Shown here: piece after piece, positions 1 through 51,071 of the stretch
Layout of the letters: every line of letters begins with the position of its first letter
Numbering within the stretch: position 1 is the first letter of the stretch
Assembly (NCBI GenBank): GCA_001873705.1
Contig: MNZR01000016.1
Span: 1 to 51,071, forward strand
DNA: 51,071 nucleotides
DNA from: Syntrophobacteraceae bacterium CG2_30_61_12
GTDB lineage: Bacteria; Desulfobacterota; Syntrophobacteria; Syntrophobacterales; DSM-9756
Direction: 5' to 3'
The notes under the pieces: generated by a model
What the model saw: only the letters and a program-made list of their open reading frames with translations
The model's database searches: none
What the model was told of the DNA's origin: nothing
Position numbers and translations under genes: made by a program

Positions 1-114
1 CTCTCAACCGCCGAGGCGGTCCTACCCACCGGTCACGAGTGGATCGACAAGATGAAGACGGCGCGGGACGAAGTCCTCGCCCAGATCGGCGATCCGGCCC
101 GGACGGCCACTTGA
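1..114 (+). CDS. 3' end of an unidentified CDS entering from the left edge
   Basis: Frame 1 is open from base 1 to TGA at 112-114 (...[29 protein letters not shown]). No family recognised. The stop lies inside the left arm of the 105-286 inverted repeat. Confidence 0.3.
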
Positions 115-286
115 AAATCCCCCACTTGTGGCCGGGTACTTTTCCCCCACCCGGAAGACAAGTTAGGCCGTATGGGGGCCATTTAACGTCCTGATCTAAG
201 ATATGATTTCCTTTTTCATCCCCGAATTTTCCACCTCAAGGGTGGGGGATTTTCATGTGGCCACAAGTGGGGGAATCAAGGTGGCC
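105..286. repeat. Imperfect ~50-bp inverted repeat pair (arms 105-153 and 232-286) separated by ~78 bp
   Basis: Left arm is GGCCACTTGAAAATCCCCCACTTGTGGCCGGGTACTTTTCCCCCACCC. It aligns with the reverse complement of the right arm, GGCCACCTTGATTCCCCCACTTGTGGCCACATGAAAATCCCCCACCC. Each arm carries two CCCCCAC cores. Confidence 0.7.
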
Positions 287-507
287 GTCAGGGCTATCAA
301 AAAGTTACCACGAAACATATGAACCAGTTCCCCGGTCCCAAAGTGGGTAGCATAGCCCCTGAACGCGCTGCTCATATCATATGCGGATGATGCCTTTCAC
401 ATCATCAAGTCAAAAACCGGTCAACGATCAAAGGCCGATTTGGACGCCCTAATCGTATTCCGACCCCTACCGTGTGAGGTATGCTATACTGGTTGAGAAT
501 GAAATGC

Positions 508-584
508 TTCGTTTCTTATGTGCTCTTACCTGGGAGCGCGGGCATCTTGCCCGCATTTGGTGATGAAAGGTTTCATCCTAAACC
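508..584 (+). repeat. Dispersed ~77-bp repeat, copy 1 (hairpin core GCGGGCATCTTGCCCGC); copy 2 at 50849-50925
   Basis: TTCGTTTC..TGTGC.CT..CC.GGGAGCGCGGGCATCTTGCCCGC.TTTGGT.ATGAAA...TCCTAAACC is shared in the same orientation by both loci. Here it occupies the N-terminal extension of the 518..1087 track ORF. Confidence 0.75.
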
Positions 585-661
585 GACATAAGCATTATCG
601 TACAGGCGTGATTCACCAACCGCGGGCCGTGATGGACGAAGCGACTGCCGGGAGAGAAACC

Positions 662-1087
662 ATGGCCAACCGGCCAAAACATTTGGAGGAAATTTGCCGG
701 CGCTTTGGCGTGGCGATTCTCTATGTTTTCGGGAGTTGTGCCGACCAGGTGGCGGATTGGCTCGAAGACCGAAGATGCTGCCTCAATATTCAAAATTCCG
801 ACGTGGATCTGGGCGTGGTGCCGGAACCTGGGACCCGACCGAACGTGAAGCAAAAGGTGCTGTTGACCATCGCCATCGAGGATTTTCTGCGGATCAGCCG
901 GGTGGATTTGGTGAGTGTGCCGGAAGCGGATCCTTTCCTGGCCGCCAACATCATTCGTGGTCACCGACTCTATTGCCGCGACCCCCATGCCGCGGATGAA
1001 TACGATCTGTTCATCCTGAGGAGGGCGGGGGACCTGATTCCGCTCGAACGGGAACGCCTGGCGCTCATTCTGGGGTCGGAATCATGA
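662..1087 (+). CDS. mntA: Minimal nucleotidyltransferase (MNT) domain protein, antitoxin of a HEPN/MNT pair
   Basis: Motifs LYVFGSCADQ...DVDLGV match the GSx10-DxD nucleotidyltransferase signature. GGAGAG lies 5 nt before the ATG at 662. The upstream part of the track ORF is covered by a repeat. The stop overlaps the next start (ATGA at 1084). Confidence 0.75.
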   Translation: MANRPKHLEEICRRFGVAILYVFGSCADQVADWLEDRRCCLNIQNSDVDLGVVPEPGTRPNVKQKVLLTIAIEDFLRISRVDLVSVPEADPFLAANIIRGHRLYCRDPHAADEYDLFILRRAGDLIPLERERLALILGSES

Positions 1088-1545
1088 CGCGGGGTTTCAT
1101 ATCCAGACGAATCGTGGCGGACCGGATGGCCTGGGTGGAAGAGATGCTGAGCCACATCGGCTCGCTGCCCTGCTCGGATCGCACCGCCTTCTTTGGTGAC
1201 GCTCGCAACGTGTGGGCTGCGGAATCTTGTCTCAGACGCGCTCTGGAAGCATTGCTGGATCTTGGCCGACACATCCTGGCGAAGGGGTTTGCGGTCGGGG
1301 TGAGCGAGTATAAGGAGGTTGCGGCATCGCTGGTGACCAAGGGGGTCCTGAGTGACTCGATCGGCGAGACCCTCCGGGTGCTCGCGGGCTATCGCAACCG
1401 CCTGGTGCACTTCTATCACGAGGTTACAAAGGATGAGTTGTTCGAAGTCTGTTCGGAGCAACTGGGGGAGTTCCACCAGGTCCTCAGCGCTTTGAAAACC
1501 TGGATCAATCGCCATCCGGACCTGATTCGCGACGACGATCTCTAG
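1084..1545 (+). CDS. hepT: HEPN (DUF86) domain RNase toxin
   Basis: RNRLVHFYH contains the Rx4H HEPN motif near the C-terminus. Size is ~150 aa. There is a 4-nt overlap with the upstream MNT gene. Confidence 0.75.
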   Translation: MTRGFISRRIVADRMAWVEEMLSHIGSLPCSDRTAFFGDARNVWAAESCLRRALEALLDLGRHILAKGFAVGVSEYKEVAASLVTKGVLSDSIGETLRVLAGYRNRLVHFYHEVTKDELFEVCSEQLGEFHQVLSALKTWINRHPDLIRDDDL

Positions 1546-1699
1546 AGCGGACCGGAAGCAACCGGCCGGTTACCACCTGCACCGAGCGCCGGACCATTCT
1601 GGACCCGATCCGATGAGACGTATGCAATTCCGTTCGCACCGGACCCCGGCCTTGACCGGCGAGCGGGATCGGCAGCCGCAAAGCTAGAGGGCAGAAGCG

Positions 1700-2674
1700 A
1701 TGCACTTACGAAAACGGGTATTGGTCACCGGCGGCGCCGGTTTCATCGGCTCCCATTTGTGCGAACGATTGCTTCAGGAGCAATGCGAAGTCCTGTGCGT
1801 GGACAACTTCTATACCGGGAGCAAGCGCAACATCGTCCACCTGCTTTCGCATCCGTGTTTCGAACTGGTCCGTCATGACATCACCTTCCCACTTTATCTC
1901 GAAGTGGACGAAATCTACAACCTGGCCTGTCCGGCTTCACCCATTCACTATCAGCGCGACCCGGTGCAGACCACCAAGGTGAACGTACATGGTTCCATCA
2001 ATATGCTGGGGCTGGCCAAGCGCGTAAAGGCCAGGATCCTGCAAGCATCGACATCCGAGGTCTACGGCGACCCGGACGTTCATCCGCAGCCGGAAGGCTA
2101 TGTCGGGAAGGTCAATCCCATTGGCCCCCGGGCCTGCTATGATGAAGGCAAGCGCTGCGCGGAAACCCTCTTTTTCGACTACCATCGCCAGCACGGACTG
2201 CGGATCAAAGTGGCCAGGATCTTCAACACCTATGGGCCGCGCATGCACCCCAACGACGGTCGAGTGGTTTCCAACTTCATCATGCAGGCCTTGCGGAATC
2301 AACCGATCACCATCTTGGGTGACGGCACCCAGACCCGGTCTTTCTGTTACGTGAGCGACCTGGTGGACGGCCTGATGCGGCTGATGAATACCCCCGACGA
2401 GGTGACCGGTCCGGTGAACCTGGGCAATCCCGCCGAACTGAGCATGCGCGAGTTGGCCGAACAAGTCATCCAATTGACAGGCTCGCGCTCGTCCATTGTG
2501 CAACAGCCCTTGCCGCCGGATGATCCGCGCCGCCGCCGGCCGGACATCGCCATGGCTCGCCGGTACCTGGGTTGGAACCCCAAGGTGGACTTGAAAACGG
2601 GCCTGATGGCTACCGTTGACTACTTCCGCGCCACCTTTGAGATGGGCCGTAACGTGGCTATTGGCAAAGTCTGA
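1700..2674 (+). CDS. uxs: UDP-glucuronate decarboxylase (UDP-xylose synthase), SDR family
   Basis: [19 protein letters not shown] Rossmann motif, [12 protein letters not shown], and catalytic YDEGKRCAE (YxxxK). Length 324 aa is typical. Confidence 0.85.
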
Positions 2675-3005
2675 GCGGAGTGCAAGAGAGGGGACCTGCG
2701 ATCTCTCTGCCGCAGGGCTACCCATGGCATTGCAACCACTGGATTTGCAAGACGATTTGTACGCGATTGGCGTGGATGTCTAGCCCGCTCACTTTGCATG
2801 GAATCGCAAGATGGTTTGGACTGAGTATCGAATTTGCGCCAGGCAAGACCGGTAACGATGAGGGTTTCTGGGGACTCGGGTGGGAAGGACGTCGGCCTCC
2901 ATCCAACACCAGATCGGCGATCTCAGCGGGGAAAGGGCGTGAGTGTTGCTCTAATTCAGAGCACCGTTCTTTCGACCGATGCTGGCTGAACCTGTTTCCC
3001 GTACC

Positions 3006-4454
3006 ATGATCAAGGAGAAACTCTTGCATCGCGGTTCCATCGGCTGCCCCCCGAGTCCCGTTGTCGGTTCACGCTCCGACCGAGACCTGCTGGTGGTTCA
3101 GCTGAACGTCCCTGCGGAAGAGGGAGAGGGTGACTATTTCCACCGTTCTTTTGCACCCGGAAAAGCCTTGTCGGAAAACTCCGGCGTCCATGTCATTAGT
3201 TTGACCAATGAGCATCGTCGGAAGTTTGCCATCATCGAGGCGGCCGATCTGCTGGTGATCACCATGGTGTGCGACCTGGATCTTATGCCGGTCGTCGAAC
3301 GTCGCCGCTGGGCAGGGTTGCCGACCGTATATGAATTGAATGACGATGTCTTCGACCTGCCGGTATCGAACCCGCGTCGCGCCTTCTACTCCAATCCCTT
3401 CAACCGCCAGCTCACCGAACTGCTGATGAAATCTTCGGACGCGGTGCAGTTCAGTTCCAGTGCGCTACAGATCAAGTACGGCCATTACCACGACCGATCC
3501 GCGGTGTTCTCCAATCAGCTCTCGTATCTCCCGCCCGAACGCCTTTGGCGTAACCGCCGGCCGGTGGTCGTGGGCTGGGGCGGGTCGATGGGCCACCTTG
3601 AAGACCTGCAAACGATTTCCGATGCGCTTTCCGGATGGTGCCGCACTCGTGATGATGTGAAGCTCCATCTCATGTGCGCCCCGGCGATCGCTGAACTTTT
3701 CGATGCGGTGCCGGCTCACAAGAAAACGCTTTTCCCGCCTGGTTCCATGCTGGATTACCATCAGTTCTTGGGTACCCTGGATATTGGCATCGCTCCCCTC
3801 AACCCGGTTTCCTACAACTCGGCCCGGTCCGACGTCAAATTTCTGGAATATGCGTCACACGGGGTCGTGCCGGTGTTGCAGCGGGCCCGACCCTACCTGG
3901 AAACGGTCCGGGAGGGGAAAACCGGTCTGATGTTTGACACCATTGATGAACTGTTAAGGCATCTGGATCATCTGGTGGCCGATTATCGCGATCGCGTGCG
4001 CCTGGGGATTGCGGCCCGCGACTTTGTGCTTCGGCACCGGACCCAGGTCCGGGGTGCCGTGGAGCGGCTTGCGTTCTATCAAGGTCTTTTTCCGAGCGGG
4101 GCAACCCGCACCGCGAGCGGGCACGTCCGGGGTCGGTTCGAACAATGGTCCACCCTGGAAGGTGCGGTGCGCCGCGGACGCCACCTGGTGTTGTTGCCGA
4201 CCGCTTTTGAAACAGCCTTGCGGGATGGTCTTTATGCCATGGAAAAAGGTTGGGGCCGGGAAGCCGGAAAATGTTTCCAGATTGCGCAATCGCTCTGCCC
4301 CGATGCCTATCTTCCGTATCTCTATCTCAGCGGCTGTGCCGGAATGGGCAGCAAGGAAGCTGCCGCCTGGGCGAAAGAAGCCCTGGCCAGGAATCCCGAG
4401 TCCCGGATGTGCCGGATGATCTTATCAGCAACCGCGAAAACTGCCGTTGGCTGA
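3006..4454 (+). CDS. GT-B fold glycosyltransferase-like protein with TPR-like C-terminus
   Basis: VVVGWGGSMGHLEDL and RSDVKFLEYASHGVVPV resemble the C-terminal nucleotide-sugar-binding half of GT1/GT4 enzymes. The C-terminus (KCFQIAQSLCPDAYLPYLYLSG...) looks TPR-like. Start placed at MIKEK. Confidence 0.5.
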   Translation: MIKEKLLHRGSIGCPPSPVVGSRSDRDLLVVQLNVPAEEGEGDYFHRSFAPGKALSENSGVHVISLTNEHRRKFAIIEAADLLVITMVCDLDLMPVVERRRWAGLPTVYELNDDVFDLPVSNPRRAFYSNPFNRQLTELLMKSSDAVQFSSSALQIKYGHYHDRSAVFSNQLSYLPPERLWRNRRPVVVGWGGSMGHLEDLQTISDALSGWCRTRDDVKLHLMCAPAIAELFDAVPAHKKTLFPPGSMLDYHQFLGTLDIGIAPLNPVSYNSARSDVKFLEYASHGVVPVLQRARPYLETVREGKTGLMFDTIDELLRHLDHLVADYRDRVRLGIAARDFVLRHRTQVRGAVERLAFYQGLFPSGATRTASGHVRGRFEQWSTLEGAVRRGRHLVLLPTAFETALRDGLYAMEKGWGREAGKCFQIAQSLCPDAYLPYLYLSGCAGMGSKEAAAWAKEALARNPESRMCRMILSATAKTAVG

Positions 4455-4464
4455 AAACGATCGG

Positions 4465-4494
4465 TCAAGGACTCTGGTACCGACAAGCCGATTA
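4465..4494 (+). promoter_or_regulatory. Weak sigma28-like element (TCAAGGAC-N14-GCCGATTA)
   Basis: It has the same TCAAG / TGGTACCG / GCCGATTA blocks as the flgM promoter candidate, but the spacer is 2 nt longer. Confidence 0.2.
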
Positions 4495-4761
4495 GCGGCA
4501 ATCTGCCATTTGTTGCCGTTCTGATTCGGTTTCAGATGGCCTTTGCAGAGCGCTTCATTTGGACGCTTGCGCAGCCTTGCGCGGGCCGGCGATCCAAAGG
4601 CGCGGCAAGAAGTCAATCTCGGCCTGACTCATTGACTGTCATTCTCGCCAAAGCATGCAGGAATGGTGAGGCGCGGCCAAGAGCCAAGAGTCGTCGGTCG
4701 CCCTATCGATATTCCGCTAACAATATACCGGCTGTTTCGAGCCCCTTGATAGCTCTCTGGT

Positions 4762-4777
4762 GGCACAGATCATGCTT
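4762..4777 (+). promoter_or_regulatory. Sigma54 -24/-12 promoter candidate upstream of rfbF
   Basis: TGGCAC-AGATC-ATGCT has correct GG-N10-GC spacing. It lies ~115 nt upstream of the rfbF ATG, inside a 437-bp intergenic region. Confidence 0.45.
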
Positions 4778-4891
4778 GTAATGGCGTGACAGCCAGAAAC
4801 ATTGACGGGGCAGATCCTTTCCGTTGCGAGGCTGGAGAAATCGCATCGGGGCTGCCCGCTGTTAGTAGACACGTGAAGAAGGAACAGGTCG

Positions 4892-5668
4892 ATGAAAGTT
4901 GTGATCTTCGCGGGAGGAATCGGAACGCGGATTTCGGAAGAATCCCACCTCAAACCAAAACCAATGATTGAAATCGGCGGAAAGCCTATTTTGTGGCACA
5001 TCATGAAAATATACGAGAGCCAGGGATTCAATGACTTCATCATTTGCCTAGGCTACAAGGGGTACATTATCAAGGAATATTTCCTGAATTATTATCTTTA
5101 CAATTCTGATGTGACCATCAATCTCCAAACCAACAGCCATGAAGTCCACCGGTCCAACTGTGAGAATTTCCGCATCACCCTGGTAGACACGGGCCTCTTG
5201 AGCGGCACTGCCGGACGTTTGAAGCGAGTAGAACGCTACATCGACAATCACGAGTTCATGCTCACGTATGGTGACGGGCTTGCGGATGTGAATCTGAACG
5301 AACTCCTGGCGTTTCATCGTGCTCGCGGAAAGATCGCCACGGTAACCGCTGTACAACCAGCCGGTCGGTTCGGTCTATTGGGAGTGGACGAAGCCGAGCG
5401 GGTCACGTGTTTCAATGAAAAACCTCTTGGAGACGGGGGCTGGATCAATGGCGGTTTTTTCGTGCTGAAGTCCGAGGTGTTTTCTTTCCTGCCGGAAGAC
5501 TCCGATCAGAAGATGTGGGAACAGGATCCCCTGGAAAACCTGGTTCTCGGTCATGAACTCGTTTCTTACAAGCACCACGGTTTCTGGAAATGCATGGATG
5601 CCTTGCGAGACAAGGAGGAGTTGGAAAGACTCTGGCAGTCGGGGCAGGCTCAATGGAAGACATGGTGA
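4892..5668 (+). CDS. rfbF: Glucose-1-phosphate cytidylyltransferase
   Basis: MKVVIFAGGIGTRISEESHLKPKPMIEIGGKPILWHIMKIY is the characteristic RfbF/DdhA N-terminus. Length is 258 aa. Confidence 0.9.
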   Translation: MKVVIFAGGIGTRISEESHLKPKPMIEIGGKPILWHIMKIYESQGFNDFIICLGYKGYIIKEYFLNYYLYNSDVTINLQTNSHEVHRSNCENFRITLVDTGLLSGTAGRLKRVERYIDNHEFMLTYGDGLADVNLNELLAFHRARGKIATVTAVQPAGRFGLLGVDEAERVTCFNEKPLGDGGWINGGFFVLKSEVFSFLPEDSDQKMWEQDPLENLVLGHELVSYKHHGFWKCMDALRDKEELERLWQSGQAQWKTW

Positions 5669-6771
5669 TGAACCGCGCTTTTTGGAAGGGGAAGTCGGTT
5701 TTCCTGACCGGTCATACTGGTTTCAAGGGCAGCTGGTTTTCCTTGTGGCTGCAACATTTGGGAGCTTGTGTTTCCGGCTATGCGCTGGCTCCGGAGAGCG
5801 GGGAGTGCCTGTATCATCAGGCTAGAGTGGGCGAGAGGTTGCACACGACCTACGGTGATGTGCGCGATGGTGAAAGGCTACACACCGCGATCACCTGGGC
5901 CAAACCCGAGATAGCCCTGCATTTTGCGGCACAACCGCTGGTGCGCGCATCCTACCAAAATCCAGCCTATACTTTTGCGGTCAACGTGATGGGAACGGTC
6001 AATTTCCTGGAAGCCATACGCCGAACGCCATCGGTTCGGGTGGCGGTAGTGGTCACCAGCGACAAGTGCTACGAAAATCGAGAATGGCGGCGGGGCTATC
6101 GTGAGAGCGACCGAATGGGCGGCAGTGATCCCTACTCATGCAGCAAAGGGTGCGCGGAACTGGTGACATCCGCGTATCGCCGTTCCTTTTTCGAAAATGG
6201 TCGGGTGGCGGTGGCCACGGTGCGGGCCGGGAACGTGATGGGCGGTGGGGACTGGGCTGAGGATCGGCTGGTTCCTGACCTGGTGCGCGCATTTGCCGGT
6301 GGCCGCATGGTGAAGCTGAGATATCCGAAGGCGGTGCGACCGTGGCAGTATGTTCTCGATCCGCTTCGCGGCTATATGATGTTGGTCCAACACCTGTGGC
6401 AGGCTGGAGCGACCTATTCAACCGCCTGGAACTTCGGCCCCGGGGACGAGGCTGCCTTTACTGTCGAGGACGTGGTCCGGGAAGCAGCAGGTCGCTGGGG
6501 ACCTGGAGCTTCCTGGGATGTGGATAGATCCTCTCAGCCCCGTGAAAGCCAGCACCTGAAACTTGACTGCTCCCAGGCTTGCTCTCAGTTGGGCTGGATA
6601 CCCCTGTTCGAGTTGGAAACCGCCCTGGATTGGACCCTATCCTGGTATTTGGCCCATCATTCGGGAAACGCGGACATGCGCGCCTTTTCGCAGGCGCAGA
6701 TCGCGGCATATGAAGACCTGTTGGCGGTTGCTCCAGGTCAAACCGAAAGCTGCCGAAGGAGATCGGCGTGA
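5662..6771 (+). CDS. rfbG: CDP-glucose 4,6-dehydratase
   Basis: [24 protein letters not shown] and YSCSKGCAE (YxxxK). The start is ambiguous (ATG at 5653, 5662 or 5668) and overlaps the rfbF stop. Confidence 0.9.
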
Positions 6772-8117
6772 GCGACCTGCGAGAAAAGATGCTTAGGCAG
6801 CAGGCCATTGAAGCGGCTATTGCGCATTATCAGCATGCTCATGGGCGGACCAGCAAGTTCCTTCCCGGGGATCGTGTTCCTTATGGCGGCCGCATTTTCG
6901 ACGCGGATGAGATCGCCAATTTGGTGGACGCATCGCTTGATTTCTGGTTGACGACCGGTCGCTATAGCGAAAGGTTCGAGGGCGAATTCGCCGACTTTCT
7001 CGGTGCTAGGTATTGTTCCCTCACCAACTCTGGATCATCGGCCAATCTGCTCGCTTTTATGGCGCTCACTTCACCAAAGCTTGGCCGACGACGCATCAAC
7101 CCCGGAGATGAGGTGATCACCGTGGCTGCCGCGTTTCCCACCACCGTCGCACCCATTATTCAATATGGGGCTATACCCGTTTTTGTTGATGTCTCGCTCC
7201 CCACTTACAACATCGACGTCGCTTTCCTCGAGTCCGCATTATCCGCAAAGACAAAAGCGGTCATGATCGCCCACACCCTCGGGAACCCCTTTGATCTCGA
7301 GACCGTATCAGCATTTTGCAGACAGCATGATCTCTGGCTCATCGAAGACAACTGCGACGCTCTGGGGGCTCGATATTTCCATGATGGGCACTGGCAATTC
7401 ACCGGGACCTTGGGACATCTCGGCACCTCCAGTTTCTATCCCGCGCATCATATCACGATGGGTGAGGGAGGAGCCGTTTACACCAACGACCTCCAACTGA
7501 AAAAACTAATAGATTCCTTCCGCGACTGGGGCAGGGATTGCTGGTGCCCATCGGGAAAGGACAACACTTGCCGACATCGATTTGAGCAGCGATTCGGTGA
7601 ACTCCCACCCGGATATGATCACAAGTATGTCTACTCGCATTTCGGGTACAACCTCAAGGTCACAGAGATGCAGGCAGCCATTGGCTGCGCTCAACTGCGG
7701 AAGCTTCCGTCTTTTATTTCCCGAAGACAGACCAATTGGCAGTTGCTGCATGCCGGTCTTTATGACATGCAGGACGTTTTCATTCTTCCCCAAGCGACAG
7801 CGAGTTCCGATCCCTCGTGGTTTGGCTTTCTCATTACCATAAAGGACGGCAAGCTCTTCAACAGGCATCAGATAATCAGCCACTTGGAAGAAAAAGGCAT
7901 TCAAACCAGAATGCTGTTTTCGGGCAATCTGCTCAAGCATCCTTGTTTCGATTTGATGCGTGGAACCAACACGGGTTATCGTGTGGTCGGAGACCTTGAG
8001 GTTACCAACCGGATCATGCGCGATTCATTCTGGATTGGAGTCTATCCCGGGTTGAACGATGAAATGATTGCCTATGTTGTTGCGGCGATCCTTGAATACG
8101 TGGAGTCACGGAGATGA
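6768..8117 (+). CDS. rfbH: CDP-4-keto-6-deoxyglucose 3-dehydrase (E1-type, PMP/[2Fe-2S]), DegT family
   Basis: DegT fold. [14 protein letters not shown] has His where aminotransferases carry the Schiff-base Lys. Cys cluster [12 protein letters not shown] (CxCx7C) is present. Length is 449 aa. Confidence 0.85.
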
Positions 8118-8731
8118 TGAAGGTCACCGAAAGCTCCATTCCCGGCTGTTACGAGATCATTTCTCGAGTTTTCCGAGACAATCGAGGGACGTTCGTCAAG
8201 ACATTCCATCACGACATGTTTCTAGAACATGGCCTGACCACTCAATGGAGGGAAGAATACTACTCCGTCTCGCACCACGGTGTTTTGCGGGGACTCCATT
8301 TTCAACTTCCTCCCCATGATCACGAAAAGCTCGTGTACTGCATCGCCGGACGGGTGTTGGATGCCGTGGTAGACCTGCGCAAGGGCTCGCCAACCTTCGG
8401 CCGGCATGTTTTGCTGGAGCTGGATGCAGGGAAAGCAAACATGCTCTATGTCCCCCGGGGGCTTGCCCACGGGTTTTACGTTCTCAGTGACTCAGCAATT
8501 TTGATCTACAAGGCTTCCTCCGTTCATGCACCCGAGCACGATACCGGTATTCACTGGAACACCGCTGGAATTTCATGGCCGGACAAGACTCCTCTGACGT
8601 CGCCACGGGACAATCAGTTTAGCTCATTGGATTGTCTGGATTCCCCTTTCATCTTTCATCAGGGTCAGGCAACGGGCAAACGAAGAAATCGTTCCACCGC
8701 CGGCATTGGCACTGATAACGCATATCGTTGA
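8114..8731 (+). CDS. RmlC-like cupin sugar-nucleotide 3,5- (or 5-) epimerase
   Basis: IPGCYEI...FRDNRGTF...GLHFQ...[10 protein letters not shown] matches the dTDP-4-dehydrorhamnose epimerase fold. The start overlaps the rfbH stop. Confidence 0.7.
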
Positions 8732-8810
8732 ACAGCAAAGGGCTTGGTAACATGAAGTCGGCTCACTTGGATCACGGGGTTGCACCCAGCAACAAATGGA
8801 TAGGGCTTGT

Positions 8811-9695
8811 ATGAAGATCCTCTTGACGGGAGCGACAGGATTTCTTGGATCTCGTCTAGCGACTCATCTCCATCGAGCGGGTCATTCGGTCTGCTACCTG
8901 CGCCGTCCTCAGTCTGTCGTGGCAAGGGAGGTGGCTCACCTCCCGGCCTATGTAGTTGAGCCGGATGGGTCCGGTATTCGAGAGGCATTGACTGAGGTTA
9001 GTCCCCATGTGGTGGTGCATTTGGCTGCCCACTACGTCGCCGAGCATCGCTTTGAAGATATCGAAGCCCTGGTGAGCAGCAACATCCTCTTCGGCAGCTA
9101 TCTCTTGGAGGCCATGCGCCTGGCAGGAGCCAAACACCTGGTCTACGCGGGCACCTCCTGGCAGCATTATGAGGGCGCCGAGTATCGGCCCGTGAACCTT
9201 TATGCGGCGACGAAACAGGCATTTTCAACACTCGCGGATTACTATCGCGACACAACGGAGATGCGGATCCTGGAATTACACCTCTACGACCTCTACGGTG
9301 AAGGCGATACAAGGCCTAGGCTCTTGAACCAACTGCAGTCCGCCGCCGACTCAGGAACGGAACTGGCGATGTCGATGGGGGAGCAGCGCATCCATCTGGT
9401 TCATGTGGATGATGTGAGCCGAGGCTTCGCCATGGCCTGCCGGCAGGTCCGGCAACAGGCTGCGGGCGAGCGTAGAGTATACCGACTGCCGTCATTACGA
9501 TCAGTCTCTTTGCAGGAACTCGTTGCAGCCTTCAGTGCCGTTAATCCCCATCTGCCTGCCAGGGTCGCGTGGGGCAAGCGGCCTTACCGTGCGCGCGAAG
9601 TGTTCCTCCCCTGGGATGGCCAGGAAATCCTACCGGACTGGGTTCCACGCATCGGACTGCAAGAGGGTTTGCGATGGTTCCGAGGATGCCGCTGA
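8811..9695 (+). CDS. NAD(P)-dependent SDR sugar-nucleotide 4-reductase/epimerase
   Basis: MKILLTGATGFLGSRLATHL Rossmann motif and YAATKQAFS (YxxxK). Size and position resemble CDP-dideoxyhexose synthases (RfbJ/RfbS/AscF class). Confidence 0.7.
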   Translation: MKILLTGATGFLGSRLATHLHRAGHSVCYLRRPQSVVAREVAHLPAYVVEPDGSGIREALTEVSPHVVVHLAAHYVAEHRFEDIEALVSSNILFGSYLLEAMRLAGAKHLVYAGTSWQHYEGAEYRPVNLYAATKQAFSTLADYYRDTTEMRILELHLYDLYGEGDTRPRLLNQLQSAADSGTELAMSMGEQRIHLVHVDDVSRGFAMACRQVRQQAAGERRVYRLPSLRSVSLQELVAAFSAVNPHLPARVAWGKRPYRAREVFLPWDGQEILPDWVPRIGLQEGLRWFRGCR

Positions 9696-9884
9696 GGAAC
9701 ATCGGCGTTTTACTCACAAACGCATGTTTGCAGTTTCGCGAGTGGAATCGCGAGGTTTCTTGATGGGTAGTCTAGCCTGGTGGCAAGTTGGCGGTGATTC
9801 TGCTCTCACTGCCATGCCAGCAAACGGCCAAGTCGGGGGGAAATTGGACCGGTCAACCCCATAACCACGAGATATTGCCTTTGG

Positions 9885-11135
9885 ATGTCGGAAAGATGTC
9901 AATATGAGTCGGGGGTGACAGTTCCTACTTTAACGCTATTTAAAACCAGCACGATGCGAACGGATGATGTGATGGGAAAGAATCATTACAAAGAAATAAA
10001 AACGATCTTGAATCATTGCAGGAATAATCGCGGTGACCAAGAGATCGTTTCCGCGCTTTCCGAAAACCGTATTTATATTTACGGAGCTGGAAATGTCGGT
10101 ACCGCGGTTTGTAAGCTGTTGCACGATGCTGGAATTGAGACAGAAGCTTTCTTGGATAGGAATTGCAACAGTGGAGCAATGCATCTGAATAAGAATATTT
10201 ACCAAATGGATTACCTTGATGCATTTACGTTCAACAAAAATACGGACTATATAATAATATCATTCATCGCGAGTCTTGCGGAAATGAAAGCAATAAAAAA
10301 TATTTTGAATGGAAAAGGATTTAAGAATGTAATACATTTCTATGATATTTATAGATTGTTGATAACTAATCGGCTGGCTCTCAAGAGTTCTAGTGCTTTT
10401 TTTGTTGCAACCGACGTTCTAATCGATTTCGATGAGATAATGGACAGAGTGTTGATGTCAAGCGAATTATGGCAAGACGAAATAAGTAGTAAGACATATC
10501 TTGACTTTGTCAGCGTAATATCGTCAGCAAATCCTGACCTATTTTCTCCAATGATTTGTCAGCAACAGTATTTTGTCAAGGACATCTTTTTTAATAAAGG
10601 CTACCTTCGGTTCATTGACTGTGGCGCCTATGAAGGGGATACGGCTGCCGCACTTGCAGCAAATACAGCGACGGCACGAGCCATTGTGTGCTTTGAGCCT
10701 GATCCACAGAATTTTATCAACCTTTGCACAGCAATGAGAAAGCAAAGAGTGGCGAACGAACAGATTTTGTTCCCCTGTGGCGTCTGGCATCGGAGCGAAA
10801 TGGTCCGCTTTCGGTCAGGAACCATGAGCACCAGTATGATCTCGGAAATCGGCGATAGGTATATCCAGTGTGTGGCGATAGACGATGTTGTTCCCGACTT
10901 CAAACCCACGTTTATCAAGATGGACGTCGAGGGGGCCGAGTACGAAGCGCTGCGAGGGGCACGGAAGACCATCAAGGAGGTTACGCCTGATCTTGCCATC
11001 AGTGTTTATCACCGGGTCGAACATATGTGGGAAATCCCACTTCTTCTGAAAAGCGAGCATGCTGACTATGCTTTCTATCTCAGAAATCACGGGCGGCATG
11101 GCGTGGAAACCGTAATGTATGCCACTTCACTCTAA
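9885..11135 (+). CDS. FkbM-family methyltransferase with N-terminal Rossmann-like domain
   Basis: IYIYGAGNVGTAV in the N-domain; FIDCGAYEGDT and FIKMDVEGAEYEALRGA in the FkbM core. Start is uncertain (ATG at 9885, 9954 or 9975). The gene is AT-rich. Confidence 0.7.
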   Translation: MSERCQYESGVTVPTLTLFKTSTMRTDDVMGKNHYKEIKTILNHCRNNRGDQEIVSALSENRIYIYGAGNVGTAVCKLLHDAGIETEAFLDRNCNSGAMHLNKNIYQMDYLDAFTFNKNTDYIIISFIASLAEMKAIKNILNGKGFKNVIHFYDIYRLLITNRLALKSSSAFFVATDVLIDFDEIMDRVLMSSELWQDEISSKTYLDFVSVISSANPDLFSPMICQQQYFVKDIFFNKGYLRFIDCGAYEGDTAAALAANTATARAIVCFEPDPQNFINLCTAMRKQRVANEQILFPCGVWHRSEMVRFRSGTMSTSMISEIGDRYIQCVAIDDVVPDFKPTFIKMDVEGAEYEALRGARKTIKEVTPDLAISVYHRVEHMWEIPLLLKSEHADYAFYLRNHGRHGVETVMYATSL

Positions 11136-11180
11136 GATTCTTGTACCATTTGTTTAACGAAATACAGGTTGGGGGTTGCG

Positions 11181-12767
11181 ATGAGAGACTACATAAGAAA
11201 ATTACTATTTATTGTACCTCCGGTTTCACCAGGAAATGGAGCGATTTCAAGAAATCTTGCTAGTTACAATGAAATACCTTTTGGTGTACTTTCTTTGGCT
11301 ACTTATATAAATAAATATTGCAGCAAAACTGTTAATATTAATATCTTAGATTTCAATGTTTCTAATGATTTAGCCTTTGTTGATAAGATAAAGAAAACCA
11401 TGGAGCAATTCAAACCCGATATAGTGGGGATCTCAGGGCTGTTTAACTCTATGTTTAGTTATGTAAACGAATTTTCCCGTTATGTAAAAGAAATTAATCC
11501 TAGTCTCGCGCTGGTCGTCGGCGGAGCTATTGCTACAAACTGCTATGAGTTGCTATTTAGTCACAACCCGTATATTGATGGTGCGTGCTATGCCGAAGGA
11601 GAGATTCCAATGCGCCTGCTCGTCGATGCGGAGAATCCCTTTTCACTTTTGGAAGGGCATCCATCCTGGATCACGAGAAAAAAAATATCCTCGGGTGTTA
11701 CTCCCAGTCCCACATTCATCCAGGATCTCGATGAGATCCCTCCGATCAATTATGCAATGGTAGATCTTGAAAAATACGACTCGCGGTGCCGGAATAACAA
11801 CCCGATCAAGCATGAAGCAGAAGACACCGCCGTCCGACTTCCGTTCGTCACGACAAGAGGATGCCCTTTCAATTGCATTTTTTGTGCGGCGAACTCCCTT
11901 TCAGGCAGAAAGGTAAGGTTCATGAGCGCTGAAAGGGTCATTTCCGATATCAAAAGAGCAAAAGAGCAATACAAGATGACCAAACTGGTGATTAATGATG
12001 ACCAGGTACTCATCGACAAGAAAAGGATCAAGAAGATTCTCGATGAAATCTCCGATTTTAATCTAATTGTCGAGTTTCCGAGTGGATTGAACGTCAAGTT
12101 CATCGATGAAGATATTGCCGTGAGATTGAAGCGAGCAGGGCTTGAAGTGGCCAATCTTGCGGTTGAGTCAGGTTCTGATCATGTATTGAAGAAAATCATT
12201 GACAAGCCGTTAAAAACTGCTGATATCAAGCCAGCAGTAGATGCCCTTAGGAAAAATGGTTTACTTATACATGGCTTTTTTATCTTCGGGTTTCCTGATG
12301 AGAGTGAAGATGACCGTATAATGACTATTGATCTGATCAAGGAAATTGGATTCGACTGGTCAAATATTTATGTTGCTGCACCCCTTATGGGGAGTAGGCT
12401 TTACCAGATTTTTCTGGAAAATGGCTATATAAAAGACGAAATCAACTTTCTGGATGCCAACATATATCAATCTAGCCTACGGTCGTCAGAAGATATCGGC
12501 AAATACGTCTATCGGGTGAACCTTGATGTGAATTTTGTAAACAATTACCGTATGAGAGTCGGCGATGATCAATTGGCTGAGGGTTATTTTAGTAATGTGG
12601 TGAATAACCACCCTCGCCATGCCTTTGGACATTACTGTCTTTCCATGGTGTACCAACGTCTTGACCACGATAACTATCGGAGTGGCAAACACATGAGGGA
12701 ATTCCATGAGATCGTCGCAACTGATGATGAATGGGCTGATCATGCTAGATACTTCAATCTCATCTGA
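11181..12767 (+). CDS. B12-binding-domain radical SAM enzyme (class B)
   Basis: N-terminal cobalamin-binding-like region (DIVGISGLF...VVGGAIATN) followed by TTRGCPFNCIFCA (CxxxCxxC). The gene is very AT-rich. Confidence 0.8.
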   Translation: MRDYIRKLLFIVPPVSPGNGAISRNLASYNEIPFGVLSLATYINKYCSKTVNINILDFNVSNDLAFVDKIKKTMEQFKPDIVGISGLFNSMFSYVNEFSRYVKEINPSLALVVGGAIATNCYELLFSHNPYIDGACYAEGEIPMRLLVDAENPFSLLEGHPSWITRKKISSGVTPSPTFIQDLDEIPPINYAMVDLEKYDSRCRNNNPIKHEAEDTAVRLPFVTTRGCPFNCIFCAANSLSGRKVRFMSAERVISDIKRAKEQYKMTKLVINDDQVLIDKKRIKKILDEISDFNLIVEFPSGLNVKFIDEDIAVRLKRAGLEVANLAVESGSDHVLKKIIDKPLKTADIKPAVDALRKNGLLIHGFFIFGFPDESEDDRIMTIDLIKEIGFDWSNIYVAAPLMGSRLYQIFLENGYIKDEINFLDANIYQSSLRSSEDIGKYVYRVNLDVNFVNNYRMRVGDDQLAEGYFSNVVNNHPRHAFGHYCLSMVYQRLDHDNYRSGKHMREFHEIVATDDEWADHARYFNLI

Positions 12768-13941
12768 GCACAGCGGGGTTAGCTGCCGCAAGGTGGCTGC
12801 TGCAAAGGACACCCTCTGCCGTGCCATAGCTCTTGAAGAGCCTGTTCCAGACGGCATCGCTCAGCTTGCCGGGCATCCGATATTCATCTACGGTGCGGGC
12901 AATTACGGTCGTATCATATACAGCCTGCTCACCCAAAATGGAATTCCCTCCCCTGCCATTCTTGGGTTTCTTGACATGGCGGCCACCGAAAACAGTACTC
13001 TGTCAAGCCTTCCCGTGTACCAACCGCATGCTTCATGCGTTACCAGGGCATTACGAAAAGAGGCGCAGGTGGTAATTTCAATTTATTCCAGCCTTGCGGA
13101 ACACGCCGCCATCATCGCATCGCTCCATGGCATGGGATACCGGAACGTCCGAAGTGGGTATGAAACGGCGCTCTCTTTTCACACGGCCAACGATCCGTCC
13201 ACCCGCATTGCGGAAACCGGTTTTCTTCGTGCAAGCCTGGCAAACATCATGCGAGGCTCCCAATTTTGGGAAGACAACCGTAGCCTTGAGACGTACGTGA
13301 ACCATTTTGTAGGGTATGCCCGATGTGATTTGGACAGTTTCGTCGTTGAAACCGATCACCGGCAGTACTTTCCGCCTTCGCCCCTGCGGGTCAAGGGAGA
13401 CATGCGATTTATCGATTGTGGGGCGTTCGACGGCGATACCATCCGTGATCTTCTCGAATACTCAGGGAAGGTGGAGAGCCTCGCCCTCTTCGAGCCATCC
13501 GCACGGAACTTCCAGAAGCTTACAACCTACGTGCGAGAAAACGAAGGAGATATCGCAGAGCAATTGACGCTTTTCCCTTGTGGTGTTTGGGACAGTACGG
13601 AGCGGCCATGTTTCGACGGCACTGCACTCTCGGCAAGTGCCATCTCGAATCGCGGTGACGAGTTCATCCAATGTGTTGCGATCGACGATGTTCTTCACGG
13701 CTTCAGCCCGACCTGCATCAAGATGGACATCGAAGGAGCCGAGCTGCATGCGCTCCGAGGCGCGGAAGAGACTATCAGGCAGTGCAAGCCCGATCTGGCT
13801 ATCAGCGTCTACCACTCACTCTCCCACTTGTGGGAAATCCCGGATCTCATCCGTCAATGGGTTCCAGGATACCGATTTTTTCTTCGCACTTATGGTTCCG
13901 CAGGCTTTGAAACGGTAATGTATGCCGTTGATACTGATTGA
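12742..13941 (+). CDS. FkbM-family methyltransferase, paralogue of 9885..11135
   Basis: Same architecture as the paralogue: IFIYGAGNYGRII, FIDCGAFDGDT, CIKMDIEGAELHALRGA, AISVYH. Start is uncertain (ATG at 12706/12742, or GTG at 12793). Confidence 0.7.
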   Translation: MLDTSISSEHSGVSCRKVAAAKDTLCRAIALEEPVPDGIAQLAGHPIFIYGAGNYGRIIYSLLTQNGIPSPAILGFLDMAATENSTLSSLPVYQPHASCVTRALRKEAQVVISIYSSLAEHAAIIASLHGMGYRNVRSGYETALSFHTANDPSTRIAETGFLRASLANIMRGSQFWEDNRSLETYVNHFVGYARCDLDSFVVETDHRQYFPPSPLRVKGDMRFIDCGAFDGDTIRDLLEYSGKVESLALFEPSARNFQKLTTYVRENEGDIAEQLTLFPCGVWDSTERPCFDGTALSASAISNRGDEFIQCVAIDDVLHGFSPTCIKMDIEGAELHALRGAEETIRQCKPDLAISVYHSLSHLWEIPDLIRQWVPGYRFFLRTYGSAGFETVMYAVDTD

Positions 13942-13959
13942 CAGCAGGGGAGATAAAAC

Positions 13960-14982
13960 ATGAATGCAATAAAAGTGGCAGGTGCAGGTTATCAACGCAG
14001 GGAGCTAAGGCAATGGCTTCCTCTCACAACTCCCTTTGCGTTGCATCTCTTTCCCTCTCACTACTGTAACTTCAGATGCGCGTACTGCGTCCACGGTCTT
14101 CCAGCCGATAAGATAAGGTCCATGGGGTCCAAAAAGACAATTATGGATGTTAACCTATTTGAAAAGTGCATCACCGATGTCCTGAACTTCCCGGAACGCT
14201 TACAGGTTTTAATCTTCGCCGGGTGGGGAGAACCGTTGACTCACCCTAATATTGTGGAAATGGTTGAATTGGCAAAACGTAATGACGTCGCCAAACGAAT
14301 AGAAATTGTGAGTAACGGTGCGATGCTGACGAACGATCTCTCGAAAAAACTTATTGAAGCAGGGCTAGATCGTATTCGAATATCGATTCAGGGGCTAGAT
14401 TCTGTGAGATGCAGTGACGTTGCCGGAGTCAATGTCAACTTCGAGTCTCTTCTCGACAATATCCGGTACTTCCACGCGAACCGCAAAAACGCCAGAATTT
14501 TTGTAAAGACCGTCGACGCTGCGGTGCCGACTGATGCCGATCGTCAAATATTCCATGGAATCTTCGAGGGAATTTGTGATGAGATCGCTGTTGAACAGGT
14601 AATCCCGGTTATAAAAGGCATCGACCACTCAAGATTCGGTAGTGAATTCAACAAGCGACATTGTGGCGGCTTGGCCGTCCCAGTCGCCGTATGCCCATTT
14701 CCGTTCTACATGTCCGTGGTCCATCCCGACGGCAGCTATGCTCCATGTTGCTCGTCCGAACTTCCTTTGCCCCTTGGAAACGTTGGAGATACTTCCATCA
14801 CCGAGATCTGGAACGGAGAAGCCCTGTGGAGATTTCGCGTCACTCATCTTAAGGGAACTCGAGGTGGCGCCACCCTGTGCCGCAGGTGTCCGCGCCCGCA
14901 ATACGATATTCAGGAAGGAGACGATCTTGACCCGTATGCCGGCGAACTGCTTTCCGCTTACCAACGTCTAGCGCATATTTAA
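13960..14982 (+). CDS. Radical SAM/SPASM-domain enzyme, paralogue 1
   Basis: SHYCNFRCAYC (CxxxCxxC), GWGEPL, and a C-terminal Cys-rich region CPFPFYMSVVHPDGSYAPCCS...CRRCPRP. Confidence 0.8.
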   Translation: MNAIKVAGAGYQRRELRQWLPLTTPFALHLFPSHYCNFRCAYCVHGLPADKIRSMGSKKTIMDVNLFEKCITDVLNFPERLQVLIFAGWGEPLTHPNIVEMVELAKRNDVAKRIEIVSNGAMLTNDLSKKLIEAGLDRIRISIQGLDSVRCSDVAGVNVNFESLLDNIRYFHANRKNARIFVKTVDAAVPTDADRQIFHGIFEGICDEIAVEQVIPVIKGIDHSRFGSEFNKRHCGGLAVPVAVCPFPFYMSVVHPDGSYAPCCSSELPLPLGNVGDTSITEIWNGEALWRFRVTHLKGTRGGATLCRRCPRPQYDIQEGDDLDPYAGELLSAYQRLAHI

Positions 14983-14993
14983 AAGGATACGCC

Positions 14994-16010
14994 ATGAGTG
15001 CCGAAATTAAACCCGGCTTCAATTATGACAGAAAGAAACTGGCAGACATTATCCCGCTTAAAACCCCATTTACGTTCCTACTCGCCCCCTCTCACGTATG
15101 CAACCTGAGGTGTTTTTACTGTTCTCAAGCAAAAGATCGCGAAGATCTCATCAAGGATGGCTTTCGCTTCAAGTTGATGGACTACGACGTCTTTCTCAAG
15201 TTCGCCAAACAGTTGAAGCGGTTTCCCGATAGGCTCAAACTCGTTTTCGTCTCCGGCATGGGCGAACCCTTGATGCACAAACGTCTTCCCGACATGATTG
15301 CACGACTCCGGAACTTGGATGTGGCCGAACGCTTGGAAATATTCACGAACGGCCTGCTCTTGACCAAAGAAACCAGCGAAGCCCTTGTTGACTCGGGACT
15401 CACCCGAATTCGCGTTTCGTTGCAAGGGTTAACCTCCAAAAAATACAAAGAGATATCGAGTGCTGACATTAGCTTTGAGGACCTGCGCCACAACCTTGCG
15501 TATTTTTTCAAGGTACGTAAGCAGTGCAAACTTTATGTGAAAGTAATCGATGTGGCTCTGGAACCGGGCGAGGAGGATAAGTTCTACGATATGTTCCGGG
15601 ATGTCAGCGATGAAATGTTCATTGAACGCTTCGTTCCCTATCAACTGACAATGGGGGACTATGACAATGCCGCCGGTGTTACGACAACCGTGTACGGCGA
15701 CAAGATTCTTAGTGCTGATGTCTGTCCCGAGCCCTTCTTCAATTGGCAAATCGACGTCGATGGCAACATCTACCCTTGTTGTCCCCTTGGGCTACCCAAA
15801 TCCTTTTCCGTCGGCAACGTTAACCACTCAACGATCTTCGACATGTGGAACGGCGAGAAGGCACGGCAGCTGCGACTCCAACTGCTCGGTAAGCAGCGTT
15901 CAGCACACTATGTCTGCGGAAGCTGTCGAGTCTTTCTGTCGAAGCTGACTCCCGCCGACCGGCTCGACGACGATGCCGACAGGCTGATCCCCCTTTTTGA
16001 AAAACTGTAA
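14994..16010 (+). CDS. Radical SAM/SPASM-domain enzyme, paralogue 2
   Basis: SHVCNLRCFYC, GMGEPL, CPEPFFNWQIDVDGNIYPCC...CGSC. Collinear with paralogue 1. Confidence 0.8.
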   Translation: MSAEIKPGFNYDRKKLADIIPLKTPFTFLLAPSHVCNLRCFYCSQAKDREDLIKDGFRFKLMDYDVFLKFAKQLKRFPDRLKLVFVSGMGEPLMHKRLPDMIARLRNLDVAERLEIFTNGLLLTKETSEALVDSGLTRIRVSLQGLTSKKYKEISSADISFEDLRHNLAYFFKVRKQCKLYVKVIDVALEPGEEDKFYDMFRDVSDEMFIERFVPYQLTMGDYDNAAGVTTTVYGDKILSADVCPEPFFNWQIDVDGNIYPCCPLGLPKSFSVGNVNHSTIFDMWNGEKARQLRLQLLGKQRSAHYVCGSCRVFLSKLTPADRLDDDADRLIPLFEKL

Positions 16011-16023
16011 GGAGTGATGTCAG

Positions 16024-17043
16024 ATGAAAGCCGAAATTAAGCCGATCGCCGACCTCAATCGCGTGAGGCTCGCCGATGCCGTCCCCCTGAAGACGCCATT
16101 CGCGCTGTACCTCTTTCACACGAACATCTGTAATTTCAGGTGCACCTTTTGCGCGCACAGTCTGGGGCGCGAAGGGATGAAACGGGAGTATGGCTTTGTG
16201 CCTGAAGTCATGCCGATGGAGGTGTTCGAACGCACCATCGAACAGATGAAAGCCTTTCCTCGCAAATTCAAATTTGTCTCCTTTACCGGCCAGGGAGAGC
16301 CTCTGACCAACAAGCGTCTTCCTGACCTGGTCATGCGCCTGCGGAAGGCCGAGGTTGCCGATGTCACCGAAGTCATCACCAACGGAGCGCTGCTGACCCC
16401 AAAGATCAGCAGGGCGCTCATCGACGCAGGACTGGATCGGATGAAGATTTCAATCCAGGGTATCAATACCCAAGCCTATAAGACTATCACGGGGGTGAAT
16501 GTCGATTTCGACAAATTTGTCGAGCAGGTGCGCTTTCTCTACGAGCGGAAAGGAATGATGCAGCTTTTCGTCAAGGTCATGAACATCTCCCTTGCTCCTG
16601 GCGAAGATGAAAAATTCTACAAGATCTTCGGCGAAATATCGGACCGCATGTATATCGAGACTTGTCGTCCAGTGTACCCTGGCGTCGACTATGGAGACAG
16701 GAGTGAAGATGTAACCATGGACCGTTTCGGACGCCAGCATGATAAACGTTTGGTCTGCCCCCTCTGCTTTTTCCACCTCGCCATCTGGCCCAATGGCGAC
16801 GTCGTTCCGTGCGATACGATCCTCAAGCCTATCGTCCTGGGCAATGTCAATGACAAACAGATGACGCTGAAAGACATGTGGAATGGCCGGGCACACCGTG
16901 AGTTCTGCGCGATGCAACTTCGTAAGGAGCGCATGATCTCCAATCCGCAGTGCACTAGGTGCATTGCCCCGGATGACGTTTGTCACCCTGAGGATGCCTT
17001 AGACATCGATGCTGAAAAGATACGGACATCGTACTATCAGTAA
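16024..17043 (+). CDS. Radical SAM/SPASM-domain enzyme, paralogue 3
   Basis: TNICNFRCTFC, GQGEPL, CPLCFFHLAIWPNGDVVPCD...CTRC. Collinear with paralogues 1 and 2. Confidence 0.8.
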   Translation: MKAEIKPIADLNRVRLADAVPLKTPFALYLFHTNICNFRCTFCAHSLGREGMKREYGFVPEVMPMEVFERTIEQMKAFPRKFKFVSFTGQGEPLTNKRLPDLVMRLRKAEVADVTEVITNGALLTPKISRALIDAGLDRMKISIQGINTQAYKTITGVNVDFDKFVEQVRFLYERKGMMQLFVKVMNISLAPGEDEKFYKIFGEISDRMYIETCRPVYPGVDYGDRSEDVTMDRFGRQHDKRLVCPLCFFHLAIWPNGDVVPCDTILKPIVLGNVNDKQMTLKDMWNGRAHREFCAMQLRKERMISNPQCTRCIAPDDVCHPEDALDIDAEKIRTSYYQ

Positions 17044-17150
17044 TTGGGAACAGGGCAAACCATGTCGAAAAGCGGCTTTTGGGATGGACTGCAAGGAGAG
17101 AAGGGCTTCGTTAGCCGAATCACGATTCAGCTAGCATGGGTATATTCGTC

Positions 17151-18449
17151 ATGACAAGAATACTTCATATTACAGCCCATCTTGGCGGGGGCGTTGGGAA
17201 GGTGCTTTCTCGGCTTTGTGGAAAATCAGTGCGGCCGCGAAGTGATGTTCAGCATACCATCATATGCATGGAACATCCGCAAAAGTCCGAATTCAGGGAT
17301 TACGTCCTGGCCAGTGGTTCTGAGTTATTGGTCTGTCCTTCAAGCGGTTTACTCAACCGTCGAGTCGCCGAAGCTGACATCGTTCAGGTGGAATGGTGGC
17401 ACCACCCCGTTGTGGCGGGCTGGCTTTGCGCAGGGGTGTTGCCTCCCATGCGGTTGGTGGTGTGGAGCCATGTCTCCGGGCTTCATCCGCCCGAAATTCC
17501 GCTGGGGTTCCTGCTGGCTCCTCATCGTTTTCTTTTTACCTCCCCCTGTTCCTGGGAGCATCCCCGGATTATTGGACTCGATGGTGAACAACGGCATAGA
17601 ATCGATGTTGTGCACAGCTCCGGTGGCTTCGAAGATTTATCGGAACGCTGCGCAGCACCGCGAGATGGCCCCATTCGCGTCGGATATGTGGGGACTCTCA
17701 ATTTCTCCAAGCTCCATCCTGAGCTTCTGGATTTCTTGGAGGCCGTGCCCTTGCCCAAGTTTCGACTGACTCTTGTAGGTGATCTAACAGCAGGCGAGCA
17801 ACTGATTTCCCGCGCTGCCTCCAGACATTTGACCGACAGACTCGAGTTGCCCGGTTACAAGGCCGATGTAGCCACTGAACTTGCCCGCTTCGATGTGTTG
17901 GCCTACCTTTTGAATCCCCTCCACTACGGCACCACGGAAAATGCCCTGCTGGAGGCCATGGCTATGGGGGTGGTGCCGGTGGTTCTGAATAACCCGGCAG
18001 AGCGGCATCTGGTCACGCATGGAGAAACCGGTCTCATAGTAGATTCCCCAGCAGCCTTTGCCGAAGCGCTGGTGTTTCTGGAGGATCACCCTGACAAGCG
18101 TAACATACTGTCCGCCAATGCAAGCGTTGATGTGCGTGAGCGTTTCGCGTTGCAGCGCACGATCTCGCTGCTCGAAACTCACTACCGAGCAGTTTTGGAG
18201 GAGCCGAAACGGGTGTTCGACTTCCGGTCGGTATTTGGGGGCAGGCCTTCCGATTGGTTCCTTGCCTGCCAGGGATCGCAAGTCTGGCGATTCAAGGGCA
18301 ACAAAAAACACATGGAGCTCACCGGAAAGAGTAGCAGGGGGCCTCATTACCTTTACGAAAAGACCAAGAGCTCCGTATTCCACTACCATCACACCTATCC
18401 GCATGACAGACAGCTGGAGTCCTGGGCGCAAAACCTGGAGGCAAGATAG
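17151..18449 (+). CDS. GT4 (GT-B) family glycosyltransferase
   Basis: MTRILHITAHLGGGVGKV N-terminus and TENALLEAMAMGVVPVV (Ex7E region). Confidence 0.75.
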   Translation: MTRILHITAHLGGGVGKVLSRLCGKSVRPRSDVQHTIICMEHPQKSEFRDYVLASGSELLVCPSSGLLNRRVAEADIVQVEWWHHPVVAGWLCAGVLPPMRLVVWSHVSGLHPPEIPLGFLLAPHRFLFTSPCSWEHPRIIGLDGEQRHRIDVVHSSGGFEDLSERCAAPRDGPIRVGYVGTLNFSKLHPELLDFLEAVPLPKFRLTLVGDLTAGEQLISRAASRHLTDRLELPGYKADVATELARFDVLAYLLNPLHYGTTENALLEAMAMGVVPVVLNNPAERHLVTHGETGLIVDSPAAFAEALVFLEDHPDKRNILSANASVDVRERFALQRTISLLETHYRAVLEEPKRVFDFRSVFGGRPSDWFLACQGSQVWRFKGNKKHMELTGKSSRGPHYLYEKTKSSVFHYHHTYPHDRQLESWAQNLEAR

Positions 18450-18492
18450 AAAGAAATAAGTTCAATGCTGCTATCGATTTAAAAAATTCATA

Positions 18493-19695
18493 ATGATTCT
18501 AAGGCGCGCAGAGGGTCTTGACCTTCTGGACGGAATCATTGCTGCACAATTCTCTGATATTTCCCTTATTCACTGGATGTCGCCCATGCAAAGCCACGGA
18601 TTGGGAATGAGTGAAGAGCAACAGCCCCATATCTTTCCAAAGGTGGATGTCATTGTCCCTACCTATGATTACGGTCATTATCTGAATGCCTGTCTGGCAT
18701 CGATTAGAGCCCAAACCTATGCCGACTATTCCGTCCTGATCATCGACAATGCATCCGAAGACGATACTGAAAAGATCGCCAGGCACTGGCAGAACAGGGA
18801 TTCCCGCTTTCGTTATGTTCGCAACGATACCAACCTCGGACTGATGGCCAGTGTTCTGAAGGCCTACGCGCTCACCCGGGCTGAGTTGGTTCTTTTTTTG
18901 TCCGCGGACGATTTGCTTGAGCCCCGGTTCCTGGCACTTGCGGTTGGGGCACTCGATCAACATCCCGAATGCACATTTGCCTACAGCGCATGGAAAATGT
19001 TCGTTGATGATCCCGGGAGTCAAAACCATGGTGCGGAATACCGCTATTTCTCTCCGCATGATTGCAGTGGTTGCTATGATGAAGCAGCATTGCTGCTGGC
19101 TCACAACTGGATCACCAACTCGTTCACTCTCTTCCGCCGAGAGGTTTGTGATGCCGTAGGGGGGGTTAATCCTACCGACCTGCAGCATGTTGGTGACTGG
19201 TACACTTGGATGCTGTTTTCTGCGAAGGGTCCGGCCTGCTATATCCACGAGAGACTTGGGCGGTATCGAATACATGCCAACACGGAAACAAACCGGTTGG
19301 TCGCCAATTACCGGTCCGGTTACGATCATATTCGCTTTTACGACCTCATCTTCGAATCGGAGCTTTGGCCCATGCCGATCCGCTTGGCTGCCAAAGCGCA
19401 TCAAAGCCGATGGCTGACAGGCGAACCCCTGACGCTCATCGCCCGAAAGATGGGTGGTGAGCGAGCCGAGCCCTTGATGCGACATTTCGTAAGCAGGTAT
19501 CGCGATGCATTCTATGTGGCCATCGCTCAGAGTGTTCTCCAGTACACGCCCAGCAAGAATTTCCTGGATACTCCGGAAAATGCGCTGGCCCTTCTGCGAG
19601 AAGTGTTGCTTCACGATTCAAGCAATGCGCAAGCGGCTATGCTGTACCAATCCTATCGTGGACAAGGTCGATCCAAAGGGCTGTTGATCACGTAG
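18493..19695 (+). CDS. GT2 family glycosyltransferase
   Basis: VDVIVPTYDYGHYLNACLASIRAQTYADYSVLIIDNASEDDT. The start may be an internal ATG (18577 or 18607). Confidence 0.75.
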   Translation: MILRRAEGLDLLDGIIAAQFSDISLIHWMSPMQSHGLGMSEEQQPHIFPKVDVIVPTYDYGHYLNACLASIRAQTYADYSVLIIDNASEDDTEKIARHWQNRDSRFRYVRNDTNLGLMASVLKAYALTRAELVLFLSADDLLEPRFLALAVGALDQHPECTFAYSAWKMFVDDPGSQNHGAEYRYFSPHDCSGCYDEAALLLAHNWITNSFTLFRREVCDAVGGVNPTDLQHVGDWYTWMLFSAKGPACYIHERLGRYRIHANTETNRLVANYRSGYDHIRFYDLIFESELWPMPIRLAAKAHQSRWLTGEPLTLIARKMGGERAEPLMRHFVSRYRDAFYVAIAQSVLQYTPSKNFLDTPENALALLREVLLHDSSNAQAAMLYQSYRGQGRSKGLLIT

Positions 19696-19766
19696 GTGTT
19701 CTTGATGAGTTGTTATGCGCGCAGTCGTGTTGAACGAGAAACTACACCTTAGATACGAGTACCGCC

Positions 19767-22700
19767 GTGAACAAATTGATCCAACTGAGAAATGCTAGAA
19801 CGACCGGGCGCCATTGGGGCGAAGCGAACAACGAACGCGAGTTCGCCACATTCTCATGTGATCATCCGAATCAGGCTGGTGCGCATATTCGGCAGATTTC
19901 GTCCCATGCCAGTAAATACGTCACCATTGTGATACCGGTTCATGATGCTTTGGATTTGACTCGAACCTGTGTCAACTCTATTTATACTAATACTCCCTGC
20001 GGGACTTACCAAATCATTATTGTGGATAATGGGTCAACGCATGGCGTGCGAGGCCTTCTCGACACGAGGAATACATCCGAGTCCATCAGGGTGATTCGGA
20101 ATCGGGAGAACTTGGGATTCGCCAAGGCCTGCAATCAAGGCATCCGGAGCGCTCGGGGGCACTTTGTTCTACTGCTCAACAATGATACTGTCGTGACCGC
20201 GGGATGGCTGGACGCATTGCTTGTGGAGATGGAACAAAACAAAAAGGTTGGCATTGCGGGATCCTGTTTGCTCTATCCCGGCAGCACCCGGATCCAGCAT
20301 GTTGGAGTTTCGGTGGGATGGCACAACGGTGTCCTGTTTCCATACCACGTTCATAGGCTGCGTAAGGTTGAGCATGTTCCGGATGCCCTCCGAAGTCGCA
20401 AGCTGAAAGCCGTAACAGGTGCCTGCATGCTTGTGCGGCGTGAAATACTCGATGTGGTGCCCGGATTCGACGAAATTTATCTGAATGGCTACGAGGATAT
20501 CGACTTCTGCTTTCAAGCCTTGAAAGCGGGTTTTGACATTCACTATTGCGGTAAGAGCCAAGTATACCACCATGAGTCGATGTCGAAGGGGCGGCACGAT
20601 CGCGACGGGGAAAATCTTTGGAGGTTGAATAAGAAATGGAATGGGATCGTCGAACCGGACGAAGACGAAATGACAACGCATGCAGCCCTACGCGAGATTG
20701 CGGCACGTGAAGAATTGCAAAGAAATCCTGACAGCTACAAGTGCATATCGATGCTTCAGGGTATCTCTCTCGAGCGCGGCGACTATGACGAGGCCCGTGA
20801 ATGCAGAATGGGAAGACTCCCTGCCGTGCCCGTCGTCACCATTGTTATTCCCACCTACAATAATCTGGCGCTCACAACCCAGTGCCTCAAATCGATTCGC
20901 GATACAACTTCCGGCATCCCTTTTGAGATTATTTGCGTTGACAATGCTTCCAGCGACGGCACGGTCGAGTTTCTCAAACGTGAAGAATCTCTGAACAAGT
21001 TGGTCCTGGTCAGCAACGGGCAGAATCTGGGTTTTGCCAAGGCCTGTAACCAGGGCGCCAAGCTCGCGTTGGGAAAATACCTTGTGTTTCTCAACAACGA
21101 CATCATAGCCTTGGACGGTTGGTTACGGGAAATGCTCAAGTGCATGGATGGCGATGCCAGTGTCGGGATGGTCGGGAGCAAACTTCTGTATCCGCAAGGA
21201 ACAGTTCAACACGCCGGAGTCGCTTTTGGAGAAGACGGTATACCTTTCCACATATATCGTTTTGCGGATCCCGAGGCTGCCTATGTGAACAGGACACGCG
21301 AGTTGTCCGCTGTCACCGGGGCGTGTTTCCTCGTCCGGCGAGAGGTATTTTCGAAGTTGGGCGGTTTTGATGAGAAATACGAGAACGGCTTGGAGGACAT
21401 TGATTTTTGTCTTCGCATTAGAGAACAAGCACTGAGGATTCTGTACTGCCCGACAAGCGTCCTCTATCACATGGAAAGTGTATCGGAGGGGAGATTTAAT
21501 AAGACATTGGATAACTGTCGTTATTTCTCCGCGAAGTGGGGAAGGGGACTCAATGCGGATGATGAGAGAATATGCGCGGAGGACGGCACGGACATCCGGC
21601 GAATTCGTCATCTTGAGGCTTCCATGCGCCAGGGCATGGGGTATTCCCGGAAAACCGTCATCGACTATAGGATCGATTCCACGCCCCTGTGCGAGCAACT
21701 CACGGCGAGTCGCGATTTGACCACACCAAATCCCTCGTCGAACAAGGCTTCTTTGCTGTCCATTGTTATCCTGTCACTGAATCAGTCGGAATGGACCCGG
21801 GCATGTCTGGAAAGCATTAGGAAGCACAGCACCTTGCCTTACGAAATCATCCTGGTGGACAACGGATCGTCAAGCCGGACCATCAGCGCTCTCCTGGATT
21901 TCACCGTTAATGATCCACGTATTTCCGTCATTCTCAATGCTCGAAACAAGGGGTTTGCCGGGGGCAACAATCAGGGGATGGCCCTGGCCCAGGGCGATTA
22001 CATCTTGTTGCTCAACAATGACACGCTGGTTACCGCGGAATGGCTGGAAGGCCTGGTGAAGGTCTTCGCGGATTATCCCAAGGTCGGCATCGTGGGGCCC
22101 ATGTCGAATCATGTTGCGGGCCCGCAGCTAGTGGAGAGCGCCCGATACGGGAATATCACGGAAATGGAAGCCTTTGCGTCGCGCTGGCGGAAGGACAATT
22201 GCGGCACAACCTTTTCCGTTCCGGCCGTTATAGGATTTTGCATGCTCGTAAGACGGCGAGTGATCGATGCAATTGGCGGACTGGATGAACTTTTCGGTGT
22301 AGGGAATTTTGAGGACATCGATTACTGCTATCGAGCTTTCCTTGCGGACCACGAAATCCGGGTTGCCCGTGATGTCTTTATCCATCATCAGGGCAGTCTC
22401 ACTTTCAAGGCTGAAAATGTCGACTACGTCAGGTTGATGAAGAAGAACTGGGAACTCTTCAAGGCGAAATGGGGTCTGGATCCCGGTCTTGCCCTTGCCA
22501 GGGGACAGAGGACTGTTGTGCTCAATAAGGAACGGGCGCTGCGACAAACGATTGCTCTTCCTGATCTTCGGGAAACCCACGAGTACGACGCGGAAATGAA
22601 GCTCTGGCGTGGCAGATCAACCAAGGCGTACCCCTTGAACAAGACCGGGAGAAAGGCGGGGCTCCCGGTTGAGCGCGAGTCTCGCGGTGGAATTGCCACC

Positions 22701-23675
22701 ACCGCCGAATCGCTATCCGCAAGTGCTTTCCAACCTCCCGTCACCGCCAATAATCCCATGCCCCGGATATCCATCATTATTCCGACGTACCAGAATGTGG
22801 ACCTTACCCGCCAATGTCTGCATGGGATCCTTCACAATAAGGCGGACATTCCATGCGAAATAATCGTTGTTGACAACCACTCTACTGACGGCACCGAGTT
22901 GTACCTTCGAGAAATGCAGAGCAAGGGCATCCTCAGAGCTCTATTCAACCCCATGAACGCGGGGTTTGCTCGGGCATGCAATCAGGGGGCGCAGGTGGCT
23001 CAATGCCCATTTCTCCTTTTTCTCAACAACGATACCTTTCCCATGAAGGGATGGATGCAGTCTCTACTCCAAATCGCGCTACGGGATGAAAATGCGGCCA
23101 TCATTGGAAGCAAGCTTCTTTATCCTGACGGGAAAGTGCAACATGCCGGCATGGAACTCATTCACTACGACAAGGGAAGGAAGTTGGCACGCCCCGTTCC
23201 CGGACATCCCCATCGGTTTGCTGACAGCAATGCCGCTGAGGTGAATCAATATCGTGAACCGGATATGGTGACAGGTGCTTGCATTCTGGTGAGGAAAGAG
23301 GTCTTTTTTCTGCTCGGCGGTTTCGACGAAGTCTACCGCAACGGGGTCGAGGATGTGGATCTTTGCCTCAGAGCCCGTTGTGCCGGATACAAGGTGGTGT
23401 ATCAGCCCGAGTCTGTTGTCTTCCACTACGAAGGGCAGAGTCCGGGGAGATTTGACAAAGAACCGGTCTGTAAAAACCTCTCGATCTATTTCGCGCGGTG
23501 GGGGAACCAATTCGGTACGGACGGGCGCTTGCTCATCCCGCAACCCCCACGCATCATTCGGTCTCAGACCAGCCTATTGGTCGGTGATCACGGCGGCCCA
23601 TCAATGGCACCCGGCCCATCGAGCGGCTCCAATGGAGAAGGGCTCAGAATTTGCTTGTCCAGGTTCTCGAAGTGA
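19767..23675 (+). CDS. 1302-aa protein with four tandem GT2 catalytic domains
   Basis: Four repeats of the same motif series: (V/I)(V/I)IP(V/T)(H/Y)..., VDN(G/A/H)S, LNND, TGAC.LVR(R/K)E (IGFCMLVRRR in domain 3) and ED(I/V)D.C. Domains start near aa 51, 356, 663 and 1000 (nt ~19917, 20832, 21753, 22764). GTG start. Confidence 0.8.
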   Translation: MNKLIQLRNARTTGRHWGEANNEREFATFSCDHPNQAGAHIRQISSHASKYVTIVIPVHDALDLTRTCVNSIYTNTPCGTYQIIIVDNGSTHGVRGLLDTRNTSESIRVIRNRENLGFAKACNQGIRSARGHFVLLLNNDTVVTAGWLDALLVEMEQNKKVGIAGSCLLYPGSTRIQHVGVSVGWHNGVLFPYHVHRLRKVEHVPDALRSRKLKAVTGACMLVRREILDVVPGFDEIYLNGYEDIDFCFQALKAGFDIHYCGKSQVYHHESMSKGRHDRDGENLWRLNKKWNGIVEPDEDEMTTHAALREIAAREELQRNPDSYKCISMLQGISLERGDYDEARECRMGRLPAVPVVTIVIPTYNNLALTTQCLKSIRDTTSGIPFEIICVDNASSDGTVEFLKREESLNKLVLVSNGQNLGFAKACNQGAKLALGKYLVFLNNDIIALDGWLREMLKCMDGDASVGMVGSKLLYPQGTVQHAGVAFGEDGIPFHIYRFADPEAAYVNRTRELSAVTGACFLVRREVFSKLGGFDEKYENGLEDIDFCLRIREQALRILYCPTSVLYHMESVSEGRFNKTLDNCRYFSAKWGRGLNADDERICAEDGTDIRRIRHLEASMRQGMGYSRKTVIDYRIDSTPLCEQLTASRDLTTPNPSSNKASLLSIVILSLNQSEWTRACLESIRKHSTLPYEIILVDNGSSSRTISALLDFTVNDPRISVILNARNKGFAGGNNQGMALAQGDYILLLNNDTLVTAEWLEGLVKVFADYPKVGIVGPMSNHVAGPQLVESARYGNITEMEAFASRWRKDNCGTTFSVPAVIGFCMLVRRRVIDAIGGLDELFGVGNFEDIDYCYRAFLADHEIRVARDVFIHHQGSLTFKAENVDYVRLMKKNWELFKAKWGLDPGLALARGQRTVVLNKERALRQTIALPDLRETHEYDAEMKLWRGRSTKAYPLNKTGRKAGLPVERESRGGIATTAESLSASAFQPPVTANNPMPRISIIIPTYQNVDLTRQCLHGILHNKADIPCEIIVVDNHSTDGTELYLREMQSKGILRALFNPMNAGFARACNQGAQVAQCPFLLFLNNDTFPMKGWMQSLLQIALRDENAAIIGSKLLYPDGKVQHAGMELIHYDKGRKLARPVPGHPHRFADSNAAEVNQYREPDMVTGACILVRKEVFFLLGGFDEVYRNGVEDVDLCLRARCAGYKVVYQPESVVFHYEGQSPGRFDKEPVCKNLSIYFARWGNQFGTDGRLLIPQPPRIIRSQTSLLVGDHGGPSMAPGPSSGSNGEGLRICLSRFSK

Positions 23676-23729
23676 TGCGGCCACGGCGGAGCCCAGTGTG
23701 CTTGAATAGAAGCCATCAAGGAGTTCACA

Positions 23730-24923
23730 ATGTGTGAAATGAACAGCAGATCATTGCAGTCGGAAGAGAAGCCAGACCAATCCGGGAAACTCCGCGATGA
23801 CATGGATTGGGGTGCCGAGGGCGAGAGGAAATTCGCCGGGGGCAGCTATGAAGAAGCCTGCCGATGCTTTGAACGGGCCCTGCAATGCCGGCCTTTTGAC
23901 GCCAAGATGCACAACAACATGAGTGTTGCTCTCTGGCAACAGGGCAATACCGGCGATGCCCTTCAACATCTGACGCAAGCCCTTGAGCTGGACCCGGATG
24001 ATCGGGATGTGATCTTTAATTGCGGCAGGATTTTTTGCAAGCTGGGTCGCCAGGAAGACGCGCGCGAGATTCTGGGAGCTTTCCTTGACAGAAATCCCGG
24101 GGACGGCGAGGCCAAAAACGAACTGGAGCGATTGAATACGCCGGCACAAGATAGTCAACCCGTTGACTCCGCGGCTTTTTTGAACCAGCAGGGAGAGGAA
24201 CAATTCGCCAGGGGGAAAAAGGAGCACGCCCGGGTCTGCTTCGAGTTGGCGTTGGAACACAATCCGGATAGCGCGCGTGCCTGCAACAACCTCGGCGTCC
24301 TTTATTGGGGTGAAGGCGATCTAAAAAAGGCACTGGAGCATCTCTACAAAGCCCTGGACCTTGACGCTGAAGATGCGGAAATCCTTTATAACTCAGCCAA
24401 GGTATTGACGGCATCCGGTGAAGTGGAAACGGCTGCGGATTTCCTACAACTCTATCTGCAAAAGCACCCTCGGGACGAAGCCGCCTGGCAAGATTATAGG
24501 CAACTCATCAGCGAGAGCACGTTCGCCTGGAACAACAACGGATTGGCTCCGGAGGTCGGTGACATTTATCTCCACATGGGGCAGGCGCTGGCAGCAGCCA
24601 AGGACTATCCGGGAGCAGCCGAAGCCTTGGGGCGGGCGGCCATGCTCAAACCCGATGATGCGCAGCCGCTCTATCAATTGGGACTCCTTCATCTCGAACT
24701 CGAGCAAAAGGAAGACGCCATTCGCATGTTCCGGGCCGGCTTGGAAAGGGATCCGGAACACCGAGGGGTGATTCTTGCCCTGGCTCGCGCACTTATCGAA
24801 GAAGGCTGCCAGGAACAAGCTCGGCCCGTGTTGGAAGCTTATCTGGCAGGGCACGAAGACCAAGAAATGGCTTCCTATCTTGAGGATGCCGGGGCCACCA
24901 ATGAGCAGCCTCAGCTCGCCTGA
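23730..24923 (+). CDS. TPR repeat protein
   Basis: Multiple 34-aa repeats, for example EEACRCFERALQCRPFDAKMHNNMSVALWQQGNTGDALQHLTQALELDPDD. AAGGAG lies 6 nt before the ATG. Confidence 0.75.
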   Translation: MCEMNSRSLQSEEKPDQSGKLRDDMDWGAEGERKFAGGSYEEACRCFERALQCRPFDAKMHNNMSVALWQQGNTGDALQHLTQALELDPDDRDVIFNCGRIFCKLGRQEDAREILGAFLDRNPGDGEAKNELERLNTPAQDSQPVDSAAFLNQQGEEQFARGKKEHARVCFELALEHNPDSARACNNLGVLYWGEGDLKKALEHLYKALDLDAEDAEILYNSAKVLTASGEVETAADFLQLYLQKHPRDEAAWQDYRQLISESTFAWNNNGLAPEVGDIYLHMGQALAAAKDYPGAAEALGRAAMLKPDDAQPLYQLGLLHLELEQKEDAIRMFRAGLERDPEHRGVILALARALIEEGCQEQARPVLEAYLAGHEDQEMASYLEDAGATNEQPQLA

Positions 24924-26583
24924 CGGGTGGTTGGCGAGAAATCTCCGCTGCCTTGCCTTGAGCAATCCCGGGCTGGCCGAGCGCTTGTGCGAGCCGGTCG
25001 CGGGCGATCATGTGGAGGTCCTCGCGGCGAAAACGGGAATCGCCACGGCTCGGTTCAACCGAATCCCCGAGTTATGGATTCAGGCGCCGGATGATCCCCG
25101 GGGCGATGCGGAAAAAACCGTTGCCGCTTGGGAGAGCCCAGATGATGGCCCGGTTCTGTGCCTGGGAGTGGGCCTGGGCTATGAGTTGAAAAGTCTACTC
25201 GACAGGTTGCCCTCCGAACGCCGGATGATCGGCTATGAAAGAGACCCGTGGCTGCTGCGGCAGGCCTTTCGGTGTCACGATTTCTCCAAGAATATCTTGT
25301 CTGCTCGATTGTCCTTCCTGCTCGGCACGGATTTGGCCGATGCGCCGATATCCGTTCCACTCAGCTTGTTCCGCCATCCCGTATTGGGTTCCCTCTACCA
25401 ATCGGAAAATGACTATCTGGATCACCGGGTTGGGGAAAAAACGTCACGGCGCGCGATGGTGGTGTCCGGGGGCCTGTTCGTTCAAGACGTTGAAGATGCC
25501 TTGAAGCATTCCGGTTTCAGCATCTTGACCTGGGACCCGAGAAGGGTGTCGCGCAAGGAAAGCGTTCATCAGTTGAAGCGCTTCGGCCCTGAACTTGTAT
25601 TTGCCATCAACTACCTTGCGGGCTTGCCGGAGTTGTGTCGGGAATTGGGAATTCCGTGTGTGATCTGGGAAATCGATCCATGTATCGAACGTCTCCCAGT
25701 CGGGTCCAACCAGCATGACCTGACCATGATTTACACTTACCGCAAGGGGCATGTGAGCCGCTACCGTCTGGCCGGTTTTTCTCATGTGGAGTATCTGCCG
25801 CTGGCGGCCAATCCGAAACGCCGCTATCCAATGCTCCCCAATGCCGACCAGGTGAGTAGATATGGAGCGACGATTTCGTTTGTGGGCAACTCCATGAGGG
25901 ACCAGGCAAAGGCGCTCAAGAAAGTGTTTGCCGAGGTCTGCCGCCACAACTCCATCTCGGACCCGGACCAACATTGGGACCAGGCTCTCGGCGCCCAACA
26001 AATGGACCTCGACCGGGATGTGGTACGGTCCGCATTGGCACGAACACTGAGCAGGGGCAATTCGATCCTTGCCGATGGCAACGGCCGGCTGGTGGACGTG
26101 GCTGCGTGCGCCGCGGAAACGGCTGCGTCGGACCGACGCATCCAGCTGATCGCTGCCCTGGCGACTCATGGTTTCGGTATTTCAGTTTGGGGAGATCCTG
26201 GCTGGGAGGAAGGGTGCTCGGCGGCTGATTACCGTGGGTGGGCCGGCCATGACCGGGAATTGACGGCGATTTACAATGCCAGCGTCATAAATTTGGACAT
26301 CAACCGCCTGTACCAGAGCGATATCGCCACCATGCGTGTTTTCGACGTGCTCGCCTGCAAGGGCTTTCTCCTGGCCGATTGTTCTTCCGCTGTCCAGGAC
26401 CTGTTCGAGGTGGGCGCTGAACTGGTGGTGTACCGCTCGACAAAGGAACTGCTTCACCTGGTCGAGTATTATCTCAAGCATGAGAAAGAGCGGGATCAAA
26501 TCGCCGAGGCAGGGCACTTGCGAGTGCTGCGGAACCACACGATTGAGCAAAGGATCGCTTGGGTCCTTGCTGAACTCGGATGA
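24901..26583 (+). CDS. CgeB-like (DUF3880 / Glyco_trans_1_2-type) glycosyltransferase with Maf-like N-terminal region
   Basis: C-terminus YNASVINLDINRLYQSDIATMRVFDVLACKGFLL...ELVVYRSTKELLHLVEYYLKHEKERDQIAEAGHLRVLRNHTIEQR resembles the CgeB family. N-terminus LARNLRCLALSNPGLAERL...LCLGVGLGYEL resembles the start of motility accessory factors. The ATG at 24901 overlaps the TPR gene end. Confidence 0.55.
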   Translation: MSSLSSPDGWLARNLRCLALSNPGLAERLCEPVAGDHVEVLAAKTGIATARFNRIPELWIQAPDDPRGDAEKTVAAWESPDDGPVLCLGVGLGYELKSLLDRLPSERRMIGYERDPWLLRQAFRCHDFSKNILSARLSFLLGTDLADAPISVPLSLFRHPVLGSLYQSENDYLDHRVGEKTSRRAMVVSGGLFVQDVEDALKHSGFSILTWDPRRVSRKESVHQLKRFGPELVFAINYLAGLPELCRELGIPCVIWEIDPCIERLPVGSNQHDLTMIYTYRKGHVSRYRLAGFSHVEYLPLAANPKRRYPMLPNADQVSRYGATISFVGNSMRDQAKALKKVFAEVCRHNSISDPDQHWDQALGAQQMDLDRDVVRSALARTLSRGNSILADGNGRLVDVAACAAETAASDRRIQLIAALATHGFGISVWGDPGWEEGCSAADYRGWAGHDRELTAIYNASVINLDINRLYQSDIATMRVFDVLACKGFLLADCSSAVQDLFEVGAELVVYRSTKELLHLVEYYLKHEKERDQIAEAGHLRVLRNHTIEQRIAWVLAELG

Positions 26584-26627
26584 GAAGAAGGGGTCTTGAT
26601 CATCGTTAGGGCCATTTCAAACAAGAT

Positions 26628-26700
26628 CACCCACGGAGGCACAGAGGACCCAGAGAAATTCCAAGGTTTTTCTCCGTGTCCTCCGTGTTCTCTGTGGTGA
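26628..26700. repeat. REP-like compound hairpin in the intergenic region
   Basis: CACGGAGGCACAGAGGA...TCTCCGTGTCCTCCGTG...TCTCTGTGG. The arms are built from CACGGAGG/CACAGAGG units and their complements. Confidence 0.55.
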
Positions 26701-26756
26701 AAGCCTTTTGCTGTGGACGAAACGATGATCGTCGCCGAGGAAAGGTATCGGCCGGC

Positions 26757-28451
26757 ATGAAAATCAGCCTTTGCATGATCGTGAAAGATGAGCAGCAGCT
26801 TCTGGCCCGTTGTCTTGATAGTGTGCGCCATGTGGTGGACGAGATGGTGATTGTCGACACCGGATCCAGGGATCGGACCCGAGAAATCGCGTCTTCCTAC
26901 GGCGCCAGGATGGTGGATTTTACCTGGACCAACGACTTCGCCGCGGCACGCAATGTCGCGCTTGGGCACGCCTCCGGAGATTGGATCTTATGCTTGGATG
27001 CGGATGAGTTGTTAAAGATGCCCGTTGGCGGAAGCGGCCTGGACCAATTGGCCGCGGCCGATGAGGCGGACGCCTATTCCGTTCCGATTCAGAACAACAA
27101 ACTGGAAGGGGGATTCGAATTTCATTACGCAATTCGATTCTTCCGCAAGCTGCCTGGTATCCGATTTATCGGCAAGGTTCATGAGCGCGTTGACGAGAGC
27201 CTGTTCCATGAACAAGCGCGCATCCGCCAGGCCCCGTTTTCCATTGAACACACCGGCTACGCGATTCCTCCGGAAGAGATGGAGGAAAAGCTCAAGCGCA
27301 ATGCCAAACTGCTCCAGGATCAAATCGAGCAGGATCCCGGCAACTGTTTTGCGCACTACTACCTGGGGCTGACCTGGATCGGCCTGAAGGAATTCGACAA
27401 GAGTTTCCTGCATCTGCGGAGAGCACGGCAACTCGGTCCCGCGACGATCAATCTGAGTTGCTTGATCGATAACATCCTGGCCTACCATTACCTGGATCGA
27501 GAAGATTACCTGACGGCGGCAACCATCGCTCGCCGTTCACTGCGCGCACTGCCGGAGCAGAACACCGCCAAGCTATTCCTTGGAATAGCCCTTTTCAACC
27601 AGGGATCTCACCGGGAAGCCCTGCCCTTGCTGCGGGCCGCCTATCAGTTTCTGCGCCTCCCGATCGAGAGCAGGCGGACCCAACTGAGCCAGGAACACTC
27701 CTACAACGAGGCCGATCTGCTATGGGCATTGACCCGATCCGCGGCGGAGACGGGAGACTACGAAGGGGCCTTTGCTTACGTCCAACAGGTCCTGCGACTG
27801 CGGCCCGGGGACGCCAAGGCCTATCTGGCCAAAGCGCTTTGCTGCCTTTCGCTTGACGCAACCGTCGAAGCGAGAACCGCTCTCGCCAGGGCTCGGCACT
27901 TGGGACTGCCGGCTCGGGATCTGGCTTGGGCCGCATTGCAATTGGCGCTCAAAACCGGGGACCTGAATGCAGCCTCGGCCGTTCTGATGGACCACGCCGA
28001 TGCGTTGCTGGAAAACGATATGGGTCGGCAAGCGTTCGCAACATGGGTGGACCGATACGTCCGGGCGGGCAAGGAGGACACTCTTTTCAAGCTTCTGCTT
28101 CAAATGAATCAACAACATTCAGAGAGTCCGGCCATTCTGGATGCCTTGGCTTTTACCGCAATCAGGCAAGGCCGCTACCTGGATGCAAGGCGAGCGCTGG
28201 AGAGGCTGTCGCTCCTGGTCCCATCCCAACCCGATATCATGAAGCGGCTGGCGGGAATATACCTGCATCTGGGGCAGCGTGAACTGGCGGCACGGATGCT
28301 CCAAAAGGTGCGAGCGGCGGACCTTGAGGGACTTGGTTCCGCAGTTGGGAACAGTTACCCCTTGCCGAAGGGGGGCACCGATGGGGGGCCATTCAACCCG
28401 GCTTCCAGCGGGATTTGCCGCCGCGCTGGTCCGGAGGTCCACGATGGGTGA
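26757..28451 (+). CDS. GT2 glycosyltransferase fused to a long TPR domain
   Basis: MKISLCMIVKDEQQLLARCL...VIVDTGSRDRT...DFAAARNVAL...LCLDADE, followed by ~380 aa of TPR-like repeats. GAAAGG lies before the ATG. Confidence 0.75.
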   Translation: MKISLCMIVKDEQQLLARCLDSVRHVVDEMVIVDTGSRDRTREIASSYGARMVDFTWTNDFAAARNVALGHASGDWILCLDADELLKMPVGGSGLDQLAAADEADAYSVPIQNNKLEGGFEFHYAIRFFRKLPGIRFIGKVHERVDESLFHEQARIRQAPFSIEHTGYAIPPEEMEEKLKRNAKLLQDQIEQDPGNCFAHYYLGLTWIGLKEFDKSFLHLRRARQLGPATINLSCLIDNILAYHYLDREDYLTAATIARRSLRALPEQNTAKLFLGIALFNQGSHREALPLLRAAYQFLRLPIESRRTQLSQEHSYNEADLLWALTRSAAETGDYEGAFAYVQQVLRLRPGDAKAYLAKALCCLSLDATVEARTALARARHLGLPARDLAWAALQLALKTGDLNAASAVLMDHADALLENDMGRQAFATWVDRYVRAGKEDTLFKLLLQMNQQHSESPAILDALAFTAIRQGRYLDARRALERLSLLVPSQPDIMKRLAGIYLHLGQRELAARMLQKVRAADLEGLGSAVGNSYPLPKGGTDGGPFNPASSGICRRAGPEVHDG

Positions 28452-30081
28452 TCCGGGCAGCCTCTCGGTGTGCATGATTGTTCGGGATGAGGCTCGCCGG
28501 ATCGGCAAGGCATTGCATTGTTTCCAGAGCTTCGCCGATGAGATCATCGTGGTCGATACGGGGTCTCGAGACGAAACCAAGGAAATTGCCCGCGGATTCA
28601 CACCAAATTTGTTCGAGTTTGCTTGGTGTGATGATTTCGCGGCGGCCCGCAACGTCTCACTGGAACACGCCCATTGCAGTCATATTTTATGGCTGGATGC
28701 CGATGATCTGGTGGACGATGAGAATATCAATAAAATATTGCGCTTGAAACGGCTATTGGACAGCAACATCGCTTACTCCTTGGTGCTGCAAGATGTCCGA
28801 GCGGGAAAGCCGAGGCATTCCCTATACCAGTTGCGTTGCGTACCCAATCGATCCGATGTCCGTTTCGAGGGCCGTATTCATGAGGTCCTCGATCCCAGTG
28901 CCGCAGCCGCGGGTTTGACATTTGCCAGGGTGGACATCACCATCACCCACCATGGTTATGAAGATCCCTCCCTGTTCCGCGCCAAGGTGGAACGGAATAT
29001 TCAACTGATCAACCGGGAAATCCGGGCCGGGCGAGACGACACTCGGATCCTCTATTTTCTTGCTCAAAGTTACGGTTATTTGGGAAAATCCGAGGAAGCC
29101 GTGGCGACCATGCGTGAGGTTTTGAACCGGCTCGAGAGAAATACTCTGGAGCACCCCTTTTCGCAATCAAGTCTTACCGAACAACGGCAGCGCATCACCG
29201 ATAGTTGCCTCTTTCTTGCTGCACAACTGAGCGCGGCCCAGGACCAATCCGGCGCCCGTCGCTACCTTGTTAAGGCCCGGGCCGGAGCTTTCGATGATCG
29301 TTATGCGCTCTATCAAGTTGGGAACCTGCTGCAAAAAATCGGCGACCATGAGCAGGCCGTCGCCGTATTGGCGCTGGCTTTGGAATCAATCCAGAACACT
29401 TGTCATCTGCCTCGGCTTCCTGTCACTGATGCCAATATCTACGCACAGATGGCCTACAGTCATTATTGTCTGAACCGGCGCGCGACGGCCTTGCAATGCA
29501 TCGAGAACGGGTTGCGAACCGGATCGAGCCTGGAAATTTGGCAGCAGATCGCCGCCAAGGCCATGCAAGAGGGACGCTTTCAGTTGGCTCAGGAAGCCTA
29601 TGACTGTGCGGAACAAGATGGTGAATTAGCCGCGGACGGTTACTGCAACATGGGGTTGTTGCGAAGTAAAATCGGCGATCATTCGAAGGCTCGAAGATAT
29701 TTCGAGATGGCCCTGGGAAAACAGAAAAACCATTTGGATACCTTAATCAACTGGGCGCATTTGGAGCTCAGACTCGGCCGGTTCATGAAGGCGTGCCGAC
29801 TCTATGCCGGTGCCGTCGAAGCCGGCAGTCGCGGCCTGGATGTCATGCTGGCCTATTGCGCCACGGCGTATCGCACTGGAGTCACCGACAATCGAGTGAT
29901 CAAAGAGATCCTAGAAAAACAAATGGTGGAGGAGTTTGGTCGCACGATTCCAGGATCGGCGGCCGCGGATGTCAGGGTCCTTTTTGGCCTGGCGAAAAGG
30001 ATAGTGGAGGAAAAACACCGTCCCGGCTTGATCCGTTGGGCGCTAATTCTTGAAAAGCACGTGATGGGGGAGGGGCGCTAG
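28444..30081 (+). CDS. GT2 glycosyltransferase fused to a TPR domain, paralogue of 26757..28451
   Basis: LSVCMIVRDEARRIGKAL...IVVDTGSRDETKEIA...DFAAARNVSL...LWLDADD plus TPR repeats. There is an 8-nt overlap with the upstream paralogue. Confidence 0.75.
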   Translation: MGDPGSLSVCMIVRDEARRIGKALHCFQSFADEIIVVDTGSRDETKEIARGFTPNLFEFAWCDDFAAARNVSLEHAHCSHILWLDADDLVDDENINKILRLKRLLDSNIAYSLVLQDVRAGKPRHSLYQLRCVPNRSDVRFEGRIHEVLDPSAAAAGLTFARVDITITHHGYEDPSLFRAKVERNIQLINREIRAGRDDTRILYFLAQSYGYLGKSEEAVATMREVLNRLERNTLEHPFSQSSLTEQRQRITDSCLFLAAQLSAAQDQSGARRYLVKARAGAFDDRYALYQVGNLLQKIGDHEQAVAVLALALESIQNTCHLPRLPVTDANIYAQMAYSHYCLNRRATALQCIENGLRTGSSLEIWQQIAAKAMQEGRFQLAQEAYDCAEQDGELAADGYCNMGLLRSKIGDHSKARRYFEMALGKQKNHLDTLINWAHLELRLGRFMKACRLYAGAVEAGSRGLDVMLAYCATAYRTGVTDNRVIKEILEKQMVEEFGRTIPGSAAADVRVLFGLAKRIVEEKHRPGLIRWALILEKHVMGEGR

Positions 30082-30085
30082 CTTA

Positions 30086-31750
30086 ATGCATTGGGCAAGT
30101 TTTGATCCATTCACCATTGAAGATGCCTACTGGCAAGACAAGATGGGTATGCCCGTGGCCAATTTGGAGTTCCTGCAGGCGATCTTGGTGGCTGGGGATG
30201 TTGACAGTTTCCGCTTCTTTTGTGCGGATGCGGCTCAGTCTCGGAAGTTCTCCAACAAGCTTCGGCAGTTGGTTCCAACGGCCGGTTCAAAAATTCAGGT
30301 GCTTCCCCAAGCGTTGGCGCCGCAAAGCCTCCGTCGGCAGCCGCCGGACGTGATGCACAATGGAGACTTCACTCACTACATGCCGTACCTCATCGAGTGG
30401 CGCAATCGTGCGTTTGCCGACCGGCCGTTTCCGATCACCGGCGTGACCCACTCTTTGGACACCGTTTCCTTGCATGGCAAGTTCATTCAATTGCTGCTCG
30501 CCAATCCCAAGCCTTATGATGCCATCATTTGTTCCAGCCAGTGTGCCGTCGATATGTTACGGAACTCTTTCGCCGGAATTCGTGAAGCCTTGAAGGTTGC
30601 CTATGGAGCGAGTCTGCCGGCCCCCCCTCGGTTGGTCCGAATTCCACTGGGGATCGCGGACCGGGAATTCACGGCGGGGCAAAAAACGGTGGCGCGCAGG
30701 CGTCTGGGAATTCCTGAAGATCGTTTTGTGTTGCTCCATCTGGCTCGTTTTTCCCCGCGCCGGAAGATGGACCTGGCGCCATTTCTCGAGGCTCTGGCCG
30801 GGCTCAAGGGCCGAACCTTTGCCGGTCGCTCGTTGCCGCCCTGGCAATTGATCCTGGCCGGAGCCGGCAAGAAAGCCGACTTGACCCTGGTGCAAGAGAT
30901 GCTTGCTCGCCTCGGGCTCGATCGCGAGGTGCGCATCGAGCCCAACGTAACCCGGGAGAGGAAAGAGCTTTTGTTCCAGGCGGCCGACACCTTCTGTTCG
31001 TTGGTGGACAATCATCAGGAAACCTTCGGCCTGACGGTTGTCGAGGCCATGGCTCGGGGGCTGCCGGTCATCGCCTCTGACTTTAACGGCTACAAGGAAC
31101 TGGTCTCACCTGGGCGGACCGGATTTCTGATCCCCACCTACGAGAGTCTCGGCCACGAACCTTGGGAGGCCTTGTCCGGGCTGCTGGATCCTTCCATGCT
31201 GCGGTTTTATCGAGCCCAGAAAATTTCTTTTGACATTGATACCTTTTCCGATGCGGTGGTGCAGATGGCGTTCAGGCCCGAGTTGCGGGAGGCGATGGGC
31301 CGGCGGGCGCGGATTCGAGCGGAACCGTATCGGTGGTCGTCGATCTTGAAGGACTACCACCAGCTCTGGAAATCCCTGGCGCGGGAAGCACGGATGACAC
31401 GGGGCAAGAAGAATGTTGGTGGCAATCCGCTCCCCCTGTTGACCCCGTGCATGAACAGGAGTTTTTCGCATTTCCCGAGTGGCTCGATCTCATCCGATTC
31501 GATTTTGGGGTCGAGCGCCCATGCGAGTTGCCTTCCCAAAGGATTCGAACCCATTCGCTACGATGAGATGGCCATTCTGCTTCGTGACGATTGCCTTCAC
31601 TTCATCCTGGAGCAGTTCGAAAAGGGAGATTGCAATGTGCGCGAATTGGAAGATGAGGTGGTCGATCGGTTCCGGATGGACCAAGACCTTGTCCTGGTGC
31701 ATCTGGACTGGCTTTTGAAACATGGGCTGATCACTGTAAAAAAACTCTAA
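30086..31750 (+). CDS. GT4 (GT-B) family glycosyltransferase
   Basis: ETFGLTVVEAMARGLPVIASDFNGYKELV (Ex7E region). Confidence 0.75.
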   Translation: MHWASFDPFTIEDAYWQDKMGMPVANLEFLQAILVAGDVDSFRFFCADAAQSRKFSNKLRQLVPTAGSKIQVLPQALAPQSLRRQPPDVMHNGDFTHYMPYLIEWRNRAFADRPFPITGVTHSLDTVSLHGKFIQLLLANPKPYDAIICSSQCAVDMLRNSFAGIREALKVAYGASLPAPPRLVRIPLGIADREFTAGQKTVARRRLGIPEDRFVLLHLARFSPRRKMDLAPFLEALAGLKGRTFAGRSLPPWQLILAGAGKKADLTLVQEMLARLGLDREVRIEPNVTRERKELLFQAADTFCSLVDNHQETFGLTVVEAMARGLPVIASDFNGYKELVSPGRTGFLIPTYESLGHEPWEALSGLLDPSMLRFYRAQKISFDIDTFSDAVVQMAFRPELREAMGRRARIRAEPYRWSSILKDYHQLWKSLAREARMTRGKKNVGGNPLPLLTPCMNRSFSHFPSGSISSDSILGSSAHASCLPKGFEPIRYDEMAILLRDDCLHFILEQFEKGDCNVRELEDEVVDRFRMDQDLVLVHLDWLLKHGLITVKKL

Positions 31751-31775
31751 AGTCCCGGCGTCCAACTGTCGATCA
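31748..31775 (+). promoter_or_regulatory. Sigma28 (FliA)-type promoter for fliC
   Basis: TAAAGTCC-N12-GTCGATCA compared with consensus TAAAGTTT-N11-GCCGATAA. It overlaps the stop codon of the preceding GT gene, ~85 nt before the fliC ATG. Confidence 0.5.
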
Positions 31776-31820
31776 AGAGAGCAAAGGACAGGAAGGACTG
31801 GTAGAGTTTAACCGGAAAAA

Positions 31821-31852
31821 GGCAAGGATGCCTCGACAACCATTCAAGGAGG
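31821..31852 (+). promoter_or_regulatory. Putative CsrA binding sites in the fliC leader (GGA hairpin plus GGA within the SD)
   Basis: GGCA-AGGA-TGCC hairpin (31821-31832) presents AGGA in the loop. A second CAAGGA (31845-31850) is part of the SD sequence AAGGAGG. Three more GGA motifs lie at 31786-31797. Confidence 0.4.
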
Positions 31853-31859
31853 AATGAAC

Positions 31860-32699
31860 ATGGCACTTCGAATCAACACCAACATCAACGCGTTGAACAT
31901 TCAACGGAACCTGACCCTGACCAATCGGGACGTCGGGAATTCTCTATCGAGATTGTCGTCAGGGTACCGGATCAACTCGGCCAAGGACGATTCAGCCGGG
32001 TATGCTGTTGCCAACTCGTTCAAGGCGAAGATCTCGTCCTTGCGGGTGGCCTATCAGAATGCCGGTGAGTCCAGTTCCATGCTGCAGGTGGCGGATGGGG
32101 CTTACAACGAGGTTCACAACATTCTGATTCGGATGAAGGATCTGGCGACGCAGTCGGCGGGTGGGCAGATCACCAATGACAACCGAACGCTGCTCAACAC
32201 TGAATTCACCCAGTTGCAGTCCGAATTGGACCGAATTTCTGAAAGCTCATCCTACAACGGTGTGAACCTGGTTTACAGTACTGCGGCTGGAACTGCATCT
32301 TCCTTCACCTTCCAGATCGGCGCCCAGAATGCGACCCATGATCAATTGAGCGTCAGCTTGAATGCCGTGTCAACCGCGGCTCTGATGGTGGGCACGAACG
32401 TCGGCATCGGTACGGCCGCCAGTGCCCAGGCCACCATGACCGCAATCGATACGGCGCTCACCAGCGTGAACTCGAATATGTCCACGTTGGGCGCTTATCA
32501 GAACCGGCTGCAGCACACCATGGACAACCTGAACATCATGGTGGAGAACTACTCGGCTTCCGAGTCCGCCATCCGCGATGTGGACATGGCCTATGAGGTG
32601 ACCCAGTTCACCAAGAGTCAGATCCTGCAGCAGTCCGGCATGGCCATGCTGGCCCAGGCCAACGCCGCGCCGCAGCAAATTCTCCAACTCCTCGGCTAA
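31860..32699 (+). CDS. fliC: Flagellin (short, 279 aa)
   Basis: MALRINTNINALN...LSSGYRINSAKDDSAGYAV N-terminus and QNRLQHTMDNL...AQANAAPQQILQLL C-terminus. AAGGAGG lies 7 nt before the ATG at 31860. Confidence 0.92.
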   Translation: MALRINTNINALNIQRNLTLTNRDVGNSLSRLSSGYRINSAKDDSAGYAVANSFKAKISSLRVAYQNAGESSSMLQVADGAYNEVHNILIRMKDLATQSAGGQITNDNRTLLNTEFTQLQSELDRISESSSYNGVNLVYSTAAGTASSFTFQIGAQNATHDQLSVSLNAVSTAALMVGTNVGIGTAASAQATMTAIDTALTSVNSNMSTLGAYQNRLQHTMDNLNIMVENYSASESAIRDVDMAYEVTQFTKSQILQQSGMAMLAQANAAPQQILQLLG

Positions 32700-32739
32700 T
32701 CTCCGGGGACCAAACTCCAAACTACCAGTCCGAAGCCGG

Positions 32740-32772
32740 GGGGGCGCCGTCAAGGCGCCCCCTTTCTTGTTG
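32740..32772 (+). terminator. Rho-independent terminator after fliC
   Basis: GGGGGCGCC-GTCAA-GGCGCCCCC is a perfect 9-bp GC stem followed by TTTCTTGTT. Confidence 0.8.
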
Positions 32773-32789
32773 ATCCCTTGAGGTTTTAC

Positions 32790-32817
32790 TAAAGCCGTCG
32801 GCGGATTCAGCCGATCT
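32790..32817 (+). promoter_or_regulatory. Sigma28-type promoter for fliD-fliS
   Basis: TAAAGCCG-N12-GCCGATCT, ~90 nt before the fliD ATG. Spacing matches the fliC candidate. Confidence 0.45.
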
Positions 32818-32909
32818 ATCCAGTGAGACCATCACTGCCGGACGGCGCACCGAGCGGATCAACACCGCCGGCCGGCGGAATCATCATCGGCAAGACAAGG
32901 AGTTGGGTC

Positions 32910-34223
32910 ATGGGACTGAGCATCAGCGGTCTGGGGAGCGGTTTCGATTGGCAGAGCACCGTCGAACAGGTGCGGCAGGTCCAGGAAAAGCAACTGCTCG
33001 GACCCTTGAACACACAAAAGTCGAGCTATAAAGACAAGCTCGATGCCTGGGACAGTATTTCCAGCAAACTGTCGGCTTTTCTCACCGCCGTTCAGGATAT
33101 CAAAGACAGCACCGATTTCGATCTGTTCGCGCCCACGCTCACTTCCTCGTCGGCGTCGGTGGCCGCCGACAGTCTGCTTGCGGTCACGGTGGATTCCGGC
33201 GCCGGCCGCGGACTCTTCGACATCCAGGTGACCAATCTGGCCAAGGCGGAGAAACTTCAATCCGATAGCGTGACTTCAACAACGACTGATGCGGGCTGGA
33301 CCGGATCGATCAGCGTGGGCGGCAACGCCGTCACCCTGGACGGCAAGAGCCTCACCGATCTGCAGGATGAAATCAACACCTTGAATACCGGTGACACCCC
33401 CACCGGGGTGGTGGCGAGCGTGCTCCAGGTTTCTTCAAGCGACTACCGGCTCCTTCTGACCAGCGAGGAAACGGGCGCCGCCGGGATCGATTTCACCGAC
33501 GCCGCCGGCGACTACTTCGCCACGCTTCAGGCCGGAGAAGACGCTGCTTTCAGCATCGACGGGATCAGCATGACCCGCTCATCGAACACGGTCGATGATG
33601 CTATTGCGGGGATTACCCTGAATCTCATGGGGGAAGACCCAACCACCACGGTGACCCTGGATCTGCGCCATGATCAGGACGCCATGGCAGCGAAAGTGCA
33701 AGCGGTGGTCGACGCCTACAACGGCCTGGCCGGCTACATCAACGATCAGTTCAGCTACAATGCCGATACCCAATCGACCGGAGGGCCGCTGTTCGGCGAT
33801 GGCATCACCCGCTCGCTCAAGAGCACGATGCAAAGTGCGCTGCTGGATGCGGGCCTGTACAATTACGGCATCACCTTTGAAAACGACGGCACCGTGAGCC
33901 TCGATGGCGTCGATCTGGAAGCGGCCTTCCAGTCCGATTTCGGTGGTACCGTTTCCGGTTTCAATGATCTGGCACAATCCTTGGAAAGTATCCTCAGTGG
34001 TTACACCGATTCGGTCGACGGTACGGTGAAGCTCCAGAGGAACAGCATCCAGACCAATATCGATCGCCTCGACGATAAGATCACCAACATGACGTCGCGG
34101 ATCGACATGGAGATGGAACGCCTCACCAAACAGTTCATCACCATGGACGATGCCTTGAATCAAATGCAGAGTCAATCCAACTGGCTGTCGAGCCAATTGA
34201 GCAGCCTCGGCTACAGTTCCTAG
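32910..34223 (+). CDS. fliD: Flagellar filament cap protein
   Basis: MGLSISGLGSGFDWQSTVEQ N-terminus and C-terminal ...MERLTKQFITMDDALNQMQSQSNWLSSQL. AAGGAG lies before the ATG at 32910. Confidence 0.9.
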   Translation: MGLSISGLGSGFDWQSTVEQVRQVQEKQLLGPLNTQKSSYKDKLDAWDSISSKLSAFLTAVQDIKDSTDFDLFAPTLTSSSASVAADSLLAVTVDSGAGRGLFDIQVTNLAKAEKLQSDSVTSTTTDAGWTGSISVGGNAVTLDGKSLTDLQDEINTLNTGDTPTGVVASVLQVSSSDYRLLLTSEETGAAGIDFTDAAGDYFATLQAGEDAAFSIDGISMTRSSNTVDDAIAGITLNLMGEDPTTTVTLDLRHDQDAMAAKVQAVVDAYNGLAGYINDQFSYNADTQSTGGPLFGDGITRSLKSTMQSALLDAGLYNYGITFENDGTVSLDGVDLEAAFQSDFGGTVSGFNDLAQSLESILSGYTDSVDGTVKLQRNSIQTNIDRLDDKITNMTSRIDMEMERLTKQFITMDDALNQMQSQSNWLSSQLSSLGYSS

Positions 34224-34266
34224 CCAGGCGCATGGGGACCATAACTTTCTTGCAAGGGGGTAACTG

Positions 34267-34644
34267 ATGAACACTGCCGACGCCAGGCTGAGCGCAGCCA
34301 ATGGAGGGGCATCTCAAGCCATGGAAACAATGAACTTGACCATCCGCTGCTACGACGCGGTGATCCAGGATCTGGAGAAGGCCACGAAATTCCAGCGTGC
34401 GGGGGACACCGAGTCGTCCTTCGATCGCATCCGCCACGCCCAGGACGTCATGACCGAGCTGCTGGTGGGCCTGGATTATGAACGCGGCGGTTTGGTGGCT
34501 CAAAACCTCAGCCGGATCTACAATTTCATCCTGCGCCAGTTGATCGGTTTTCATGGCGCCGAGGGCGAAACCGTTTCCGGCCACCTGATCCGGATGCTGG
34601 AGGAATTGCGGGGCGCCTGGAAGCAAGTGGCCGCCGGTTGTTAG
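34267..34644 (+). CDS. fliS: Flagellin-specific export chaperone FliS (copy 1)
   Basis: ELLVGLDYERGGLVAQNLSRIYNFILRQL is the FliS core motif. Length is 125 aa. Confidence 0.85.
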   Translation: MNTADARLSAANGGASQAMETMNLTIRCYDAVIQDLEKATKFQRAGDTESSFDRIRHAQDVMTELLVGLDYERGGLVAQNLSRIYNFILRQLIGFHGAEGETVSGHLIRMLEELRGAWKQVAAGC

Positions 34645-34731
34645 AGCAGGCCGGCCGATCATCGAGACGGACCGGGTAACGGGCGGACACGGCATCGATC
34701 ATCCATTGATCTCCCGAGGAGGAACTACCCA

Positions 34732-35172
34732 ATGATGCAGAATCATGCGTTGAGCGCCTACCAGAAGACCACGGTGGAAACGGCGGATCCCGTGGCCCTG
34801 GTGATCATGTGCCACGAAAGAACCATCCGCGATCTGGAAGCGGCCAGGCGATTCCACGGCGATCGGCAAATGCCTCAGGCTTACGACAAGATCCGTCATG
34901 CCCAGGATATCTTGACCGAACTCCTGGTGGGTCTCGATTATGAGCGTGGTGGCATCATTGCCGGCAACCTTTCGCGCCTTTACAACTTCATGCTGCGGGA
35001 ATTGATCGCGGTCAATTCACAGAAAAACACCAGGGTCTATGAGGTTATCGTCAAAATGTTGGCGGAACTGAAGGATGCCTGGAGCGAGATCCATCGTCAG
35101 TATAGCCAAGAGGCGATTTCCCTCAAGGAACAACAGCCTTTGGGAGGTTCGGGTTACCAGGTCACGGGCTGA
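34732..35172 (+). CDS. fliS: Flagellin-specific export chaperone FliS (copy 2)
   Basis: AYQKTTVETADPVALVIMCHE...ELLVGLDYERGGIIAGNLSRLYNFMLRELI. GAGGAGG lies before the ATG. Confidence 0.85.
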   Translation: MMQNHALSAYQKTTVETADPVALVIMCHERTIRDLEAARRFHGDRQMPQAYDKIRHAQDILTELLVGLDYERGGIIAGNLSRLYNFMLRELIAVNSQKNTRVYEVIVKMLAELKDAWSEIHRQYSQEAISLKEQQPLGGSGYQVTG

Positions 35173-35267
35173 ACGCAATCGGGTTGGGGCCGCCGATGAG
35201 GTGATCAAGGAAATCGACCGGTTCCCATGGCCATCGTCATCAACCTTCATGAAAGGAAAACCGATCC

Positions 35268-35639
35268 ATGGTCCTCGGCAACACACTCCATCACGAACCT
35301 GGTTGCCTCGAAGCCATTGACAACCTGGCTCGGTTGACTGACCAACTTCGGCGCGCGGCGGATTCGGGAGACCCTGGTTTCGCGGATCTGGCCCAGTCCT
35401 GTGCCCAAGCTTTTCAGGATTTGCAGCAGGTTTTTGCCCTCAAATCGATTCCGACCAGGGATTCGAACGGCGAGGATCGGCGCGCGCTGCTGGATCGCTT
35501 GTCCGCCTTGAGCGCCAGGACCACTGCTTGTGCACGCGGTCTAGCGAGTGCCCTGGGCGAGACGGAACAGCGACTGCAAGTGCTCCGCACCCAGCAACGG
35601 GCGGCAAGAGGCTATCGCAACTGTCCGCGGCGGAGTTGA
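35268..35639 (+). CDS. Hypothetical helical protein (possible FliT/FlgN-like export chaperone)
   Basis: ORF sits in the fliS-flaG gap. It looks helical and Leu/Ala/Arg-rich. No motif recognised. Confidence 0.3.
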   Translation: MVLGNTLHHEPGCLEAIDNLARLTDQLRRAADSGDPGFADLAQSCAQAFQDLQQVFALKSIPTRDSNGEDRRALLDRLSALSARTTACARGLASALGETEQRLQVLRTQQRAARGYRNCPRRS

Positions 35640-35781
35640 TGGTGGGTAAGCGTTCACCCAAGGTGCCATTCCCCCGGGCAATTGAAAAAGCCGATTCAAG
35701 CAAAGGCGCGAAGCCGCAAGGTACCCTGGACCGTGAACGTTCCCGGAAAACCGGCAGTTACGATTTCGTAAATTTTTCCGT

Positions 35782-35809
35782 TCAAGTCTTGTTCACATTG
35801 AGCCGATTA
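35782..35809 (+). promoter_or_regulatory. Sigma28-type promoter for flaG
   Basis: TCAAGTCT-N12-GCCGATTA, ~77 nt before the flaG ATG. Nearly identical boxes occur at the flgM candidate. Confidence 0.45.
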
Positions 35810-35885
35810 TCAGATTGCGAGTGGGGAATCTCCGCAAGGAGAATGGATCAACAGCCAGGAAGGCGCAGCAAGCGAGGATGGAGCC

Positions 35886-36290
35886 ATGCAAATCAAACCG
35901 GAATCCATTCAACCGGTAGCAATCGAAAATTGGGCGACCAGGGAGCGTCTTGGAGAGCCGGCCCAGGCGGTCAAACCGGTGCCGAAGACCGATGCGGTCC
36001 AGGGCACGCGCCGGGAAAACAAATCGAACGGCGGCGGCCAACTGGGCAACAAGAATGCCGGTGAAGATCCAAAGCAGGCGCAGACGTTGGTCGACGAGGT
36101 CCAGTCGTATCTCGACAATCTCAATATTCAGTTGCATTTCCAGTTGGATGATCGGACCGGCGAATCGGTGGTGCAGGTGCTGGACCCGGATAGCGGGGAT
36201 GTGATACGGCAAATTCCCCCCGAGGAACTGCTGGAAATCCGAGGCAAGCTGGAGGAATTGCGTGGGATCCTTTTCGACCGGCGCGCATGA
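35886..36290 (+). CDS. flaG: FlaG family flagellar protein
   Basis: C-terminal LNIQLHFQLDDRTGESVVQVLDPDSGDVIRQIPPEELLEI is the FlaG signature. Confidence 0.8.
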   Translation: MQIKPESIQPVAIENWATRERLGEPAQAVKPVPKTDAVQGTRRENKSNGGGQLGNKNAGEDPKQAQTLVDEVQSYLDNLNIQLHFQLDDRTGESVVQVLDPDSGDVIRQIPPEELLEIRGKLEELRGILFDRRA

Positions 36291-36328
36291 AGGCCGGTAC
36301 CGGGGATCGGTGCGCAATCGTCGATTTC

Positions 36329-36841
36329 TCAACGGTCGCTTTCATAAGGGTACCAATCGCCCTTGCGCACCCGTTCGACTTTGAGCACCACCATTTCGTT
36401 GGTGGCGGTGTTGAATACTACCTTTCTGCCCATTTGCCCGCCCACATCTTCCGATACCGAAGGCACCTTCAGCTTCCGCAGCACCTCTCGAGCCGCCAGA
36501 ATATTCTCATGGCCGATGTCTTCCGGGGAGATTTCCGGGTTATAAGCGCCGCCGATGATCCGCGCTTCCAAATGCCGGGGCTTCGACCCGTAATGGAGCA
36601 TGGTTTGCACCAGCGCGTAGGTCGCCGCATTGCCGAAGCGGGCCGTGGCCTGCCGGCGGTCGTCGGTGCGCGGGTACTGAAAATGGTTCATGCCGCCGAA
36701 CCCCTTGTTGCGGTCAAACAGGGTCACCGCCACGCAGGAACCCAGGACCGCGGAAACCAGGGTCGGGGTTTTGGTGACGTAGATGAAACCTGGGTTCAGA
36801 AGGTAATTCACCTCAACCAGGTCAGGGGTGCTGTCGTTCAT
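36329..36841 (-). CDS. cheD: Chemoreceptor glutamine deamidase CheD
   Basis: LLNPGFIYVT...LVSAVLGSCVAVTLFDRNKGFGGMNHFQYP...ARIIGGA...DVGGQMGRKVVFNTATNEMVV. Start taken at MNDSTPD. Confidence 0.8.
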   Translation of the reverse strand: MNDSTPDLVEVNYLLNPGFIYVTKTPTLVSAVLGSCVAVTLFDRNKGFGGMNHFQYPRTDDRRQATARFGNAATYALVQTMLHYGSKPRHLEARIIGGAYNPEISPEDIGHENILAAREVLRKLKVPSVSEDVGGQMGRKVVFNTATNEMVVLKVERVRKGDWYPYESDR

Positions 36842-36922
36842 CGCTGATCCCACCAGGTTGCCACAGCCAATCAAAAAGAGTCACAACGCCGGTAAGCCGG
36901 TAGTCTTGGTCCGGGGGCCGGC

Positions 36923-37333
36923 TCATTTGGAGCAGAGGTATTTGGGCAGCTCTCCGTTTTCCAGACTCCACTGGTAGCCTTTGCGGTTGGCCGCGTTGAA
37001 CAACAGCGGGCCGCGCACATGCGGCCGCAGGTTGCCGGTGGCACGATCGAAGGACACCAGGACCAGCAGCAGCAGGTCCTGGTCCTGCTGGATCCCGATC
37101 GGGGCCTGCTTGTCCGGGGGAACGGTGTAGTGGAGTCCCATCACTTCCGGGGGGCAGACCACAAAGGCCACCTCGGGTTGATCCACGGCTTGCAACCACT
37201 GAAATGGTCCTTCCCGGTGTTCCAGAAGTACAAACCGTTTGCTGGTTTCGAATCCGGGAAGACCCCAGGGAAATTCGATGAAGGTGTTCTCGGGCAGATC
37301 CAACGGCCCGAATCGGCTGGTTTGAACCTCCAT
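36923..37333 (-). CDS. fliW: Flagellar assembly factor FliW
   Basis: MEVQTSRFGPLDLPENTFIEFPWGLPGFE...FVLLEH...PFQWLQAVD. Confidence 0.9.
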   Translation of the reverse strand: MEVQTSRFGPLDLPENTFIEFPWGLPGFETSKRFVLLEHREGPFQWLQAVDQPEVAFVVCPPEVMGLHYTVPPDKQAPIGIQQDQDLLLLVLVSFDRATGNLRPHVRGPLLFNAANRKGYQWSLENGELPKYLCSK

Positions 37334-37338
37334 GGGCG

Positions 37339-37626
37339 CTACTCCTCTGCTCCACTCGTGGGATTTGGCTCCTCGTCATCATGCGCTGAGTTGATCCAGC
37401 CGCTCAGGAAGGATTCGAGGATGTGTTTCATGTCCTCTTCGCCCAGGCCGGACGCCGCCTGGTTTTCCTGCTGGATCTTCCGATACAATTCTTCACGATA
37501 GATGGGGATGTGACGCGGGCTGTTGATCCCCAATTTGACCTTGTTCTTGTCCACGGCGGACACCACCACCTCGATGTCGTCGCCGATCCTGATCGCTTCC
37601 CCCACCTTCCTTGATAGTATCAGCAT
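37339..37626 (-). CDS. csrA: Carbon storage regulator CsrA with extended acidic C-terminal tail (95 aa)
   Basis: [48 protein letters not shown], followed by ~45 extra residues ending [13 protein letters not shown]. Confidence 0.9.
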
Positions 37627-37710
37627 GGTTTCCACCCGGTTCGGTTGTCAGACTCGCGTCTGCAATTCACTCCAGCCAGCCCCTTGAATTCCCTTCGTAA
37701 CCGGCTGATG

Positions 37711-37941
37711 CTATACTATAATTTCGCGCTTGTCGATGCCGGTGAGCGGGCGCCGGCAAGGTTTCCCCGGCGGTTTGGCCGTAAACAGGCGGCAGCGAAG
37801 CGCCGAGGCGGCCGCCACCTCGAGGCAGGGATAATGTCGGGAGCGGATCCCGAAGGCTCGGCAGCCGTGGGGAAACTGGGGGTCCCAGGTGACCCGGTAG
37901 TGGGCGCAGCGCCGACAATGGATGGCAGGATCCCGGCTCAT
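37711..37941 (-). CDS. Small Cys-rich hypothetical protein (76 aa) upstream of csrA
   Basis: MSRDPAIHCRRCAHYRVTWDPQFPHGCRAFGIRSRHYPCLEV... has a CxxC...HGC...C pattern. GAGGGA lies 8 nt before the ATG at 37941. It competes with overlapping ORFs on both strands. Confidence 0.4.
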   Translation of the reverse strand: MSRDPAIHCRRCAHYRVTWDPQFPHGCRAFGIRSRHYPCLEVAAASALRCRLFTAKPPGKPCRRPLTGIDKREIIV

Positions 37942-38093
37942 GGTATTCCCTCGGTAAATGCAGTGGCCGTTCCCGGGACAAACCGGGAATGAACCGCAAA
38001 GACGCAAAGAACGCCAAGGTTCGCGAAGGATAAATCCGTGGGCGATGGTGCCTTGCTTGTCTTTGCGTCCTTAGCGCCTTCGCGGTGCACGCT

Positions 38094-38133
38094 TTCCAGG
38101 TCAGGGTGTGCGGAGCACTCCCTGACGATTCGC
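38094..38133 (+). repeat. Dispersed hairpin repeat, copy 1 (copy 2 at 50724-50764)
   Basis: TTCCAGGTCAGGGTGTGCGGAGCACTCCCTGACGATTCGC. A 26-nt block, GTGCGGAGCACTCCCTGACGATTCGC, is identical at both loci. Stem is GTCAGGG/CCCTGAC. Confidence 0.7.
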
Positions 38134-38270
38134 TGGATCGTTAGCGAGATTTGTGCCAGGCTCGACGATAGCCATGACAGCCGCTCCTGTTATGGCGCTT
38201 CAGGATGTGCACCGGGGGGGGATGTCCGGGTCGGCGTGGGTCGAACCTTGGGCAAGCGTCAAAGATTTGT

Positions 38271-38298
38271 TCAAGTCCATTGGTACCGCGGCCGATTA
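38271..38298 (+). promoter_or_regulatory. Sigma28-type promoter for flgM
   Basis: TCAAGTCC-N12-GCCGATTA, ~80 nt before the flgM ATG. Confidence 0.4.
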
Positions 38299-38379
38299 TC
38301 CAGGTGAAGATGGAAAAGGCACTCACGGCGAAGCACGCGGTGCTTCGCCAGGGATTGGCAATACAAACTCAGGTGAGCC

Positions 38380-38667
38380 ATGAAGATCGTGAAATCCCAA
38401 TATTATGCTGCGCAACAGGCGATCAACACCACGCTGCAGCCGCCCAGGCACGAGGCGGTGCAGACGGACAAACCGGTCGCGGAAACAACCGATCAGGTTG
38501 GGTTGTCGGAAAAGGCACGGTTCATGAGCCAGGTCAAGCAAACGCTGGTGCACGGCGACGAGGTTCGGGCGGATAAGGTCGAGTACTATCGAAACCTCAT
38601 CGAAAAAGGGGAATTCGTGGTCGATGCCGATCGGGTCGCCGCCAGGATGGTCGAAGAGTTGATCTGA
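38380..38667 (+). CDS. flgM: Anti-sigma-28 factor FlgM
   Basis: 95 aa. C-terminal VRADKVEYYRNLIEKGEFVVDADRVAARMVEEL matches the FlgM sigma28-binding region. Confidence 0.75.
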   Translation: MKIVKSQYYAAQQAINTTLQPPRHEAVQTDKPVAETTDQVGLSEKARFMSQVKQTLVHGDEVRADKVEYYRNLIEKGEFVVDADRVAARMVEELI

Positions 38668-38698
38668 CATCGAATAGCGATCCAGTAAAAACAAAAGA

Positions 38699-38744
38699 CG
38701 AAAAGCGAAAAGCGAATATCGAATATCGAATATCGAATATCGAA
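38699..38744 (+). repeat. Tandem heptamer array (CGAAAAG x2, CGAATAT x4.5), left arm of a composite inverted repeat
   Basis: Read directly. It begins ~30 nt after the flgM stop. Confidence 0.85.
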
Positions 38745-38894
38745 CCGCGGAAGTGATGAGCCGCCTTCGAGGTTTTGGGTGGCTCTTTTAGATCGCTGGC
38801 CTGCGTCGCACTCCGATGTCGGCATGTTTAGCGCGGCCATAAGCTGTGCTTAGGCGCGAGGCAGCAATAAAACATCCACCACAACCATTGGATC

Positions 38895-38972
38895 GTCATT
38901 CCCGCATGCTCTTAGCGGGAATCTAGAACTGAGTGCTGGCCTGGATTCCCCCTTAAACACCGCGGGAATGAC
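38895..38972. repeat. Double-hairpin palindromic element with ATTCCC/GGGAAT cores
   Basis: GTCATTCCCGC-atgctctta-GCGGGAATC ... GGATTCCCCC-ttaaacac-CGCGGGAATGAC. The outer 11-nt termini are perfect inverted repeats. Confidence 0.75.
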
Positions 38973-39079
38973 GGGGTAGTGTCAGGCAAAAAATCGTGAA
39001 CAAATAATTATTGCCCAGCGCCTTTCCGTCCTTTCGACCAGAGGGAGAAATCCCTAGATCCTCCGCATTCGCTCAGCCC

Positions 39080-39142
39080 ATTCTCTATTCTCTATTCGAT
39101 ATTCGATATTCGATATTCGCCTCGCGCCTTTGCCCTTTCGCC
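39080..39142 (-). repeat. Tandem heptamer array in inverse orientation (right arm)
   Basis: ATTCTCT x2, ATTCGAT x3, ATTCGCC, then CCTTTGC/CCTTTCG units. This approximates the reverse complement of 38699-38744. It ends 13 nt before the sigma54 promoter at 39155. Confidence 0.85.
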
Positions 39143-39154
39143 TAGGCGTTTCCC

Positions 39155-39170
39155 TGGTGCAATTATTGCT
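39155..39170 (+). promoter_or_regulatory. Sigma54 -24/-12 promoter candidate
   Basis: TGGTGC-AATTA-TTGCT with correct GG-N10-GC spacing. It lies inside the 5' end of the 39130 track ORF, which argues that the ORF start is spurious. Confidence 0.5.
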
Positions 39171-39357
39171 AGAGCATGACAGCGAATCGCCCGTGCACTG
39201 CTCCTGCCATACGGCAATGCGGCCGGGCCGGGCGATCTGCTGGGTGGATTTGTTGCGTTGGTCGGAAATGAAAGTCATTCGGTTTTCGGTCAGGCAGGAA
39301 AAATACGGAGAGTGTTCGTTTGGTTTGCAAACCCTGATTCGAAAGAGAGTTGAAGTG

Positions 39358-41883
39358 ATGGTTCGCGGATACCGGCAAGGATCACGAGGGCAAAGCATTG
39401 CCTGTGGGAGACTTGCGCGTCTCGGCGCCGGTCTTTTCGGGGTTGTCGCTCGGCCGGCGCCGGCTTTGGTCCTGCTGGTCCTGCTGGTGGCCGTGGCCGC
39501 TCCGACTGCCGGAGTGGCGGCAGCGGATACCGTGCTTGGCAGTGTGCGCTTCGGACTGCATCCCCGGCACACTCGTCTGGTTTTTGACGCGGAAGGTCCC
39601 GAACCCCGGCAAATCGATCGCGGTCATGCCGGCGAAACCCGCGTCCTGTTCGACCATTTGCGCACCGGCATCAAAACCAAGAACTACGGAAAAGCCAGCT
39701 CCCTCATTTCGAGGCTGCGGGTCGAGCAAGTGGAAAGCGGTTGGATGGCCGTGATTTCTCACCGTGCCAAGGATGTGCAGGTGAAAACCGAAATCCTGCC
39801 GGCGGACCCGCCCAAGCCGGGGGCCTATCGTCTGGTGCTGGATTTCTACCGGGGGCCGGCAGACTCAAGGATGGCAGCGCAAGCACCTGGCTCGAGGCCG
39901 CCGGGCAGCACCAGCCTGGCTGCGGTGGAAAAGCTGCAAACGGCATCGGTCCCAGCCGCCAACAGTGCGGCAGTGGCGGCTCCTCTGCCGTCGTCGGTCG
40001 CGGCGCCGGCCGCACCGCCTTTAAGCGAGCAGATCCCAGGGGAAGGCAAAGGTCAGGCGCTAGCGTCTTCGCTTGCCGTCGCTTTGCCTGGGGTTCCGCT
40101 GCCGGCGCCGGTCGAGACGGCAAACCCGGATGAGGGTCCCTATCGGGAGGCAAACGCCTATTTTGATGCCCATCAGAACGAACTCGCCGTGCACGGCACC
40201 GCCATTATCGACCGTTACAAGGCCGCCCTGACCGCTGCTCCCAATCATCCCGACCAGCCCTTGGCCCTGTATCGATGCGGGGTGCTCGCCGCCTCCATGG
40301 GTGGACTGATCATGGCGGAAGGCTACCTGCGCCGCCTGATTTCCGCCCATCCCGATCATCCCCTGGTCGGACCCGCCTGGCTGCGGATTGCCAAGGGCAA
40401 GCACCGGATGGGCCAATATGCCGAGGCCATCCGAGCGTTCCAGTCGGCCCTCAAGGGCAACCTCGATCCCGGACAGCGCCTCGAAGCCCAGTATTTTGTC
40501 GGAGCGGGCCTGACCATGGCCGGAGACCATCAGCAGGCGATTGCCGCACTGGAACAGTGCCTGGCCGAAGACCCCAAGTATTACCTGAAGCAACCGGAGA
40601 TCCTGCTGAACCTGGGGGAATCCTATTTTGCCGGTAAGGACTACGCGAACAGCATAAAGGTCCTGTTCCGGTATCTGAATCTGGGCGTGCCGGAACCCAA
40701 GAACCAGAATCTGGTGCTGGCGCGCCTGGCCGAAAGCCTGCAACAACAGGGCGAGTCGCGGTTGTCCGGGCGCCTCTACGGTTATGTTCAGAGCTACTTG
40801 CCCAATTCCGACGGCGATATCATTTCCCGAATCAGGGAAGCGGAGCGATTGGAACAAAAAGGCGGCATGGGATTGCAGTCGGCCCTTGCGGTTTACGAGG
40901 AACTGGCCCGGCGCAATCTTCCCGAAAACCTGATGCGTCTGATCAAATTCCGCCTGGCGTCCAATTACGGCCGGTTGGGGGAAACGGAAAAGGGCCTGCA
41001 CATCGTTCAGGAAGTCATGGATGCCAATCCGGGCAGCACCACGCTGGACGAATTTTATCCGCTGCAACGCGATCTGCTCAAGGACCTGATCAATAAGGCC
41101 TTTATCGCCGGCAATTACCTTGAAGTGGCCGCATTGGACCAAAACCATCACGATCTGTTGCACATGGAAACGGACCCGCAACTGGATCCGATAATCGCCC
41201 GCGGCTATGAACAACTGAAATTATATCCGAATGCCGTCAGCCTCTACCAGTCGCTGATCCGGGACGACCCGCGGCATCGTGATACCTGGAACCTGAAAGC
41301 GGCCGGATGCAGTCTGGAAATGCGCGACTTGAGCAGTGCCCTCGGCTATTGCGATGCCGTTCGGGATACGTCCCTGGACCGGGAAAAAACCGGCATCCTG
41401 GCCAGGGTCCATTTCGCCCGCCGCCAGTATGCCGAGGCTTCCACCCAGTTCGCCAAATTTTTCAAGGGCCAGAAGGACCTCGCCAAACTGGACTGGCAAA
41501 TGTTGATCGATTACGTCTCCTGCCTGATGGCCCTGGGGCGTCACCAGGAGGCACTGGTCTATCTGCAGAAGGCGAGCGAGCATCCGGCGGCGGGCGAAGG
41601 CCGGCATCACCTGGATCTGTGCCTGCTGTTGGGCCAGTGTTACGAAGCTCGGAACCTGCCCAAGGAGGCCCTGCCGTTTCTTGAAGAAGCGCTGCAATTG
41701 ATTCCGGAAAAGGACGCCAAGGATTATGTGATTTACAAGATCGCCAGGCTGCATAAGAGCATCGGTCAGATCGACCAGGCCAAGGACATGTTCACCCAAT
41801 TGCTGGGCTCGGGCCAGTCCCTATGGCAGGCGGTGGCTCGGGAAGAACTGAACGACATCACCATCGCGCGGGCGGCATTATGA
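39358..41883 (+). CDS. Secreted or membrane-anchored AMIN-domain plus TPR protein
   Basis: Hydrophobic N-terminus (LVLLVLLVAVAAPTAGVAA). AMIN-like block (VRFGLHPRHTRLVFDAEGP...YRLVLDFY). Pro/Ala-rich linker, then ~550 aa of TPR-like repeats. Start is uncertain (ATG at 39268 or 39358). Confidence 0.6.
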   Translation: MVRGYRQGSRGQSIACGRLARLGAGLFGVVARPAPALVLLVLLVAVAAPTAGVAAADTVLGSVRFGLHPRHTRLVFDAEGPEPRQIDRGHAGETRVLFDHLRTGIKTKNYGKASSLISRLRVEQVESGWMAVISHRAKDVQVKTEILPADPPKPGAYRLVLDFYRGPADSRMAAQAPGSRPPGSTSLAAVEKLQTASVPAANSAAVAAPLPSSVAAPAAPPLSEQIPGEGKGQALASSLAVALPGVPLPAPVETANPDEGPYREANAYFDAHQNELAVHGTAIIDRYKAALTAAPNHPDQPLALYRCGVLAASMGGLIMAEGYLRRLISAHPDHPLVGPAWLRIAKGKHRMGQYAEAIRAFQSALKGNLDPGQRLEAQYFVGAGLTMAGDHQQAIAALEQCLAEDPKYYLKQPEILLNLGESYFAGKDYANSIKVLFRYLNLGVPEPKNQNLVLARLAESLQQQGESRLSGRLYGYVQSYLPNSDGDIISRIREAERLEQKGGMGLQSALAVYEELARRNLPENLMRLIKFRLASNYGRLGETEKGLHIVQEVMDANPGSTTLDEFYPLQRDLLKDLINKAFIAGNYLEVAALDQNHHDLLHMETDPQLDPIIARGYEQLKLYPNAVSLYQSLIRDDPRHRDTWNLKAAGCSLEMRDLSSALGYCDAVRDTSLDREKTGILARVHFARRQYAEASTQFAKFFKGQKDLAKLDWQMLIDYVSCLMALGRHQEALVYLQKASEHPAAGEGRHHLDLCLLLGQCYEARNLPKEALPFLEEALQLIPEKDAKDYVIYKIARLHKSIGQIDQAKDMFTQLLGSGQSLWQAVAREELNDITIARAAL

Positions 41884-41928
41884 GAAAAACCGGGCGCGGG
41901 AATCCTCTGTAACGGTTTGTGGGGCGGT

Positions 41929-43296
41929 ATGGACGCGAGTGGCGAATCAGTGACCATCCTCTTTGTCAACACCCATGCGAACGAAATCGAAACCCTGGCG
42001 GCTCCGGTTAGGAGCCGGGGGTTTGCGACGGTTGCCGCGGATGGTCTGCCGGCGGGGCAGCGACTTCTGCAAGAGACCAGACCGGCCGTCGTTTTCCTGG
42101 AGATGAACGGGAACAAATCGCCGGTGCTGGACTTCCTTGCCCGGGTCGGGGCGCTCGCCGACCCGCCCCCGGTGATCGTGTTGGCTACCCAGGCACGGGC
42201 CGAGGATGCCACCGAGATCATGAGAAGCGGGGCCCACGATTTCTGGCTCAAGCCTGTCCCCGCCGAGCGCGTGCTCAAGACCGTGCAACTGCTCTGCGAC
42301 GATCAGGATTCGCCTGCCTGCCCCCGGCGCTTGGCGGAAGTCGACATCGTTACCCGCGACCCGGCCGTGGAACGGCTCAAGGCCGTCGCCCGGCAGGTGG
42401 CGCCTTCCGGGGCTACCGTCTTCATTCAGGGCGAAAGCGGTACCGGCAAGGAACTGTTCGCTCGTTATGTGCACTGGCACAGTCCGCGCCGGCACAAGCC
42501 CTTTATTGCCGTGAACTGCGCGGCGCTGCCGGACAATCTGCTGGAAAGCGAGCTGTTCGGCCATGAAAAGGGTGCTTTCACCGGAGCATCCCGCACCAAG
42601 AAGGGCAAATTCGAGCTGGCCCATGGGGGCACCATCCTGCTCGACGAGGTGACCGAAATCCCCATTCACCTCCAGGCCAAATTGCTCCGCGTATTGCAGG
42701 AAAACGAAGTGGACCGGGTCGGAGGACTCTACCCGGTGGCGGTCGATGTGCGGGTGTTGGCCACCAGTAACACGGCGGTGCTCGACGCGGTCCGAGCGGG
42801 TCGGTTTCGCGCCGATCTGTATTACCGTCTGAATGTCATCCCTTTGAAAATTCCACCGCTGCGCGGCCGTTCCGGGGACGTCGAGCTGTTGAGCGAACAT
42901 TTCATTCGCAAGTACGCCGCCGAAGCTCCCGGGCGTGACGAGGGGAAGGTATCCCTCGGCGCCGATGCCGCTCAGGTGCTGCGGGCCCATTGCTGGCCGG
43001 GAAACGTTCGTGAACTGGAAAACGTGATCCATCGGGCGGTGCTGTTGAGCCGCAACCGACAAATCGATCGTGATGCCCTCATTCTTGACGAGGCTCCGCC
43101 GGTCGGCGATTCCCGCGGCGGCCCAGTGGAACTCACCACGGTTGAGGAAATGGAACGACGTCTGATCCACACCGCGCTCGACCGCTACCAGGGCAATCGC
43201 ACGCGAGCCGCCGAAATCCTGGGGATCAGCGTGCGTACCCTGCGCAACAAATTGCAGAGCTATCGCGACACCGGGTTACTGGAAGCGGGCGTTTGA
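41929..43296 (+). CDS. Sigma54-dependent transcriptional activator (NtrC/FleQ class) with degenerate receiver domain
   Basis: AAA+ Walker A GESGTGKELFARYVH, sigma54-contact loop EKGAFTGA, C-terminal HTH AAEILGISVRTLRNKL. In the receiver, ILFVNTHANE replaces the acidic DD pocket and VVFLEMNG has E at the phospho-Asp position. Confidence 0.85.
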   Translation: MDASGESVTILFVNTHANEIETLAAPVRSRGFATVAADGLPAGQRLLQETRPAVVFLEMNGNKSPVLDFLARVGALADPPPVIVLATQARAEDATEIMRSGAHDFWLKPVPAERVLKTVQLLCDDQDSPACPRRLAEVDIVTRDPAVERLKAVARQVAPSGATVFIQGESGTGKELFARYVHWHSPRRHKPFIAVNCAALPDNLLESELFGHEKGAFTGASRTKKGKFELAHGGTILLDEVTEIPIHLQAKLLRVLQENEVDRVGGLYPVAVDVRVLATSNTAVLDAVRAGRFRADLYYRLNVIPLKIPPLRGRSGDVELLSEHFIRKYAAEAPGRDEGKVSLGADAAQVLRAHCWPGNVRELENVIHRAVLLSRNRQIDRDALILDEAPPVGDSRGGPVELTTVEEMERRLIHTALDRYQGNRTRAAEILGISVRTLRNKLQSYRDTGLLEAGV

Positions 43297-43300
43297 ACGA

Positions 43301-43314
43301 GTCAAAGCCTTGAC
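43301..43314. promoter_or_regulatory. 14-bp near-palindrome GTCAAAGCCTTGAC (possible activator box or weak terminator)
   Basis: GTCA-N6-TGAC lies immediately after the activator stop and ~215 bp upstream of the flgB sigma54 promoter. The half-sites resemble my recollection of the FleQ box GTCaNTAAAtTGAC. Confidence 0.25.
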
Positions 43315-43441
43315 TGCCGTGTTGGTCGGGCAGCGATGGTTGCCGCGCCGGCTCCCGCGGCCGCTAGCCTGATTCCGCCCAACCCACCTGGGCTACCCAT
43401 TGCTTCAATCTCCGAGCGGCATGCCCATCCATCCATCCCTC

Positions 43442-43487
43442 CCATCCCGTCAATCCCGTCCATCCTGTCCATCCCGTCCATCCCGTC
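43442..43487 (+). repeat. Tandem 9-bp repeat (CCATCCCGT x5, degenerate copies extend upstream to ~43425)
   Basis: CCATCCCGT CAATCCCGT CCATCCTGT CCATCCCGT CCATCCCGT, 40-100 bp upstream of the flgB -24 element. Confidence 0.85.
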
Positions 43488-43527
43488 TAAAATTTCCCCC
43501 ATTAGGGTCCCCGGCTCCCCCCGCCCA

Positions 43528-43543
43528 TGGTACGGAACTTGCT
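43528..43543 (+). promoter_or_regulatory. Sigma54 -24/-12 promoter for the flgB operon
   Basis: TGGTAC-GGAAC-TTGCT compared with consensus TGGCAC-N5-TTGCW. It lies 48 nt before the flgB ATG, and a sigma54 activator is encoded immediately upstream. Confidence 0.65.
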
Positions 43544-43590
43544 CCATCCGTCCATGAACCAGGACACAACCAGTCAGGAGGGCGCCAGTC

Positions 43591-43980
43591 ATGACCGTAA
43601 CCAACCCGATCGACCGCACCGTGCAATTGATGCGGGATCGCTTGAGCCTCGGCAGTCTCAATCATGAAGTGATCGCGGGCAATCTGGCGAACATGGATAC
43701 TCCGGGCTATCAAGCCAGGAAATTGACATTCGAGGAAAGCCTGCGCGACGTCATGGAAAATGGAGGCCTGCAAATGGTGGGCACCAATGGTCGGCACATC
43801 AACCCGACCGATGCGGGAGAGGCGATGCGCGCTCCCGAAGTGAGCGCGTCGGGACCGGTGGACCTGGATACGGAAATGACCAGGCTGGCCCAAAACAGCG
43901 TTGAGTACATGTACATGGTGACGCTGCTCGGCAAGAAGCTGTCGCTGTTGCGGACCGTCATTGACGAGGGAGGCAAATAA
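43591..43980 (+). CDS. flgB: Flagellar proximal rod protein FlgB
   Basis: VIAGNLANMDTPGYQARKLTFEE. CAGGAGGG lies before the ATG. Confidence 0.9.
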   Translation: MTVTNPIDRTVQLMRDRLSLGSLNHEVIAGNLANMDTPGYQARKLTFEESLRDVMENGGLQMVGTNGRHINPTDAGEAMRAPEVSASGPVDLDTEMTRLAQNSVEYMYMVTLLGKKLSLLRTVIDEGGK

Positions 43981-44417
43981 TGGATTTCAAAACCGCCATG
44001 CGCATCAGTGGGTCCGGTCTCAGCGCCGACCGCGCCTGGGTCGGTGTCACCTCGGCCAACCTGGCCAATGCGAAGACCACTCGCACCGAATCCGGTGAAC
44101 CCTACCGCCGCCGCACCCTCATTTATGAAGCGGTACCGGTGGCCGACCCGTTCGGCGCCGAACTCGCTTCCGCCATGGACGGGGAGGTGCAGGGGGTGAA
44201 AGTGGTGGAGGTGCTGCCCGATCAGCGGCAGTTTCAGGAAGCCTATGATCCCAGCCATCCCGATGCCGATGACAACGGCATCGTCCGTTTCCCCAATATC
44301 AATACGGCTGAGGAAATGGCCAATCTGGTGTCCGCTTCGCGTTCGTATCAGGCCAACGTGGCGGCCCTTGACACGGCCAAACGGCTGGCGTTGAAGGCCA
44401 TGGAAATCGGCAAGTAA
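43980..44417 (+). CDS. flgC: Flagellar proximal rod protein FlgC
   Basis: MRISGSGLSADRAWVGVTSANLANAKTT...YDPSHPDADDNGIVRFPNIN...SRSYQANV. Confidence 0.9.
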   Translation: MDFKTAMRISGSGLSADRAWVGVTSANLANAKTTRTESGEPYRRRTLIYEAVPVADPFGAELASAMDGEVQGVKVVEVLPDQRQFQEAYDPSHPDADDNGIVRFPNINTAEEMANLVSASRSYQANVAALDTAKRLALKAMEIGK

Positions 44418-44438
44418 TGCCCTCCAGGGAGAATCACC

Positions 44439-44735
44439 GTGATCATCAAGCAGACCAGTTCCGACTTCGGTTCCGCTCAGATACTGGAAACGGCGAAATC
44501 CAGGCCGGCCCCGGAGCGGTCCTTTGCCGCCGACCTCAAAGCCATGACCGGCCAGGTCGATTCCCTTCAGCGTGAAGCCGACCAGGCGATGGAAAGCGCG
44601 GCGGTGAACGGGGCCGAAAACATCCACGAAACCATGCTCAAGGTGGAAGAAGCCAACCTCAGCCTTCGGCTCATGCTGAGGCTGCGTGCCAAGGCGTTGG
44701 ACGCTTACGAACAGATGATGCGGATGCAGTTCTAG
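44439..44735 (+). CDS. fliE: Flagellar hook-basal body protein FliE
   Basis: 98 aa, GTG start with AGGGAGA upstream. C-terminal HETMLKVEEANLSLRLMLRLRAKALDAYEQMMRMQF. Confidence 0.85.
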   Translation: MIIKQTSSDFGSAQILETAKSRPAPERSFAADLKAMTGQVDSLQREADQAMESAAVNGAENIHETMLKVEEANLSLRLMLRLRAKALDAYEQMMRMQF

Positions 44736-44779
44736 CGAGCGCTCGATATTCGGTCGAGCGCGGCTGAAGGTTGCCGACG

Positions 44780-46402
44780 ATGCTCAATAAGATCCTGACC
44801 AGTGGCAAGAATCTGCTGCATGCCTTCACCGGCTTGCCGACTCCGAAAAAGATAATCACCGTGGGCACCCTGGTTGTCCTCCTGGTCAGCCTCGGCTACG
44901 CCTTCTACCTGGTGAACAAGAAAGAATACGCTACCCTTTACGCGGGGCTCGAGGGCGATGATCTGGCCAAGGTGGTGGAGGCGCTCAAAGCGCGGAAGGT
45001 CCCCTACCAGTTGGCGCCCAACAATGCGGTGGCGGTACCCAAGGACCAGCTTTACGAGGTGCGTCTGGAGCTGGCGGCCAAGGGCATTCCCGACGGCAGC
45101 GGCACCGGCTTCGAAATTTTCGACAAGCAAGCCCTGGGCAGCACCCGGTTTGTGCAGAAGATAAACTACCAGCGCGCTCTTCAGGGAGAATTGTCGCGCA
45201 CCATCAATCAGCTGGATGAAGTCTTGGAAAGCCGGGTGCATCTGGCGATCCCCGAGGAACCCCTGTTCATGGAGGAGAAGAAGCCGGCCCGAGCCGCCGT
45301 GGTGGTGAAGCTGCGCCCGGGCGCCCAGCTCGGTCAGCGGCAGATCCAGGGTATCGTCAACCTGGTGGTCGGCGCGGTCGATGGTCTTCAGGACGAGGGC
45401 GTCAATATCCTCAGTACCGACGGCCGGGTGCTGTTCAAGAAGGATGGCGAGGACGCTTCCTATTCGCTCAGTAACCTCCAGATGGAATACAAGAACCGGC
45501 TCGAGGAAGGGCTGCATACCAAGGTTCAGTCCATGCTGCAGCAGGTGCTGGGCAGCGACAAGGTGATCACGCGGGTGGCCGCCGATTTGGATTTCAACAA
45601 GACCCAGGTCAGCGAGGAAACCTTTGACCCCGACAGCGCGGTGGTTCGCAGTCAGCAGCGCAGCATCGAATCGGCTCAGGGGAAAAACGATGCGGCGCGG
45701 GGCAATCCGGATGCCCCCATCAATATTAAGGGGCAATTGATGCAGGACGCCCCGCCGGGTCAGGCCAAGTCCAAGGAATTCGAGAAGCAGAGGGAAACGA
45801 TCAATTATGAAGTGAGTCATGTCAATCGGCAGACGGTCCAGGCACCGGGTCGCATCAGCAAGCTATCGGTGGCGGTCATCATCGACGGTCGCTATGAAAT
45901 GAAAGCCGGGACCAATAACCAGATGGAGCGGGTGTTCGTGGGTCGAACGCCGCAGGAACTGAAGGCTTATGAAGACCTGGCCAAGAAGGCAGCGGGTCTT
46001 GATGAAGCCCGAGGAGACCAGCTGACTCTATCGAACATTCCCTTCGTCACCGACGCATCGGAATTGGAAGCCGCGCCGGCCCAGAACAAATACCTGAAGA
46101 TCCTGAAGGACAATCAGAAGTCCCTGCTCAATGCGGTTCTGTTGGCACTGTTGTTCCTGTTCGTCATCAAACCCCTGATGAAAACCCTCGGTCAGGTGGC
46201 GCGGTCCACAACGACCACGCCCAACGATCTGGAAGCCTTGCCGGCGGCGGAAACGGAAGGCAACACGCTGATGCTCGGCAGCCAACTGCCCGGTCCCGCC
46301 CAGGGCATCAACCTGCGCCAGCAGGCGGCGGCGTTGGTTCAACATGATTCGGATCGCGCGTCCGAGATCATCCGGGGCTGGATGAATGAAGGAGAGCGCT
46401 GA
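44780..46402 (+). CDS. fliF: Flagellar MS-ring protein FliF
   Basis: LYAGLEGDDLAKVVEALKARKVPYQL...LAAKGIP...QRALQGELSRTI. Confidence 0.9.
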   Translation: MLNKILTSGKNLLHAFTGLPTPKKIITVGTLVVLLVSLGYAFYLVNKKEYATLYAGLEGDDLAKVVEALKARKVPYQLAPNNAVAVPKDQLYEVRLELAAKGIPDGSGTGFEIFDKQALGSTRFVQKINYQRALQGELSRTINQLDEVLESRVHLAIPEEPLFMEEKKPARAAVVVKLRPGAQLGQRQIQGIVNLVVGAVDGLQDEGVNILSTDGRVLFKKDGEDASYSLSNLQMEYKNRLEEGLHTKVQSMLQQVLGSDKVITRVAADLDFNKTQVSEETFDPDSAVVRSQQRSIESAQGKNDAARGNPDAPINIKGQLMQDAPPGQAKSKEFEKQRETINYEVSHVNRQTVQAPGRISKLSVAVIIDGRYEMKAGTNNQMERVFVGRTPQELKAYEDLAKKAAGLDEARGDQLTLSNIPFVTDASELEAAPAQNKYLKILKDNQKSLLNAVLLALLFLFVIKPLMKTLGQVARSTTTTPNDLEALPAAETEGNTLMLGSQLPGPAQGINLRQQAAALVQHDSDRASEIIRGWMNEGER

Positions 46403-47418
46403 TGGCGAAGCAGACACAGACCCTCAGCGGTCCCGAGAAGGTTGCGGTGCTCCTGATGGTGCTCGGCGAAGACGTCTCGTCTTCCCTGCTCAAAGCCATG
46501 AGCCCGGCGGAAATCCGCCAGGTCGGCGTGCACATGACCCAGATCAAGAACGTCAAGAAAGAGATGTACGAAGAATTATTGCATGAGTTCACCTCGTCTT
46601 TCTACACCGAGGGCGACATCAACAAACCTGGGGATGTCTTCTTCAAGGACCTGGTGAGTCATTCGCTCACCGGTCCGGATGGGGAACATATGCTCGCCGC
46701 GGTGGAAAAGGACAAGGAGCGGGTACCCTTCAAGAGCCTCCGCGAAATCGATCCGCGGATTGTGGCCAATACCATCACCAACGAGCATCCCCAAACCATT
46801 GCATTGATTTTGTCGCATCTGGCTCAAGATCAGGCCAGTAAGGTCCTGGCGCTGATGCCGGAGCCGCTGCAGTTGGAAGTGGTGACCCGAATCGCCAATC
46901 TGGAAACGGTGCCGGAAGAACTGATCTTTGAAGTGGACGAAGCCCTGCAGGAGGGTCTGGCTTCCATGGGTGGAGAAGGCCGCCAATTGATTCTCGGTGG
47001 GGTGGAAGTGGCGGCCGCCATCCTGAACAGTTGCGATCGCCGGACCGGAGATCGCCTCCTCGAGGAGCTCGAGGGGAAAGATTCCGAACTGGCCGAGCAG
47101 ATCAGAAAATTGATGTTCGTCTTTGAAGACCTGGTGATGCTCGACGACAAGAGCATTCGGGAACTGCTGAAAGAGGTCAAGAACGAAGATTTGATGCTGG
47201 CCCTCAAAACCACTTCCGACGAAATTCGTCAGAAGGTGTTCAAGAACCTGTCCCAACGCGCCTCGCAGATGCTCCAGGAAGATCTTACCGCCATGGGGCC
47301 GGTCCGATTGAGTGATGTGGAAGCGGCCCAGCAGAACATCCTGGCGGCGGCCAAGAAGCTGGAACAGGAAGGCAAGATCGTCTTGGGCGGAGGCGAGGGC
47401 GGCGATGTCTTTGTCTAA
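46402..47418 (+). CDS. fliG: Flagellar motor switch protein FliG
   Basis: LSGPEKVAVLLMVLGEDVSS...MFVFEDLVMLDDKSIRELLKEV... Confidence 0.92.
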   Translation: MAKQTQTLSGPEKVAVLLMVLGEDVSSSLLKAMSPAEIRQVGVHMTQIKNVKKEMYEELLHEFTSSFYTEGDINKPGDVFFKDLVSHSLTGPDGEHMLAAVEKDKERVPFKSLREIDPRIVANTITNEHPQTIALILSHLAQDQASKVLALMPEPLQLEVVTRIANLETVPEELIFEVDEALQEGLASMGGEGRQLILGGVEVAAAILNSCDRRTGDRLLEELEGKDSELAEQIRKLMFVFEDLVMLDDKSIRELLKEVKNEDLMLALKTTSDEIRQKVFKNLSQRASQMLQEDLTAMGPVRLSDVEAAQQNILAAAKKLEQEGKIVLGGGEGGDVFV

Positions 47419-48160
47419 CATCATCAAGGCTTGCACGGGTTCTCAATACCGTTGTTTCGATTTTCGCGACATCGCTGGAACCGGATCTCAAACCTCCGGA
47501 AGCGATGGCCGCCCCAAGGAATCCGCCCGCATTCCAGGATCGCTCCCGACGCTCAGCGGTGAGCAAGCCGTCGAGCGGCTCCAGGGGGAATTGCAGGATC
47601 GACTTCTGGAACTGGATCGGCGGGCCCGGGAGGTGGAGCAGGAAGCTTACGACAAAGGCTTCGCAAGCGGACGGGAAGAAGGGGCTCGGCAAGGCTTGGC
47701 GGAGGTTCGCACCGCGGCGGAGCGGCTCGATGCGGTGTTCTCCGAGGTGTGCGGACTGCGGGCGGGGCTCCTGCGCGACTATCGGGATTGGTTGCTGACG
47801 AGCAGCCTAGGGATCGCCCGACAGATCGCTCAGGTGGAGTTGCGCTTGCGGCCGGAGGCGTTTTCCAAGATCATCGAGGATGCCATGGATCAGGCCGATG
47901 ATCAGCATGCCCTGACATTCCATCTGCATCCCGAAGACCTCAAACTGCTTCGGGAGCAAACGGATTTGAACCGTTTATGCGCCGGTGGCAAAACCATCGT
48001 CTTCAGGGAAGACAGCACCTTGAGCCGGGGCGGTTGCCGCCTGGAAAGCGATATTCAACTGATCGATTGCAGCATCGAGACCCGACTGGCCTTGGTCGAG
48101 GCCGAGATGATCAAGGGACTGGGAGCACTGGAAGATGGGTCAACCGCAACCGGCAACTGA
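47405..48160 (+). CDS. fliH: Flagellar export apparatus protein FliH
   Basis: EQEAYDKGFASGREEGARQGLAEV. Position is between fliG and fliI. The ATG at 47405 overlaps the fliG end. Confidence 0.8.
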   Translation: MSLSNIIKACTGSQYRCFDFRDIAGTGSQTSGSDGRPKESARIPGSLPTLSGEQAVERLQGELQDRLLELDRRAREVEQEAYDKGFASGREEGARQGLAEVRTAAERLDAVFSEVCGLRAGLLRDYRDWLLTSSLGIARQIAQVELRLRPEAFSKIIEDAMDQADDQHALTFHLHPEDLKLLREQTDLNRLCAGGKTIVFREDSTLSRGGCRLESDIQLIDCSIETRLALVEAEMIKGLGALEDGSTATGN

Positions 48161-49478
48161 CTATTTGGGCTTGCACAAAGCCCTGACCGGGGTGTTCGAC
48201 TGCCGACCCTGGCGCTGCTACGGCAAGGTGGCGAGGCTGGTGGGGACCCTGATTGAAGCGGAAGGGGTCAAGGCTGCGCTCGGCGACCTGTGCACGCTTC
48301 ACAGCGACGACAAAACCCGTACCTTGTATGCCGAAGTGGTCGGCTTCCAGGATCGCCGTCTGAAGCTCAGCCCGCTTTCCGATATCAGCGGGGTCCGTGC
48401 CGGGGACCTGGTGGAATTTCATGGCCGCGGTGACGCCGTCCAGATTGGTCAGGGTTTGCTGGGACGGGTGATCGATGCCATGGGCCGGCCGATCGACGGC
48501 AAGGGGCCGATCCCGCCCGGCCAACCTCGCTCCCTGGTGGGAACGGTGGCCAATCCCCTGGAGCGGGTGCCGATCCGTTCGCAGTTGGATGTGGGCGTGC
48601 GGGCCATCAACGGCTTGCTGCCCATCGGTCGGGGCCAGCGCATGGGGATCTTCGCGGGTTCCGGGGTGGGCAAAAGCACCCTGCTGGGAATGATGGCCAG
48701 GTACACCTCGGCCGCGGTCAACGTGATCGCTCTCATCGGCGAACGCGGCCGCGAGGTGGTGGAATTCATCGACAACGATCTGGGTGACCAGGGCTTGAGC
48801 CGCTCCGTCGTGGTGGTGGCCACTTCCGATCAGCCGGCCACGTTGCGCATGCGCGGCGCTTTCCTGGCGACGACCATCGCCGAATATTTCCGTGACCTGG
48901 GGTTCGACGTGCTGCTCATGATGGATTCGATCACCCGCTTTGCCATGGCCGGAAGGGAAGTGGGGCTGGCCGCCGGCGAGCCCCCCACCACCAAGGGTTA
49001 CACTCCGAGCGTGTTCAGCAAGATCCCGCGGCTCCTGGAGCGGGCCGGGAGTTTCCCCAATGCCGCCATCACCGGCATCTACACCGTGCTGGTGGAAGGC
49101 AACGATATGGAAGATCCCATCGCCGATACCATGCGCTCCATTCTTGACGGTCACCTGGTCCTCGACCGCGGCTTGGCCCAACGCCGGCATTACCCTCCGA
49201 TCGACGTGCTCCACAGCATCAGCCGACTGACCGACCAACTGTTCGACAACGAGCAGAAACGGCTGGCCGCCCGCTTCGTCGGGATTTTGTCACGGTACAA
49301 ACGCCACGAGGACATGATTCAAATCGGCGCATACGTGCGCGGCAGCAATCCGGAGATCGATTACGCCATTGACATGGTCGGAAAATTGAACGGCTATTTG
49401 ACCCAGGCGGTCCAGGAAAACGCTTCCGTCGCGGCGTGCCGGGAAGCCCTGGAAAAGCTGCTCGACAGCCGGGAGTAG
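48135..49478 (+). CDS. fliI: Flagellum-specific ATPase FliI
   Basis: Walker A GSGVGKSTLLGMMARY and Walker B VLLMMDSITRFA. Confidence 0.92.
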   Translation: MGQPQPATDYLGLHKALTGVFDCRPWRCYGKVARLVGTLIEAEGVKAALGDLCTLHSDDKTRTLYAEVVGFQDRRLKLSPLSDISGVRAGDLVEFHGRGDAVQIGQGLLGRVIDAMGRPIDGKGPIPPGQPRSLVGTVANPLERVPIRSQLDVGVRAINGLLPIGRGQRMGIFAGSGVGKSTLLGMMARYTSAAVNVIALIGERGREVVEFIDNDLGDQGLSRSVVVVATSDQPATLRMRGAFLATTIAEYFRDLGFDVLLMMDSITRFAMAGREVGLAAGEPPTTKGYTPSVFSKIPRLLERAGSFPNAAITGIYTVLVEGNDMEDPIADTMRSILDGHLVLDRGLAQRRHYPPIDVLHSISRLTDQLFDNEQKRLAARFVGILSRYKRHEDMIQIGAYVRGSNPEIDYAIDMVGKLNGYLTQAVQENASVAACREALEKLLDSRE

Positions 49479-49484
49479 CGCTCG

Positions 49485-49934
49485 ATGGGGTTCGCTTTCC
49501 GCTTGGAGAAAGTGCTCAATCACCGGCGGTTCTTGTTGGAAACCGCGCGCCAGGCCTGGCAGGCGGCAAGGCTGCTGGAGCGGCAGGCCCGCCGACGGGT
49601 GCAAGATCTGGAGCAACGGATCCAGACCGCGGAAGCTGAGTGGCAGGCCCGCCAGCGCAACGGTATGGATGTTGCTACCTTCCTTGCCTACAAGGACCAC
49701 ATCCGGGACTTGGCGAGGCAACTGCCCCAACTTCGGCAGGAACAACAACTGGCTTCGGATGAGGTCGAGCGGCGCCGGCAACTGTTGCTGGAGCGGGAGC
49801 AGGCGATGAAGGTCCTGGAAAAACTGCGGGACCGATGCTTCCAGGACTACACTCTGGAATGCGCCCGCAACGATCAGAAGAAATTGGATGAAACGGTGAT
49901 CATCAAAACCCACCGGGATGCCGAAGATGTTTAA
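49485..49934 (+). CDS. fliJ: Flagellar export chaperone FliJ
   Basis: FRLEKVLNHRRFLLETARQAWQAA coiled-coil protein of 149 aa, immediately after fliI. Confidence 0.75.
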   Translation: MGFAFRLEKVLNHRRFLLETARQAWQAARLLERQARRRVQDLEQRIQTAEAEWQARQRNGMDVATFLAYKDHIRDLARQLPQLRQEQQLASDEVERRRQLLLEREQAMKVLEKLRDRCFQDYTLECARNDQKKLDETVIIKTHRDAEDV

Positions 49935-50568
49935 TAAAAAAACCGCCCGTAAGCCTCATCGAGGTGGTCGCTTGTGGTGGCTGTCCGGTCTTGTGGTGCT
50001 GACCATGGCCCTGCTGGTGACCAAGTTCACTCTCAACCTGGGCTACCTGCTTCTCAGTCATGGCAACGGCCATGGTCATTGGAGCGCGCCGTTCGAGGTC
50101 TGGGCCAAGAACGGTGAGGACAAGGCCGCCGCCCGTGGTGCCAAGGCGGCGGCGGCGACGGTTGGAGGGCAACAGACGGCGTCCGGGGTGAGCGAAATGA
50201 TAGCGCGCCTGGAGCAGCGCGAGTCCGACCTCAACCGGAAAGAAGAGGAATTGCGACGGAAGGAAGACTATCTCAAACAGATGCAAAAGGAAACCGAGCA
50301 AAAGCTGCAAAAGCTGATTGTTGCGCAGGACGAAATCCAGGCTTACCGAGACCAGAAAAAGTCCGCCGAAACGGATCGGATGAAATCCTTGATCAAGATA
50401 TACGAAAGCATGAAACCGAAGGGCGCGGCCAAATTACTGGAGAGCCTCGATGAGCAGTTAGTGGTGAAGATCATCTCCCAAATGGACACCAACCTGGCCG
50501 CGACCATTCTGGCCAACATGGATCCGGCCAAGGCCGTGAAAATTTCCACCGCCCTCACCGCTCCCTGA
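49918..50568 (+). CDS. MotE-like / MgtE-N-domain flagellar protein
   Basis: N-terminal TM segment, coiled coil, and C-terminal IYESMKPKGAAKLLESLDEQLVVKIISQMDTNLAATILANMDPAKA. Confidence 0.6.
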   Translation: MPKMFNKKTARKPHRGGRLWWLSGLVVLTMALLVTKFTLNLGYLLLSHGNGHGHWSAPFEVWAKNGEDKAAARGAKAAAATVGGQQTASGVSEMIARLEQRESDLNRKEEELRRKEDYLKQMQKETEQKLQKLIVAQDEIQAYRDQKKSAETDRMKSLIKIYESMKPKGAAKLLESLDEQLVVKIISQMDTNLAATILANMDPAKAVKISTALTAP

Positions 50569-50604
50569 TCGTGATCGTGACGATCTCTCGATCGCTTGCC
50601 TCCG

Positions 50605-50628
50605 CCGACCTCCGGGCCGGCTTTTTTT
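50605..50628 (+). terminator. Possible intrinsic terminator after the flgB-fliJ-motE-like operon
   Basis: CCGACC-TCCG-GGCCGG is a 6-bp stem with one mismatch, followed by C and a T7 tract. Confidence 0.4.
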
Positions 50629-50723
50629 CGCGCGCGGCCGCAACCTTGATATCGCTATCGCGATCGCCTCATTCAGGGCGAGTTGCATCAGTGCCGCGGA
50701 ATTCCCGAGGCTGTTCCAATACG

Positions 50724-50764
50724 TTCCAAGGTCGGGGGGTGCGGAGCACTCCCTGACGATTCGC
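50724..50764 (+). repeat. Dispersed hairpin repeat, copy 2 (copy 1 at 38094-38133)
   Basis: TTCCAAGGTCGGGGGGTGCGGAGCACTCCCTGACGATTCGC. The left stem arm has G where copy 1 has A (a G-T/G-U wobble replacing the A-T pair); the right arm CCCTGAC is unchanged. Confidence 0.7.
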
Positions 50765-50848
50765 CGTGGGAACGTGGATTGGAAGCGTTGCCGAGCCGGC
50801 GGGTAGCTCCCGCCGGTCGCGCAACCCGACCGGTTCAGGGTAACAAGT

Positions 50849-50925
50849 TTCGTTTCGTGTGCGCTTCTTCCCGGGAGCGCGGGCATCTTGCCCGCTTTTG
50901 GTAATGAAACATCCGATCCTAAACC
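50849..50925 (+). repeat. Dispersed ~77-bp repeat, copy 2 (copy 1 at 508-584)
   Basis: TTCGTTTCGTGTGCGCTTCTTCCCGGGAGCGCGGGCATCTTGCCCGCTTTTGGTAATGAAACATCCGATCCTAAACC, in the same orientation as copy 1. Confidence 0.75.
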
Positions 50926-51071
50926 AGTATACCGCCTTTCTCCCTGCTTGGCTCGCGCTCAACCATCCGGAGTGACGCATAGGTCTACATGTTGTGGCTT
51001 TATATTTTTCATGATCTTTCAATTGGATAGCTCAGCTGAAAGGAGGTGATCGGCTCTCTTTGAACCACGTC

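Follow-up and report, generated by a model that had tools for sequence, protein, structure and literature searches.

A probable flagellin glycosylation island with a conserved GmaR-like core and a radical SAM cassette in an uncultured Syntrophobacteraceae bacterium

Flagellin glycosylation islands that lack Pse, Leg and Maf genes are common and well documented. A typical island sets a hypervariable donor region beside a fixed glycosyltransferase (GT) core (PMC4875605, PMC5109656). CDP-4-keto-6-deoxyglucose genes were reported in 2016 from the flagellin islands of Erwinia and Pantoea (Enterobacteriaceae) (PMC4875605), and in 2026 islands with genes for CDP-paratose or other 3,6-dideoxyhexoses and GT2-TPR candidate flagellin GTs were predicted in Clostridium (PMC13317340). 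The Listeria enzyme GmaR places GlcNAc on flagellin (PMC9638930). The open literature searched yielded no report of glycosylation for the present flagellin or any other from the Syntrophobacteraceae. Given these precedents, the original prediction for our locus overstated its case in calling a CDP-dideoxyhexose-based flagellin chemistry undescribed.

Our window, the whole 51,071-nucleotide stretch of DNA that was analysed, comes from an uncultured Syntrophobacteraceae bacterium (Thermodesulfobacteriota). Its ORF list holds 22 plus-strand ORFs between 1700 and 31750, or 21, the number of same-strand genes originally given, if a family-less ORF is left out. The genes up to fliC share one strand and are tightly packed, with just two intergenic gaps longer than 100 nt, at 4455-4891 (437 nt, upstream of rfbF) and 9696-9884. 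Terminator-like matches within the island were all weak and equalled the shuffle expectation (21 versus 20.7; 18 versus 18.8), whereas an identical scan found a strong terminator after fliC; the predicted lack of a convincing terminator thus stands. No flagellar-type promoter was found ahead of the island itself, except for a weak sigma-54-like motif. Such motifs are not above shuffles in the window (8 versus 4.9), and the one copy without a mismatch, at 43528, precedes flgB.

2680 to 3009, plus strand: family-less ORF of 109 aa that may be no gene (no Pfam match; 31-nt overlap with the next ORF)
4761 to 4776, plus strand: sigma-54-like -24/-12 motif TGGCAC-N5-aTGCT in the gap before rfbF (one mismatch), a weak lead

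A Pfam domain scan agreed with the predicted 8 GT genes and 11 catalytic domains, one GT-B assignment being weak, and with several TPR modules, namely two GT2-TPR proteins and the TPR-only protein at 23730. In addition to the GT4 gene of the radical SAM cassette (below), the relevant genes are as follows.

2979 to 4454, plus strand: weak GT-B-like protein, 491 aa (Glyco_trans_1_2 24.7 bits and Glyco_trans_1_4 20.9 bits, both just under cut-off; no NCBIfam match)
18493 to 19695, plus strand: GT2 glycosyltransferase (PF00535, 93 bits)
19767 to 23675, plus strand: 4xGT2 protein, 1302 aa (PF00535 in 4 stretches, 352 bits)
23730 to 24923, plus strand: TPR-only protein, core member (many TPR families)
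24901 to 26583, plus strand: DUF3880 + Glyco_trans_1_2 glycosyltransferase (PF13524, 110 bits; PF12996)
26676 to 28451, plus strand: GmaR-like GT2-TPR a, candidate flagellin O-glycosyltransferase (GmaR GT domain E 1.3e-32, DAD motif aligned)
28444 to 30081, plus strand: GmaR-like GT2-TPR b, candidate flagellin O-glycosylation enzyme (GmaR E 9.6e-23, SunS E 1.6e-21)
30086 to 31750, plus strand: GT4, 554 aa, always directly before fliC (PF00534, 87 bits)

GT2-TPR a, which probably starts at 26757, and GT2-TPR b share their catalytic domain with GmaR; the alignments include the DAD motif and, at the N-terminus, a long stretch of identical residues. The peptide glycosyltransferases SunS/ThuS rank next, SunS being the match after GmaR for GT2-TPR a. 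The GT2-TPR superfamily is not specific to flagellin, as the settings of its more distant members show (below), so that it is synteny on which the assignment of the acceptor depends.

The core adjoins the following flagellar features.

31748 to 31774, plus strand: sigma-28-type fliC promoter, TAAAG-N15-GTCGATC, overlapping the GT4 stop codon
31854 to 32699, plus strand: fliC, short flagellin (Flagellin_N + Flagellin_C; 70-83% identical to relatives' flagellins)
32738 to 32764, plus strand: intrinsic terminator after fliC (11-bp stem with 9 G-C pairs, then a T-rich tail)
32790 to 32816, plus strand: second exact copy of the sigma-28 motif, before fliD (TAAAGCCGTCGGCGGATTCAGCCGATC, 0 mismatches)
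32823 to 35172, plus strand: fliD and two fliS paralogs, conserved downstream partners (FliD_N/C, FliS x2; order alike in L017, L018 and L019)

The GT4 stop codon TAA (31748-31750) supplies the first three bases of the sigma-28 motif, so the overlap originally noted is real. Both boxes are conserved with equal spacing in three of four relatives; in the fourth, Desulfosoma, the CCGAT box is conserved and the aligned stretch begins past the TAAAG box. With gene content, terminators and promoter overlap all confirmed, the 30-kb island holds as an observation. The flagellin is short, as predicted, more likely 279 aa with its start at 31860 (MALRINT...), but the Ser/Thr enrichment claimed for its central segment is modest (about 27% versus 20% overall).

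The order TPR, (DUF3880-GT), GT2-TPR a, GT2-TPR b, GT4, fliC, fliD, fliS x2 is kept in four Syntrophobacteraceae relatives: L003, Desulfacinum hydrothermale (L017), L018 and Desulfosoma (L019/L020). Core GTs are 37-55% identical across them, compared with 70-83% for fliC. Orthologs of GT2-TPR a (41-47%) and GT2-TPR b (37-41%) occur in all four, and those of the 554-aa GT4 (46-55%) adjoin fliC in L003, L017, L018 and L019. The TPR-only protein has orthologs in the same set (40-53%) and the DUF3880-GT in L003 and L018 (44-48%). A 3xGT2 ortholog of the 4xGT2 protein, 49% identical, occupies the same position in L003. The DNA upstream of the core is wholly different among L003, L017, L018 and Desulfosoma; in Desulfosoma, RfbF/G/H homologs (49-54% identity) directly adjoin the core and fliC. 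The suggested check for synteny with fliC thus succeeds for the core, and the upstream donor region varies.

More distant GT2-TPR homologs were seen in two other settings: in Paenibacillus (L107) they neighbour genes for Ena endospore appendages, and in L108, a contig of Ignavibacteria type, they neighbour T9SS cargo.

Could the block be an ordinary O-antigen, capsule or EPS cluster that adjoins fliC by chance? O-antigen clusters classically include RfbF/G/H, RmlC-like enzymes and GT2 proteins with several domains, and multi-GT2 proteins resemble ABC-transporter-dependent O-polysaccharide synthases. We consider this highly improbable, as the island encodes no Wzx/Wzy, Wzm/Wzt, WecA/WbaP-type or other membrane protein, its GT core is GmaR/SunS-like and hence protein- or peptide-directed, and the synteny of core and fliC is conserved in four genomes at 37-55% protein identity. 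No protein from 1700 to 31750 has a convincing transmembrane segment (maximum KD19 1.62, in two soluble-type enzymes), and no Pfam or NCBIfam match to Wzx, Wzy, an ABC transporter or a phosphoglycosyl transferase was found in the island. Because nothing in the island is membrane-embedded, it lacks a flippase, a polymerase, an ABC exporter and a priming transferase. Together, the GmaR match, the synteny in four relatives, the lack of export and priming genes and the Desulfosoma RfbF/G/H homologs support the predicted flagellin glycosylation island, with a conserved core and a variable donor-supply layer, to which we assign a probability of roughly 0.75.

The donor-supply genes were assigned as follows, with RfbF, RfbG and RfbH all scoring above the NCBIfam trusted cut-offs.

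1700 to 2674, plus strand: UDP-glucuronate decarboxylase (UXS), supplying UDP-xylose (human UXS1 match; Pfam Epimerase/GDP_Man_Dehyd)
4892 to 5668, plus strand: RfbF, glucose-1-phosphate cytidylyltransferase (TIGR02623, 394 bits, cut-off 300)
5590 to 6771, plus strand: RfbG, CDP-glucose 4,6-dehydratase (TIGR02622, 456 bits, cut-off 278; alignment begins at residue 31)
6768 to 8117, plus strand: RfbH/E1-type CDP-4-keto-6-deoxyglucose 3-dehydrase (NF011936, 724 bits, cut-off 423)
8114 to 8731, plus strand: RmlC-like sugar 3,5-/5-epimerase (PF00908, 192 bits; TIGR01221, 168 bits, cut-off 156)
8796 to 9695, plus strand: SDR, presumed CDP-sugar 4-ketoreductase (Pfam Epimerase, 110 bits; no equivalog)

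The uxs product matches human UXS1 over its full length (414 bits, E 3e-123; next PDB match 141 bits), which on sequence grounds makes it a genuine UDP-xylose synthase. The true start of RfbG is probably at 5653-5668. RfbH carries the Cys motif C196-x61-C258-x-C260-x7-C268 and has AHH at the position of the aminotransferase Lys; the SDR has a 61% identical ortholog at the same position in L025. Both sugar routes originally proposed are therefore represented, by UXS and by RfbF/G/H with epimerase and SDR, but the 3,6-dideoxy route is incomplete: the window does not encode the E3 reductase (RfbI/AscD/DdhD-type) on which E1/RfbH depends in the known pathway.

Nonulosonic acid genes were not found, in agreement with the reported lack of PseB/PseC/NeuB-like genes: 30 plus-strand ORFs (518-36064) and 10 of the larger ones in 36287-49478 gave no Pfam match to NeuB, CMP-sugar synthetase or Maf, and tblastn of the window with relatives' NeuB, CTP_transf_3 and TPP enzymes returned only E > 0.2. 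However, NeuB-family genes occur in two relatives that share the GT core, and a CTP_transf_3 gene in a third, so nonulosonic chemistry is not foreign to the lineage. The contrast originally drawn with Pse/Leg/Maf islands was too strong, both for this reason and because islands without nonulosonic acids are documented.

Between the CDP-sugar genes and the GT2 gene lies the predicted methylation/radical SAM (rSAM) module.

9885 to 11135, plus strand: FkbM-family methyltransferase 1 (PF05050, TIGR01444; low GC, 43%)
11169 to 12767, plus strand: B12-binding-domain radical SAM enzyme, C-methylase or AprD4-like dehydratase (PF02310 + PF04055; low GC, 42%)
12706 to 13941, plus strand: FkbM-family methyltransferase 2 with PglD_N-like N-terminal domain (PF05050; PF17836, 22.4 bits)
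13960 to 14982, plus strand: twitch-type (BtrN-like) radical SAM enzyme, paralog 1 (CxxxCxxC at residue 36; BtrN alignment)
14994 to 16010, plus strand: twitch-type radical SAM enzyme, paralog 2 (Radical_SAM + SPASM)
16024 to 17043, plus strand: twitch-type radical SAM enzyme, paralog 3 (Radical_SAM + SPASM)
17136 to 18449, plus strand: GT4 (GT4a), presumed transferase of the tailored sugar (PF00534/PF13692)

Two FkbM, one B12-rSAM and three rSAM/SPASM genes are present as predicted; what had been missed is that the module is a horizontally mobile cassette and the island's unusual and so far undescribed element. We define it as CDP-6-deoxyhexose genes, two FkbM, B12-rSAM, three ordered twitch-rSAM paralogs and GT4. 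Orthologs in L021 and L022 are 52-56% identical for FkbM1, 78-82% for twitch paralog 2, with gene order alike, and 79-82% for paralog 3; FkbM2 orthologs are 57-62% identical. L025 holds RfbG, RfbH, RmlC, SDR, FkbM, three rSAM, B12-rSAM (52% identical) and GT4 in a single run, and L104 is similarly arranged. The position of the GT4a homologs (44-62% in L021, L022 and L025) varies: L021 and L022 have theirs after the rSAM triplet, L025 after the B12-rSAM gene, and L023, L024 and L105 ahead of the rSAM genes. For the B12-rSAM, the closest characterised solved structure is AprD4 (E 9e-14), then TokK; the uncharacterised radical SAM protein 9ccb (E 9e-15) ranks slightly above AprD4.

SPASM/twitch enzymes are mostly peptide maturases. 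The three rSAM enzymes might accordingly act on the flagellin polypeptide or another peptide instead of a sugar, and their Pfam SPASM matches point that way, as does a weak resemblance in NCBIfam to PqqE and a number of RiPP maturases. Their best solved relative, however, is BtrN, with weaker matches to DesII, and they have a single auxiliary cluster with BtrN spacing: C245, C263, C307 and C310 of paralog 1 align with BtrN's four auxiliary-cluster Cys and are invariant among 31 homologs. The genes always lie amid CDP-sugar genes, FkbM genes and GT4, even in loci without flagellin; no small precursor-peptide gene was noticed; and paralogs 2 and 3 keep their 78-82% identity across unrelated hosts with very different flagellins (279 aa here against at least 781 aa in L022). 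A peptide substrate thus seems very doubtful.

In three phyla the cassette is found again next to flagellar genes, but it also occurs in non-flagellar glycan loci. Four genomes have flagellar genes no more than 10 kb from FkbM/twitch-rSAM/GT4 genes: L018, L022 (FlaF, FlbT, flagellin), Aminipila terrae L023 (flagellin) and L105 (FlgM); L022 and L023 have a GmaR-like GT2 in addition. No flagellar genes occur within 10 kb of the cassette in L024, where MBOAT, GT11 and GT2 look like a polysaccharide locus, or in L104, where PMT_2 and a prepilin-like protein are found.

These apparently non-flagellar settings favour a composite locus, in which flagellin is served only by the core on the right (about 23.7-31.75 kb) and the left part (UXS, CDP-sugar genes, rSAM/FkbM cassette, GT4a, GT2 and 4xGT2) builds some other glycoconjugate, for instance a polysaccharide of the cell surface or a second glycoprotein, its export or priming genes lying elsewhere. 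Relatives do not share the left part; FkbM1 and B12-rSAM have 42-43% GC versus 56-59% in their neighbours, which points to separate acquisition; and the gap before rfbF, with its possible promoter, suggests separate transcription. Against this stand the missing exporter, flippase, polymerase and priming transferase across 30 kb, the single strand and tight packing as far as fliC, and the independent flagellar co-occurrence of the cassette in three phyla and of RfbF/G/H in Desulfosoma. Hypervariable donors beside a fixed GT core are also the usual form of a flagellin island (PMC4875605, PMC5109656). We therefore regard a composite locus as unlikely, though less so than the two preceding alternatives, and retain one flagellin glycosylation island.

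From what was observed, namely the gene identities, the homology to GmaR, the synteny, the lack of membrane or export proteins and the mobility of the cassette, we infer the acceptor, the order of steps, the sugar structure and all of the chemistry. In the conserved core (TPR protein, DUF3880-type GT, two GmaR-like GT2-TPR proteins and 554-aa GT4), the GmaR-like enzymes would use their TPR domains to bind flagellin in the cytoplasm before export, and would attach the first sugar to Ser/Thr in the short central segment of the protein. Downstream lie the genes for two FliS chaperones. The remaining GTs would lengthen the chain; with 11 catalytic domains, counting 4xGT2, GT2 and GT4a, the glycan is probably a sizeable oligosaccharide. 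In the variable donor-supply region (1.7-19.7 kb), UXS would make UDP-xylose, and RfbF, RfbG and RfbH, followed by the RmlC-like epimerase and SDR, would yield a CDP-3,6-dideoxy-L-hexose of the ascarylose type, with an E3-type reductase encoded elsewhere. The horizontally acquired cassette (two FkbM, B12-rSAM and three BtrN-like twitch rSAM) would tailor the CDP-sugar at the nucleotide-sugar level, and GT4a would transfer the product. Islands of this kind are known; the new part is the mobile radical-enzyme cassette, which would tailor an unusual CDP-linked deoxysugar.

Flagellar genes surround the 30-kb glycan block, so that the window can be described as a flagellar super-locus with the glycan block inserted before fliC. 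A same-strand run from uxs to a GT4 gene had been predicted, and the ORF listing bears this out, with 22 plus-strand ORFs counted in 1700–31750. The features needed for the following analysis are listed below.

Features of the window (coordinates, strand, description)
518–1545, plus: MNT/HepT (nucleotidyltransferase/HEPN) toxin-antitoxin pair, left border of the island (Pfam/NCBIfam)
9885–18449, plus: cassette of FkbM1, B12-rSAM (radical SAM), FkbM2, three twitch rSAM paralogs, and GT4a
~23.7–31.75 kb, plus: core of a TPR protein, a DUF3880-GT, GT2-TPR a, GT2-TPR b, and a second GT4 (GT4b)
31854/31860–32699, plus: fliC, followed by fliD, two fliS paralogs, and flaG
~36.3–37.7 kb, minus: cheD, fliW, and csrA (as called on L002, an overlapping contig)
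Downstream of these: flgM (L002 gene calls), a 917-aa TPR protein, a sigma-54 activator, flgC, fliF, fliG, and fliI

The 917-aa TPR protein, encoded at 39130–41883 directly before the sigma-54 flagellar activator, was called as 888 aa on L002. A HEPN/NTP_transf_2 pair resembling the MNT/HepT pair of the window was also seen between fliW and csrA in Desulfosoma (L019, 19255–20213).

Two gaps in the island exceed 100 nt (4455–4891 and 9696–9884). In agreement with the predicted lack of a convincing terminator, terminator-like matches inside the island were weak and no commoner than in shuffled sequences; the same scan found a terminator with an 11-bp stem directly 3′ of fliC. Counts from the sigma-70 promoter and terminator scans within the island equaled the shuffle expectation and are uninformative beyond the absence of a strong terminator. 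A tRNA scan and an Rfam gathering scan of the window returned zero matches, indicating that it contains neither a riboswitch (e.g. cobalamin) nor a tRNA integration site.

The stop codon of the last GT4 gene had been reported to overlap the fliC sigma-28 promoter, and indeed TAA 31748–31750 opens the motif TAAAG-N15-GTCGATC. Both boxes are kept at equal spacing before fliC in three relatives; in the fourth, the CCGAT box is kept and the aligned stretch begins past the TAAAG position. Across the 51 kb, the lineage-specific sigma-28 pattern is matched exactly twice, once ahead of fliC and once ahead of fliD. Because the second exact copy (TAAAG-N15-GCCGATC, 32790–32816) lies between the fliC terminator and fliD, the latter seems to have its own late promoter. 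We also noticed a sigma-54-type −24/−12 motif with one mismatch at 4761–4776, in the 437-nt gap before rfbF; the only perfect match in the window (43528–43543) is located just before flgB, and the activator is encoded at 41917–43296. These motifs, whose counts do not exceed those in shuffles, may link expression of the sugar operon with that of the sigma-54-dependent flagellar genes.

The flagellin is made of D0/D1 only, and its start is probably at 31860, giving 279 aa. The original prediction of a short flagellin with a Ser/Thr-rich central segment is correct as to length, whereas the enrichment is modest, about 27% versus 20% overall. In the fliC leader (31800–31862) there are two conserved AAGGA boxes, one (GCAAGGATG) ~35 nt upstream and the other (TCAAGGAGGA) at the Shine-Dalgarno site. 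Both are kept in relatives, with minor substitutions confined to the upstream box. Together with fliW, csrA, and cheD downstream, these boxes fit a FliW-CsrA-flagellin partner-switch control, by analogy with the one known from Bacillus. The tandem fliS paralogs (34267–35172; 125 and 146 aa) are kept in every relative examined (L017, L018, and L019), and one flagellin gene was seen per stretch in the window, L017, L018, and L019. The flagellin is also present on two JGI metagenome contigs.

The nearest genomes by fliC all belong to the Syntrophobacteraceae, phylum Thermodesulfobacteriota: L018 (GCA_054038085.1; 83% identity), Desulfacinum hydrothermale (L017; 74%), an uncultured MAG (L003; 73%), and a Desulfosoma MAG (L019/L020; 70%). 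In 4/4 of these relatives we found the same order of TPR protein, (DUF3880-GT), GT2-TPR a, GT2-TPR b, ~555-aa GT4, fliC, fliD, and two fliS genes. The core GTs share just 37–55% identity with those of the relatives, and their order is nonetheless kept. The adjacency of glycan genes and flagellin in the window thus recurs as core-fliC synteny in L003, L017, L018, and L019/L020. Upstream of the core, the gene content differs in every genome.

Gene content upstream of the conserved core in the relatives
L003: methyltransferases, TPP enzyme, NeuB, GT11, and a 3xGT2 protein
L017: sulfotransferase-GT fusion and transposase
L018: rSAM/SPASM, FkbM, GT4-TPR, and a CMP-sugar-synthetase-like gene
L019: divergent RfbF/G/H, NeuB-cupin, and TPP enzyme

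Flagellin glycosylation islands typically combine a fixed transferase core by fliC with donor genes that are hypervariable (PMC4875605, PMC5109656). We consider the block to be, with a probability of roughly 0.85, a flagellin glycosylation island.

In two of the relatives, a ~600-aa TPP-dependent enzyme and NeuB lie near the flagellin GT core (L019, 1692–8479, where NeuB is a NeuB-cupin; L003, 2493–5276), and in Desulfosoma both adjoin RfbF/G/H. By analogy with YerE, the flagellins of L019 and L003 may bear a sugar that is branched-chain, yersiniose-like, or higher-carbon.

The predicted tally of 8 GT genes with 11 catalytic domains was reproduced with Pfam and includes a 1302-aa protein with four GT2 domains; the TPR modules comprise two GT2-TPR fusions and one TPR-only protein. 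A PF20706 "GT4-conflict" match in GT4b was considered as a link to defense systems and dismissed as weak, generic GT4 similarity (27 bits). GmaR is the best solved-structure relative of both GT2-TPR proteins, followed by the SunS/ThuS peptide glycosyltransferases. GT2-TPR a matched GmaR with E ~1.3e-32 to 2.6e-33 over residues 30–219, a whole GT domain of ~190 residues, and its CLDADE aligned with AIDADE of GmaR, so that the DxD/DAD motif is kept. For GT2-TPR b the E value was 9.6e-23 and the motif WLDADD. In both proteins, TPR_16, TPR_19, TPR_1, and related families are C-terminal to the GT2 domain.

GmaR, which adds GlcNAc to Listeria flagellin, has the same GT-then-TPR order (PMC9638930). 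The two systems further share an N-terminal GT-A domain with a DxD motif and a model of cytoplasmic Ser/Thr O-glycosylation. Both also have a short flagellin, 287 aa for Listeria FlaA compared with 279 aa of D0/D1 only in the window. They differ in that GmaR has 637 aa and includes an antirepressor, whereas the window proteins have 545–591 aa and the PDB match spans the GT domain only; no counterpart of MogR, the partner of GmaR, was noticed in the window. Moreover, the window has two paralogs, and their 22-gene island encodes another nine GT domains, so that an oligosaccharide would be expected in place of a single GlcNAc.

Close GT2-TPR orthologs (41–47% identity) are always located beside fliC. 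Distant homologs (31–39% identity over half the length) were found beside Ena fiber genes (L107) or T9SS cargo (L108, an Ignavibacteria-type contig, where the homolog is next to the cargo gene). These contexts suggest that the GT2-TPR superfamily may glycosylate various proteins, and the assignment to flagellin accordingly draws on synteny and not on homology alone. In L107 (Paenibacillus, GCA_026786845.1; 8001–14346), three A_ENA endospore-appendage genes directly adjoin GT2-TPR-type proteins, one of 760 aa with two GT2 domains and one of 382 aa, and a further GT2. This arrangement suggests that Ena fibers may be glycosylated by GmaR-like enzymes in Paenibacillus.

An O-antigen or capsule gene cluster would be expected to include an initiating phosphoglycosyl transferase together with Wzx/Wzy or an ABC exporter. 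No membrane protein was found in 1700–31750 by hydropathy scan, and the Pfam and NCBIfam families of the island include no Wzx, Wzy, ABC transporter/exporter, or priming phosphoglycosyl transferase. The pathway consequently has to end on a cytoplasmic acceptor. The original prediction had also seen no PseB/PseC/NeuB-like genes, and Pfam and NCBIfam searches of the plus-strand ORFs scanned in the window agree, with no match to NeuB, CMP-sugar synthetase, PseB/PseC, Maf, or LegB/LegC-type genes; tblastn of the relatives' NeuB and CTP_transf_3 on the window gave only E > 0.2. The window resembles the Maf/nonulosonic islands of Campylobacter, Helicobacter, Aeromonas, and Clostridium in its flagellin-adjacent position, presumed cytoplasmic pre-export modification, and hypervariable content, but it lacks their Maf, NeuB, PseB/C, and CMP-sugar synthetase genes. 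Among the relatives, nonulosonic-type genes do occur beside the same GmaR-like core (NeuB in L003 and L019, CTP_transf_3 in L018).

Both predicted nucleotide-sugar routes were assessed. The uxs product is a true UDP-glucuronate decarboxylase, scoring 414 bits to human UXS1 versus 141 bits to the next structure, as expected for a UDP-Xyl route. The CDP-3,6-dideoxyhexose route stands in part: RfbF/G/H, the epimerase, and an SDR were found, whereas the E3 reductase partner of the RfbH-type 3-dehydrase (E1) was not found in the window. The first three surpassed their NCBIfam cut-offs (RfbF, TIGR02623, 394 versus 300; RfbG, TIGR02622, 456 versus 278; RfbH, NF011936, 724 versus 423), as did the RmlC-type epimerase (168 bits versus 156), which is followed by the family-unassigned SDR. 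These two are candidates for the terminal enzymes that set the configuration, a part played in known pathways by RfbS/RfbE, Abe, or AscE/AscF. E1 enzymes are recognized by a [2Fe-2S] Cys motif and a His replacing the PLP lysine; RfbH has the Cys motif C196-x61-C258-x-C260-x7-C268 and AHH where aminotransferases have the PLP lysine. On the PseC model it scored 189 bits versus a cut-off of 423.5. By these sequence features, RfbH is classed as a dehydrase and not a PseC-like transaminase.

As to E3 (RfbI/DdhD/AscD), no FAD_binding_6, NAD_binding_1, or Fer2 domain was present among the plus-strand ORFs scanned in the window, and the related clusters L019, L025, and L104 likewise showed none; the 1-kb gap between RfbG and RfbH in L025 is without an ORF of at least 150 aa. 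E3 may be encoded elsewhere or replaced. In Yersinia pseudotuberculosis AscA-F and Salmonella rfbFGHI, a cytidylyltransferase is followed by a 4,6-dehydratase, the PMP/[2Fe-2S] E1 3-dehydrase, an epimerase, and a 4-reductase. Going by their descriptions, the window has known or candidate counterparts of all five of these activities, differing from both in its lack of E3 (AscD/RfbI/DdhD) and in its extra rSAM and methyl tailoring enzymes. Furthermore, the Asc/rfb product goes to an undecaprenyl-linked O-unit, whereas that of the window would, as proposed, go to a cytoplasmic protein acceptor.

We then turned to the cassette at 9885–18449. FkbM1 and B12-rSAM (9885–12767) have 42–43% GC and a GC3 of 44–47%, compared with 56–59% in their neighbors. 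A search with rSAM paralog 1 returned many homologs at 56–68% identity. In two of the contigs with cassette homologs (L021 and L022), paralogs 1/2/3 occur in the same order at 63–67%, 78–82%, and 79–82% identity, with FkbM genes (52–62%) preceding the triplet and a GT4 (44–50%) after it. The stretch of FkbM2 and the three rSAM genes retains ~70% nucleotide identity over 4 kb to L021/L022, whose hosts have quite different GC. The low GC of FkbM1/B12-rSAM and this DNA identity point to recent horizontal transfer.

Physical linkage between the cassette and CDP-sugar genes was also seen. In L025 the run consists of RfbG, RfbH, RmlC, SDR (61%), FkbM, three rSAM genes, B12-rSAM (52%), and GT4 (62%), and in L104, RfbF, RfbG, an RfbH-like DegT, RmlC, and an SDR lie beside it. 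L022, L023 (Aminipila terrae), and L105 have a cytidylyltransferase, an RmlC-like gene, and an SDR beside the cassette, with a 4,6-dehydratase also in L023 and L105. RfbH is absent from these three loci, indicating that the base pathway leads to a CDP-6-deoxyhexose and that 3-deoxygenation is an optional extra step.

Linkage to flagellar genes was tallied over ~9 hand-inspected contexts with long flanks (the window, L018, L021, L022, L023, L024, L104, L105, and L106). A metagenome scan with the rSAM alignment used back-translated patterns that amount to generic radical-SAM motifs; the true family members among the matches listed were L024–L029. Flagellar genes lie within 10 kb of the cassette in the window, L018 (fliC), L022, L023, and L105 (FlgM, MCP). 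The L022 context includes FlaF, FlbT, a flagellin of at least 781 aa, and a 1232-aa protein with a GmaR-like domain, and that of Aminipila terrae (L023) a flagellin, an FlhB-like gene, and an 852-aa GmaR-like GT2. The frameshift-ridden Caloramator assembly L106 is a weak case of linkage. Two contexts look non-flagellar: L024, with MBOAT, GT11, and GT2, and L104 (GCA_033851995.1; 1–21008), with a PMT_2 GT-C, a VKOR-DsbA fusion, and a prepilin-type (N_methyl) protein beside the cassette; in the latter, a pilin-like protein may be the acceptor of this sugar. In L024 (263–4607), AbiGi-like and AAA_15/AbiEii-like defense genes sit mid-cluster in the cassette-bearing glycan locus.

By our estimate, the chance of adjacency to a flagellar gene is ~1% per locus. 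Measured against it, the observed contexts show that the association of cassette and flagellar genes is real, although the cassette is not restricted to flagellar loci. It resembles a transferable unit for an "exotic sugar" that in many cases, though not in all, forms part of a flagellin island.

The three twitch rSAM paralogs share 33–37% mutual identity, each with CxxxCxxC and a single auxiliary cluster. In paralog 1, CNFRCAYC is found at residue 36, and C245, C263, C307, and C310 are invariant in 31 homologs, each of the four matching an auxiliary-cluster Cys of BtrN in the alignment (sCmvp, lpCfed, and lCknC). BtrN is an aminocyclitol dehydrogenase of butirosin biosynthesis, AprD4 a sugar diol dehydratase of apramycin biosynthesis, and DesII an enzyme of the desosamine pathway; DesII was among the structure matches of the rSAM proteins. 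For the B12-domain enzyme, AprD4 is the closest characterized solved structure, followed by the methylase TokK, with an uncharacterized radical SAM protein scoring slightly above. The N-terminal domain of FkbM2 has a weak PglD_N-like match, which, as this domain binds a nucleotide sugar in PglD, would suggest that FkbM2 acts on a CDP-sugar.

SPASM/twitch enzymes are mostly peptide maturases, a role we judged unlikely here given the BtrN-type single auxiliary cluster. From the likeness to BtrN, DesII, and AprD4 and the PglD_N-like domain of FkbM2, we infer that the rSAM/FkbM enzymes perform sugar tailoring (oxidation, epimerization, dehydration, and C-/O-methylation) rather than peptide maturation. 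BtrN, AprD4, and DesII are the best characterized solved-structure relatives, and the window enzymes are likewise encoded among sugar-pathway genes; the similarity is nevertheless low (E 1e-9 to 1e-14) with partial coverage. Those three enzymes serve antibiotic biosynthesis, whereas the window encodes three ordered paralogs and FkbM enzymes whose presumed substrate is a CDP-hexose destined for primary cell-surface glycosylation.

The mechanism that we consider most likely is as follows. UXS would supply UDP-xylose. A CDP-3,6-dideoxy-L-hexose resembling ascarylose would be made by RfbF, RfbG, and RfbH, helped by an E3-type reductase encoded outside the window, and then by the RmlC-like epimerase and the SDR. 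Tailoring of this sugar would fall to the FkbM and rSAM enzymes, and its transfer to GT4a (17136–18449). The two GmaR-like enzymes would start chains on Ser/Thr of cytoplasmic flagellin, and the other GT domains would extend them before FliS-assisted export. Gene identities, GmaR homology, synteny, the lack of export genes, and cassette mobility were observed directly, and the sugar steps and the acceptor are inferred from sequence. We lean slightly toward a (di)deoxyhexose derivative from the cassette ending up on the flagellin.

The original prediction saw novelty in the contrast with nonulosonic islands, but this does not make the locus new, because there are well-known flagellin islands that do without nonulosonic acids, in Pseudomonas, Burkholderia, Listeria, C. 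difficile, and Paenibacillus. Such islands have also been surveyed in Enterobacteriaceae and Geobacillus (PMC4875605, PMC5109656). CDP-4-keto-6-deoxyglucose genes were described in 2016 in Erwinia/Pantoea type 23 islands (PMC4875605), and in 2026 CDP-paratose/3,6-dideoxyhexose islands with GT2-TPR candidate transferases were predicted in C. butyricum DSM 10702, C. sporogenes NCIMB 10696, and C. thermosuccinogenes (PMC13317340). Like the window, these islands have RfbF/RfbG/RfbH-type genes amid flagellar genes and are bioinformatic predictions only, and in Clostridium GT2-with-TPR proteins are likewise the proposed flagellin GTs. The finishing enzyme in Clostridium is RfbS (paratose), whereas the window has an RmlC-like epimerase and an SDR (L-series, ascarylose-like). 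The window adds UXS, two FkbM proteins, B12-rSAM, and three twitch rSAM proteins, which are unmentioned in PMC13317340 and PMC4875605.

The open-access literature searched contained no experimentally shown 3,6-dideoxyhexose on flagellin, and nothing relevant on flagellin glycosylation in Desulfobacterota or on radical SAM/SPASM proteins linked to it. The locus is set apart by its phylum (Thermodesulfobacteriota), by how many transferases it encodes, and most of all by the twitch-rSAM/B12-rSAM/FkbM cassette. We put forward tentatively, as somewhat less probable than its negation, the full proposal that the cassette, taken together with its CDP-sugar genes and dedicated GT4, makes a previously unknown, heavily radical-/methyl-tailored CDP-sugar that has been passed horizontally between Thermodesulfobacteriota, Bacillota, and FlaF/FlbT-type Pseudomonadota and mainly decorates flagellin.

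Flagellin glycans shape filament assembly, motility, and phage and immune recognition, and to our knowledge almost all of their known chemistry comes from pathogens. The locus extends GmaR-type flagellin glycosylation to anaerobic relatives of sulfate reducers, and its 11 GT domains imply a large oligosaccharide instead of a single sugar. As far as we know, radical SAM tailoring of nucleotide sugars has so far been seen mainly in aminoglycoside and macrolide pathways. The compact cassette is highly conserved, its proteins being as much as 82% identical between unrelated hosts. Its three BtrN-like radical SAM enzymes and B12-rSAM are candidate sugar-tailoring enzymes, with CDP-6-deoxyhexose or CDP-3,6-dideoxyhexose as a testable substrate hypothesis. 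Cultured organisms are at hand, as Desulfacinum hydrothermale DSM 13146 has the GT core and Aminipila terrae has the cassette beside flagellin. If the full proposal above holds, radical SAM carbohydrate chemistry would gain a new branch, serving primary surface glycosylation rather than antibiotic biosynthesis, and a widespread surface-glycoprotein version of it would open new enzymology.

Follow-up and report, generated by a model that had tools for sequence, protein, structure and literature searches.

The 437-bp gap in front of a sugar operon, rfbF-rfbG-rfbH, in the 51,071-nt stretch of DNA analysed here (hereafter, the window) very probably holds one real sigma-54 promoter, with its box at 4761-4776 and a predicted transcription start near 4787, and this promoter would drive rfbF-rfbG-rfbH together with the downstream glycan genes. 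The products of these genes are predicted to make a CDP-linked dideoxyhexose for a glycosylation island bounded at its 3' end by the flagellin gene. The likeliest activator of the promoter would be the flagellar FlbD/FleQ-type protein encoded at 41917-43296, which we infer to recognise GTCAA-N4-TTGAC at the flgB, flgF, and motA promoters. Sugar synthesis would then belong to the sigma-54 tier, that of the hook-basal-body genes, and precede flagellin, fliD, flaG, and flgM, which are driven by sigma-28. A sigma-28-like box at 4465-4494 most likely does not drive the operon. We assign a probability of approximately 60% to this explanation as a whole, namely, a sigma-54 promoter, a flagellar FlbD/FleQ-type activator, and a sigma-28-like box that is not the driver.

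The window corresponds to one contig (C195) of a 3.67-Mb assembly in 378 contigs, and nearly all of its genes lie on the plus strand. The glycan island spans approximately 1700 to 31750, with the flagellin gene at its end. The products of rfbF (glucose-1-P cytidylyltransferase), rfbG (CDP-glucose 4,6-dehydratase), and rfbH (3-dehydrase) each exceeded NCBIfam cut-offs, and the island further encodes an epimerase, the 491-aa glycosyltransferase-like protein, a sugar isomerase and a reductase, FkbM methyltransferases, B12- and SPASM-type radical SAM enzymes, and many GT2/GT1 and GT-TPR proteins, the last of which are candidate flagellin glycosyltransferases. Directly 3' of the island are flagellin, fliD, two fliS genes, flaG, cheD-fliW-csrA on the minus strand, and flgM, followed by a TPR protein, a sigma-54 activator, and flgB-flgC-fliE-fliF-fliG-fliI. 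The genome also encodes rpoN (contig C275) and fliA, the latter with a score above the cut-off. The nearest named relatives of rfbF were found in a Nitrospirae MAG and in many Desulfobacterota, and identical copies of the locus were found in groundwater metagenomes. A nucleotidyltransferase/HepT (MNT-HEPN) toxin-antitoxin pair is located at 518-1545, at the left edge of the island. The coordinates of the features discussed below are given in Table 1.

Table 1. Features of the rfbF promoter region and of the adjoining flagellar genes, in window coordinates
Feature	Position	Strand	Remark
FleQ-type box GTCATccaaTTGAC	2465..2478	.	Inside the epimerase gene, 2.3 kb 5' of the sigma-54 box; 1 mismatch
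491-aa glycosyltransferase-like gene	2979..4454	+	5' neighbour of the gap; the orthologue in G045 bears that island's sigma-54 box
FleQ-type box GTCATtagtTTGAC	3192..3205	.	Inside the glycosyltransferase gene, 1.6 kb 5' of the sigma-54 box; 1 mismatch
Sigma-28-like box TCAAGGAC-N14-GCCGATTA	4465..4494	+	Copy of the flgM promoter, spacer 2 nt longer
Weak terminator-like hairpin	4495..4516	+	3' of the upstream glycosyltransferase gene
FleQ-type half-site cluster	4611..4642	.	AGTCAA 4611-4616, CTGACT 4624-4629, TTGACT 4632-4637, GTCAT 4638-4642
Best and only significant local alignment of the gap with the L144 gap	4706..4780	+	Approximately 75 bp, ends in the sigma-54 box
Sigma-54 -24/-12 box TGGCACagatcATGCT	4761..4776	+	GG 4762-4763, GC 4774-4775
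Predicted transcription start	4786..4788	+	Leader of approximately 105 nt to the rfbF ATG, inferred from geometry
rfbF, rfbG, rfbH	4892..8117	+	Head of the sugar operon
Flagellin (fliC) sigma-28 promoter TAAAGTCC-N12-GTCGATCA	31748..31775	+	
fliD sigma-28 promoter TAAAGCCG-N12-GCCGATCT	32790..32817	+	
flaG sigma-28 promoter TCAAGTCT-N12-GCCGATTA	35782..35809	+	
flgM sigma-28 promoter TCAAGTCC-N12-GCCGATTA	38271..38298	+	
FlbD/FleQ-like sigma-54 activator	41917..43296	+	Degenerate receiver domain; candidate regulator
Reference flagellar enhancer AGTCAAagccTTGACT	43300..43315	.	213 bp 5' of the flgB sigma-54 box
flgB sigma-54 box TGGTACggaacTTGCT	43528..43543	+	

The gap (4455-4891) lies between the 491-aa glycosyltransferase gene and rfbF. 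Regarding the former, an alignment suggests that its real start is approximately 30 codons 3' of the annotated one, and a weak sigma-54-like box, GGGCGTgagtgTTGCT (8/11), is located before this gene at 2935-2950. A hexamer score trained on the genome revealed no open reading frame with coding potential in the gap, and neither paralogues of the gap elsewhere in the genome nor repeats within it were found. No known RNA family was detected in the gap, the sole match, to osmY, being below the threshold (19.5 bits versus 46.9). In DNA alignments with GTDB relatives, only the coding part of rfbF aligned, and the intergenic DNA did not. The idea that the gap is a remnant of an extra glycosyltransferase gene, which lies between the two genes in the relative G045, was rejected because tblastn found no trace of it. 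The hairpin is rated weak because one such site was found against 0.9 expected. That the gap is genuine is seen from 10 independent metagenome contigs, in which it was the same except for two SNPs, both C to T, at 4742 and 4753, just 5' of the sigma-54 box and clear of all motifs; two SNPs in ten strain-level assemblies represent too little variation to be informative.

A first-pass annotation of the window had pointed to TGGCAC-N5-ATGCT in this gap as a good -24/-12 match. The match is present and good, and its position is 4761-4776, one base away from the 4762-4777 originally assigned. Under the definition used, in which GG and GC are exactly 10 bp apart within TGGCAC-N5-TTGCW, the box (TGGCAC-agatc-ATGCT) agrees with 10 of the 11 consensus positions and has the exact GG/GC spacing. 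The single departure is in the first T of the -12 element TTGC, which is A in this genome and G in the closest diverged relative, L144. The box is intergenic, has the same orientation as rfbF, and ends 115 bp 5' of the rfbF ATG. The transcription start was predicted from the standard sigma-54 geometry, with GC at -13/-12.

This box also stands out from the genomic background. Sites with GG/GC and at least 10 of 11 matches numbered 76 genome-wide, and 28 of them were intergenic, an approximately threefold enrichment given that approximately 12% of the DNA is non-coding. Seventeen of the 76 were promoter-like, that is, with a gene start on the same strand no more than 350 bp away, and these included the sites before glnA, motA, flgB, genes for PEP-CTERM proteins and universal stress proteins, and rfbF. 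A weight-matrix scan against the genome background, which the first-pass annotation had proposed as a check, was performed with a matrix made solely from the boxes at relatives' rfbF loci; position 4761 ranked 20th among all genome positions on both strands, and 13 of the top 20 were intergenic. Another site within the window, TGGCACaaatcTCGCT (10/11), lies on the minus strand at 38158-38143, approximately 500 bp 5' of the csrA-fliW-cheD operon, and might be the promoter of this operon or of a small unannotated gene at 38017-37667.

Similar boxes recur at the rfbF loci of relatives. A box with at least 9 of 11 matches within 400 bp 5' of rfbF was found on the rfbF strand at 27 of 108 loci and on the opposite strand at 6 of 108. 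Among the same-order loci, rfbF was operon-internal and without a box in 12 of 29, and a box was present in 10 of the 17 with a gap of at least 180 bp before rfbF; in nine of these ten, the distance from the end of the box to the ATG is 128-139 bp. The box was found at 16 of 26 Desulfobacterota-type loci versus 1 of 53 Bacteroidota loci, with one locus (L065) reassigned to the Smithella group for this count. In L144 (a Logan contig), the rfbF of which is 88% identical, the synteny of glycosyltransferase, gap, and rfbF is the same, and a box, TGGCATgtatcGTGCT, is kept 105 bp before the rfbF ATG. The alignable block shared by the two gaps (Table 1) scored 40 versus 24.6 ± 3.4 (mean and SD) for shuffles, approximately 4.5 SD above.

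The surroundings of the box differ among the relatives. In G004, which belongs to the same family and a different genus, TGGTATgatccTTGCT is located 78 bp 5' of rfbF, and the rfbF operon is divergent from a GT-TPR/flagellin/fliD operon. In G045, rfbF is 79% identical and operon-internal, flagellin is 26 kb downstream on the same strand, and a 10/11 box is located 250 bp before the orthologue (44% identical) of the 491-aa glycosyltransferase. A Geobacter sulfurreducens strain (L147; CP072789, 3269316-3282095) has, in order, flaG, a gene for a 1265-aa protein, TGGCATtacagTTGCT (10/11), and, 57 bp on, rfbFGH. The island of this strain, which adjoins flaG, is homologous and includes rfbFGH, the isomerase, a B12 radical SAM enzyme, and an FkbM methyltransferase. 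These comparisons suggest that the sigma-54 control of rfbF operons is widespread in Desulfobacterota, a culturable Geobacter strain included.

Another explanation is that the -24/-12 match is non-functional or merely binds sigma-54, the operon being transcribed from a sigma-70-type promoter or by read-through from the glycosyltransferase gene. A sigma-70-like sequence, TTGATA-16-GATCAT (4746-4773, 9/12), overlaps the sigma-54 box; approximately a third of the top-scoring sigma-54 sites are in coding DNA, so that false positives exist; and the box in G045 precedes the glycosyltransferase orthologue and not rfbF directly. However, the sigma-70-like match is a weak one, of a kind often seen in shuffled sequence (0.3 expected per 700 bp), while the sigma-54 boxes keep nearly the same distance from rfbF in many lineages, within DNA that is otherwise unalignable, and the box forms the conserved end of the only block that is significantly alignable with L144. 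We consider this explanation to be distinctly improbable. The motif quality, the genome-wide rank, and the recurrence at orthologous rfbF loci uphold the sigma-54 promoter reading of the first-pass annotation, and the presence of a real sigma-54 promoter in the gap is, on this comparative evidence, well supported.

Every sigma-54 promoter needs an ATP-dependent enhancer-binding activator. The flgB, flgF, and motA sigma-54 promoters of this genome each have a FleQ/FlrA-type palindrome, GTCAA-N4-TTGAC: that of flgB is given in Table 1, motA has GTCAAattgATGAC 54 bp before its sigma-54 box, and a perfect sigma-54 box at the flgF operon (contig C377) is preceded by TTCAAagtcTTGAC. Of the 48 genomic occurrences of the less stringent pattern GTCA-N6-TGAC, five are intergenic, and two of these five are 5' of the flgB and motA sigma-54 boxes. 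A related pattern, GTCA-N5-TGAC, is intergenic at 41 of its 58 genome sites, which points to a further repeat family or to the motif of another regulator.

The GTCAA-N4-TTGAC palindrome is also found with the rfbF promoters of many relatives. With at most one mismatch, it was found at 15 of 25 relatives' rfbF loci with a sigma-54 box versus 0 of 82 without one. At the Desulfobacterota rfbF loci, it is located 60-185 bp 5' of the sigma-54 box, and in G004, GCCAATTCCTTGAC is 87 bp 5' of the box. In one genus of the same order (L115, L118, L121, L122, L123, L125, L129, and L130), the palindrome, as GTCAA-N4-TTGAC or as the variant GTCAnATTTTTGAA, has a fixed place: its end is 13-14 nt from the rfbF ATG, against the ribosome-binding site and approximately 100 bp 3' of the sigma-54 box. 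Enhancers are not usually located there.

Regarding the gap itself, the first-pass annotation had described a cluster of GTCA/TGAC half-sites at a distance typical for enhancer-binding sites. The cluster, AGTCAA..CTGACT..TTGACTGTCAT (full sequence, AGTCAAtctcggcCTGACTcaTTGACTGTCAT), is present, and its half-site is that of the local flagellar sigma-54 promoters; two exact AGTCAA/TTGACT hexamers were found in the 437 bp versus 0.08 expected. Its role as an enhancer is weakly supported. The half-site spacings are N9/N17, unlike those of the flagellar-promoter palindrome, and the GTCAA and TTGAC half-sites are 16 bp apart versus 4 in the palindrome. Between 4440 and 4895, no 14-mer was within three mismatches of GTCAANNNNTTGAC, a GTCAA-N4-TTGAC site, and the cluster is not conserved in L144.

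Near-canonical boxes are present elsewhere in the glycan island. Using GTCA[AT]-N4-TTGAC with zero or one mismatch, intragenic FleQ-type boxes were found at the two positions 5' of the gap that are listed in Table 1, as well as at 24154-24167 (inside a TPR gene) and 24396-24409, and no sigma-54 box, even at 7/11, was detected 3' of the latter two. The longer form AGTCAA-N4-TTGACT occurs just twice genome-wide, at 24153 and in the flgB enhancer at 43300. Four of the 13 genome sites matching GTCA[AT]-N4-[AT]TGAC are in the 51-kb window versus 0.18 expected. A similar arrangement was found in G045, which has two boxes 2.3-2.5 kb 5' of its sigma-54 box.

One interpretation of these patterns is that a portable module, consisting of a sigma-54 promoter and a GTCAA-N4-TTGAC box, heads rfbFGH operons across the order and in many Desulfobacterota. 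We offer this generalisation tentatively and rate it at somewhat less than even odds. Under it, the box would have been lost from the gap in the present genome or displaced to the intragenic sites 1.6-2.3 kb upstream. In the genus with the palindrome close to the rfbF ATG, the box would have moved to this fixed position 3' of the promoter, which would hint at a dual role as an activator site and a roadblock. If the module were real, flagella and a glycan of the surface or of flagellin would be under the joint control of a single flagellar master activator.

The candidate activator encoded 3' of flgM scored best against FlbD, not FleQ, and below the family cut-off. Its receiver domain has neither the acidic pocket nor the phospho-acceptor Asp, as in FleQ and FlbD. 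The genome encodes 24 sigma-54 activators, and a different one could, therefore, act at rfbF. Activators with a GAFTHA motif (contigs C90, C113, and C218) were considered as FlrA-like candidates and rejected because they have ordinary receiver domains and no flagellar context. Two of these response-regulator activators (C90:2703-4100 and C218:2610-3623) are near-identical, one being cut by a contig end, and the pair probably reflects assembly redundancy or strain variation.

The number of activators is one reason to consider that the sigma-54 promoter is real and is served by a non-flagellar activator, such as an envelope or exopolysaccharide regulator, with the operon answering to another signal and the flagellar neighbourhood not reflecting co-regulation. 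The gap is without the canonical flagellar palindrome, and other sigma-54 promoters in the genome precede PEP-CTERM and envelope-type proteins. Among the relatives, rfbF and flagellin are on one contig in G004, G021, G037, and G045; in G090, flagellin and the rfbF operon, which has a box, are 2.3 Mb apart, and in G040 a box-like site is present and flagellin is absent, which indicates that the association of sigma-54 with rfbF is not strictly flagellar. In Desulfovibrio, many sigma-54 promoters serve the cell exterior, and 23 are without an identifiable enhancer (PMC4641369). On the other hand, the rfbF promoters of relatives share the palindrome of the local flagellar promoters, FleQ-type boxes are enriched in the island, and the island, with the flagellin gene at its end, includes the GT-TPR candidate flagellin glycosyltransferases. 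Non-flagellar control appears rather unlikely in view of these features. By analogy with the relatives, a flagellar link of the rfbF promoter is plausible, at roughly even odds.

The first-pass annotation had also proposed a sigma-28-like promoter in the gap, TCAAGGAC-N14-GCCGATTA, sharing sequence blocks with the flgM promoter candidate. The sequence was found as described, and the sharing is real. A search for the composite TCAAG-N5-TGGTACCG-N0-6-GCCGAT with one mismatch allowed gave matches in only 1 of 96 same-order genomes, at exactly two sites (4465 and 38271), the form shared by these sites being TCAAG-N5-TGGTACCG-N(2/4)-GCCGAT. The confinement of this 28-nt composite to two sites in 96 genomes argues against chance and for a genuine flgM promoter copy into which 2 nt have been inserted. 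The -35/-10 pair alone is at the chance level, given that TCAA-Nx-GCCGATWA has 0-6 genome matches per spacer length and TCAA-N18-GCCGATWA occurs at chance frequency. A dispersed intergenic repeat, ...ACGCACGGGAACAGAT(T/G)GCCGATTTTAGT, was encountered on many contigs during the sigma-28 scan (e.g., C23:5991, C134:256, C146:12010, C317:39519, and C373:20807).

The four local sigma-28 promoters (fliC, fliD, flaG, and flgM) yield the consensus T(A/C)AAG(T/C)C-N12-G(C/T)CGAT, and the canonical sigma-28 (FliA) promoter of E. coli is TAAAGTTT-N11-GCCGATAA. In its -10 octamer and in the TCAAG start of its -35 element, the gap box matches the local promoters; its -10 (4487-4494) is the same as those of flgM and flaG and is GCCGATAA-like. 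In contrast, its spacer is 14 nt versus 12 nt in all four local promoters, GA replaces their (T/C)C after T(A/C)AAG, the box is far from the gene, and it is not conserved.

If this box were a working FliA promoter, it would produce a leader of approximately 390 nt and add late-class expression to the operon. The presence of fliA, the shared -10, and the non-chance composite favour this possibility. However, besides the deviating spacer and -35, a sigma-28-like box was found before rfbF at 0 of the 108 relatives' loci and is also absent from L144; moreover, the box of the present genome starts only 10 nt 3' of the preceding stop codon, lies 398 bp before rfbF, and abuts the terminator-like hairpin. 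An active FliA promoter at this position is, in our estimation, improbable, and the box is probably inactive or weak. The first-pass proposal that glycan synthesis is wired into the flagellar sigma-54/sigma-28 cascade is, thus, retained in part: the sigma-54 tier is plausible by analogy with relatives, with 24 candidate activators, and the sigma-28 part is not upheld.

If the sigma-54 promoter works as proposed, the nucleotide-sugar pathway that serves flagellin decoration would be switched on with the hook-basal-body genes and before flagellin. This order is sensible, is known in Epsilonproteobacteria, and would be extended to an uncultured groundwater lineage without a previous study on flagellar regulation. 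The analysis also provides a local sigma-28 consensus and a candidate flagellar enhancer motif for the group, and the Geobacter sulfurreducens strain with the L147 locus represents a tractable cultured model for the sigma-54 regulation of rfbF.

Sigma-54 wiring of this type is already known in other bacteria. Sigma-54-dependent middle genes and late genes under sigma-28 and FlgM have been reported in Vibrio, Pseudomonas, Campylobacter/Helicobacter, Geobacter, and Desulfovibrio (PMC2725144, PMC4641369). Known sites of the FleQ/FlrA type include the Pseudomonas FleQ box GTCaNTAAAtTGAC and the Vibrio cholerae FlrA site GTCA-N6-TGGC, and the motif predicted for DVU2894 in Desulfovibrionales is yGTCA-N6-TGACr (PMC6120874, PMC4641369). 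As in these regulons, -24/-12 promoters are present here at the hook-basal-body and motor operons, a GTCA-N6-TGAC inverted repeat is located 50-215 bp upstream at flgB, flgF, and motA, the candidate activator has a receiver-like N-terminus that is non-phosphorylatable, the late genes are under sigma-28 with FlgM, and the target island is physically linked to the flagellar genes. Unlike in these regulons, the rfbF gap has no intact box, and only mis-spaced half-sites and distant intragenic boxes are present; furthermore, in contrast to FleQ systems, the activator is closest in score to FlbD, below its family cut-off.

The RpoN regulon of Geobacter sulfurreducens includes -24/-12 promoters at the flgB, fliL-flhB, flgJ-flgM-flgK, and fliA operons, some of which were verified by primer extension (PMC2725144). 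One strain of this species has a homologous rfbFGH island by flaG, with a 10/11 box; the species belongs to another phylum, however, and its published RpoN regulon makes no mention of a sugar operon (PMC2725144). In Helicobacter pylori, a flagellin-glycosylation gene in the flaB-jhp0106 operon is RpoN-dependent (PMC5368276). The resemblance would be that a flagellin-glycosylation gene is read from a sigma-54 promoter belonging to the flagellar regulon, so that glycan supply and flagellar assembly are coupled. In H. pylori, the glycosyltransferase gene is expressed from the flagellin promoter and pseudaminic acid is the sugar concerned, whereas in the present genome, a predicted CDP-dideoxyhexose pathway is headed by a separate promoter, and the flagellin gene, driven by sigma-28, is 27 kb downstream.

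Follow-up and report, generated by a model that had tools for sequence, protein, structure and literature searches.

Three paralogous twitch-type radical SAM enzymes in a CDP-sugar gene cluster, putative tailoring enzymes of a flagellin glycan sugar

BtrN, a twitch radical SAM protein (PDB 4m7t), is the 2-deoxy-scyllo-inosamine dehydrogenase of butirosin biosynthesis, DesII is the TDP-4-amino-4,6-dideoxyglucose deaminase and BlsE the cytosylglucuronate decarboxylase; the substrates of all three are small and soluble. GenK and GenD1 of gentamicin biosynthesis are class B cobalamin radical SAM sugar C-methyltransferases. The CDP-3,6-dideoxyhexose (asc/rfb) pathway comprises RfbF, RfbG, E1 (RfbH), an E3 reductase, and a terminal epimerase and reductase. 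A flagellar glycosylation island consists of sugar and glycosyltransferase genes beside flagellar genes, without lipid-carrier export machinery and with a glycosylated flagellin; CDP-dideoxyhexose genes and GT2-TPR proteins are predicted in such islands of Clostridium, and GT2-TPR proteins have been proposed as flagellin glycosyltransferases (PMC13317340).

Here we analyse a stretch of 51,071 nucleotides (the window) from Syntrophobacteraceae bacterium CG2_30_61_12, in which six consecutive ORFs at positions 9885–17043, all on the + strand, make up a putative tailoring module. As the original prediction had noted, they come straight after the CDP-dideoxyhexose genes, with RfbF, RfbG, RfbH and then an RmlC-like epimerase and an SDR encoded upstream. 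We propose that these genes form the tailoring half of a pathway to a flagellin-glycan sugar, and put the probability of this explanation as a whole, in which the substrates, reactions and acceptor are all predicted, at about 0.55. The features of the locus are as follows.

4892–5668, + strand: rfbF/ascA, glucose-1-phosphate cytidylyltransferase, product CDP-glucose (TIGR02623, 394 bits, cut-off 300)
5668–6771 (start per gene call), + strand: rfbG/ascB, CDP-glucose 4,6-dehydratase (TIGR02622, 456 bits, cut-off 278)
6768–8117, + strand: rfbH/ascC (E1), PMP-dependent CDP-4-keto-6-deoxyglucose 3-dehydrase (NF011936, 724 bits, cut-off 423; PF01041)
8114–8731, + strand: RmlC-like sugar epimerase, putative AscE-like role (PF00908, E 6e-57; TIGR01221, 168 bits, cut-off 156)
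8811–9695, + strand: SDR, probable 4-ketoreductase, putative AscF-like role (PF01370, E 2e-31; below every equivalog cut-off)
9885–11135, likely start 9972 (gene caller), + strand: FkbM1, two-domain FkbM-family methyltransferase (PF05050, E 5e-17; TIGR01444, 81.1 bits; GC 43%)
11181 (also the gene-caller start)–12767, + strand: B12-binding radical SAM enzyme of class B type, putative C-methyltransferase (PF02310 and PF04055; GC 41%)
12706–13941, + strand: FkbM2, two-domain FkbM methyltransferase, paralogue of FkbM1 (PF05050, E 3e-14; TIGR01444, 65.2 bits)
13960–14982, + strand: TwA, twitch-type radical SAM enzyme (PF04055 and PF13186)
14994–16010, + strand: TwB, twitch-type radical SAM paralogue (PF04055 and PF13186)
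16024–17043, + strand: TwC, twitch-type radical SAM paralogue (PF04055 and PF13186)
17136–18449, gene call from 17268, + strand: GT4-family glycosyltransferase (PF00534/PF13692)
18493–31750, + strand: further glycosyltransferases, namely a GT2, a 1302-aa protein with four GT2 domains, a TPR protein, a GT1-like protein, two GT2-TPR proteins and a GT1
31854–32699, + strand: flagellin, 281 aa, probable glycan acceptor (PF00669 and PF00700)

RfbF, RfbG and RfbH all score above their NCBIfam cut-offs and, going by the known pathways, these three enzymes together with the epimerase and the SDR would yield a rare deoxy sugar, an ascarylose-type 3,6-dideoxy-L-hexose in CDP-activated form. The E3 reductase needed by E1 (AscD/RfbI; flavin/[2Fe-2S]) was not found among the large window ORFs scanned, which counts against our explanation.

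The two FkbM proteins both pass the TIGR01444 cut-off (37.7 bits) and are 38% identical to one another, in keeping with the paralogous pair of methyltransferases that had been predicted. FkbM1 consists of an N-terminal Rossmann-like domain and an FkbM domain, and the best fold match of its AF2 model (pLDDT 93.8) is the FkbM structure PDB 2py6, superposed over 403 columns. The N-terminal GxGxxG domain had been thought unusual but is instead common, as FkbM1 has at least 1536 matches among database proteins at E ≤ 1e-10, the 2py6 fold match is full-length and most among the 120 matches listed cover at least 90% of its length. FkbM2, whose ORF overlaps the B12 gene by 62 nt, also has a weak PglD_N match (22.4 bits). 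Both methyltransferases would O-methylate hydroxyls remaining on the sugar.

The enzyme encoded between them has the architecture of class B (cobalamin) radical SAM enzymes, as originally read, with matches to PF02310 (E 1e-16, 60.8 bits) and PF04055 (E 2e-20, 74.3 bits), and may methylate an unactivated carbon. It has at least 823 unnamed homologues and reaches no NCBIfam equivalog, the highest score, 146 bits, falling to a P-methyltransferase family whose cut-off is 575. Its closest PDB sequences, 9ccb (an unnamed protein) and AprD4 (a diol dehydratase), leave some doubt about methyl transfer; non-methylating members, AprD4 for example, share the same B12 and radical SAM architecture. The FkbM1 and B12 genes have a GC content of 41–43% compared with 56% for the window, and appear to have been acquired separately as an addition to the cluster. 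On a contig from Thermodesulfovibrionales, too, rfbFGH is followed by FkbM, B12 and FkbM genes in this order.

The remaining three genes encode the paralogous radical SAM enzymes of about 340 aa that had been noticed in the translations; TwA, TwB and TwC are 338–340 aa long, share 33–38% pairwise identity, and each matches PF04055 and PF13186 (E 1e-11 to 1e-20; for PF04055, 1e-16 to 1e-20). Members of the radical SAM superfamily combine a partial TIM-barrel core with a CX3CX2C motif that holds the [4Fe-4S] cluster to which SAM binds. This motif (Cys36/40/43) is invariant in the three paralogues and 86 homologues, and the proteins also have a conserved N-terminal R-x2-L-x4-PL-x2-P segment. The TwA AF2 model (pLDDT 96) has the radical SAM fold, its top PDB fold matches being BtrN (E 1.5e-13), BlsE and DesII, which by sequence and fold are also the nearest solved structures to the trio.

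SPASM proteins hold two auxiliary [4Fe-4S] clusters by means of seven Cys in the motif CX9-15GX4C ... CX2CX5CX3C ... C, whereas in twitch proteins the C-terminal domain is shorter and its Cys residues ligate just one auxiliary cluster. The Pfam SPASM model matches all three paralogues, and we considered the full SPASM assignment and rejected it, as the CX5CX3C extension is lacking. Beyond CX3CX2C only four Cys are conserved in the trio (TwA 245, 263, 307 and 310), and a phmmer alignment pairs them with their counterparts in the C-terminal (twitch) region of BtrN, where there is a CxxC. This indicates that the trio belongs to the twitch subclass, BtrN-like, with one predicted auxiliary cluster in each protein. 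The Cys clusters had been described as SPASM/twitch-like; the twitch part of that description stands and the full SPASM part does not.

The Pfam SPASM match raises the idea that the three proteins are peptide (RiPP), protein or cofactor maturases, the more so as their top partial NCBIfam matches are maturases, with TIGR04317 (tungsten-cofactor oxidoreductase maturase) at 78–94 bits, PqqE and others. However, these matches cover the radical SAM core only, and no curated NCBIfam family, peptide maturase or other, is reached by the trio, the best score being 94 bits against a cut-off of 380; anSME gives 30–33 against 349, PqqE 39–56 against 381, DesII 33–35 against 450 and BlsE 38 against 400, while no BtrN-specific family is listed in NCBIfam. 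An RRE/PqqD domain was not found in the trio, for which Pfam gives radical SAM and SPASM domains only. Nor did any of 38 loci have a conserved small ORF near the trio, none being common to more than two near-identical loci, which bears out the earlier remark that no plausible precursor peptide lies nearby. Placement in a known peptide-maturase family with an adjacent precursor ORF would have spoken for a peptide substrate; neither was found. The flagellin translation of 281 aa contains no Cys, as had been noted, the motif is that of a single auxiliary cluster and the gene context is one of carbohydrate metabolism throughout. We regard a maturase role as very improbable. The BtrN, BlsE and DesII neighbours, the CDP-sugar and glycosyltransferase context and the GT4 fusion described below point, as originally supposed, to a sugar or glycan as the substrate.

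The three paralogues fall into three distinct orthogroups, and TwA, TwB and TwC occur together in 45 of 55 independent loci. Their hosts are found in many anaerobic or microaerophilic phyla, and include Desulfobacterota, Bacillota (Selenomonas, Sporomusa, Lachnospiraceae and Desulfosporosinus), Synergistota, Fibrobacter, Scalindua and Rhodocyclales. An invariant Cys-Cys pair (263–264) and His95 characterise the TwA orthogroup; Cys264 is 100% conserved there but is Pro in TwB and Asp in TwC, and His95 is replaced by Asn in both. The usual companions of the trio are rfbF, rfbG, the RmlC-like epimerase, the SDR, a GT4 glycosyltransferase and a long FkbM. RfbH is encoded in only about one third of the loci, so that the substrate shared by all of them may be something other than a dideoxyhexose; in relatives without RfbH the product of the core enzymes would be a CDP-6-deoxyhexose. 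The original prediction held that four radical SAM enzymes in one sugar pathway were not known to be described. A search of the accessible literature found no functional description of the Tw family, the sole mention being of a Brachyspira plasmid block, so that this much holds, but the cassette is widespread rather than singular, and multiple radical SAM genes are found in CDP-sugar clusters outside this window as well.

Our best reading is that the trio are oxygen-independent, hydrogen-abstracting enzymes acting on a 6-deoxy- or 3,6-dideoxyhexose that derives from CDP-glucose and ends up in a flagellin glycan. TwA, TwB and TwC would be non-redundant, each cleaving SAM reductively to a 5'-deoxyadenosyl radical that abstracts a hydrogen from a sugar carbon, as in BtrN, DesII and BlsE. 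The sugar radical could then be oxidised to a ketone, could receive a hydrogen from the opposite face with epimerisation as the result, a step for which the invariant extra Cys264 makes TwA the likeliest enzyme, or could lose a neighbouring hydroxyl, giving deoxygenation. The reaction type is a guess by analogy, for the Tw family has no characterised member and shares only 16–19% identity, at TM-scores of 0.5–0.7, with BtrN, BlsE and DesII. A 3,6-dideoxyhexose offers few free positions, and a need for three radical steps together with three methylations on such a sugar is not easy to see.

The substrate of the Tw enzymes may be the CDP-sugar, or the sugar just after its transfer by the co-conserved GT4 enzyme. 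The GT4 gene is present in 40 of 56 loci and lies directly upstream of twB in many loci, and a natural GT4-Tw fusion protein (P0250) from another lineage occurs on at least 11 contigs. This adjacency and fusion, together with the many glycosyltransferases in the cluster, fit an alternative in which the trio acts after glycosyl transfer, remodelling residues on flagellin or on a growing oligosaccharide in complex with GT4 rather than free CDP-sugar; adjacency and fusion alike would be compatible with either substrate, glycan or nucleotide sugar. Fusion may just as well help to hand a labile nucleotide sugar over to the transferase, however, and the Tw proteins are compact (about 340 aa) without an extra binding domain, while their structural neighbours all act on small soluble substrates. 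We think this alternative unlikely, though it deserves more weight than any other.

In some related loci HAD, HD, ATP-grasp or PurH-like genes adjoin the Tw paralogues, and peptidyl or amino-acid-derived substituents are known on flagellin glycans, such as that of C. difficile type B. The trio might then make or modify a non-carbohydrate substituent (acyl, amino-acid-derived or phospho-linked) that is placed on the glycan, with the sugar genes as mere neighbours. These accessory genes are variable, however, the constant partners being RfbF, RfbG, the RmlC-like epimerase, SDR, GT4 and FkbM, and the window has none of them between rfbF and the glycosyltransferases; such a role is improbable.

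Under our preferred explanation the finished sugar would be built into an O-glycan on flagellin, assembled in the cytoplasm. Flagellin, which has a Ser/Thr-rich central region, and FliD are encoded about 15 kb downstream of the module, with FliF, FliG, FliH and FliI further on. A Pfam scan of the large ORFs at 1.7–34 kb found no flippase, polymerase or priming-transferase domain. The two GT2-TPR proteins of the window are candidate flagellin glycosyltransferases, and flagellin, flagged only by its gene neighbourhood, is the probable acceptor. The trio loci often adjoin flagellin, and 14 loci have a gene for flagellin, FliD or a GT2-TPR protein no more than 10 kb from the trio.

A related Tw radiation is found on plasmid pBHWA1 of the pig pathogen Brachyspira hyodysenteriae, at genes 9–18 (BHWA1_02674–02683). 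Genes 13–16, and less strictly 11–12, are associated with virulence, and the block, of unexplained function, was discussed by the authors in terms of LOS or surface glycosylation and surface proteins (La et al. 2014, PMC4267127), an acceptor setting that runs against our explanation. The block resembles the window in having rfbF, an RmlC-like epimerase, an SDR, a GT4-like glycosyltransferase and tandem Tw-family genes at 29–34% identity. It differs in being plasmid-borne in a spirochaete, in having five tandem Tw paralogues and two more distant radical SAM genes, and in lacking an intact FkbM, a B12 enzyme and rfbH. All five tandem paralogues score best against TwA, and for this reason cannot be assigned to separate TwA, TwB and TwC groups. 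Given the recurrence of the trio in many anaerobes and of a related set on a virulence plasmid, its product is probably an unknown kind of sugar.

Among described systems, the CDP-ascarylose/paratose (asc/rfb) pathways are matched upstream of the module by RfbF, RfbG and RfbH equivalogs, the RmlC-like epimerase and a reductase, but the classical 3,6-dideoxyhexose pathways have no radical SAM step. The Clostridium flagellar islands share the flagellar setting, CDP-dideoxyhexose genes and GT2-TPR proteins, although radical SAM genes are not mentioned there (PMC13317340). GenK and GenD1 share with the B12 enzyme a B12-binding domain followed by a radical SAM domain, and a carbohydrate-tailoring context, whereas the window's enzyme reaches no curated family. 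DesII and BlsE likewise abstract a hydrogen atom from a nucleotide-linked sugar, and they rank 2–10 among the fold matches of TwA, with weak sequence matches. They differ in their nucleotides (TDP, cytosine nucleoside), in belonging to antibiotic pathways with a single such enzyme rather than a trio, and in sequence (16–17% identity; 33–38 bits against NCBIfam cut-offs of 400–450). Of all PDB entries BtrN, which acts on a small carbohydrate-like molecule, comes closest to the trio, both in sequence (E 1.5e-9, with the match extending through the C-terminal cluster domain) and in fold (E 1.5e-13, TM-score 0.71 on the target); it likewise combines CX3CX2C with four auxiliary Cys. Identity is only 19%, however; the Tw proteins are about 90 residues longer with an N-terminal segment of their own, no aminocyclitol genes lie near them, and they occur as three conserved paralogues in CDP-sugar/flagellin glycan clusters, whereas BtrN belongs to an antibiotic cluster.

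Six consecutive ORFs lie in a long series of + strand genes in the window, with the following coordinates from the ORF call:

9885–11135, + strand, two-domain FkbM methyltransferase (FkbM1)
11169–12767, + strand, B12-binding radical SAM protein (the B12 enzyme)
12706–13941, + strand, two-domain FkbM methyltransferase (FkbM2)
13960–14982, + strand, radical SAM enzyme TwA
14994–16010, + strand, radical SAM enzyme TwB
16024–17043, + strand, radical SAM enzyme TwC

Gene calls on an identical public contig from a groundwater metagenome start the first two ORFs at 9972 and 11181. The last 62 nt of the B12 gene also belong to the FkbM2 ORF (12706–12767), and public contigs call the same start for FkbM2; a start codon further downstream may be the true one. 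The domains named for these six ORFs in the original prediction are all borne out by Pfam and NCBIfam, with an FkbM domain in FkbM1 (TIGR01444, 81 bits) and FkbM2 (65 bits; cut-off 37.7 for both), B12-binding and radical SAM domains in the B12 enzyme, and a radical SAM domain together with a match to the Pfam SPASM model in TwA, TwB and TwC. These three paralogues, here called the trio, are 33–38% identical to each other pairwise, and FkbM1 and FkbM2 are 38% identical.

The genes upstream of the module encode RfbF (394 bits), RfbG (456 bits) and RfbH, the E1 enzyme (724 bits), each scoring as an equivalog, and after them come an RmlC-like epimerase and an SDR. From these family assignments the genes at 4892–9695 are predicted to be an ascarylose-type CDP-3,6-dideoxyhexose gene set minus E3, as no recognisable AscD/RfbI-type E3 reductase partner for E1 was found among the window ORFs scanned. 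Downstream, genes for at least eight proteins of glycosyltransferase or TPR type precede those for flagellin and FliD, with FliF, FliG, FliH and FliI further on. The glycosyltransferase genes include one for a 1302-aa protein with four GT2 domains (19767–23675), after which come a TPR protein and a pair of GT2-TPR proteins at 26676–28451 and 28279–30081, whose longest ORFs overlap by about 170 nt. Between fliD and a 917-aa TPR protein (34300–39100) there are several ORFs of 160–186 aa with no Pfam match, and just 5' of the glycan cluster is an MntA/HepT-type toxin-antitoxin pair (518–1545) consisting of a nucleotidyltransferase (Polbeta, PF18765; 518–1087) and a HepT RNase toxin (1084–1545; NF047751, 65.8 bits, cut-off 60). 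A promoter and terminator scan of 4400–18600 gave counts at chance level (14 vs 13.4 and 14 vs 14.3) and is thus uninformative on operon boundaries.

The cysteine pattern of the trio provides insight into the type of enzyme involved. Beyond the CX3CX2C motif (Cys36, Cys40 and Cys43 in TwA numbering, used throughout), the only cysteines conserved among the three paralogues and 86 homologues are at positions 245, 263, 307 and 310, and in a phmmer alignment these four coincide with the matching cysteines in the C-terminal (twitch) region of BtrN. With just four extra conserved cysteines, aligned to those of the BtrN twitch, TwA, TwB and TwC are best read as twitch enzymes with one auxiliary cluster and not as members of the seven-Cys SPASM class. 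Of the SPASM/twitch-like clusters originally proposed, the twitch part therefore stands, as does the match to the Pfam SPASM model, but a full SPASM domain does not.

By sequence, the nearest solved proteins are BtrN, then PqqE, the radical SAM protein 5wgg, MoaA, DesII and BlsE. The TwA structure that AlphaFold predicts from 86 homologues (pLDDT 96, pTM 0.93) has BtrN (E 1.5e-13), BlsE and DesII as its top structural matches, ranked ahead of the peptide maturases SuiB, SkfB and EpeE as well as anSME and MoaA. BtrN, BlsE and DesII are radical SAM enzymes whose known substrates are carbohydrates or nucleotide sugars. TwA shares only 16–19% identity with these three, at TM-scores of 0.5–0.7, and the Tw proteins form a separate family on a structural plan shared with BtrN, BlsE and DesII. 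No curated NCBIfam family was reached by the trio, the best score being 94 bits against a cut-off of 380 and covering the radical SAM core alone. A word-indexed search returned 155 TwA relatives, none of the 155 carrying a functional name, and an exhaustive search of 1.84 billion representatives returned 484 at E ≤ 1e-30, a family size of about 480 that counts clusters at 50% identity.

As SPASM proteins the three enzymes might instead have been peptide maturases. Neither Pfam nor the TwA model reveals an extra domain able to bind a leader peptide, and no small ORF is conserved beside the trio in 38 loci, in agreement with the original observation that there is no precursor peptide nearby. The peptide-maturase alternative, named beforehand as refuting, is thereby removed: no precursor peptide accompanies the trio across these 38 loci, Pfam shows no RRE domain in it, and its scores fall under every family cut-off. 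Our search of the glycosylation, nucleotide-sugar and twitch literature found no functional description of such radical SAM enzymes, although it brought up papers on Brachyspira. Together with the nearest folds, the gene context and the lack of a precursor, this supports the proposal that the enzymes act on a sugar and are undescribed.

The trio is not a one-off. A locus scan limited to a single genome for each species yielded 56 loci, which belong to Geobacter, Desulfobacteraceae, Desulfopila, Desulfatiglandales, Synergistales, Selenomonas flueggei, S. noxia, Sporomusa, Heliophilum, Desulfosporosinus, Desulfocucumis, Lachnospiraceae, Oscillospiraceae, Fibrobacter, Scalindua, Azonexus, Rhodocyclaceae and Competibacteraceae. 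The family members at these loci cluster into three orthogroups corresponding to TwA, TwB and TwC, and all three are found within 10 kb in 45 of 55 independent loci when assigned by best phmmer hit (34 with a length and overlap filter, which under-counts TwB); loci without the full trio are mostly on short or frameshifted contigs. The gene order is usually B-C-A, and is A-B-C in the window. The paralogues also diverge consistently: position 264, beside a cluster ligand, holds an invariant Cys in TwA, whereas most TwB proteins have Pro there and 87% of TwC proteins have Asp, and residue 95 is His in TwA and Asn in TwB and TwC. Such strict retention of the triplication means that no copy is dispensable, the three serving either in consecutive steps or together in one complex.

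The genes that accompany the trio, counted in the same 56 loci as lower bounds because flanks end at 10 kb or at contig ends, are an SDR or 4,6-dehydratase family protein (46), a long FkbM protein (43), a GT4 glycosyltransferase homologous to that at 17136–18449 (40), an RmlC-like epimerase (37), RfbF (28), a GT2 of about 500 aa (28), RfbH (19) and a B12 radical SAM enzyme (19). Flagellin, FliD or GT2-TPR genes occur within 10 kb of the trio in 14 loci. Other recurring accessories are HD-domain proteins (seven loci), CmcI-type O-methyltransferases (six loci) and a large protein of 711–748 aa with a weak HAD hydrolase domain, which is beside the trio in nine loci (including L013, 6572–8818) and on a Brachyspira plasmid (L064, 8406–10541). 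We conclude that the trio is a widespread and strictly conserved set of uncharacterised BtrN-like enzymes tied to CDP-glucose-derived sugars.

A further connection comes from P0250, a 775-aa protein (L065–L067, gene at about 2184–4511) in which a GT4 and a Tw radical SAM domain form a single polypeptide. Its GT4 part is homologous to the GT4 of the window over the whole length (27% identity over 439 residues, E 7e-54). At least 11 metagenome contigs from different samples carry the fusion, and the fused Tw domain is the sole one at these loci. This fusion ties the radical SAM chemistry functionally to GT4. The main live alternative to our model, that the trio acts on the sugar after its transfer rather than before, fits such a fusion, but action before transfer fits it equally well.

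In the model we prefer, with action on the nucleotide sugar, RfbF would supply CDP-glucose, RfbG would dehydrate it at C4/C6, and RfbH, where present, would deoxygenate C3, after which the RmlC-like enzyme would epimerise and the SDR reduce the product, these core steps being the established chemistry of the enzyme families concerned. As RfbH is missing from many loci, the substrate shared by the trio across loci is more probably a CDP-6-deoxyhexose. Each Tw enzyme would then use a 5'-deoxyadenosyl radical to take an H atom off a sugar carbon. The resulting radical could give up an electron to the auxiliary cluster, a dehydrogenation as in BtrN; it could receive an H atom back on the other face from a protein donor, an epimerisation; or it could lose a neighbouring hydroxyl, a dehydration as in DesII and AprD4. 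Epimerisation has precedents among radical SAM enzymes in NeoN and HygY. Speculatively, the invariant extra Cys264 makes TwA the best epimerase candidate, and the Asp at this position in TwC suggests a general base. Why three radical steps would be required for a sugar with so few free positions is not obvious.

The FkbM enzymes would O-methylate and the B12 enzyme C-methylate. For the latter no curated family was reached (best 146 bits vs 575), and among solved proteins its sequence is nearest to one without a name and to the diol dehydratase AprD4; C-methylation would be its likeliest role. The FkbM1 and B12 genes have GC contents of 43% and 41%, as against 56% for the window and 50–59% for the neighbours, and the best database matches of both proteins share one Thermodesulfovibrionales contig (L068) with the order RfbF, RfbG, RfbH-like, MBL-fold protein, FkbM, B12 radical SAM and FkbM. 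The low GC and this shared contig with the same FkbM-B12-FkbM order suggest that 9972–12767 is a laterally acquired methylation sub-module. In Geobacter sp. UBA6151, the closest relative by its trio, the place of the B12 gene is taken by a class I methyltransferase that weakly matches PF08484 (sugar C-methyltransferase). With two radical SAM/SPASM genes beyond the trio and additional FkbM genes, the UBA6151 set (L005/L008, 150–12719) amounts to five radical SAM/SPASM and four FkbM genes, a PurH-like (AICARFT_IMPCHas) protein and a 178-aa protein without a family. As the methylation genes differ between loci, we regard them as a variable add-on to the constant trio.

The FkbM proteins do carry an N-terminal GxGxxG domain, which weakly matches ThiF, 2-Hacid_dh_C and PglD_N, but it is not the unusual feature it was taken to be. 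FkbM1 matches at least 1536 database proteins at E ≤ 1e-10, of which most of the 120 listed cover at least 90% of its length, those listed including proteins of Geobacter sulfurreducens, Clostridioides difficile and Caldicellulosiruptor. The AlphaFold model of FkbM1 (pLDDT 93.8) superposes on the FkbM structure 2py6 over 403 columns, so that the architecture is both common and already in the PDB.

In the cytoplasm, GT4 and the remaining glycosyltransferases would then assemble the finished sugar into an O-glycan on flagellin. Flagellin is suggested as the target by where the cluster lies, by the GT2-TPR proteins and by the lack of a flippase, polymerase or priming transferase, for which Pfam gave no match in the large ORFs scanned from 1.7 to 34 kb. 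A 2026 survey (PMC13317340) independently predicted CDP-3,6-dideoxyhexose genes together with GT2-TPR flagellin glycosyltransferases in flagellar islands of Clostridium and did not notice radical SAM genes.

On plasmids, a protein search found matches only on one Azospirillum and nine Brachyspira hyodysenteriae plasmids. In pBHWA1 (NC_012226.1), positions 7270–20832 hold five tandem Tw-family paralogues (29–34% identity), a distant radical SAM gene and one more, which makes seven radical SAM genes in all, together with rfbF, an RmlC-like epimerase, an SDR, a GT4-like glycosyltransferase and a 711-aa HAD protein. A published virulence-associated block lies inside this segment: plasmid genes 13–16 (one radical SAM, a glycosyltransferase, an epimerase and rfbC) are in all virulent strains and absent from all reduced-virulence strains, while the adjacent radical SAM genes 11 and 12 show a looser correlation and are missing from one virulent strain; no function was assigned to the block (La et al. 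2014, PMC4267127). The plasmid virulence marker was still used in 2025.

It is possible, though on balance we think it unlikely, that the trio is an unrecognised cross-phylum radical SAM system for the multi-step, O2-independent rebuilding of a CDP-glucose-derived sugar, by iterative deoxygenation and epimerisation or by C-C bond formation, giving an undescribed sugar class that anaerobes display on their flagella and surface glycans, and that the related Brachyspira set explains the virulence-associated block. Solving the pathway would probably yield new sugar chemistry and a new monosaccharide, explain a ten-year-old virulence marker on a swine-dysentery plasmid, and improve the annotation of several hundred clusters labelled merely "radical SAM/SPASM protein". 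The proposal is directly testable: type strains of several carriers are in culture, and the likely CDP-sugar substrates can be made enzymatically.

To our knowledge carbohydrate-acting radical SAM enzymes are few (BtrN, DesII, BlsE, AprD4 and SpeY/HygY) and almost all come from antibiotic pathways. The Tw family sits as an obligate trio in protein-glycosylation clusters of many anaerobes, including oral Selenomonas and gut Lachnospiraceae. The evidence supports the view that, while carbohydrate-acting twitch radical SAM enzymes are already known as a class, the Tw trio itself is undescribed, and that the Brachyspira plasmid set is a related radiation of the same family within a veterinary virulence marker.

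Follow-up and report, generated by a model that had tools for sequence, protein, structure and literature searches.

The window analysed here is the whole 51,071-nt stretch from Syntrophobacteraceae bacterium CG2_30_61_12. It contains three consecutive radical SAM genes, rS1, rS2 and rS3, in a flagellin glycosylation island adjoining fliC-fliD (Table 1). Beyond the island, the window includes fliC, fliD, fliF, fliG and fliI. The G+C content is 42-53% in the island and 55-60% in the flanks. The glycosyltransferase/TPR run downstream of the trio comprises a GT2, a 1302-aa multi-GT2 protein and a TPR protein, together with one GT4, one Glyco_trans_1_2 protein and two GT2-TPR proteins. The initial annotation described the trio as three ORFs of 340, 338 and 339 aa separated by 11-13 nt, and the ORF listing bears this out, with all three on the plus strand and gaps of 11 and 13 nt. 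A Shine-Dalgarno-like GGAG or AGGA lies upstream of each gene, so that each has its own ribosome-binding site. A promoter and terminator scan of positions 9600-19800 gave results at chance level, and thus no evidence on internal transcription units.

Table 1. Genes of the glycosylation island and the adjoining flagellar genes, in window coordinates.
Feature	Position	Strand	Size, basis or remark
RfbF-like cytidylyltransferase	4892-5668	+	Pfam, NCBIfam, synteny
RfbG-like 4,6-dehydratase	5590-6771	+	Pfam, NCBIfam, synteny
RfbH/E1-like 3-dehydrase	6768-8117	+	Pfam, NCBIfam, synteny
RmlC-like epimerase	8114-8731	+	Pfam, NCBIfam, synteny
SDR reductase	8796-9695	+	Pfam, NCBIfam, synteny
FkbM-family methyltransferase 1	9885-11135	+	Pfam/NCBIfam, synteny
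B12-binding radical SAM enzyme, probable methyltransferase	11169-12767	+	low-GC part of the island
FkbM-family methyltransferase 2, PglD_N-like N-terminal domain	12706-13941	+	co-conserved directly upstream of the trio
rS1 twitch radical SAM enzyme, orthogroup 1a	13960-14982	+	340 aa
rS2 twitch radical SAM enzyme, orthogroup 2	14994-16010	+	338 aa
rS3 twitch radical SAM enzyme, orthogroup 3	16024-17043	+	339 aa
GT4 glycosyltransferase	17136-18449	+	437 aa; co-conserved beside the radical SAM genes
Glycosyltransferase/TPR run	18493-31750	+	contents in the text
Flagellin (281 aa) and FliD cap protein	31854-34223	+	mark a flagellin glycosylation island in the flagellar regulon

Domain matches, alignment and conserved motifs agree that the three proteins are paralogues of a single radical SAM subfamily, as had been proposed, and not unrelated enzymes. 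All three match Pfam Radical_SAM PF04055 with 59.7-73.3 bits (gathering cutoff 29.5) and Pfam SPASM with 42.5-48.8 bits (cutoff 21.5). Their pairwise identity is 32-38%, and in a search within the same genome the E-values against rS2 are 5e-61 and 2e-70, far beyond chance. The SAM-cluster cysteines are C36, C40 and C43 in each protein, and these residues, together with G-x-GEPL, are invariant in the trio and in 135 homologues, which places the proteins in the radical SAM superfamily. The expectation that no copy is inactivated also stood, as CX3CX2C and GEPL are undamaged in all three. The common motif order was right in outline, since LPL(T/K)TPF, CN(F/L)RCxxC, GxGEPL, SxQG and CPxxF...G....PC are all present and collinear, but the spacing details were wrong. 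The DG said to precede the second twitch Cys in every copy is NG in rS3, seven rather than six residues separate F from the D/N-G, and the CxxC lies 43-46 residues past PC, not 3.

The C-terminal region does not fit the SPASM label first given to these proteins. SPASM is a seven-Cys motif, CX9-15GX4C, gap, CX2CX5CX3C, gap, C, which ligates two auxiliary [4Fe-4S] clusters. Among the 135 homologues, the only universal cysteines are the three of the SAM cluster and four in the C-terminal part, the latter conserved at 98-100%, and a full SPASM domain was therefore rejected. The four are C245, C263, C307 and C310 in rS1, C244, C262, C308 and C311 in rS2, and C245, C263, C310 and C313 in rS3. No Cys follows the CxxC in rS1 or rS2, and the single extra one in rS3, C320, is not conserved. 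These four cysteines align one to one with the auxiliary-cluster ligands of BtrN, both with a single sequence (E 1.5e-9) and with the family profile (E 2e-24). The SPASM domain binds two clusters (PMC9012708), whereas the twitch domain of BtrN, which catalyses a two-electron alcohol-to-ketone oxidation, holds a single, Cys4-ligated auxiliary cluster (PMC10337720, PMC9012708); the twitch cluster of the MoaA type has three Cys and an open Fe site (PMC9012708). The Pfam SPASM scores exceed the cutoff because the model spans the twitch part too. From their sequences, rS1, rS2 and rS3 are BtrN-type twitch proteins with one predicted Cys4 auxiliary cluster. The labels 'radical SAM/SPASM domain protein' and 'tungsten cofactor maturase' are thus misleading for these genes.

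The AF2 model of rS1 has a pLDDT of 95.7. Its twitch region, which follows a partial TIM barrel, is predicted as a β-hairpin (strands 251-254 and 259-261) and helix (helices 280-297). In a Foldseek search of the PDB, the nearest structure is BtrN (4m7t, E 1.4e-13, TM 0.73 normalised to BtrN), and BlsE and DesII rank second and third. All three act on carbohydrates or nucleoside sugars.

The residue after the second twitch ligand differs between the copies. Residue 264 is Cys in rS1 (PCC) and Asp in rS3 (PCD), and rS2 likewise has PCC, so the difference between copies 1 and 2 and copy 3 that was noticed at the outset is real. It had been read as a sign of a different Fe-S complement, but the second Cys does not coincide with a ligand (the BtrN sequence here is PCF), and the rS3 orthogroup normally carries Asp. 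Among closer relatives this position is orthogroup-diagnostic: Cys in rS1-type proteins (93/105), Pro in rS2 (11/15) and Asp in rS3 (16/18), although the rS2 of the window itself has Cys. The signature is weaker across 144 representatives at 50% identity, and it is therefore orthogroup-typical, not universal. Sub-functionalisation, also suggested, survives to the extent that such a residue fits a change of chemistry or specificity, but not a change of cluster content. When specificity-determining positions were defined strictly, as 80% conserved within every clade with residues differing between clades, only two were found, owing to the excessive diversity of the rS1 group; when specificity to a single clade was the criterion, rS2 had 11 such positions and rS3 had 12.

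Where did the three copies come from? Two trees were built, with clade support as SH-aLRT. The rS2 orthogroup has support of 99 and 98 in the two trees, and the rS3 orthogroup 99 and 99. In the first tree the rS1 orthogroup is supported at 98; the second gives 94 to a wider rS1 supergroup, and there the rS1 of the window falls in no starred set. Each orthogroup contains one copy from the Geobacter, Desulfobacteraceae, Rhodocyclaceae/Azonexus/Competibacteraceae and Clostridia loci. The closest cassette is that of Geobacter sp. UBA6151, whose orthologues of the trio are 63-82% identical (82% each for rS2 and rS3). At the DNA level, the three genes share no repeat apart from 20 nt that match at two start codons. 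The distribution of the trio is patchy: it is missing from all 40 relatives of this genome, and three or more copies occur in just 2 of the phylum's 401 genomes. The proposed local duplication is thus contradicted; the duplications are ancient, and the three orthogroups are common to several phyla. Given separate cross-phylum orthogroups, no DNA repeat beyond this match and no trio among the relatives, the three genes came in together as a cassette that already existed. The gene immediately after rS2 is rS3 in 9 of 10 multi-copy loci, and the two are probably a sister pair, nearly always adjacent. The three ancient orthogroups are probably co-inherited in a horizontally mobile cassette. At 50% identity and E ≤ 1e-30, the family comprises 2651 clusters, a number which may take in neighbouring subfamilies.

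The genes rfbF/G(/H), RmlC-like, SDR, FkbM, GT4 and radical SAM are syntenic in at least 10 loci spanning Thermodesulfobacteriota, Pseudomonadota and Bacillota. Several of these are beside flagellin, and some homologous cassettes have no flagellin within the sequence fetched. The number of paralogues per locus reaches three to five. The B12 radical SAM gene is co-conserved in the Rhodocyclaceae/Competibacteraceae loci. In the cassettes of Clostridia, rfbH is absent but the radical SAM set is retained, and the idea that the set replaces the missing E3 reductase was rejected on this ground. GT4-rSAM fusions occur on 11 contigs; P0121 joins an orthologue of the GT4 downstream of the trio to an rS1-type radical SAM domain, and P0217 is an FkbM-rSAM fusion. 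These fusions tie the family to sugar chemistry. A full-text literature search found no paper on this subfamily or cassette.

We consider it likely, with a probability of roughly 0.7, that the trio are non-redundant, competent BtrN-like sugar dehydrogenases or epimerases which tailor a flagellin deoxy-sugar and come from a mobile cassette of ancient orthogroups. An unusual deoxy-sugar of the flagellar filament is most likely what the cassette tailors. In each enzyme, CX3CX2C is predicted to bind the [4Fe-4S] cluster that cleaves SAM, and a single auxiliary [4Fe-4S] cluster is predicted to be fully ligated by four Cys. By analogy with BtrN, SpeY, DesII, HygY and NeoN, the 5'-deoxyadenosyl radical would take a hydrogen off a defined sugar carbon. 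In a dehydrogenase, the auxiliary cluster would then oxidise the substrate radical to give a ketone; in an epimerase, the substrate radical would be quenched from the opposite face. In the epimerisation of a sugar by NeoN, a Cys is the H-atom donor (PMC10991966). A candidate for this role is Cys264, a residue that is not a ligand and that characterises rS1-type proteins; the rS2 and rS3 orthogroups have Pro or Asp instead. The substrate would be a CDP-activated 3,6-dideoxy-L-hexose from the upstream RfbF/G/H, RmlC-like epimerase and SDR, or else the same sugar after its transfer by the co-conserved GT4. The radical steps would operate in concert with the B12 radical SAM enzyme and both FkbM methyltransferases, and the heavily tailored sugar would reach flagellin via the downstream GT2-TPR enzymes.

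A more far-reaching proposal, which we offer as tentative and rather doubtful, is that orthogroups 1a/1b, 2 and 3 with the GT4 and FkbM proteins constitute an undescribed oxygen-independent pathway, acting at multiple C-H positions and leading to a new class of flagellin sugar, with rS2-rS3 as a unit or heterodimer. If true, several C-H functionalisations in succession would target either a sugar already bound to flagellin or a CDP-6-deoxy- or 3,6-dideoxy-hexose, and multi-site epimerisation or oxidation would set up methylation, giving this new class of sugar in anaerobes.

The trio could instead carry out other sugar radical chemistry than dehydrogenation or epimerisation, which we regard as unlikely though the strongest of the alternatives. 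Candidates are an AprD4-like 1,2-diol dehydration or deoxygenation, a BlsE-like decarboxylation or a DesII-like deamination, and further, C-C bond formation or ring rearrangement to give a branched or higher-carbon sugar. The ranks of BlsE and DesII among the structural neighbours are consistent with this, as are the many methyl and radical enzymes of the cassette and the size of the paralogue sets, which suggests a long tailoring sequence. However, the Cys4 auxiliary cluster and BtrN as closest relative point first to redox-coupled H-abstraction (PMC9012708), and genes forming a carboxylate or an amine are not conserved across the cassette, an aminotransferase being found in Aminipila only.

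It is considerably less probable that the three proteins are protein or peptide maturases, like most SPASM/twitch enzymes, acting on flagellin or on a small precursor peptide. The Pfam SPASM matches, weak partial NCBIfam matches to RiPP maturase models, the presence of EpeE, SuiB and SkfB among the lower structural matches and the proximity of fliC would all fit such a role. Every RiPP-maturase model is, however, far below its curated cutoff. An RRE-like domain was not detected, the N-terminal extension being only about 25 aa, and the gaps bordering the trio (11-93 nt, in a listing of ORFs of 40 aa or more) are too short for a precursor ORF. A RiPP maturase was rejected on these grounds. Furthermore, the nearest neighbours in both sequence and structure are sugar enzymes, the genes are tightly linked to CDP-sugar genes, GT4 and FkbM, gene fusions included, and homologous cassettes also occur at loci without flagellin in the sequence fetched.

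A recent local tandem duplication with redundant or barely diverging copies, which the tandem order, equal lengths and collinear motifs might suggest, is contradicted by both trees, by the low identity of the copies and the short DNA match, by the orthologues in Geobacter and clear ones in other phyla, and by close relatives without the trio, and we give it very little credence. Equally implausible are maturases of a tungsten-cofactor oxidoreductase or MoaA-like enzymes: TIGR04317 is the top NCBIfam match of all three, and the public record of a single homologue, P0059, bears the name 'tungsten-containing aldehyde ferredoxin oxidoreductase cofactor modifying protein', but the TIGR04317 scores of 94.2, 80.0 and 78.2 bits are far under the cutoff of 380 and cover the N-terminal core only, MoaA (GTP 3',8-cyclase) scores 60-76 bits against a curated cutoff of 284, the four invariant twitch Cys differ from the three and open Fe site of MoaA, and AOR and molybdopterin genes are absent from the neighbourhood.

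The carbohydrate-acting twitch radical SAM enzymes known so far come from a few antibiotic pathways (BtrN, SpeY, HygY, NeoN, DesII, BlsE). Here, enzymes of this type make up a large uncharacterised subfamily that appears to be built into primary surface-glycan biosynthesis: in three or more bacterial phyla, three to five paralogues stand as a fixed set next to flagellin genes. The reactions, once worked out, would bring new oxygen-independent sugar chemistry and define a flagellin glycan of anaerobes. Aminipila terrae and Anaerobacterium chartisolvens are cultured carriers.

The known system closest to the trio is BtrN (PDB 4M7S/4M7T), the 2-deoxy-scyllo-inosamine dehydrogenase of butirosin synthesis and the founding twitch radical SAM enzyme, which is the best PDB match of the family by sequence and by fold. 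Like the trio, BtrN has CX3CX2C and a C-terminal twitch domain, with a carbohydrate-like substrate, and its C-X17/18-C-X43-C-X2-C spacing is almost identical to that of rS1. However, the identity is only about 20%, and the trio proteins exceed BtrN in length by about 90 aa, as they carry an R13/LPLxTPF segment at the N terminus and an insert near 185-243. Because of this extension and insert, the substrate pocket of BtrN is not transferable to the trio. BtrN belongs to 2-deoxystreptamine aminoglycoside synthesis, whereas the context of the trio is CDP-deoxyhexose and flagellin glycosylation, and, unlike BtrN, the trio homologues occur as sets of paralogues. With this identity, and with CDP-hexose, FkbM, glycosyltransferase and flagellar genes as neighbours, the trio were rejected as BtrN orthologues (DOIA dehydrogenase).

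The twitch-type sugar epimerases HygY and NeoN and the twitch dehydrogenase SpeY (PDB 7WZV), a lower-ranked structural match, use radical H-abstraction at a sugar carbon. They are likened to the trio by chemistry, no close sequence relationship having been detected, and rather than nucleotide sugars or protein glycans they use aminoglycoside pseudo-oligosaccharides. DesII (PDB 8HZV/8HZY), a TDP-4-amino-4,6-dideoxyglucose deaminase/dehydrogenase, and BlsE (PDB 7VOB), the cytosylglucuronate decarboxylase, have as substrates 6-deoxy or uronic sugars linked to a nucleotide or nucleoside. Their sequences align with the trio in the N-terminal radical SAM core only, DesII is about 130-150 aa longer, and for both families no multi-paralogue arrays and no occurrence in flagellin islands are known. 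Finally, the genes at 4892-9695 match the CDP-ascarylose/3,6-dideoxyhexose pathway (RfbF, RfbG, RfbH=E1, E3, epimerase, reductase), although no E3 reductase gene was seen in the window. Unlike the cassette of the trio, the classical pathway lacks steps of the radical SAM, FkbM and B12 radical SAM kinds.

Three radical SAM genes, rS1, rS2, and rS3, follow one another on the same strand (table), separated by 11 and 13 nt and each with a Shine-Dalgarno-like sequence (GGGGAG, AAGGA, or AGGAG) ahead of its start codon. All three proteins match the Pfam Radical_SAM and SPASM models above the gathering cutoffs and show mutual identities of 32–38%, with E values of 5e-61 and 2e-70 against rS2 in a search of their own genome. 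The CX3CX2C and GxGEPL motifs are undamaged in all of them. The motif series that the initial annotation had described for three collinear copies was confirmed, with slight corrections of the motif spacings.

Coordinates of the radical SAM genes and of neighboring features in the window
Feature	Position	Strand	Length	Source
RfbH/E1-type 3-dehydrase	6768-8117			
FkbM1	9885-11135			
B12 radical SAM enzyme	11169-12767			
FkbM2	12706-13941			
rS1	13960-14982	+	340 aa	ORF listing
rS2	14994-16010	+	338 aa	ORF listing
rS3	16024-17043	+	339 aa	ORF listing
Multi-GT2 protein	19767-23675		1302 aa	
Flagellin	31854-32699		281 aa	

The three proteins were aligned with 135 homologues drawn from a collection of 5.8 billion proteins and from genome loci. 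Only seven cysteines are universal in this alignment, C36, C40, and C43 together with C245, C263, C307, and C310 (rS1 numbering), and the same seven are invariant in a 70-sequence alignment (A2). Since rS1 and rS2 have no cysteine beyond the CxxC, a second auxiliary cluster cannot be ligated in them. The earlier SPASM label therefore gives way to a BtrN-type twitch pattern with four conserved C-terminal cysteines, and, judged by their motifs, rS1, rS2, and rS3 are intact twitch radical SAM enzymes. The top PDB sequence match of rS1 is BtrN (4M7S/4M7T), with the twitch domains aligning Cys for Cys, and the family profile matches BtrN with E = 2e-24 across the radical SAM core and the twitch domain. 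The AlphaFold2 model of rS1 (pLDDT 95.7, pTM 0.93) shows a hairpin and helix, as expected for a twitch domain, and a Foldseek search of the PDB with this model placed BtrN first (TM 0.73 over BtrN), followed by BlsE and DesII. The substrates of BtrN, BlsE, and DesII are carbohydrates or nucleoside-linked sugars.

Upstream of rS1 lie, in order, genes for an RfbF-like cytidylyltransferase, an RfbG-like 4,6-dehydratase, an RfbH/E1-like 3-dehydrase, an RmlC-like epimerase, and an SDR reductase, followed by an FkbM gene, a B12 radical SAM gene, and a second FkbM gene. Downstream of rS3 are a GT4, a GT2, a multi-GT2 protein, TPR and GT2-TPR proteins, and another GT4, and beyond this glycosyltransferase run are flagellin, FliD, a sigma-54 activator, FliF, FliG, and FliI. 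The multi-GT2 protein has repeated GT2 matches, and four of its segments align to GT2 genes in related loci. The flagellin is short, with only about 55 residues between its N- and C-terminal helical domains, which would leave very little exposed surface for the glycan. The 3-dehydrase itself is encoded in the window, but neither the window nor the surroundings of rfbH in related cassettes L009-L017 contain a gene for an E3 (AscD/DdhD-type) reductase, so that 3-deoxygenation has no locally encoded electron donor. The best NCBIfam matches of the B12 radical SAM enzyme are P-methyltransferase families (PhpK, and Sden_1168 at 146 bits with a cutoff of 575) and HpnJ, all far under cutoff. Both FkbM proteins carry an N-terminal Rossmann-like segment with weak similarity to PglD_N and NeuD. 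PglD_N in PglD is a nucleotide-sugar-binding fold, and this likeness hints that the FkbM enzymes methylate at the nucleotide-sugar level. The called ORFs overlap by 62 nt for the B12 radical SAM gene and FkbM2 (12706-12767) and by 79 nt for rfbF and rfbG (5590-5668); the actual start codons of FkbM2 and rfbG probably lie further downstream.

When the window proteins were compared with related loci by tblastn, the same cassette was found in three phyla. It comprises rfbF/G with or without rfbH, the epimerase, the reductase, FkbM, the radical SAM set, and GT4, often with the B12 radical SAM gene. Among cultured carriers of the cassette, five radical SAM copies occur in Aminipila terrae and four in Anaerobacterium chartisolvens, with rfbH missing from both, and flagellin lies inside the locus in Aminipila, in a UBA2530 Firmicutes locus, and in G160, a genome of the same phylum as the window. 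An rS3 gene directly follows rS2 in 9 of 10 multicopy loci, with rS1-type genes before or after the pair. Within flagellin islands, the radical SAM trio is consistently accompanied by CDP-deoxyhexose, FkbM, and GT4 genes. The family profile recovered 2651 clusters at 50% identity (E ≤ 1e-30), some of which perhaps belong to neighboring subfamilies. Among its best matches are two fusion proteins: P0121 (775 aa; loci L098/L099; 11 contigs) joins a full-length orthologue of the window GT4 to an rS1-type radical SAM domain, and P0217 (585 aa) joins FkbM to a twitch radical SAM domain. The L098 contig also encodes two GT2 proteins of 750–780 aa and has no CDP-sugar genes within its 16 kb. Cassette synteny and the GT4 and FkbM fusions connect the family with glycosyl transfer and with the methylation of sugars.

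We suggest, with a probability of about 0.7, that rS1, rS2, and rS3 are nonredundant, BtrN-like enzymes that tailor carbohydrates and belong to a mobile flagellin-glycan cassette. Each enzyme would take a hydrogen atom from a particular carbon of a CDP-activated 6-deoxy- or 3,6-dideoxy-hexose, or of the same sugar once transferred. The substrate radical would then be oxidized to a ketone through the Cys4 auxiliary cluster or be quenched with stereoinversion, and the keto or epimeric intermediates would pass to the FkbM and B12 radical SAM methylations. By analogy, specific dehydrogenase or epimerase chemistry may be proposed within this reading, tentatively and at somewhat less than even odds. 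Other radical chemistry on the sugar, such as dehydration, decarboxylation, or C–C bond formation, is a less likely alternative. Modification of a protein or peptide is considerably less probable still, since there is no space for a precursor gene beside the trio, an RRE-like domain was not detected in the radical SAM proteins, the closest relatives act on sugars, and sugar chemistry is also what the gene fusions suggest.

The initial annotation had attributed the trio to local duplication. Two maximum-likelihood trees (IQ-TREE quick search, with SH-aLRT values as the only support measure) instead place the copies in separate orthogroups. The rS2 and rS3 clades each have support of 98–99 in both trees and are sisters with support of 92 and 95. 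For rS1, the first tree gives a clade with support of 98; the second places it in a supergroup (94) with subgroups 1a and 1b (1b, 95), the window copy being in no starred set there. Every clade contains exactly one copy from each multicopy locus, these loci being those of Geobacter sp. UBA6151, Aminipila terrae, Anaerobacterium chartisolvens, G160, a Desulfobacteraceae MAG, and Rhodocyclaceae/Azonexus/Competibacteraceae MAGs. Identity to the Geobacter orthologue is 63% for rS1 and 82% for both rS2 and rS3, far above that among the window copies. The Geobacter locus also has two very divergent CX3CX2C/twitch-like radical SAM genes (201-1175 and 3414-4412 of L008), upstream of its FkbM genes and on long branches in both trees. 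A 20-nt match at the rS2 and rS3 start codons is the only DNA repeat found among the three window genes. The trio is absent from all 40 relatives of the same family and order, six of which have a single copy, placed in subgroup 1b at the two loci sampled; across the phylum, copies occur in 10 of 401 genomes, 2 of which have at least three. The G+C content of the island is 42–53%, against 55–60% in the flanks. Recent local duplication is thus contradicted, and the trees, the lack of a DNA repeat, the patchy presence, and the G+C shift show the trio to be an old, co-inherited, horizontally mobile set. That all three types are kept in different phyla argues against their redundancy. Within the window, G+C falls to 42–45% in the stretch with FkbM1 and the B12 radical SAM gene (10001-13000) and is 50–53% in the trio and 55–64% in the rest, an unevenness that gives the island the look of a mosaic assembled from acquired segments. 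A role in cofactor maturation is likewise contradicted: no curated NCBIfam model came close to its cutoff with rS1, rS2, or rS3, and the top name, a tungsten-cofactor maturase, scored 78–94 bits against 380.

The PCC/PCC/PCD contrast among the three proteins is real by alignment, and it had been taken as a hint of a different auxiliary Fe-S complement and of subfunctionalization. The residue concerned follows the second twitch ligand and is not itself a ligand (it is Phe in BtrN), so the three proteins should share one Fe-S complement. What survives is its value as a marker: among the closer homologues, this residue is Cys in 93 of 105 rS1-type and Asp in 16 of 18 rS3-type proteins, and it is Pro in 11 of 15 rS2-type proteins, with Cys in the window and Geobacter copies. 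The pattern is looser in a wider, more divergent representative set. Such marking of the orthogroups fits different chemistry or specificity. In NeoN, a cysteine is the hydrogen atom donor (PMC10991966), and the Cys at this position could, by analogy, act similarly; for the rS3-type Asp, we infer a possible role as a general base. Among the comparable sugar enzymes, a switch from epimerase to dehydrogenase activity has been reported for HygY.

A literature search found nothing on this radical SAM subfamily or cassette. The enzyme type is already known; no description was found of the subfamily, its fixed multiparalogue sets, or the flagellin-glycan context. On every measure, the closest solved relative of the window proteins is BtrN. 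The twitch domain of BtrN holds a single Cys4-ligated auxiliary cluster, and the enzyme catalyzes a two-electron oxidation of an alcohol to a ketone, whereas in MoaA-type twitch clusters three cysteines leave one iron site open (PMC10337720, PMC9012708). Of these two patterns, that of BtrN, with four cysteines, is the one seen in the window proteins.

What the first reader, a model, noticed from the sequence alone, without database searches (positions are those of the whole stretch)
19767..23675. Single 1302-aa polypeptide with four complete GT2 domains
- Four copies of the same GT2 motif series occur in one ORF: VDN(G/A/H)S, LNND, TGAC.LVRRE and ED(I/V)D.C.
- The copies are separated by ~60-90-aa linkers.
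- Bi-domain GT2 enzymes are common; a four-domain array is unusual.
- Such an array could assemble a tetrasaccharide or a repeating chain processively on one scaffold.
- Domain 3 is the most divergent (IGFCMLVRRR, NFEDIDYC).
Basis: seen in the sequence. Interest (0 to 1): 0.6.

Follow-up and report, generated by a model that had tools for sequence, protein, structure and literature searches.

The report
Four-module glycosyltransferase beside flagellin gene
One 1302-residue soluble protein really does carry four complete sugar-transferring domains; it sits in a gene island just upstream of the flagellin gene and most likely extends a sugar chain on the flagellar filament protein, as one mosaic member of a widespread but untested enzyme class.

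Summary
ORF 19767-23675 is open and encodes four full GT2 (GT-A) domains. Each passes Pfam's cut-off on its own and folds confidently. Seven independently assembled variants (99.6-99.9% identical) keep the same 1302-codon frame, and the DNA has no near-identical repeats, so it is not an assembly artefact.

The gene lies in a 27-kb co-directional island with sugar synthesis genes, radical-SAM and methyl tailoring genes and 11 GT domains. The island ends at fliC-fliD, has no membrane, export or lipid-carrier genes, and holds two GmaR-like GT2-TPR enzymes.

The best reading is a cytoplasmic multi-module elongating enzyme for the flagellin O-glycan.

The four domains did not arise by internal duplication. 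They fall in four separate clades, each shared with other multi-GT proteins. The same syntenic slot holds X-GT2'-D3-D4 in a Syntrophobacteraceae MAG and sulfotransferase-GT4-D2-D3 in another genome.

Four domains is the top of the range seen, but not unique: more than 20 other protein clusters also have four. Several relatives also sit beside flagellin genes. Function is inferred, not shown.

The parts
19767..23675 (+). ORF for the 1302-aa four-GT2 protein. It is soluble, with no predicted TM helix. The start is GTG at 19767 or TTG at 19776; any later start removes strand beta-1 of D1.
   Evidence: intact in 7 independent assemblies
19896..20702 (+). GT2 domain D1 (aa 44-312), with VDNGS, LNND, TGACMLVR and EDID. 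Its subtype is shared with P0010, P0022, P0032, P0034 and P0039.
   Evidence: 87.9 bits; clade support 0.95; pLDDT above 90
20811..21602 (+). GT2 domain D2 (aa 349-612). Its orthologue is the first GT2 of P0005 (58% identity). A predicted three-helix linker (aa 301-348) precedes it.
   Evidence: 94.8 bits; sister to P0005_d1, support 0.998
21729..22547 (+). GT2 domain D3 (aa 655-927, structured to about aa 949). It is a different GT2 subtype, with IGFCMLVRRR, NFEDIDYC and PMSNHVAGPQ. It is the module kept in both the L001 and the P0005 orthologous slots.
   Evidence: 99.3 bits; 62% and 59% identity
22743..23564 (+). GT2 domain D4 (aa 993-1266), with a low-confidence insertion of about 40 aa (aa 1126-1167). 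A predicted disordered tail follows, ending in GLRIC(LSRFSK). Its orthologue is the last domain of the L001 protein (67% identity).
   Evidence: support 1.0; 82.6 bits
23730..24923 (+). Stand-alone TPR protein directly downstream. It is conserved at this position in L001, L031, G002, G005, G007, G008 and G032. It is a candidate adaptor between flagellin and the GTs (inference).
24775..26583 (+). Glyco_trans_1_2 / DUF3880 (CgeB-like) transferase. The true start is probably later than the ORF listing gives.
26676..28451 (+). GT2-TPR enzyme a, a GmaR-like candidate flagellin-directed (initiating) glycosyltransferase.
   Evidence: best PDB match GmaR 22ao at E 1.3e-32, then SunS
28279..30081 (+). 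GT2-TPR enzyme b, a second GmaR-like candidate flagellin-directed glycosyltransferase. The ORF as listed overlaps the previous gene, so the real start is probably later.
   Evidence: GmaR 22ao at E 9.8e-23, SunS
30086..31750 (+). GT4 glycosyltransferase of the conserved fliC-proximal core.
31854..32699 (+). Flagellin, 281 aa: the D0/D1 helical regions plus a short central stretch rich in Ser/Thr. It is the presumed glycan acceptor. The only strong terminator of the region follows it at 32738-32764.
32823..34223 (+). FliD filament cap protein.
17136..19695 (+). GT4 (17136-18449) and a single-domain GT2 (18493-19695) directly upstream, in the variable part of the island.
4892..17043 (+). Nucleotide-sugar synthesis genes: NTP-transferase, 4,6-dehydratase, DegT-type enzyme, RmlC-like epimerase and a reductase. 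Tailoring genes follow: 2 FkbM methyltransferases, a B12-radical SAM enzyme and 3 radical SAM/SPASM enzymes.

Best explanation
The protein is a soluble, cytoplasmic, four-module glycosyltransferase of a flagellin O-glycosylation island.

The proposed pathway, all inferred from homology and context:
1. Nucleotide sugars are made and tailored by the upstream genes.
2. The two GmaR-like GT2-TPR enzymes put the first sugar on Ser/Thr of unexported flagellin.
3. The chain is extended directly on the protein by the non-TPR transferases, without a lipid carrier. The four GT2 modules of this protein each add one sugar or make one linkage.
4. The conserved neighbouring TPR protein may dock the enzyme on flagellin.

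The protein itself is an evolutionary mosaic. D3 (with D4 or D2) is the conserved part of an orthologous 'slot', and the other modules have been swapped in. This would diversify the glycan.

Shown here: four intact GT-A domains, the genomic context, the synteny and the mosaic ancestry. Not shown: the acceptor, the donors, the order of action and whether all four sites are active.
For: Domain integrity:
- There are four full GT2 domains. All keep the invariant D of VDNxS, the NND motif and the EDxD motif.
- All four fold as GT-A with pLDDT mostly above 90.
- Foldseek's top hits are the dual GT-A synthases K4CP and PmHS2 and the ppGalNAc-transferases.

Soluble, carrier-free setting:
- The protein has no TM helix, and no polytopic membrane protein is encoded anywhere from 4892 to 34223. 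So the island holds no Wzx, Wzy, ABC permease, phosphoglycosyltransferase or oligosaccharyltransferase.
- All genes from 4892 to fliC/fliD run in the same direction, with no strong terminator before the one after fliC.
- Flagellar genes continue downstream, including a sigma-54 activator and FliF.
- The two GT2-TPR proteins best match GmaR, the Listeria flagellin O-GlcNAc transferase. The literature uses GT2+TPR as the mark of a flagellin glycosyltransferase (PMC13317340).

Synteny:
- The order multi-GT, TPR, (GT1_2), GT2-TPR x2, (GT4), FliC, FliD recurs in a Syntrophobacteraceae MAG (L001) and in GCA_900174595.1 (L031).
- The fliC-proximal core recurs in four same-family genomes and in G032.
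- In 7 of 19 related genomes that have a hit, the hit lies no more than 15 kb from a flagellin gene. My rough estimate of the chance expectation is about 2%.
- Other relatives also sit by flagellar genes. P0010 lies directly upstream of fliC-fliD, P0028 lies inside a flg cluster, and P0007 lies next to motAB with the same radical-SAM set.
Against: - There is no experimental or expression data.
- This is an uncultured MAG, and read-level data were unavailable.
- GT2 domains of these subtypes also occur far from flagellin genes in some relatives, for example G013, G009 and G033. Context is therefore suggestive, not diagnostic.
- The metal-binding motif is NND rather than a canonical DxD. It is invariant in the 30 homologues aligned, but activity is unproven.
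- The start codon is GTG or TTG with a weak ribosome-binding site, and the first 48 residues are predicted disordered.
- Donor sugars cannot be assigned. NCBIfam hits (MftF, EpsD, rhamnosyltransferase) are summed over four domains and are not true memberships.
Confidence: 0.68

Rival explanations
1. It is a true polymerase. The four modules act cyclically to build a long repeat-unit polysaccharide, with a tetrasaccharide repeat or two disaccharide repeats. The chain would grow on flagellin or on a lipid primer made elsewhere in the genome, in the manner of WbdA/WbbM/ORF6-O7 or K4CP.
For: - Both halves best match the dual GT-A polymerases K4CP and PmHS2 in Foldseek, at E 1e-21 to 1e-26 over about 600 columns.
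- Multi-module single-chain polymerases are the known precedent (PMC11231755).
- The FkbM methyltransferases in the island could act as chain terminators. This is my speculation.
Against: - The island has no ABC transporter, no Wzx/Wzy, no initiating phosphoglycosyltransferase and no coiled-coil ruler.
- The Foldseek matches reflect domain composition only: TM about 0.3, rmsd about 20 A, 15% identity.
- The conserved neighbours are protein-directed GT2-TPR enzymes and flagellin.
- A long polymer on flagellin would have to pass through the flagellar export channel.
Confidence: 0.15
2. The gene belongs to a general cell-surface glycan pathway (EPS, LPS or S-layer glycan) that merely lies next to the flagellar genes. 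Flagellin is not its substrate.
For: - GT2 domains of the same subtypes occur away from flagellin in some related genomes.
Against: - The same slot upstream of TPR, GT2-TPR and fliC is occupied by a multi-GT protein in several distant genomes.
- The island has no membrane or export component.
Confidence: 0.1
3. One or more of the four domains is a catalytically dead scaffold or sugar-binding module. The protein then adds fewer than four sugars.
For: - The NND motif is a non-canonical DxD.
- D4 carries a 40-aa low-confidence insertion.
- D3 lacks the QHAG and H-x-E-S motifs of the other three domains.
Against: - All four keep every column that is invariant across the family.
- D3 and D4 are 62-67% identical to their orthologues, and D2 is 58% identical to its orthologue. 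That argues for purifying selection on each.
- The D3-specific motifs are shared by a clade of 56 domains, so they mark a subtype, not decay.
Confidence: 0.2
4. It is an artefact: a mis-assembled or frame-fused gene.
For: The NCBI record annotates only 1209 aa, starting at V94 (P0124). Gene models therefore disagree at the 5' end.
Against: - Seven independent assemblies give the same 1302-codon frame.
- The domains are only 28-45% identical, with no long DNA repeats.
- Residues 44-93 align to the GT2 N-terminus and fold confidently.
Confidence: 0.02

Closest known systems
Flagellin glycosylation islands with GT2-TPR flagellin glycosyltransferases (Listeria GmaR; predicted GT2+TPR enzymes in Clostridium islands, PMC13317340; P. 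syringae fgt1/fgt2 trisaccharide system, PMC3927599)
   Same: - The island lies directly upstream of fliC.
- Its enzymes are soluble.
- Nucleotide-sugar genes lie in cis.
- GmaR-like GT2-TPR enzymes are present.
- The glycan is presumably built sugar by sugar on the protein in the cytoplasm.
   Different: - In the studied systems the elongating transferases are separate single-domain proteins. Here four are fused in one chain.
- The island holds 11 GT domains plus radical-SAM tailoring genes.
- No glycan structure is known for this organism.
Multi-module O-antigen polymerases of ABC-transporter-dependent pathways (WbdA with 2-3 GT4 modules, WbbM, WbbY, Klebsiella O7 ORF6 with 2 GT2 modules; PMC11231755)
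   Same: Several GT modules sit in one polypeptide, one per linkage. The modules are GT2 in ORF6-O7. The modules are rearranged between serotypes.
   Different: - Those enzymes act on und-PP-linked acceptors.
- They sit with wzm/wzt and with a terminator or coiled-coil ruler.
- None of these is in this island.
- This protein has four modules rather than two or three.
Dual GT-A glycosaminoglycan synthases K4CP (2z86/2z87) and PmHS2 (8vh7/8vh8)
   Same: They are the best structural matches for both halves of the protein. Two GT-A domains lie in tandem, each with its own active site.
   Different: - Identity is only 12-16%, and the relative orientation of the domains does not match (TM about 0.3).
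- Those enzymes make long alternating polymers.
- They are not linked to flagella.
Chlorovirus PBCV-1 A111/114R (three GT functions in one protein; PMC7826918)
   Same: It is one soluble polypeptide with several GT activities. It builds a protein-linked glycan in the cytoplasm without the ER/Golgi or a lipid-carrier route.
   Different: It belongs to a eukaryotic virus, builds an N-linked capsid glycan and has different GT families. No sequence relationship was tested here.
Uncharacterised multi-GT2/TPR/methyltransferase giants next to flagellin genes in uncultured anaerobes (P0005, P0010, P0028 here; earlier scan notes e1-4944184, e1-2078593, e1-715655, e1-2083275)
   Same: They share the same GT2 subtypes and the same genomic setting. 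Modules are orthologous: D2-D3 with P0005, and D1- and D4-type modules with P0010.
   Different: - Most of them are 1700-4400 aa and carry fused TPR, GT4, methyl- or sulfotransferase domains.
- This one consists of GT2 modules only, with its TPR partner encoded separately.
- The subtype order D1-D2-D3-D4 was not seen in any other protein sampled.

Membership tests
GT2 / GT-A inverting glycosyltransferases (Pfam PF00535) | Each domain scores above the family's curated cut-off over the full profile | tested here: met
   87.9, 94.8, 99.3 and 82.6 bits against 23.3. Profile coverage is 1-165/168, 1-167, 1-167 and 1-130, and for the fourth domain also PF13641 1-222/230.
GT2 / GT-A inverting glycosyltransferases (Pfam PF00535) | GT-A Rossmann-like fold | tested here: met
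   AlphaFold2 models have pLDDT mostly above 90 in all four domains. Foldseek hits to GT-A enzymes reach E 1e-12 to 1e-26.
GT2 / GT-A inverting glycosyltransferases (Pfam PF00535) | DxD metal/nucleotide-binding motif | tested here: inconclusive
   All four domains have NND (LNND), not DxD. The motif is invariant in the 30 homologues aligned, so it is the subtype's norm. Whether it binds metal was not testable.
GT2 / GT-A inverting glycosyltransferases (Pfam PF00535) | Acidic catalytic base region (ED motif) and the nucleotide-binding Asp after beta-2 | tested here: met
   EDxD and VDNxS are present in all four domains and invariant in the four-domain alignment.
Flagellin glycosylation island | Lies next to flagellin or flagellar genes, conserved across genomes | tested here: met
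   fliC lies 8 kb downstream on the same strand. The arrangement is syntenic in L001, L031, G002, G005, G007, G008 and G032.
Flagellin glycosylation island | A protein-directed (flagellin) glycosyltransferase is present | tested here: met
   Two GT2-TPR proteins best match GmaR, at E 1e-32 and 1e-22.
Flagellin glycosylation island | Soluble, carrier-free pathway: no flippase, polymerase, oligosaccharyltransferase or phosphoglycosyltransferase | tested here: met
   A hydropathy scan of all 25 genes from 518 to 34223 finds no polytopic membrane protein.
Flagellin glycosylation island | Flagellin actually carries the glycan, and the gene is needed for it | not testable with these tools
   Needs mass spectrometry of flagellin and genetics.
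Multi-module polymerase of ABC-transporter-dependent glycan assembly (WbdA/WbbM/ORF6-O7 type) | Several GT modules in one polypeptide | tested here: met
   Four modules.
Multi-module polymerase of ABC-transporter-dependent glycan assembly (WbdA/WbbM/ORF6-O7 type) | Wzm/Wzt transporter and a lipid-linked initiation enzyme in the locus | tested here: not met
   The island has no membrane proteins and no such Pfam families.
Multi-module polymerase of ABC-transporter-dependent glycan assembly (WbdA/WbbM/ORF6-O7 type) | Chain-terminating enzyme with a coiled-coil ruler | not tested
   Only a helical linker of about 48 aa between D1 and D2 is predicted. No dedicated coiled-coil analysis was run.

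The most novel reading that the evidence does not exclude
The protein may be one cassette of a carrier-free, protein-templated glycan assembly line whose product is re-programmed by swapping GT modules.

An orthologous slot upstream of TPR, GT2-TPR and fliC holds different strings built around a constant D3 module:
- D1-D2-D3-D4 in this window.
- X-GT2'-D3-D4 in a Syntrophobacteraceae MAG.
- Sulfotransferase-GT4-D2-D3 in GCA_900174595.1.

On this reading, domain-level recombination would diversify the flagellar surface glycan, much as module exchange does in polyketide and non-ribosomal peptide synthases. Because the flagellin is short (281 aa, with no outer domains), the glycan may be the main exposed surface of the filament.
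Probability: 0.3. Interest if true: 0.6.

Novelty: new variant of a known kind. Interest (0 to 1): 0.38.

Why it matters
Flagellin glycosylation has mostly been studied in pathogens with simple glycans, where separate enzymes each add one sugar. This locus and its relatives show something different in uncultured anaerobes. There the elongating enzymes are often fused into long multi-module chains, and the modules are exchanged between genomes at one conserved position.

If the modules act in order on the flagellin-bound glycan, the architecture would let the length and composition of the glycan be read from the sequence. It would also provide a compact, soluble, lipid-free system for building defined oligosaccharides on a protein, which is of interest for glyco-engineering.

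As a single gene it is not a surprise to a specialist. Its value is as a clean member of the class, made only of GT2 modules, in which one-module-one-sugar logic can be tested.

Tried and rejected
- **Assembly artefact or internal recent duplication.** Rejected. The domains are 28-45% identical, there are no long DNA repeats, and seven assemblies agree.
- **Tandem internal duplication as the origin.** Rejected by the domain tree: the four domains fall in four non-overlapping clades.
- **Fusion of a D1-D2 gene with a D3-D4 gene.** Considered because G007 and G008 have 647-709 aa proteins that match aa 49-575. Only weakly supported: the second domain is just 31% identical to D2, and the tree instead pairs the D1 type with the D4 type and the D2 type with the D3 type in other proteins.
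- **NCBIfam names (MftF, EpsD, PgaC, rhamnosyltransferase).** Rejected as memberships. The scores are sums over four domains, and only MftF and TIGR04283 exceed their cut-offs, for that reason alone.
- **Rosetta-stone link between the stand-alone TPR protein and TPR regions fused to homologues.** The BLAST hits are generic TPR-to-TPR matches at 22-43% identity, so this is only weak support.
- **Pfam scan of the N-terminal 219 aa of the L001 orthologue.** No family found.
- **Literature searches for multi-GT2 proteins in flagellin islands.** Nothing specific turned up.
- **The look-up of sequencing runs.** Closed, so there was no read coverage or expression check.
- **Exact look-up of P0001 with V as first residue.** Failed. 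It worked with the DNA reference.
- **First fetch from genomes.** Failed on a region one base too long.


Full report
**1. The observation**

The ORF at 19767-23675 (+) is open for 1302 codons from a GTG. The nearest in-frame stop lies 12 codons upstream.

Pfam PF00535 (Glycos_transf_2) matches four stretches at E 5e-106. I cut the protein into four pieces. Each piece alone scores 83-99 bits against a cut-off of 23.3, with near full-length profile coverage.

They are VDNxS, LNND and EDxD in all four domains. TGACxLVR occurs in D1, D2 and D4, and D3 has IGFCMLVRRR instead.

The domains are about aa 44-312, 349-612, 655-949 and 993-1266. Linkers are roughly 40-60 aa. Pairwise identity is 45% for D2-D4, 41% for D1-D2, 38% for D1-D4, and 28-35% for D3 against the others.

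**2. It is not an artefact**

- The longest direct DNA repeat in the ORF is 40 nt at 85% identity.
- The 90%-identity cluster of this protein holds seven distinct full-length 1302-aa sequences from ENA and JGI assemblies. They differ by 1-5 substitutions and have no frameshift or stop.
- The NCBI gene model for this contig (P0124, 1209 aa) starts at V94. That start removes beta-1 to beta-2 and the VDNGS motif of D1.
- Residues 44-93 align to the other three domains and fold with pLDDT above 90, so the long model is right.
- Only GTG at 19767 or TTG at 19776 can serve as the start.
- The first 48 residues are predicted disordered.

**3. Structure**

I ran AlphaFold2 on the two halves with 30-sequence alignments.

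- All four domains come out as confident GT-A folds.
- The D1-D2 linker (aa 301-348) is predicted as three helices.
- The D2-D3 and D3-D4 linkers and the last 50 residues or so are predicted disordered.
- D4 has a low-confidence insertion of about 40 aa (aa 1126-1167), which the L001 orthologue also has.

For both halves the best Foldseek hits are the dual GT-A synthases K4CP and PmHS2, followed by ppGalNAc-transferases. Identity is 12-19% and the global TM score is about 0.3. The likeness is therefore one of domain type and number, not of quaternary arrangement.

The protein has no predicted TM helix: the maximum 19-residue hydropathy is 1.44.

**4.

All genes from 4892 to 34223 lie on the + strand. 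In order they are:

- NTP-transferase, 4,6-dehydratase, DegT-type enzyme, RmlC-like epimerase and a reductase.
- FkbM methyltransferase, B12-radical SAM enzyme and a second FkbM methyltransferase.
- Three radical SAM/SPASM enzymes.
- GT4, then a single-domain GT2.
- The four-GT2 protein.
- A TPR protein.
- A Glyco_trans_1_2/DUF3880 enzyme.
- Two GT2-TPR proteins, then GT4.
- Flagellin (281 aa), then FliD.

Further flagellar genes follow, including a sigma-54 activator and FliF. The only strong terminator is the one after fliC.

None of the 25 proteins from 518 to 34223 is a polytopic membrane protein. The island therefore has no flippase, polymerase, ABC permease, phosphoglycosyltransferase or oligosaccharyltransferase.

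The catalytic domains of both GT2-TPR proteins best match GmaR, the Listeria flagellin O-GlcNAc transferase. The E-values are 1.3e-32 and 9.8e-23, and the next match is the peptide glycosyltransferase SunS. Published work uses GT2+TPR as the signature of a flagellin glycosyltransferase (PMC13317340).

This is a flagellin glycosylation island.

**5. Synteny**

- In a Syntrophobacteraceae MAG (L001) the order is multi-GT (1105 aa), TPR, GT1_2/DUF3880, GT2-TPR, GT2-TPR, GT4, flagellin (73% identical), FliD.
- In GCA_900174595.1 (L031) a 1306-aa sulfotransferase-GT4-GT2-GT2 protein is followed by TPR, two GT2-TPR genes, two flagellin genes (74-76% identical), FliD and FliS.
- In four genomes of the window's own family, and in G032, the core TPR, GT2-TPR a, GT2-TPR b, (GT4), FliC is conserved. 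The region upstream of it is variable and holds other large GT proteins of 709, about 990 and 2087 aa.
- Seven of the 19 related genomes with a strong hit have that hit within 15 kb of a flagellin gene. My rough estimate of the chance expectation is about 2%.
- More distant relatives are also flagellar. P0010 (2175 aa) abuts fliC-fliD. P0028 (four GT2 domains, 2166 aa) lies inside a flg cluster, followed by two GT2-TPR genes. P0007 lies beside motAB with the same radical-SAM/B12/SPASM set. P0067 is flanked by GT2-TPR genes.

**6. Duplication or fusion?**

I built a tree of 331 GT2 domains taken from the 120 best homologues and the fetched loci. D1, D2, D3 and D4 fall in four non-overlapping clades with supports of 0.95, 0.91, 0.93 and 0.99. 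Each clade is populated by domains of other multi-GT proteins. The array was therefore assembled from pre-existing subtypes, not by tandem duplication.

Orthology is modular:

| Module(s) | Orthologue | Identity |
|---|---|---|
| D3, the D3-D4 linker, D4 and the tail | C-terminal two domains of L001 | 62-67% |
| D2-D3 | C-terminal pair of P0005 | 58-59% |

The first GT2 domain of L001 is a different type (LDDDD/EDWD), and its N-terminal 215 aa match no Pfam family.

D1-type domains are followed by D4-type domains in P0010, P0032, P0034 and P0039. D2-type domains are followed by D3-type domains in P0005 and about ten other proteins.

So one syntenic slot holds D1-D2-D3-D4, X-GT2'-D3-D4 or sulfotransferase-GT4-D2-D3. 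D3, the 'most divergent' domain, is the constant one. No other sampled protein has the subtype order D1-D2-D3-D4.

GC3 rises from 0.58 in D1 and D2 to 0.61-0.64 in D3 and D4. It is 0.62-0.69 in the conserved core genes and 0.74-0.77 in the flagellar structural genes. This fits a variable, exchanged region, but it is weak evidence.

**7. How unusual is four?**

Every one of the 120 best homologues has at least two such domains; 64 have three and about nine have four.

A profile of the four domains, searched against 1.84 billion cluster representatives, found 596,136 proteins at E up to 1e-3. By a strict count of full-length domains, the best 150 top out at four, with 13 further representatives reaching that number. 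HMMER reports up to 10 partial or divergent stretches in a 4437-aa protein.

Four is therefore the upper end of the range, but it recurs. Most other four-domain proteins are much larger and carry TPR, GT4, methyltransferase, sulfotransferase or radical-SAM domains. This protein is unusual mainly in being made of GT2 modules only, with its TPR partner encoded separately.

**8. Mechanism**

This is inferred. Flagellin is glycosylated in the cytoplasm before export (PMC4065374). The likely sequence is:

1. The GmaR-like GT2-TPR enzymes prime Ser/Thr in the short central region of flagellin, which is rich in Ser and Thr.
2. The non-TPR transferases extend the chain from nucleotide sugars. They are GT4, GT2, the four modules of this protein, the CgeB-like enzyme and a second GT4.
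3. By analogy with WbdA and Klebsiella O7 ORF6 (PMC11231755), each module makes one linkage.
4. The conserved TPR protein just downstream may dock the enzyme on flagellin. Many homologues have TPRs fused to them, but my test of this link gave only generic TPR matches.

With 11 GT domains and a flagellin that lacks outer domains, a large glycan may form the surface of the filament.

Rival readings remain possible and cannot be excluded without biochemistry. They are a cyclic polymerase, a non-flagellar surface glycan and partly dead modules.

**9. Verdict**

The protein is a mosaic, GT2-only member of a widespread and experimentally uncharacterised class of fused multi-glycosyltransferases in flagellin glycosylation islands.

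Earlier notes of this scan describe the same class in other genomes. They agree with this reading but are not independent evidence.

Noticed in passing
window 19767-20048: The NCBI gene model for this contig (P0124, 1209 aa) starts at V94. That start cuts beta-1 to beta-2 and the VDNGS motif off domain D1. Prodigal-type calls in ENA and JGI give the full 1302 aa.
   Followed up: yes
window 31854-32699: The flagellin is only 281 aa: the D0/D1 regions plus a central stretch of about 55 aa rich in Ser/Thr, with no outer domains. The island carries 11 GT domains, so the glycan may substitute for protein outer domains on the filament surface.
   Followed up: no
window 518-1545: A nucleotidyltransferase (Polbeta/MNT-like) and HepT-like RNase gene pair, typical of a toxin-antitoxin module, lies at the upstream edge of the island.
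   Followed up: no
window 9885-24000: There is a G+C trough, down to 0.43 at 10-12 kb, and a GC3 gradient. GC3 rises from the variable part of the island (0.58) through the conserved core (0.62-0.69) to the flagellar genes (0.74-0.77). This suggests that the variable part is exchanged horizontally.
   Followed up: partly
window 20667-20810 (aa 301-348): The D1-D2 linker is predicted as three helices with pLDDT 73-89. The D2-D3 and D3-D4 linkers and the C-terminal 50 aa are predicted disordered. The tail ends in a GLRIC motif that is conserved in the L001 orthologue.
   Followed up: partly
L001 9404-10060 and 6751-9357: The Syntrophobacteraceae orthologue has an N-terminal domain of 215 aa with no Pfam match. 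By eye it looks like a SAM-methyltransferase, but this was not tested. It is preceded by an 868-aa protein with a GT11 (fucosyltransferase-family) domain.
   Followed up: partly
window 24775-24923 and 28279-28451: The ORF listings overlap the preceding genes by 149 and 173 nt. The real starts of the CgeB-like gene and of the second GT2-TPR gene are probably further downstream.
   Followed up: no
L033 (GCA_026388255.1) 794-9885; L034 3016-9999: The same accessory set recurs next to distant multi-GT2 giants: a B12-radical SAM enzyme, radical SAM/SPASM enzymes, a methyltransferase and a GT4. The tailoring module and the multi-GT proteins therefore travel together.
   Followed up: no
P0143 (4437 aa), P0138, P0152: Some representatives in the 1.84-billion-protein library show 8-10 HMMER stretches of this GT2 profile in one polypeptide. 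These are possibly still longer GT arrays with divergent modules.
   Followed up: partly
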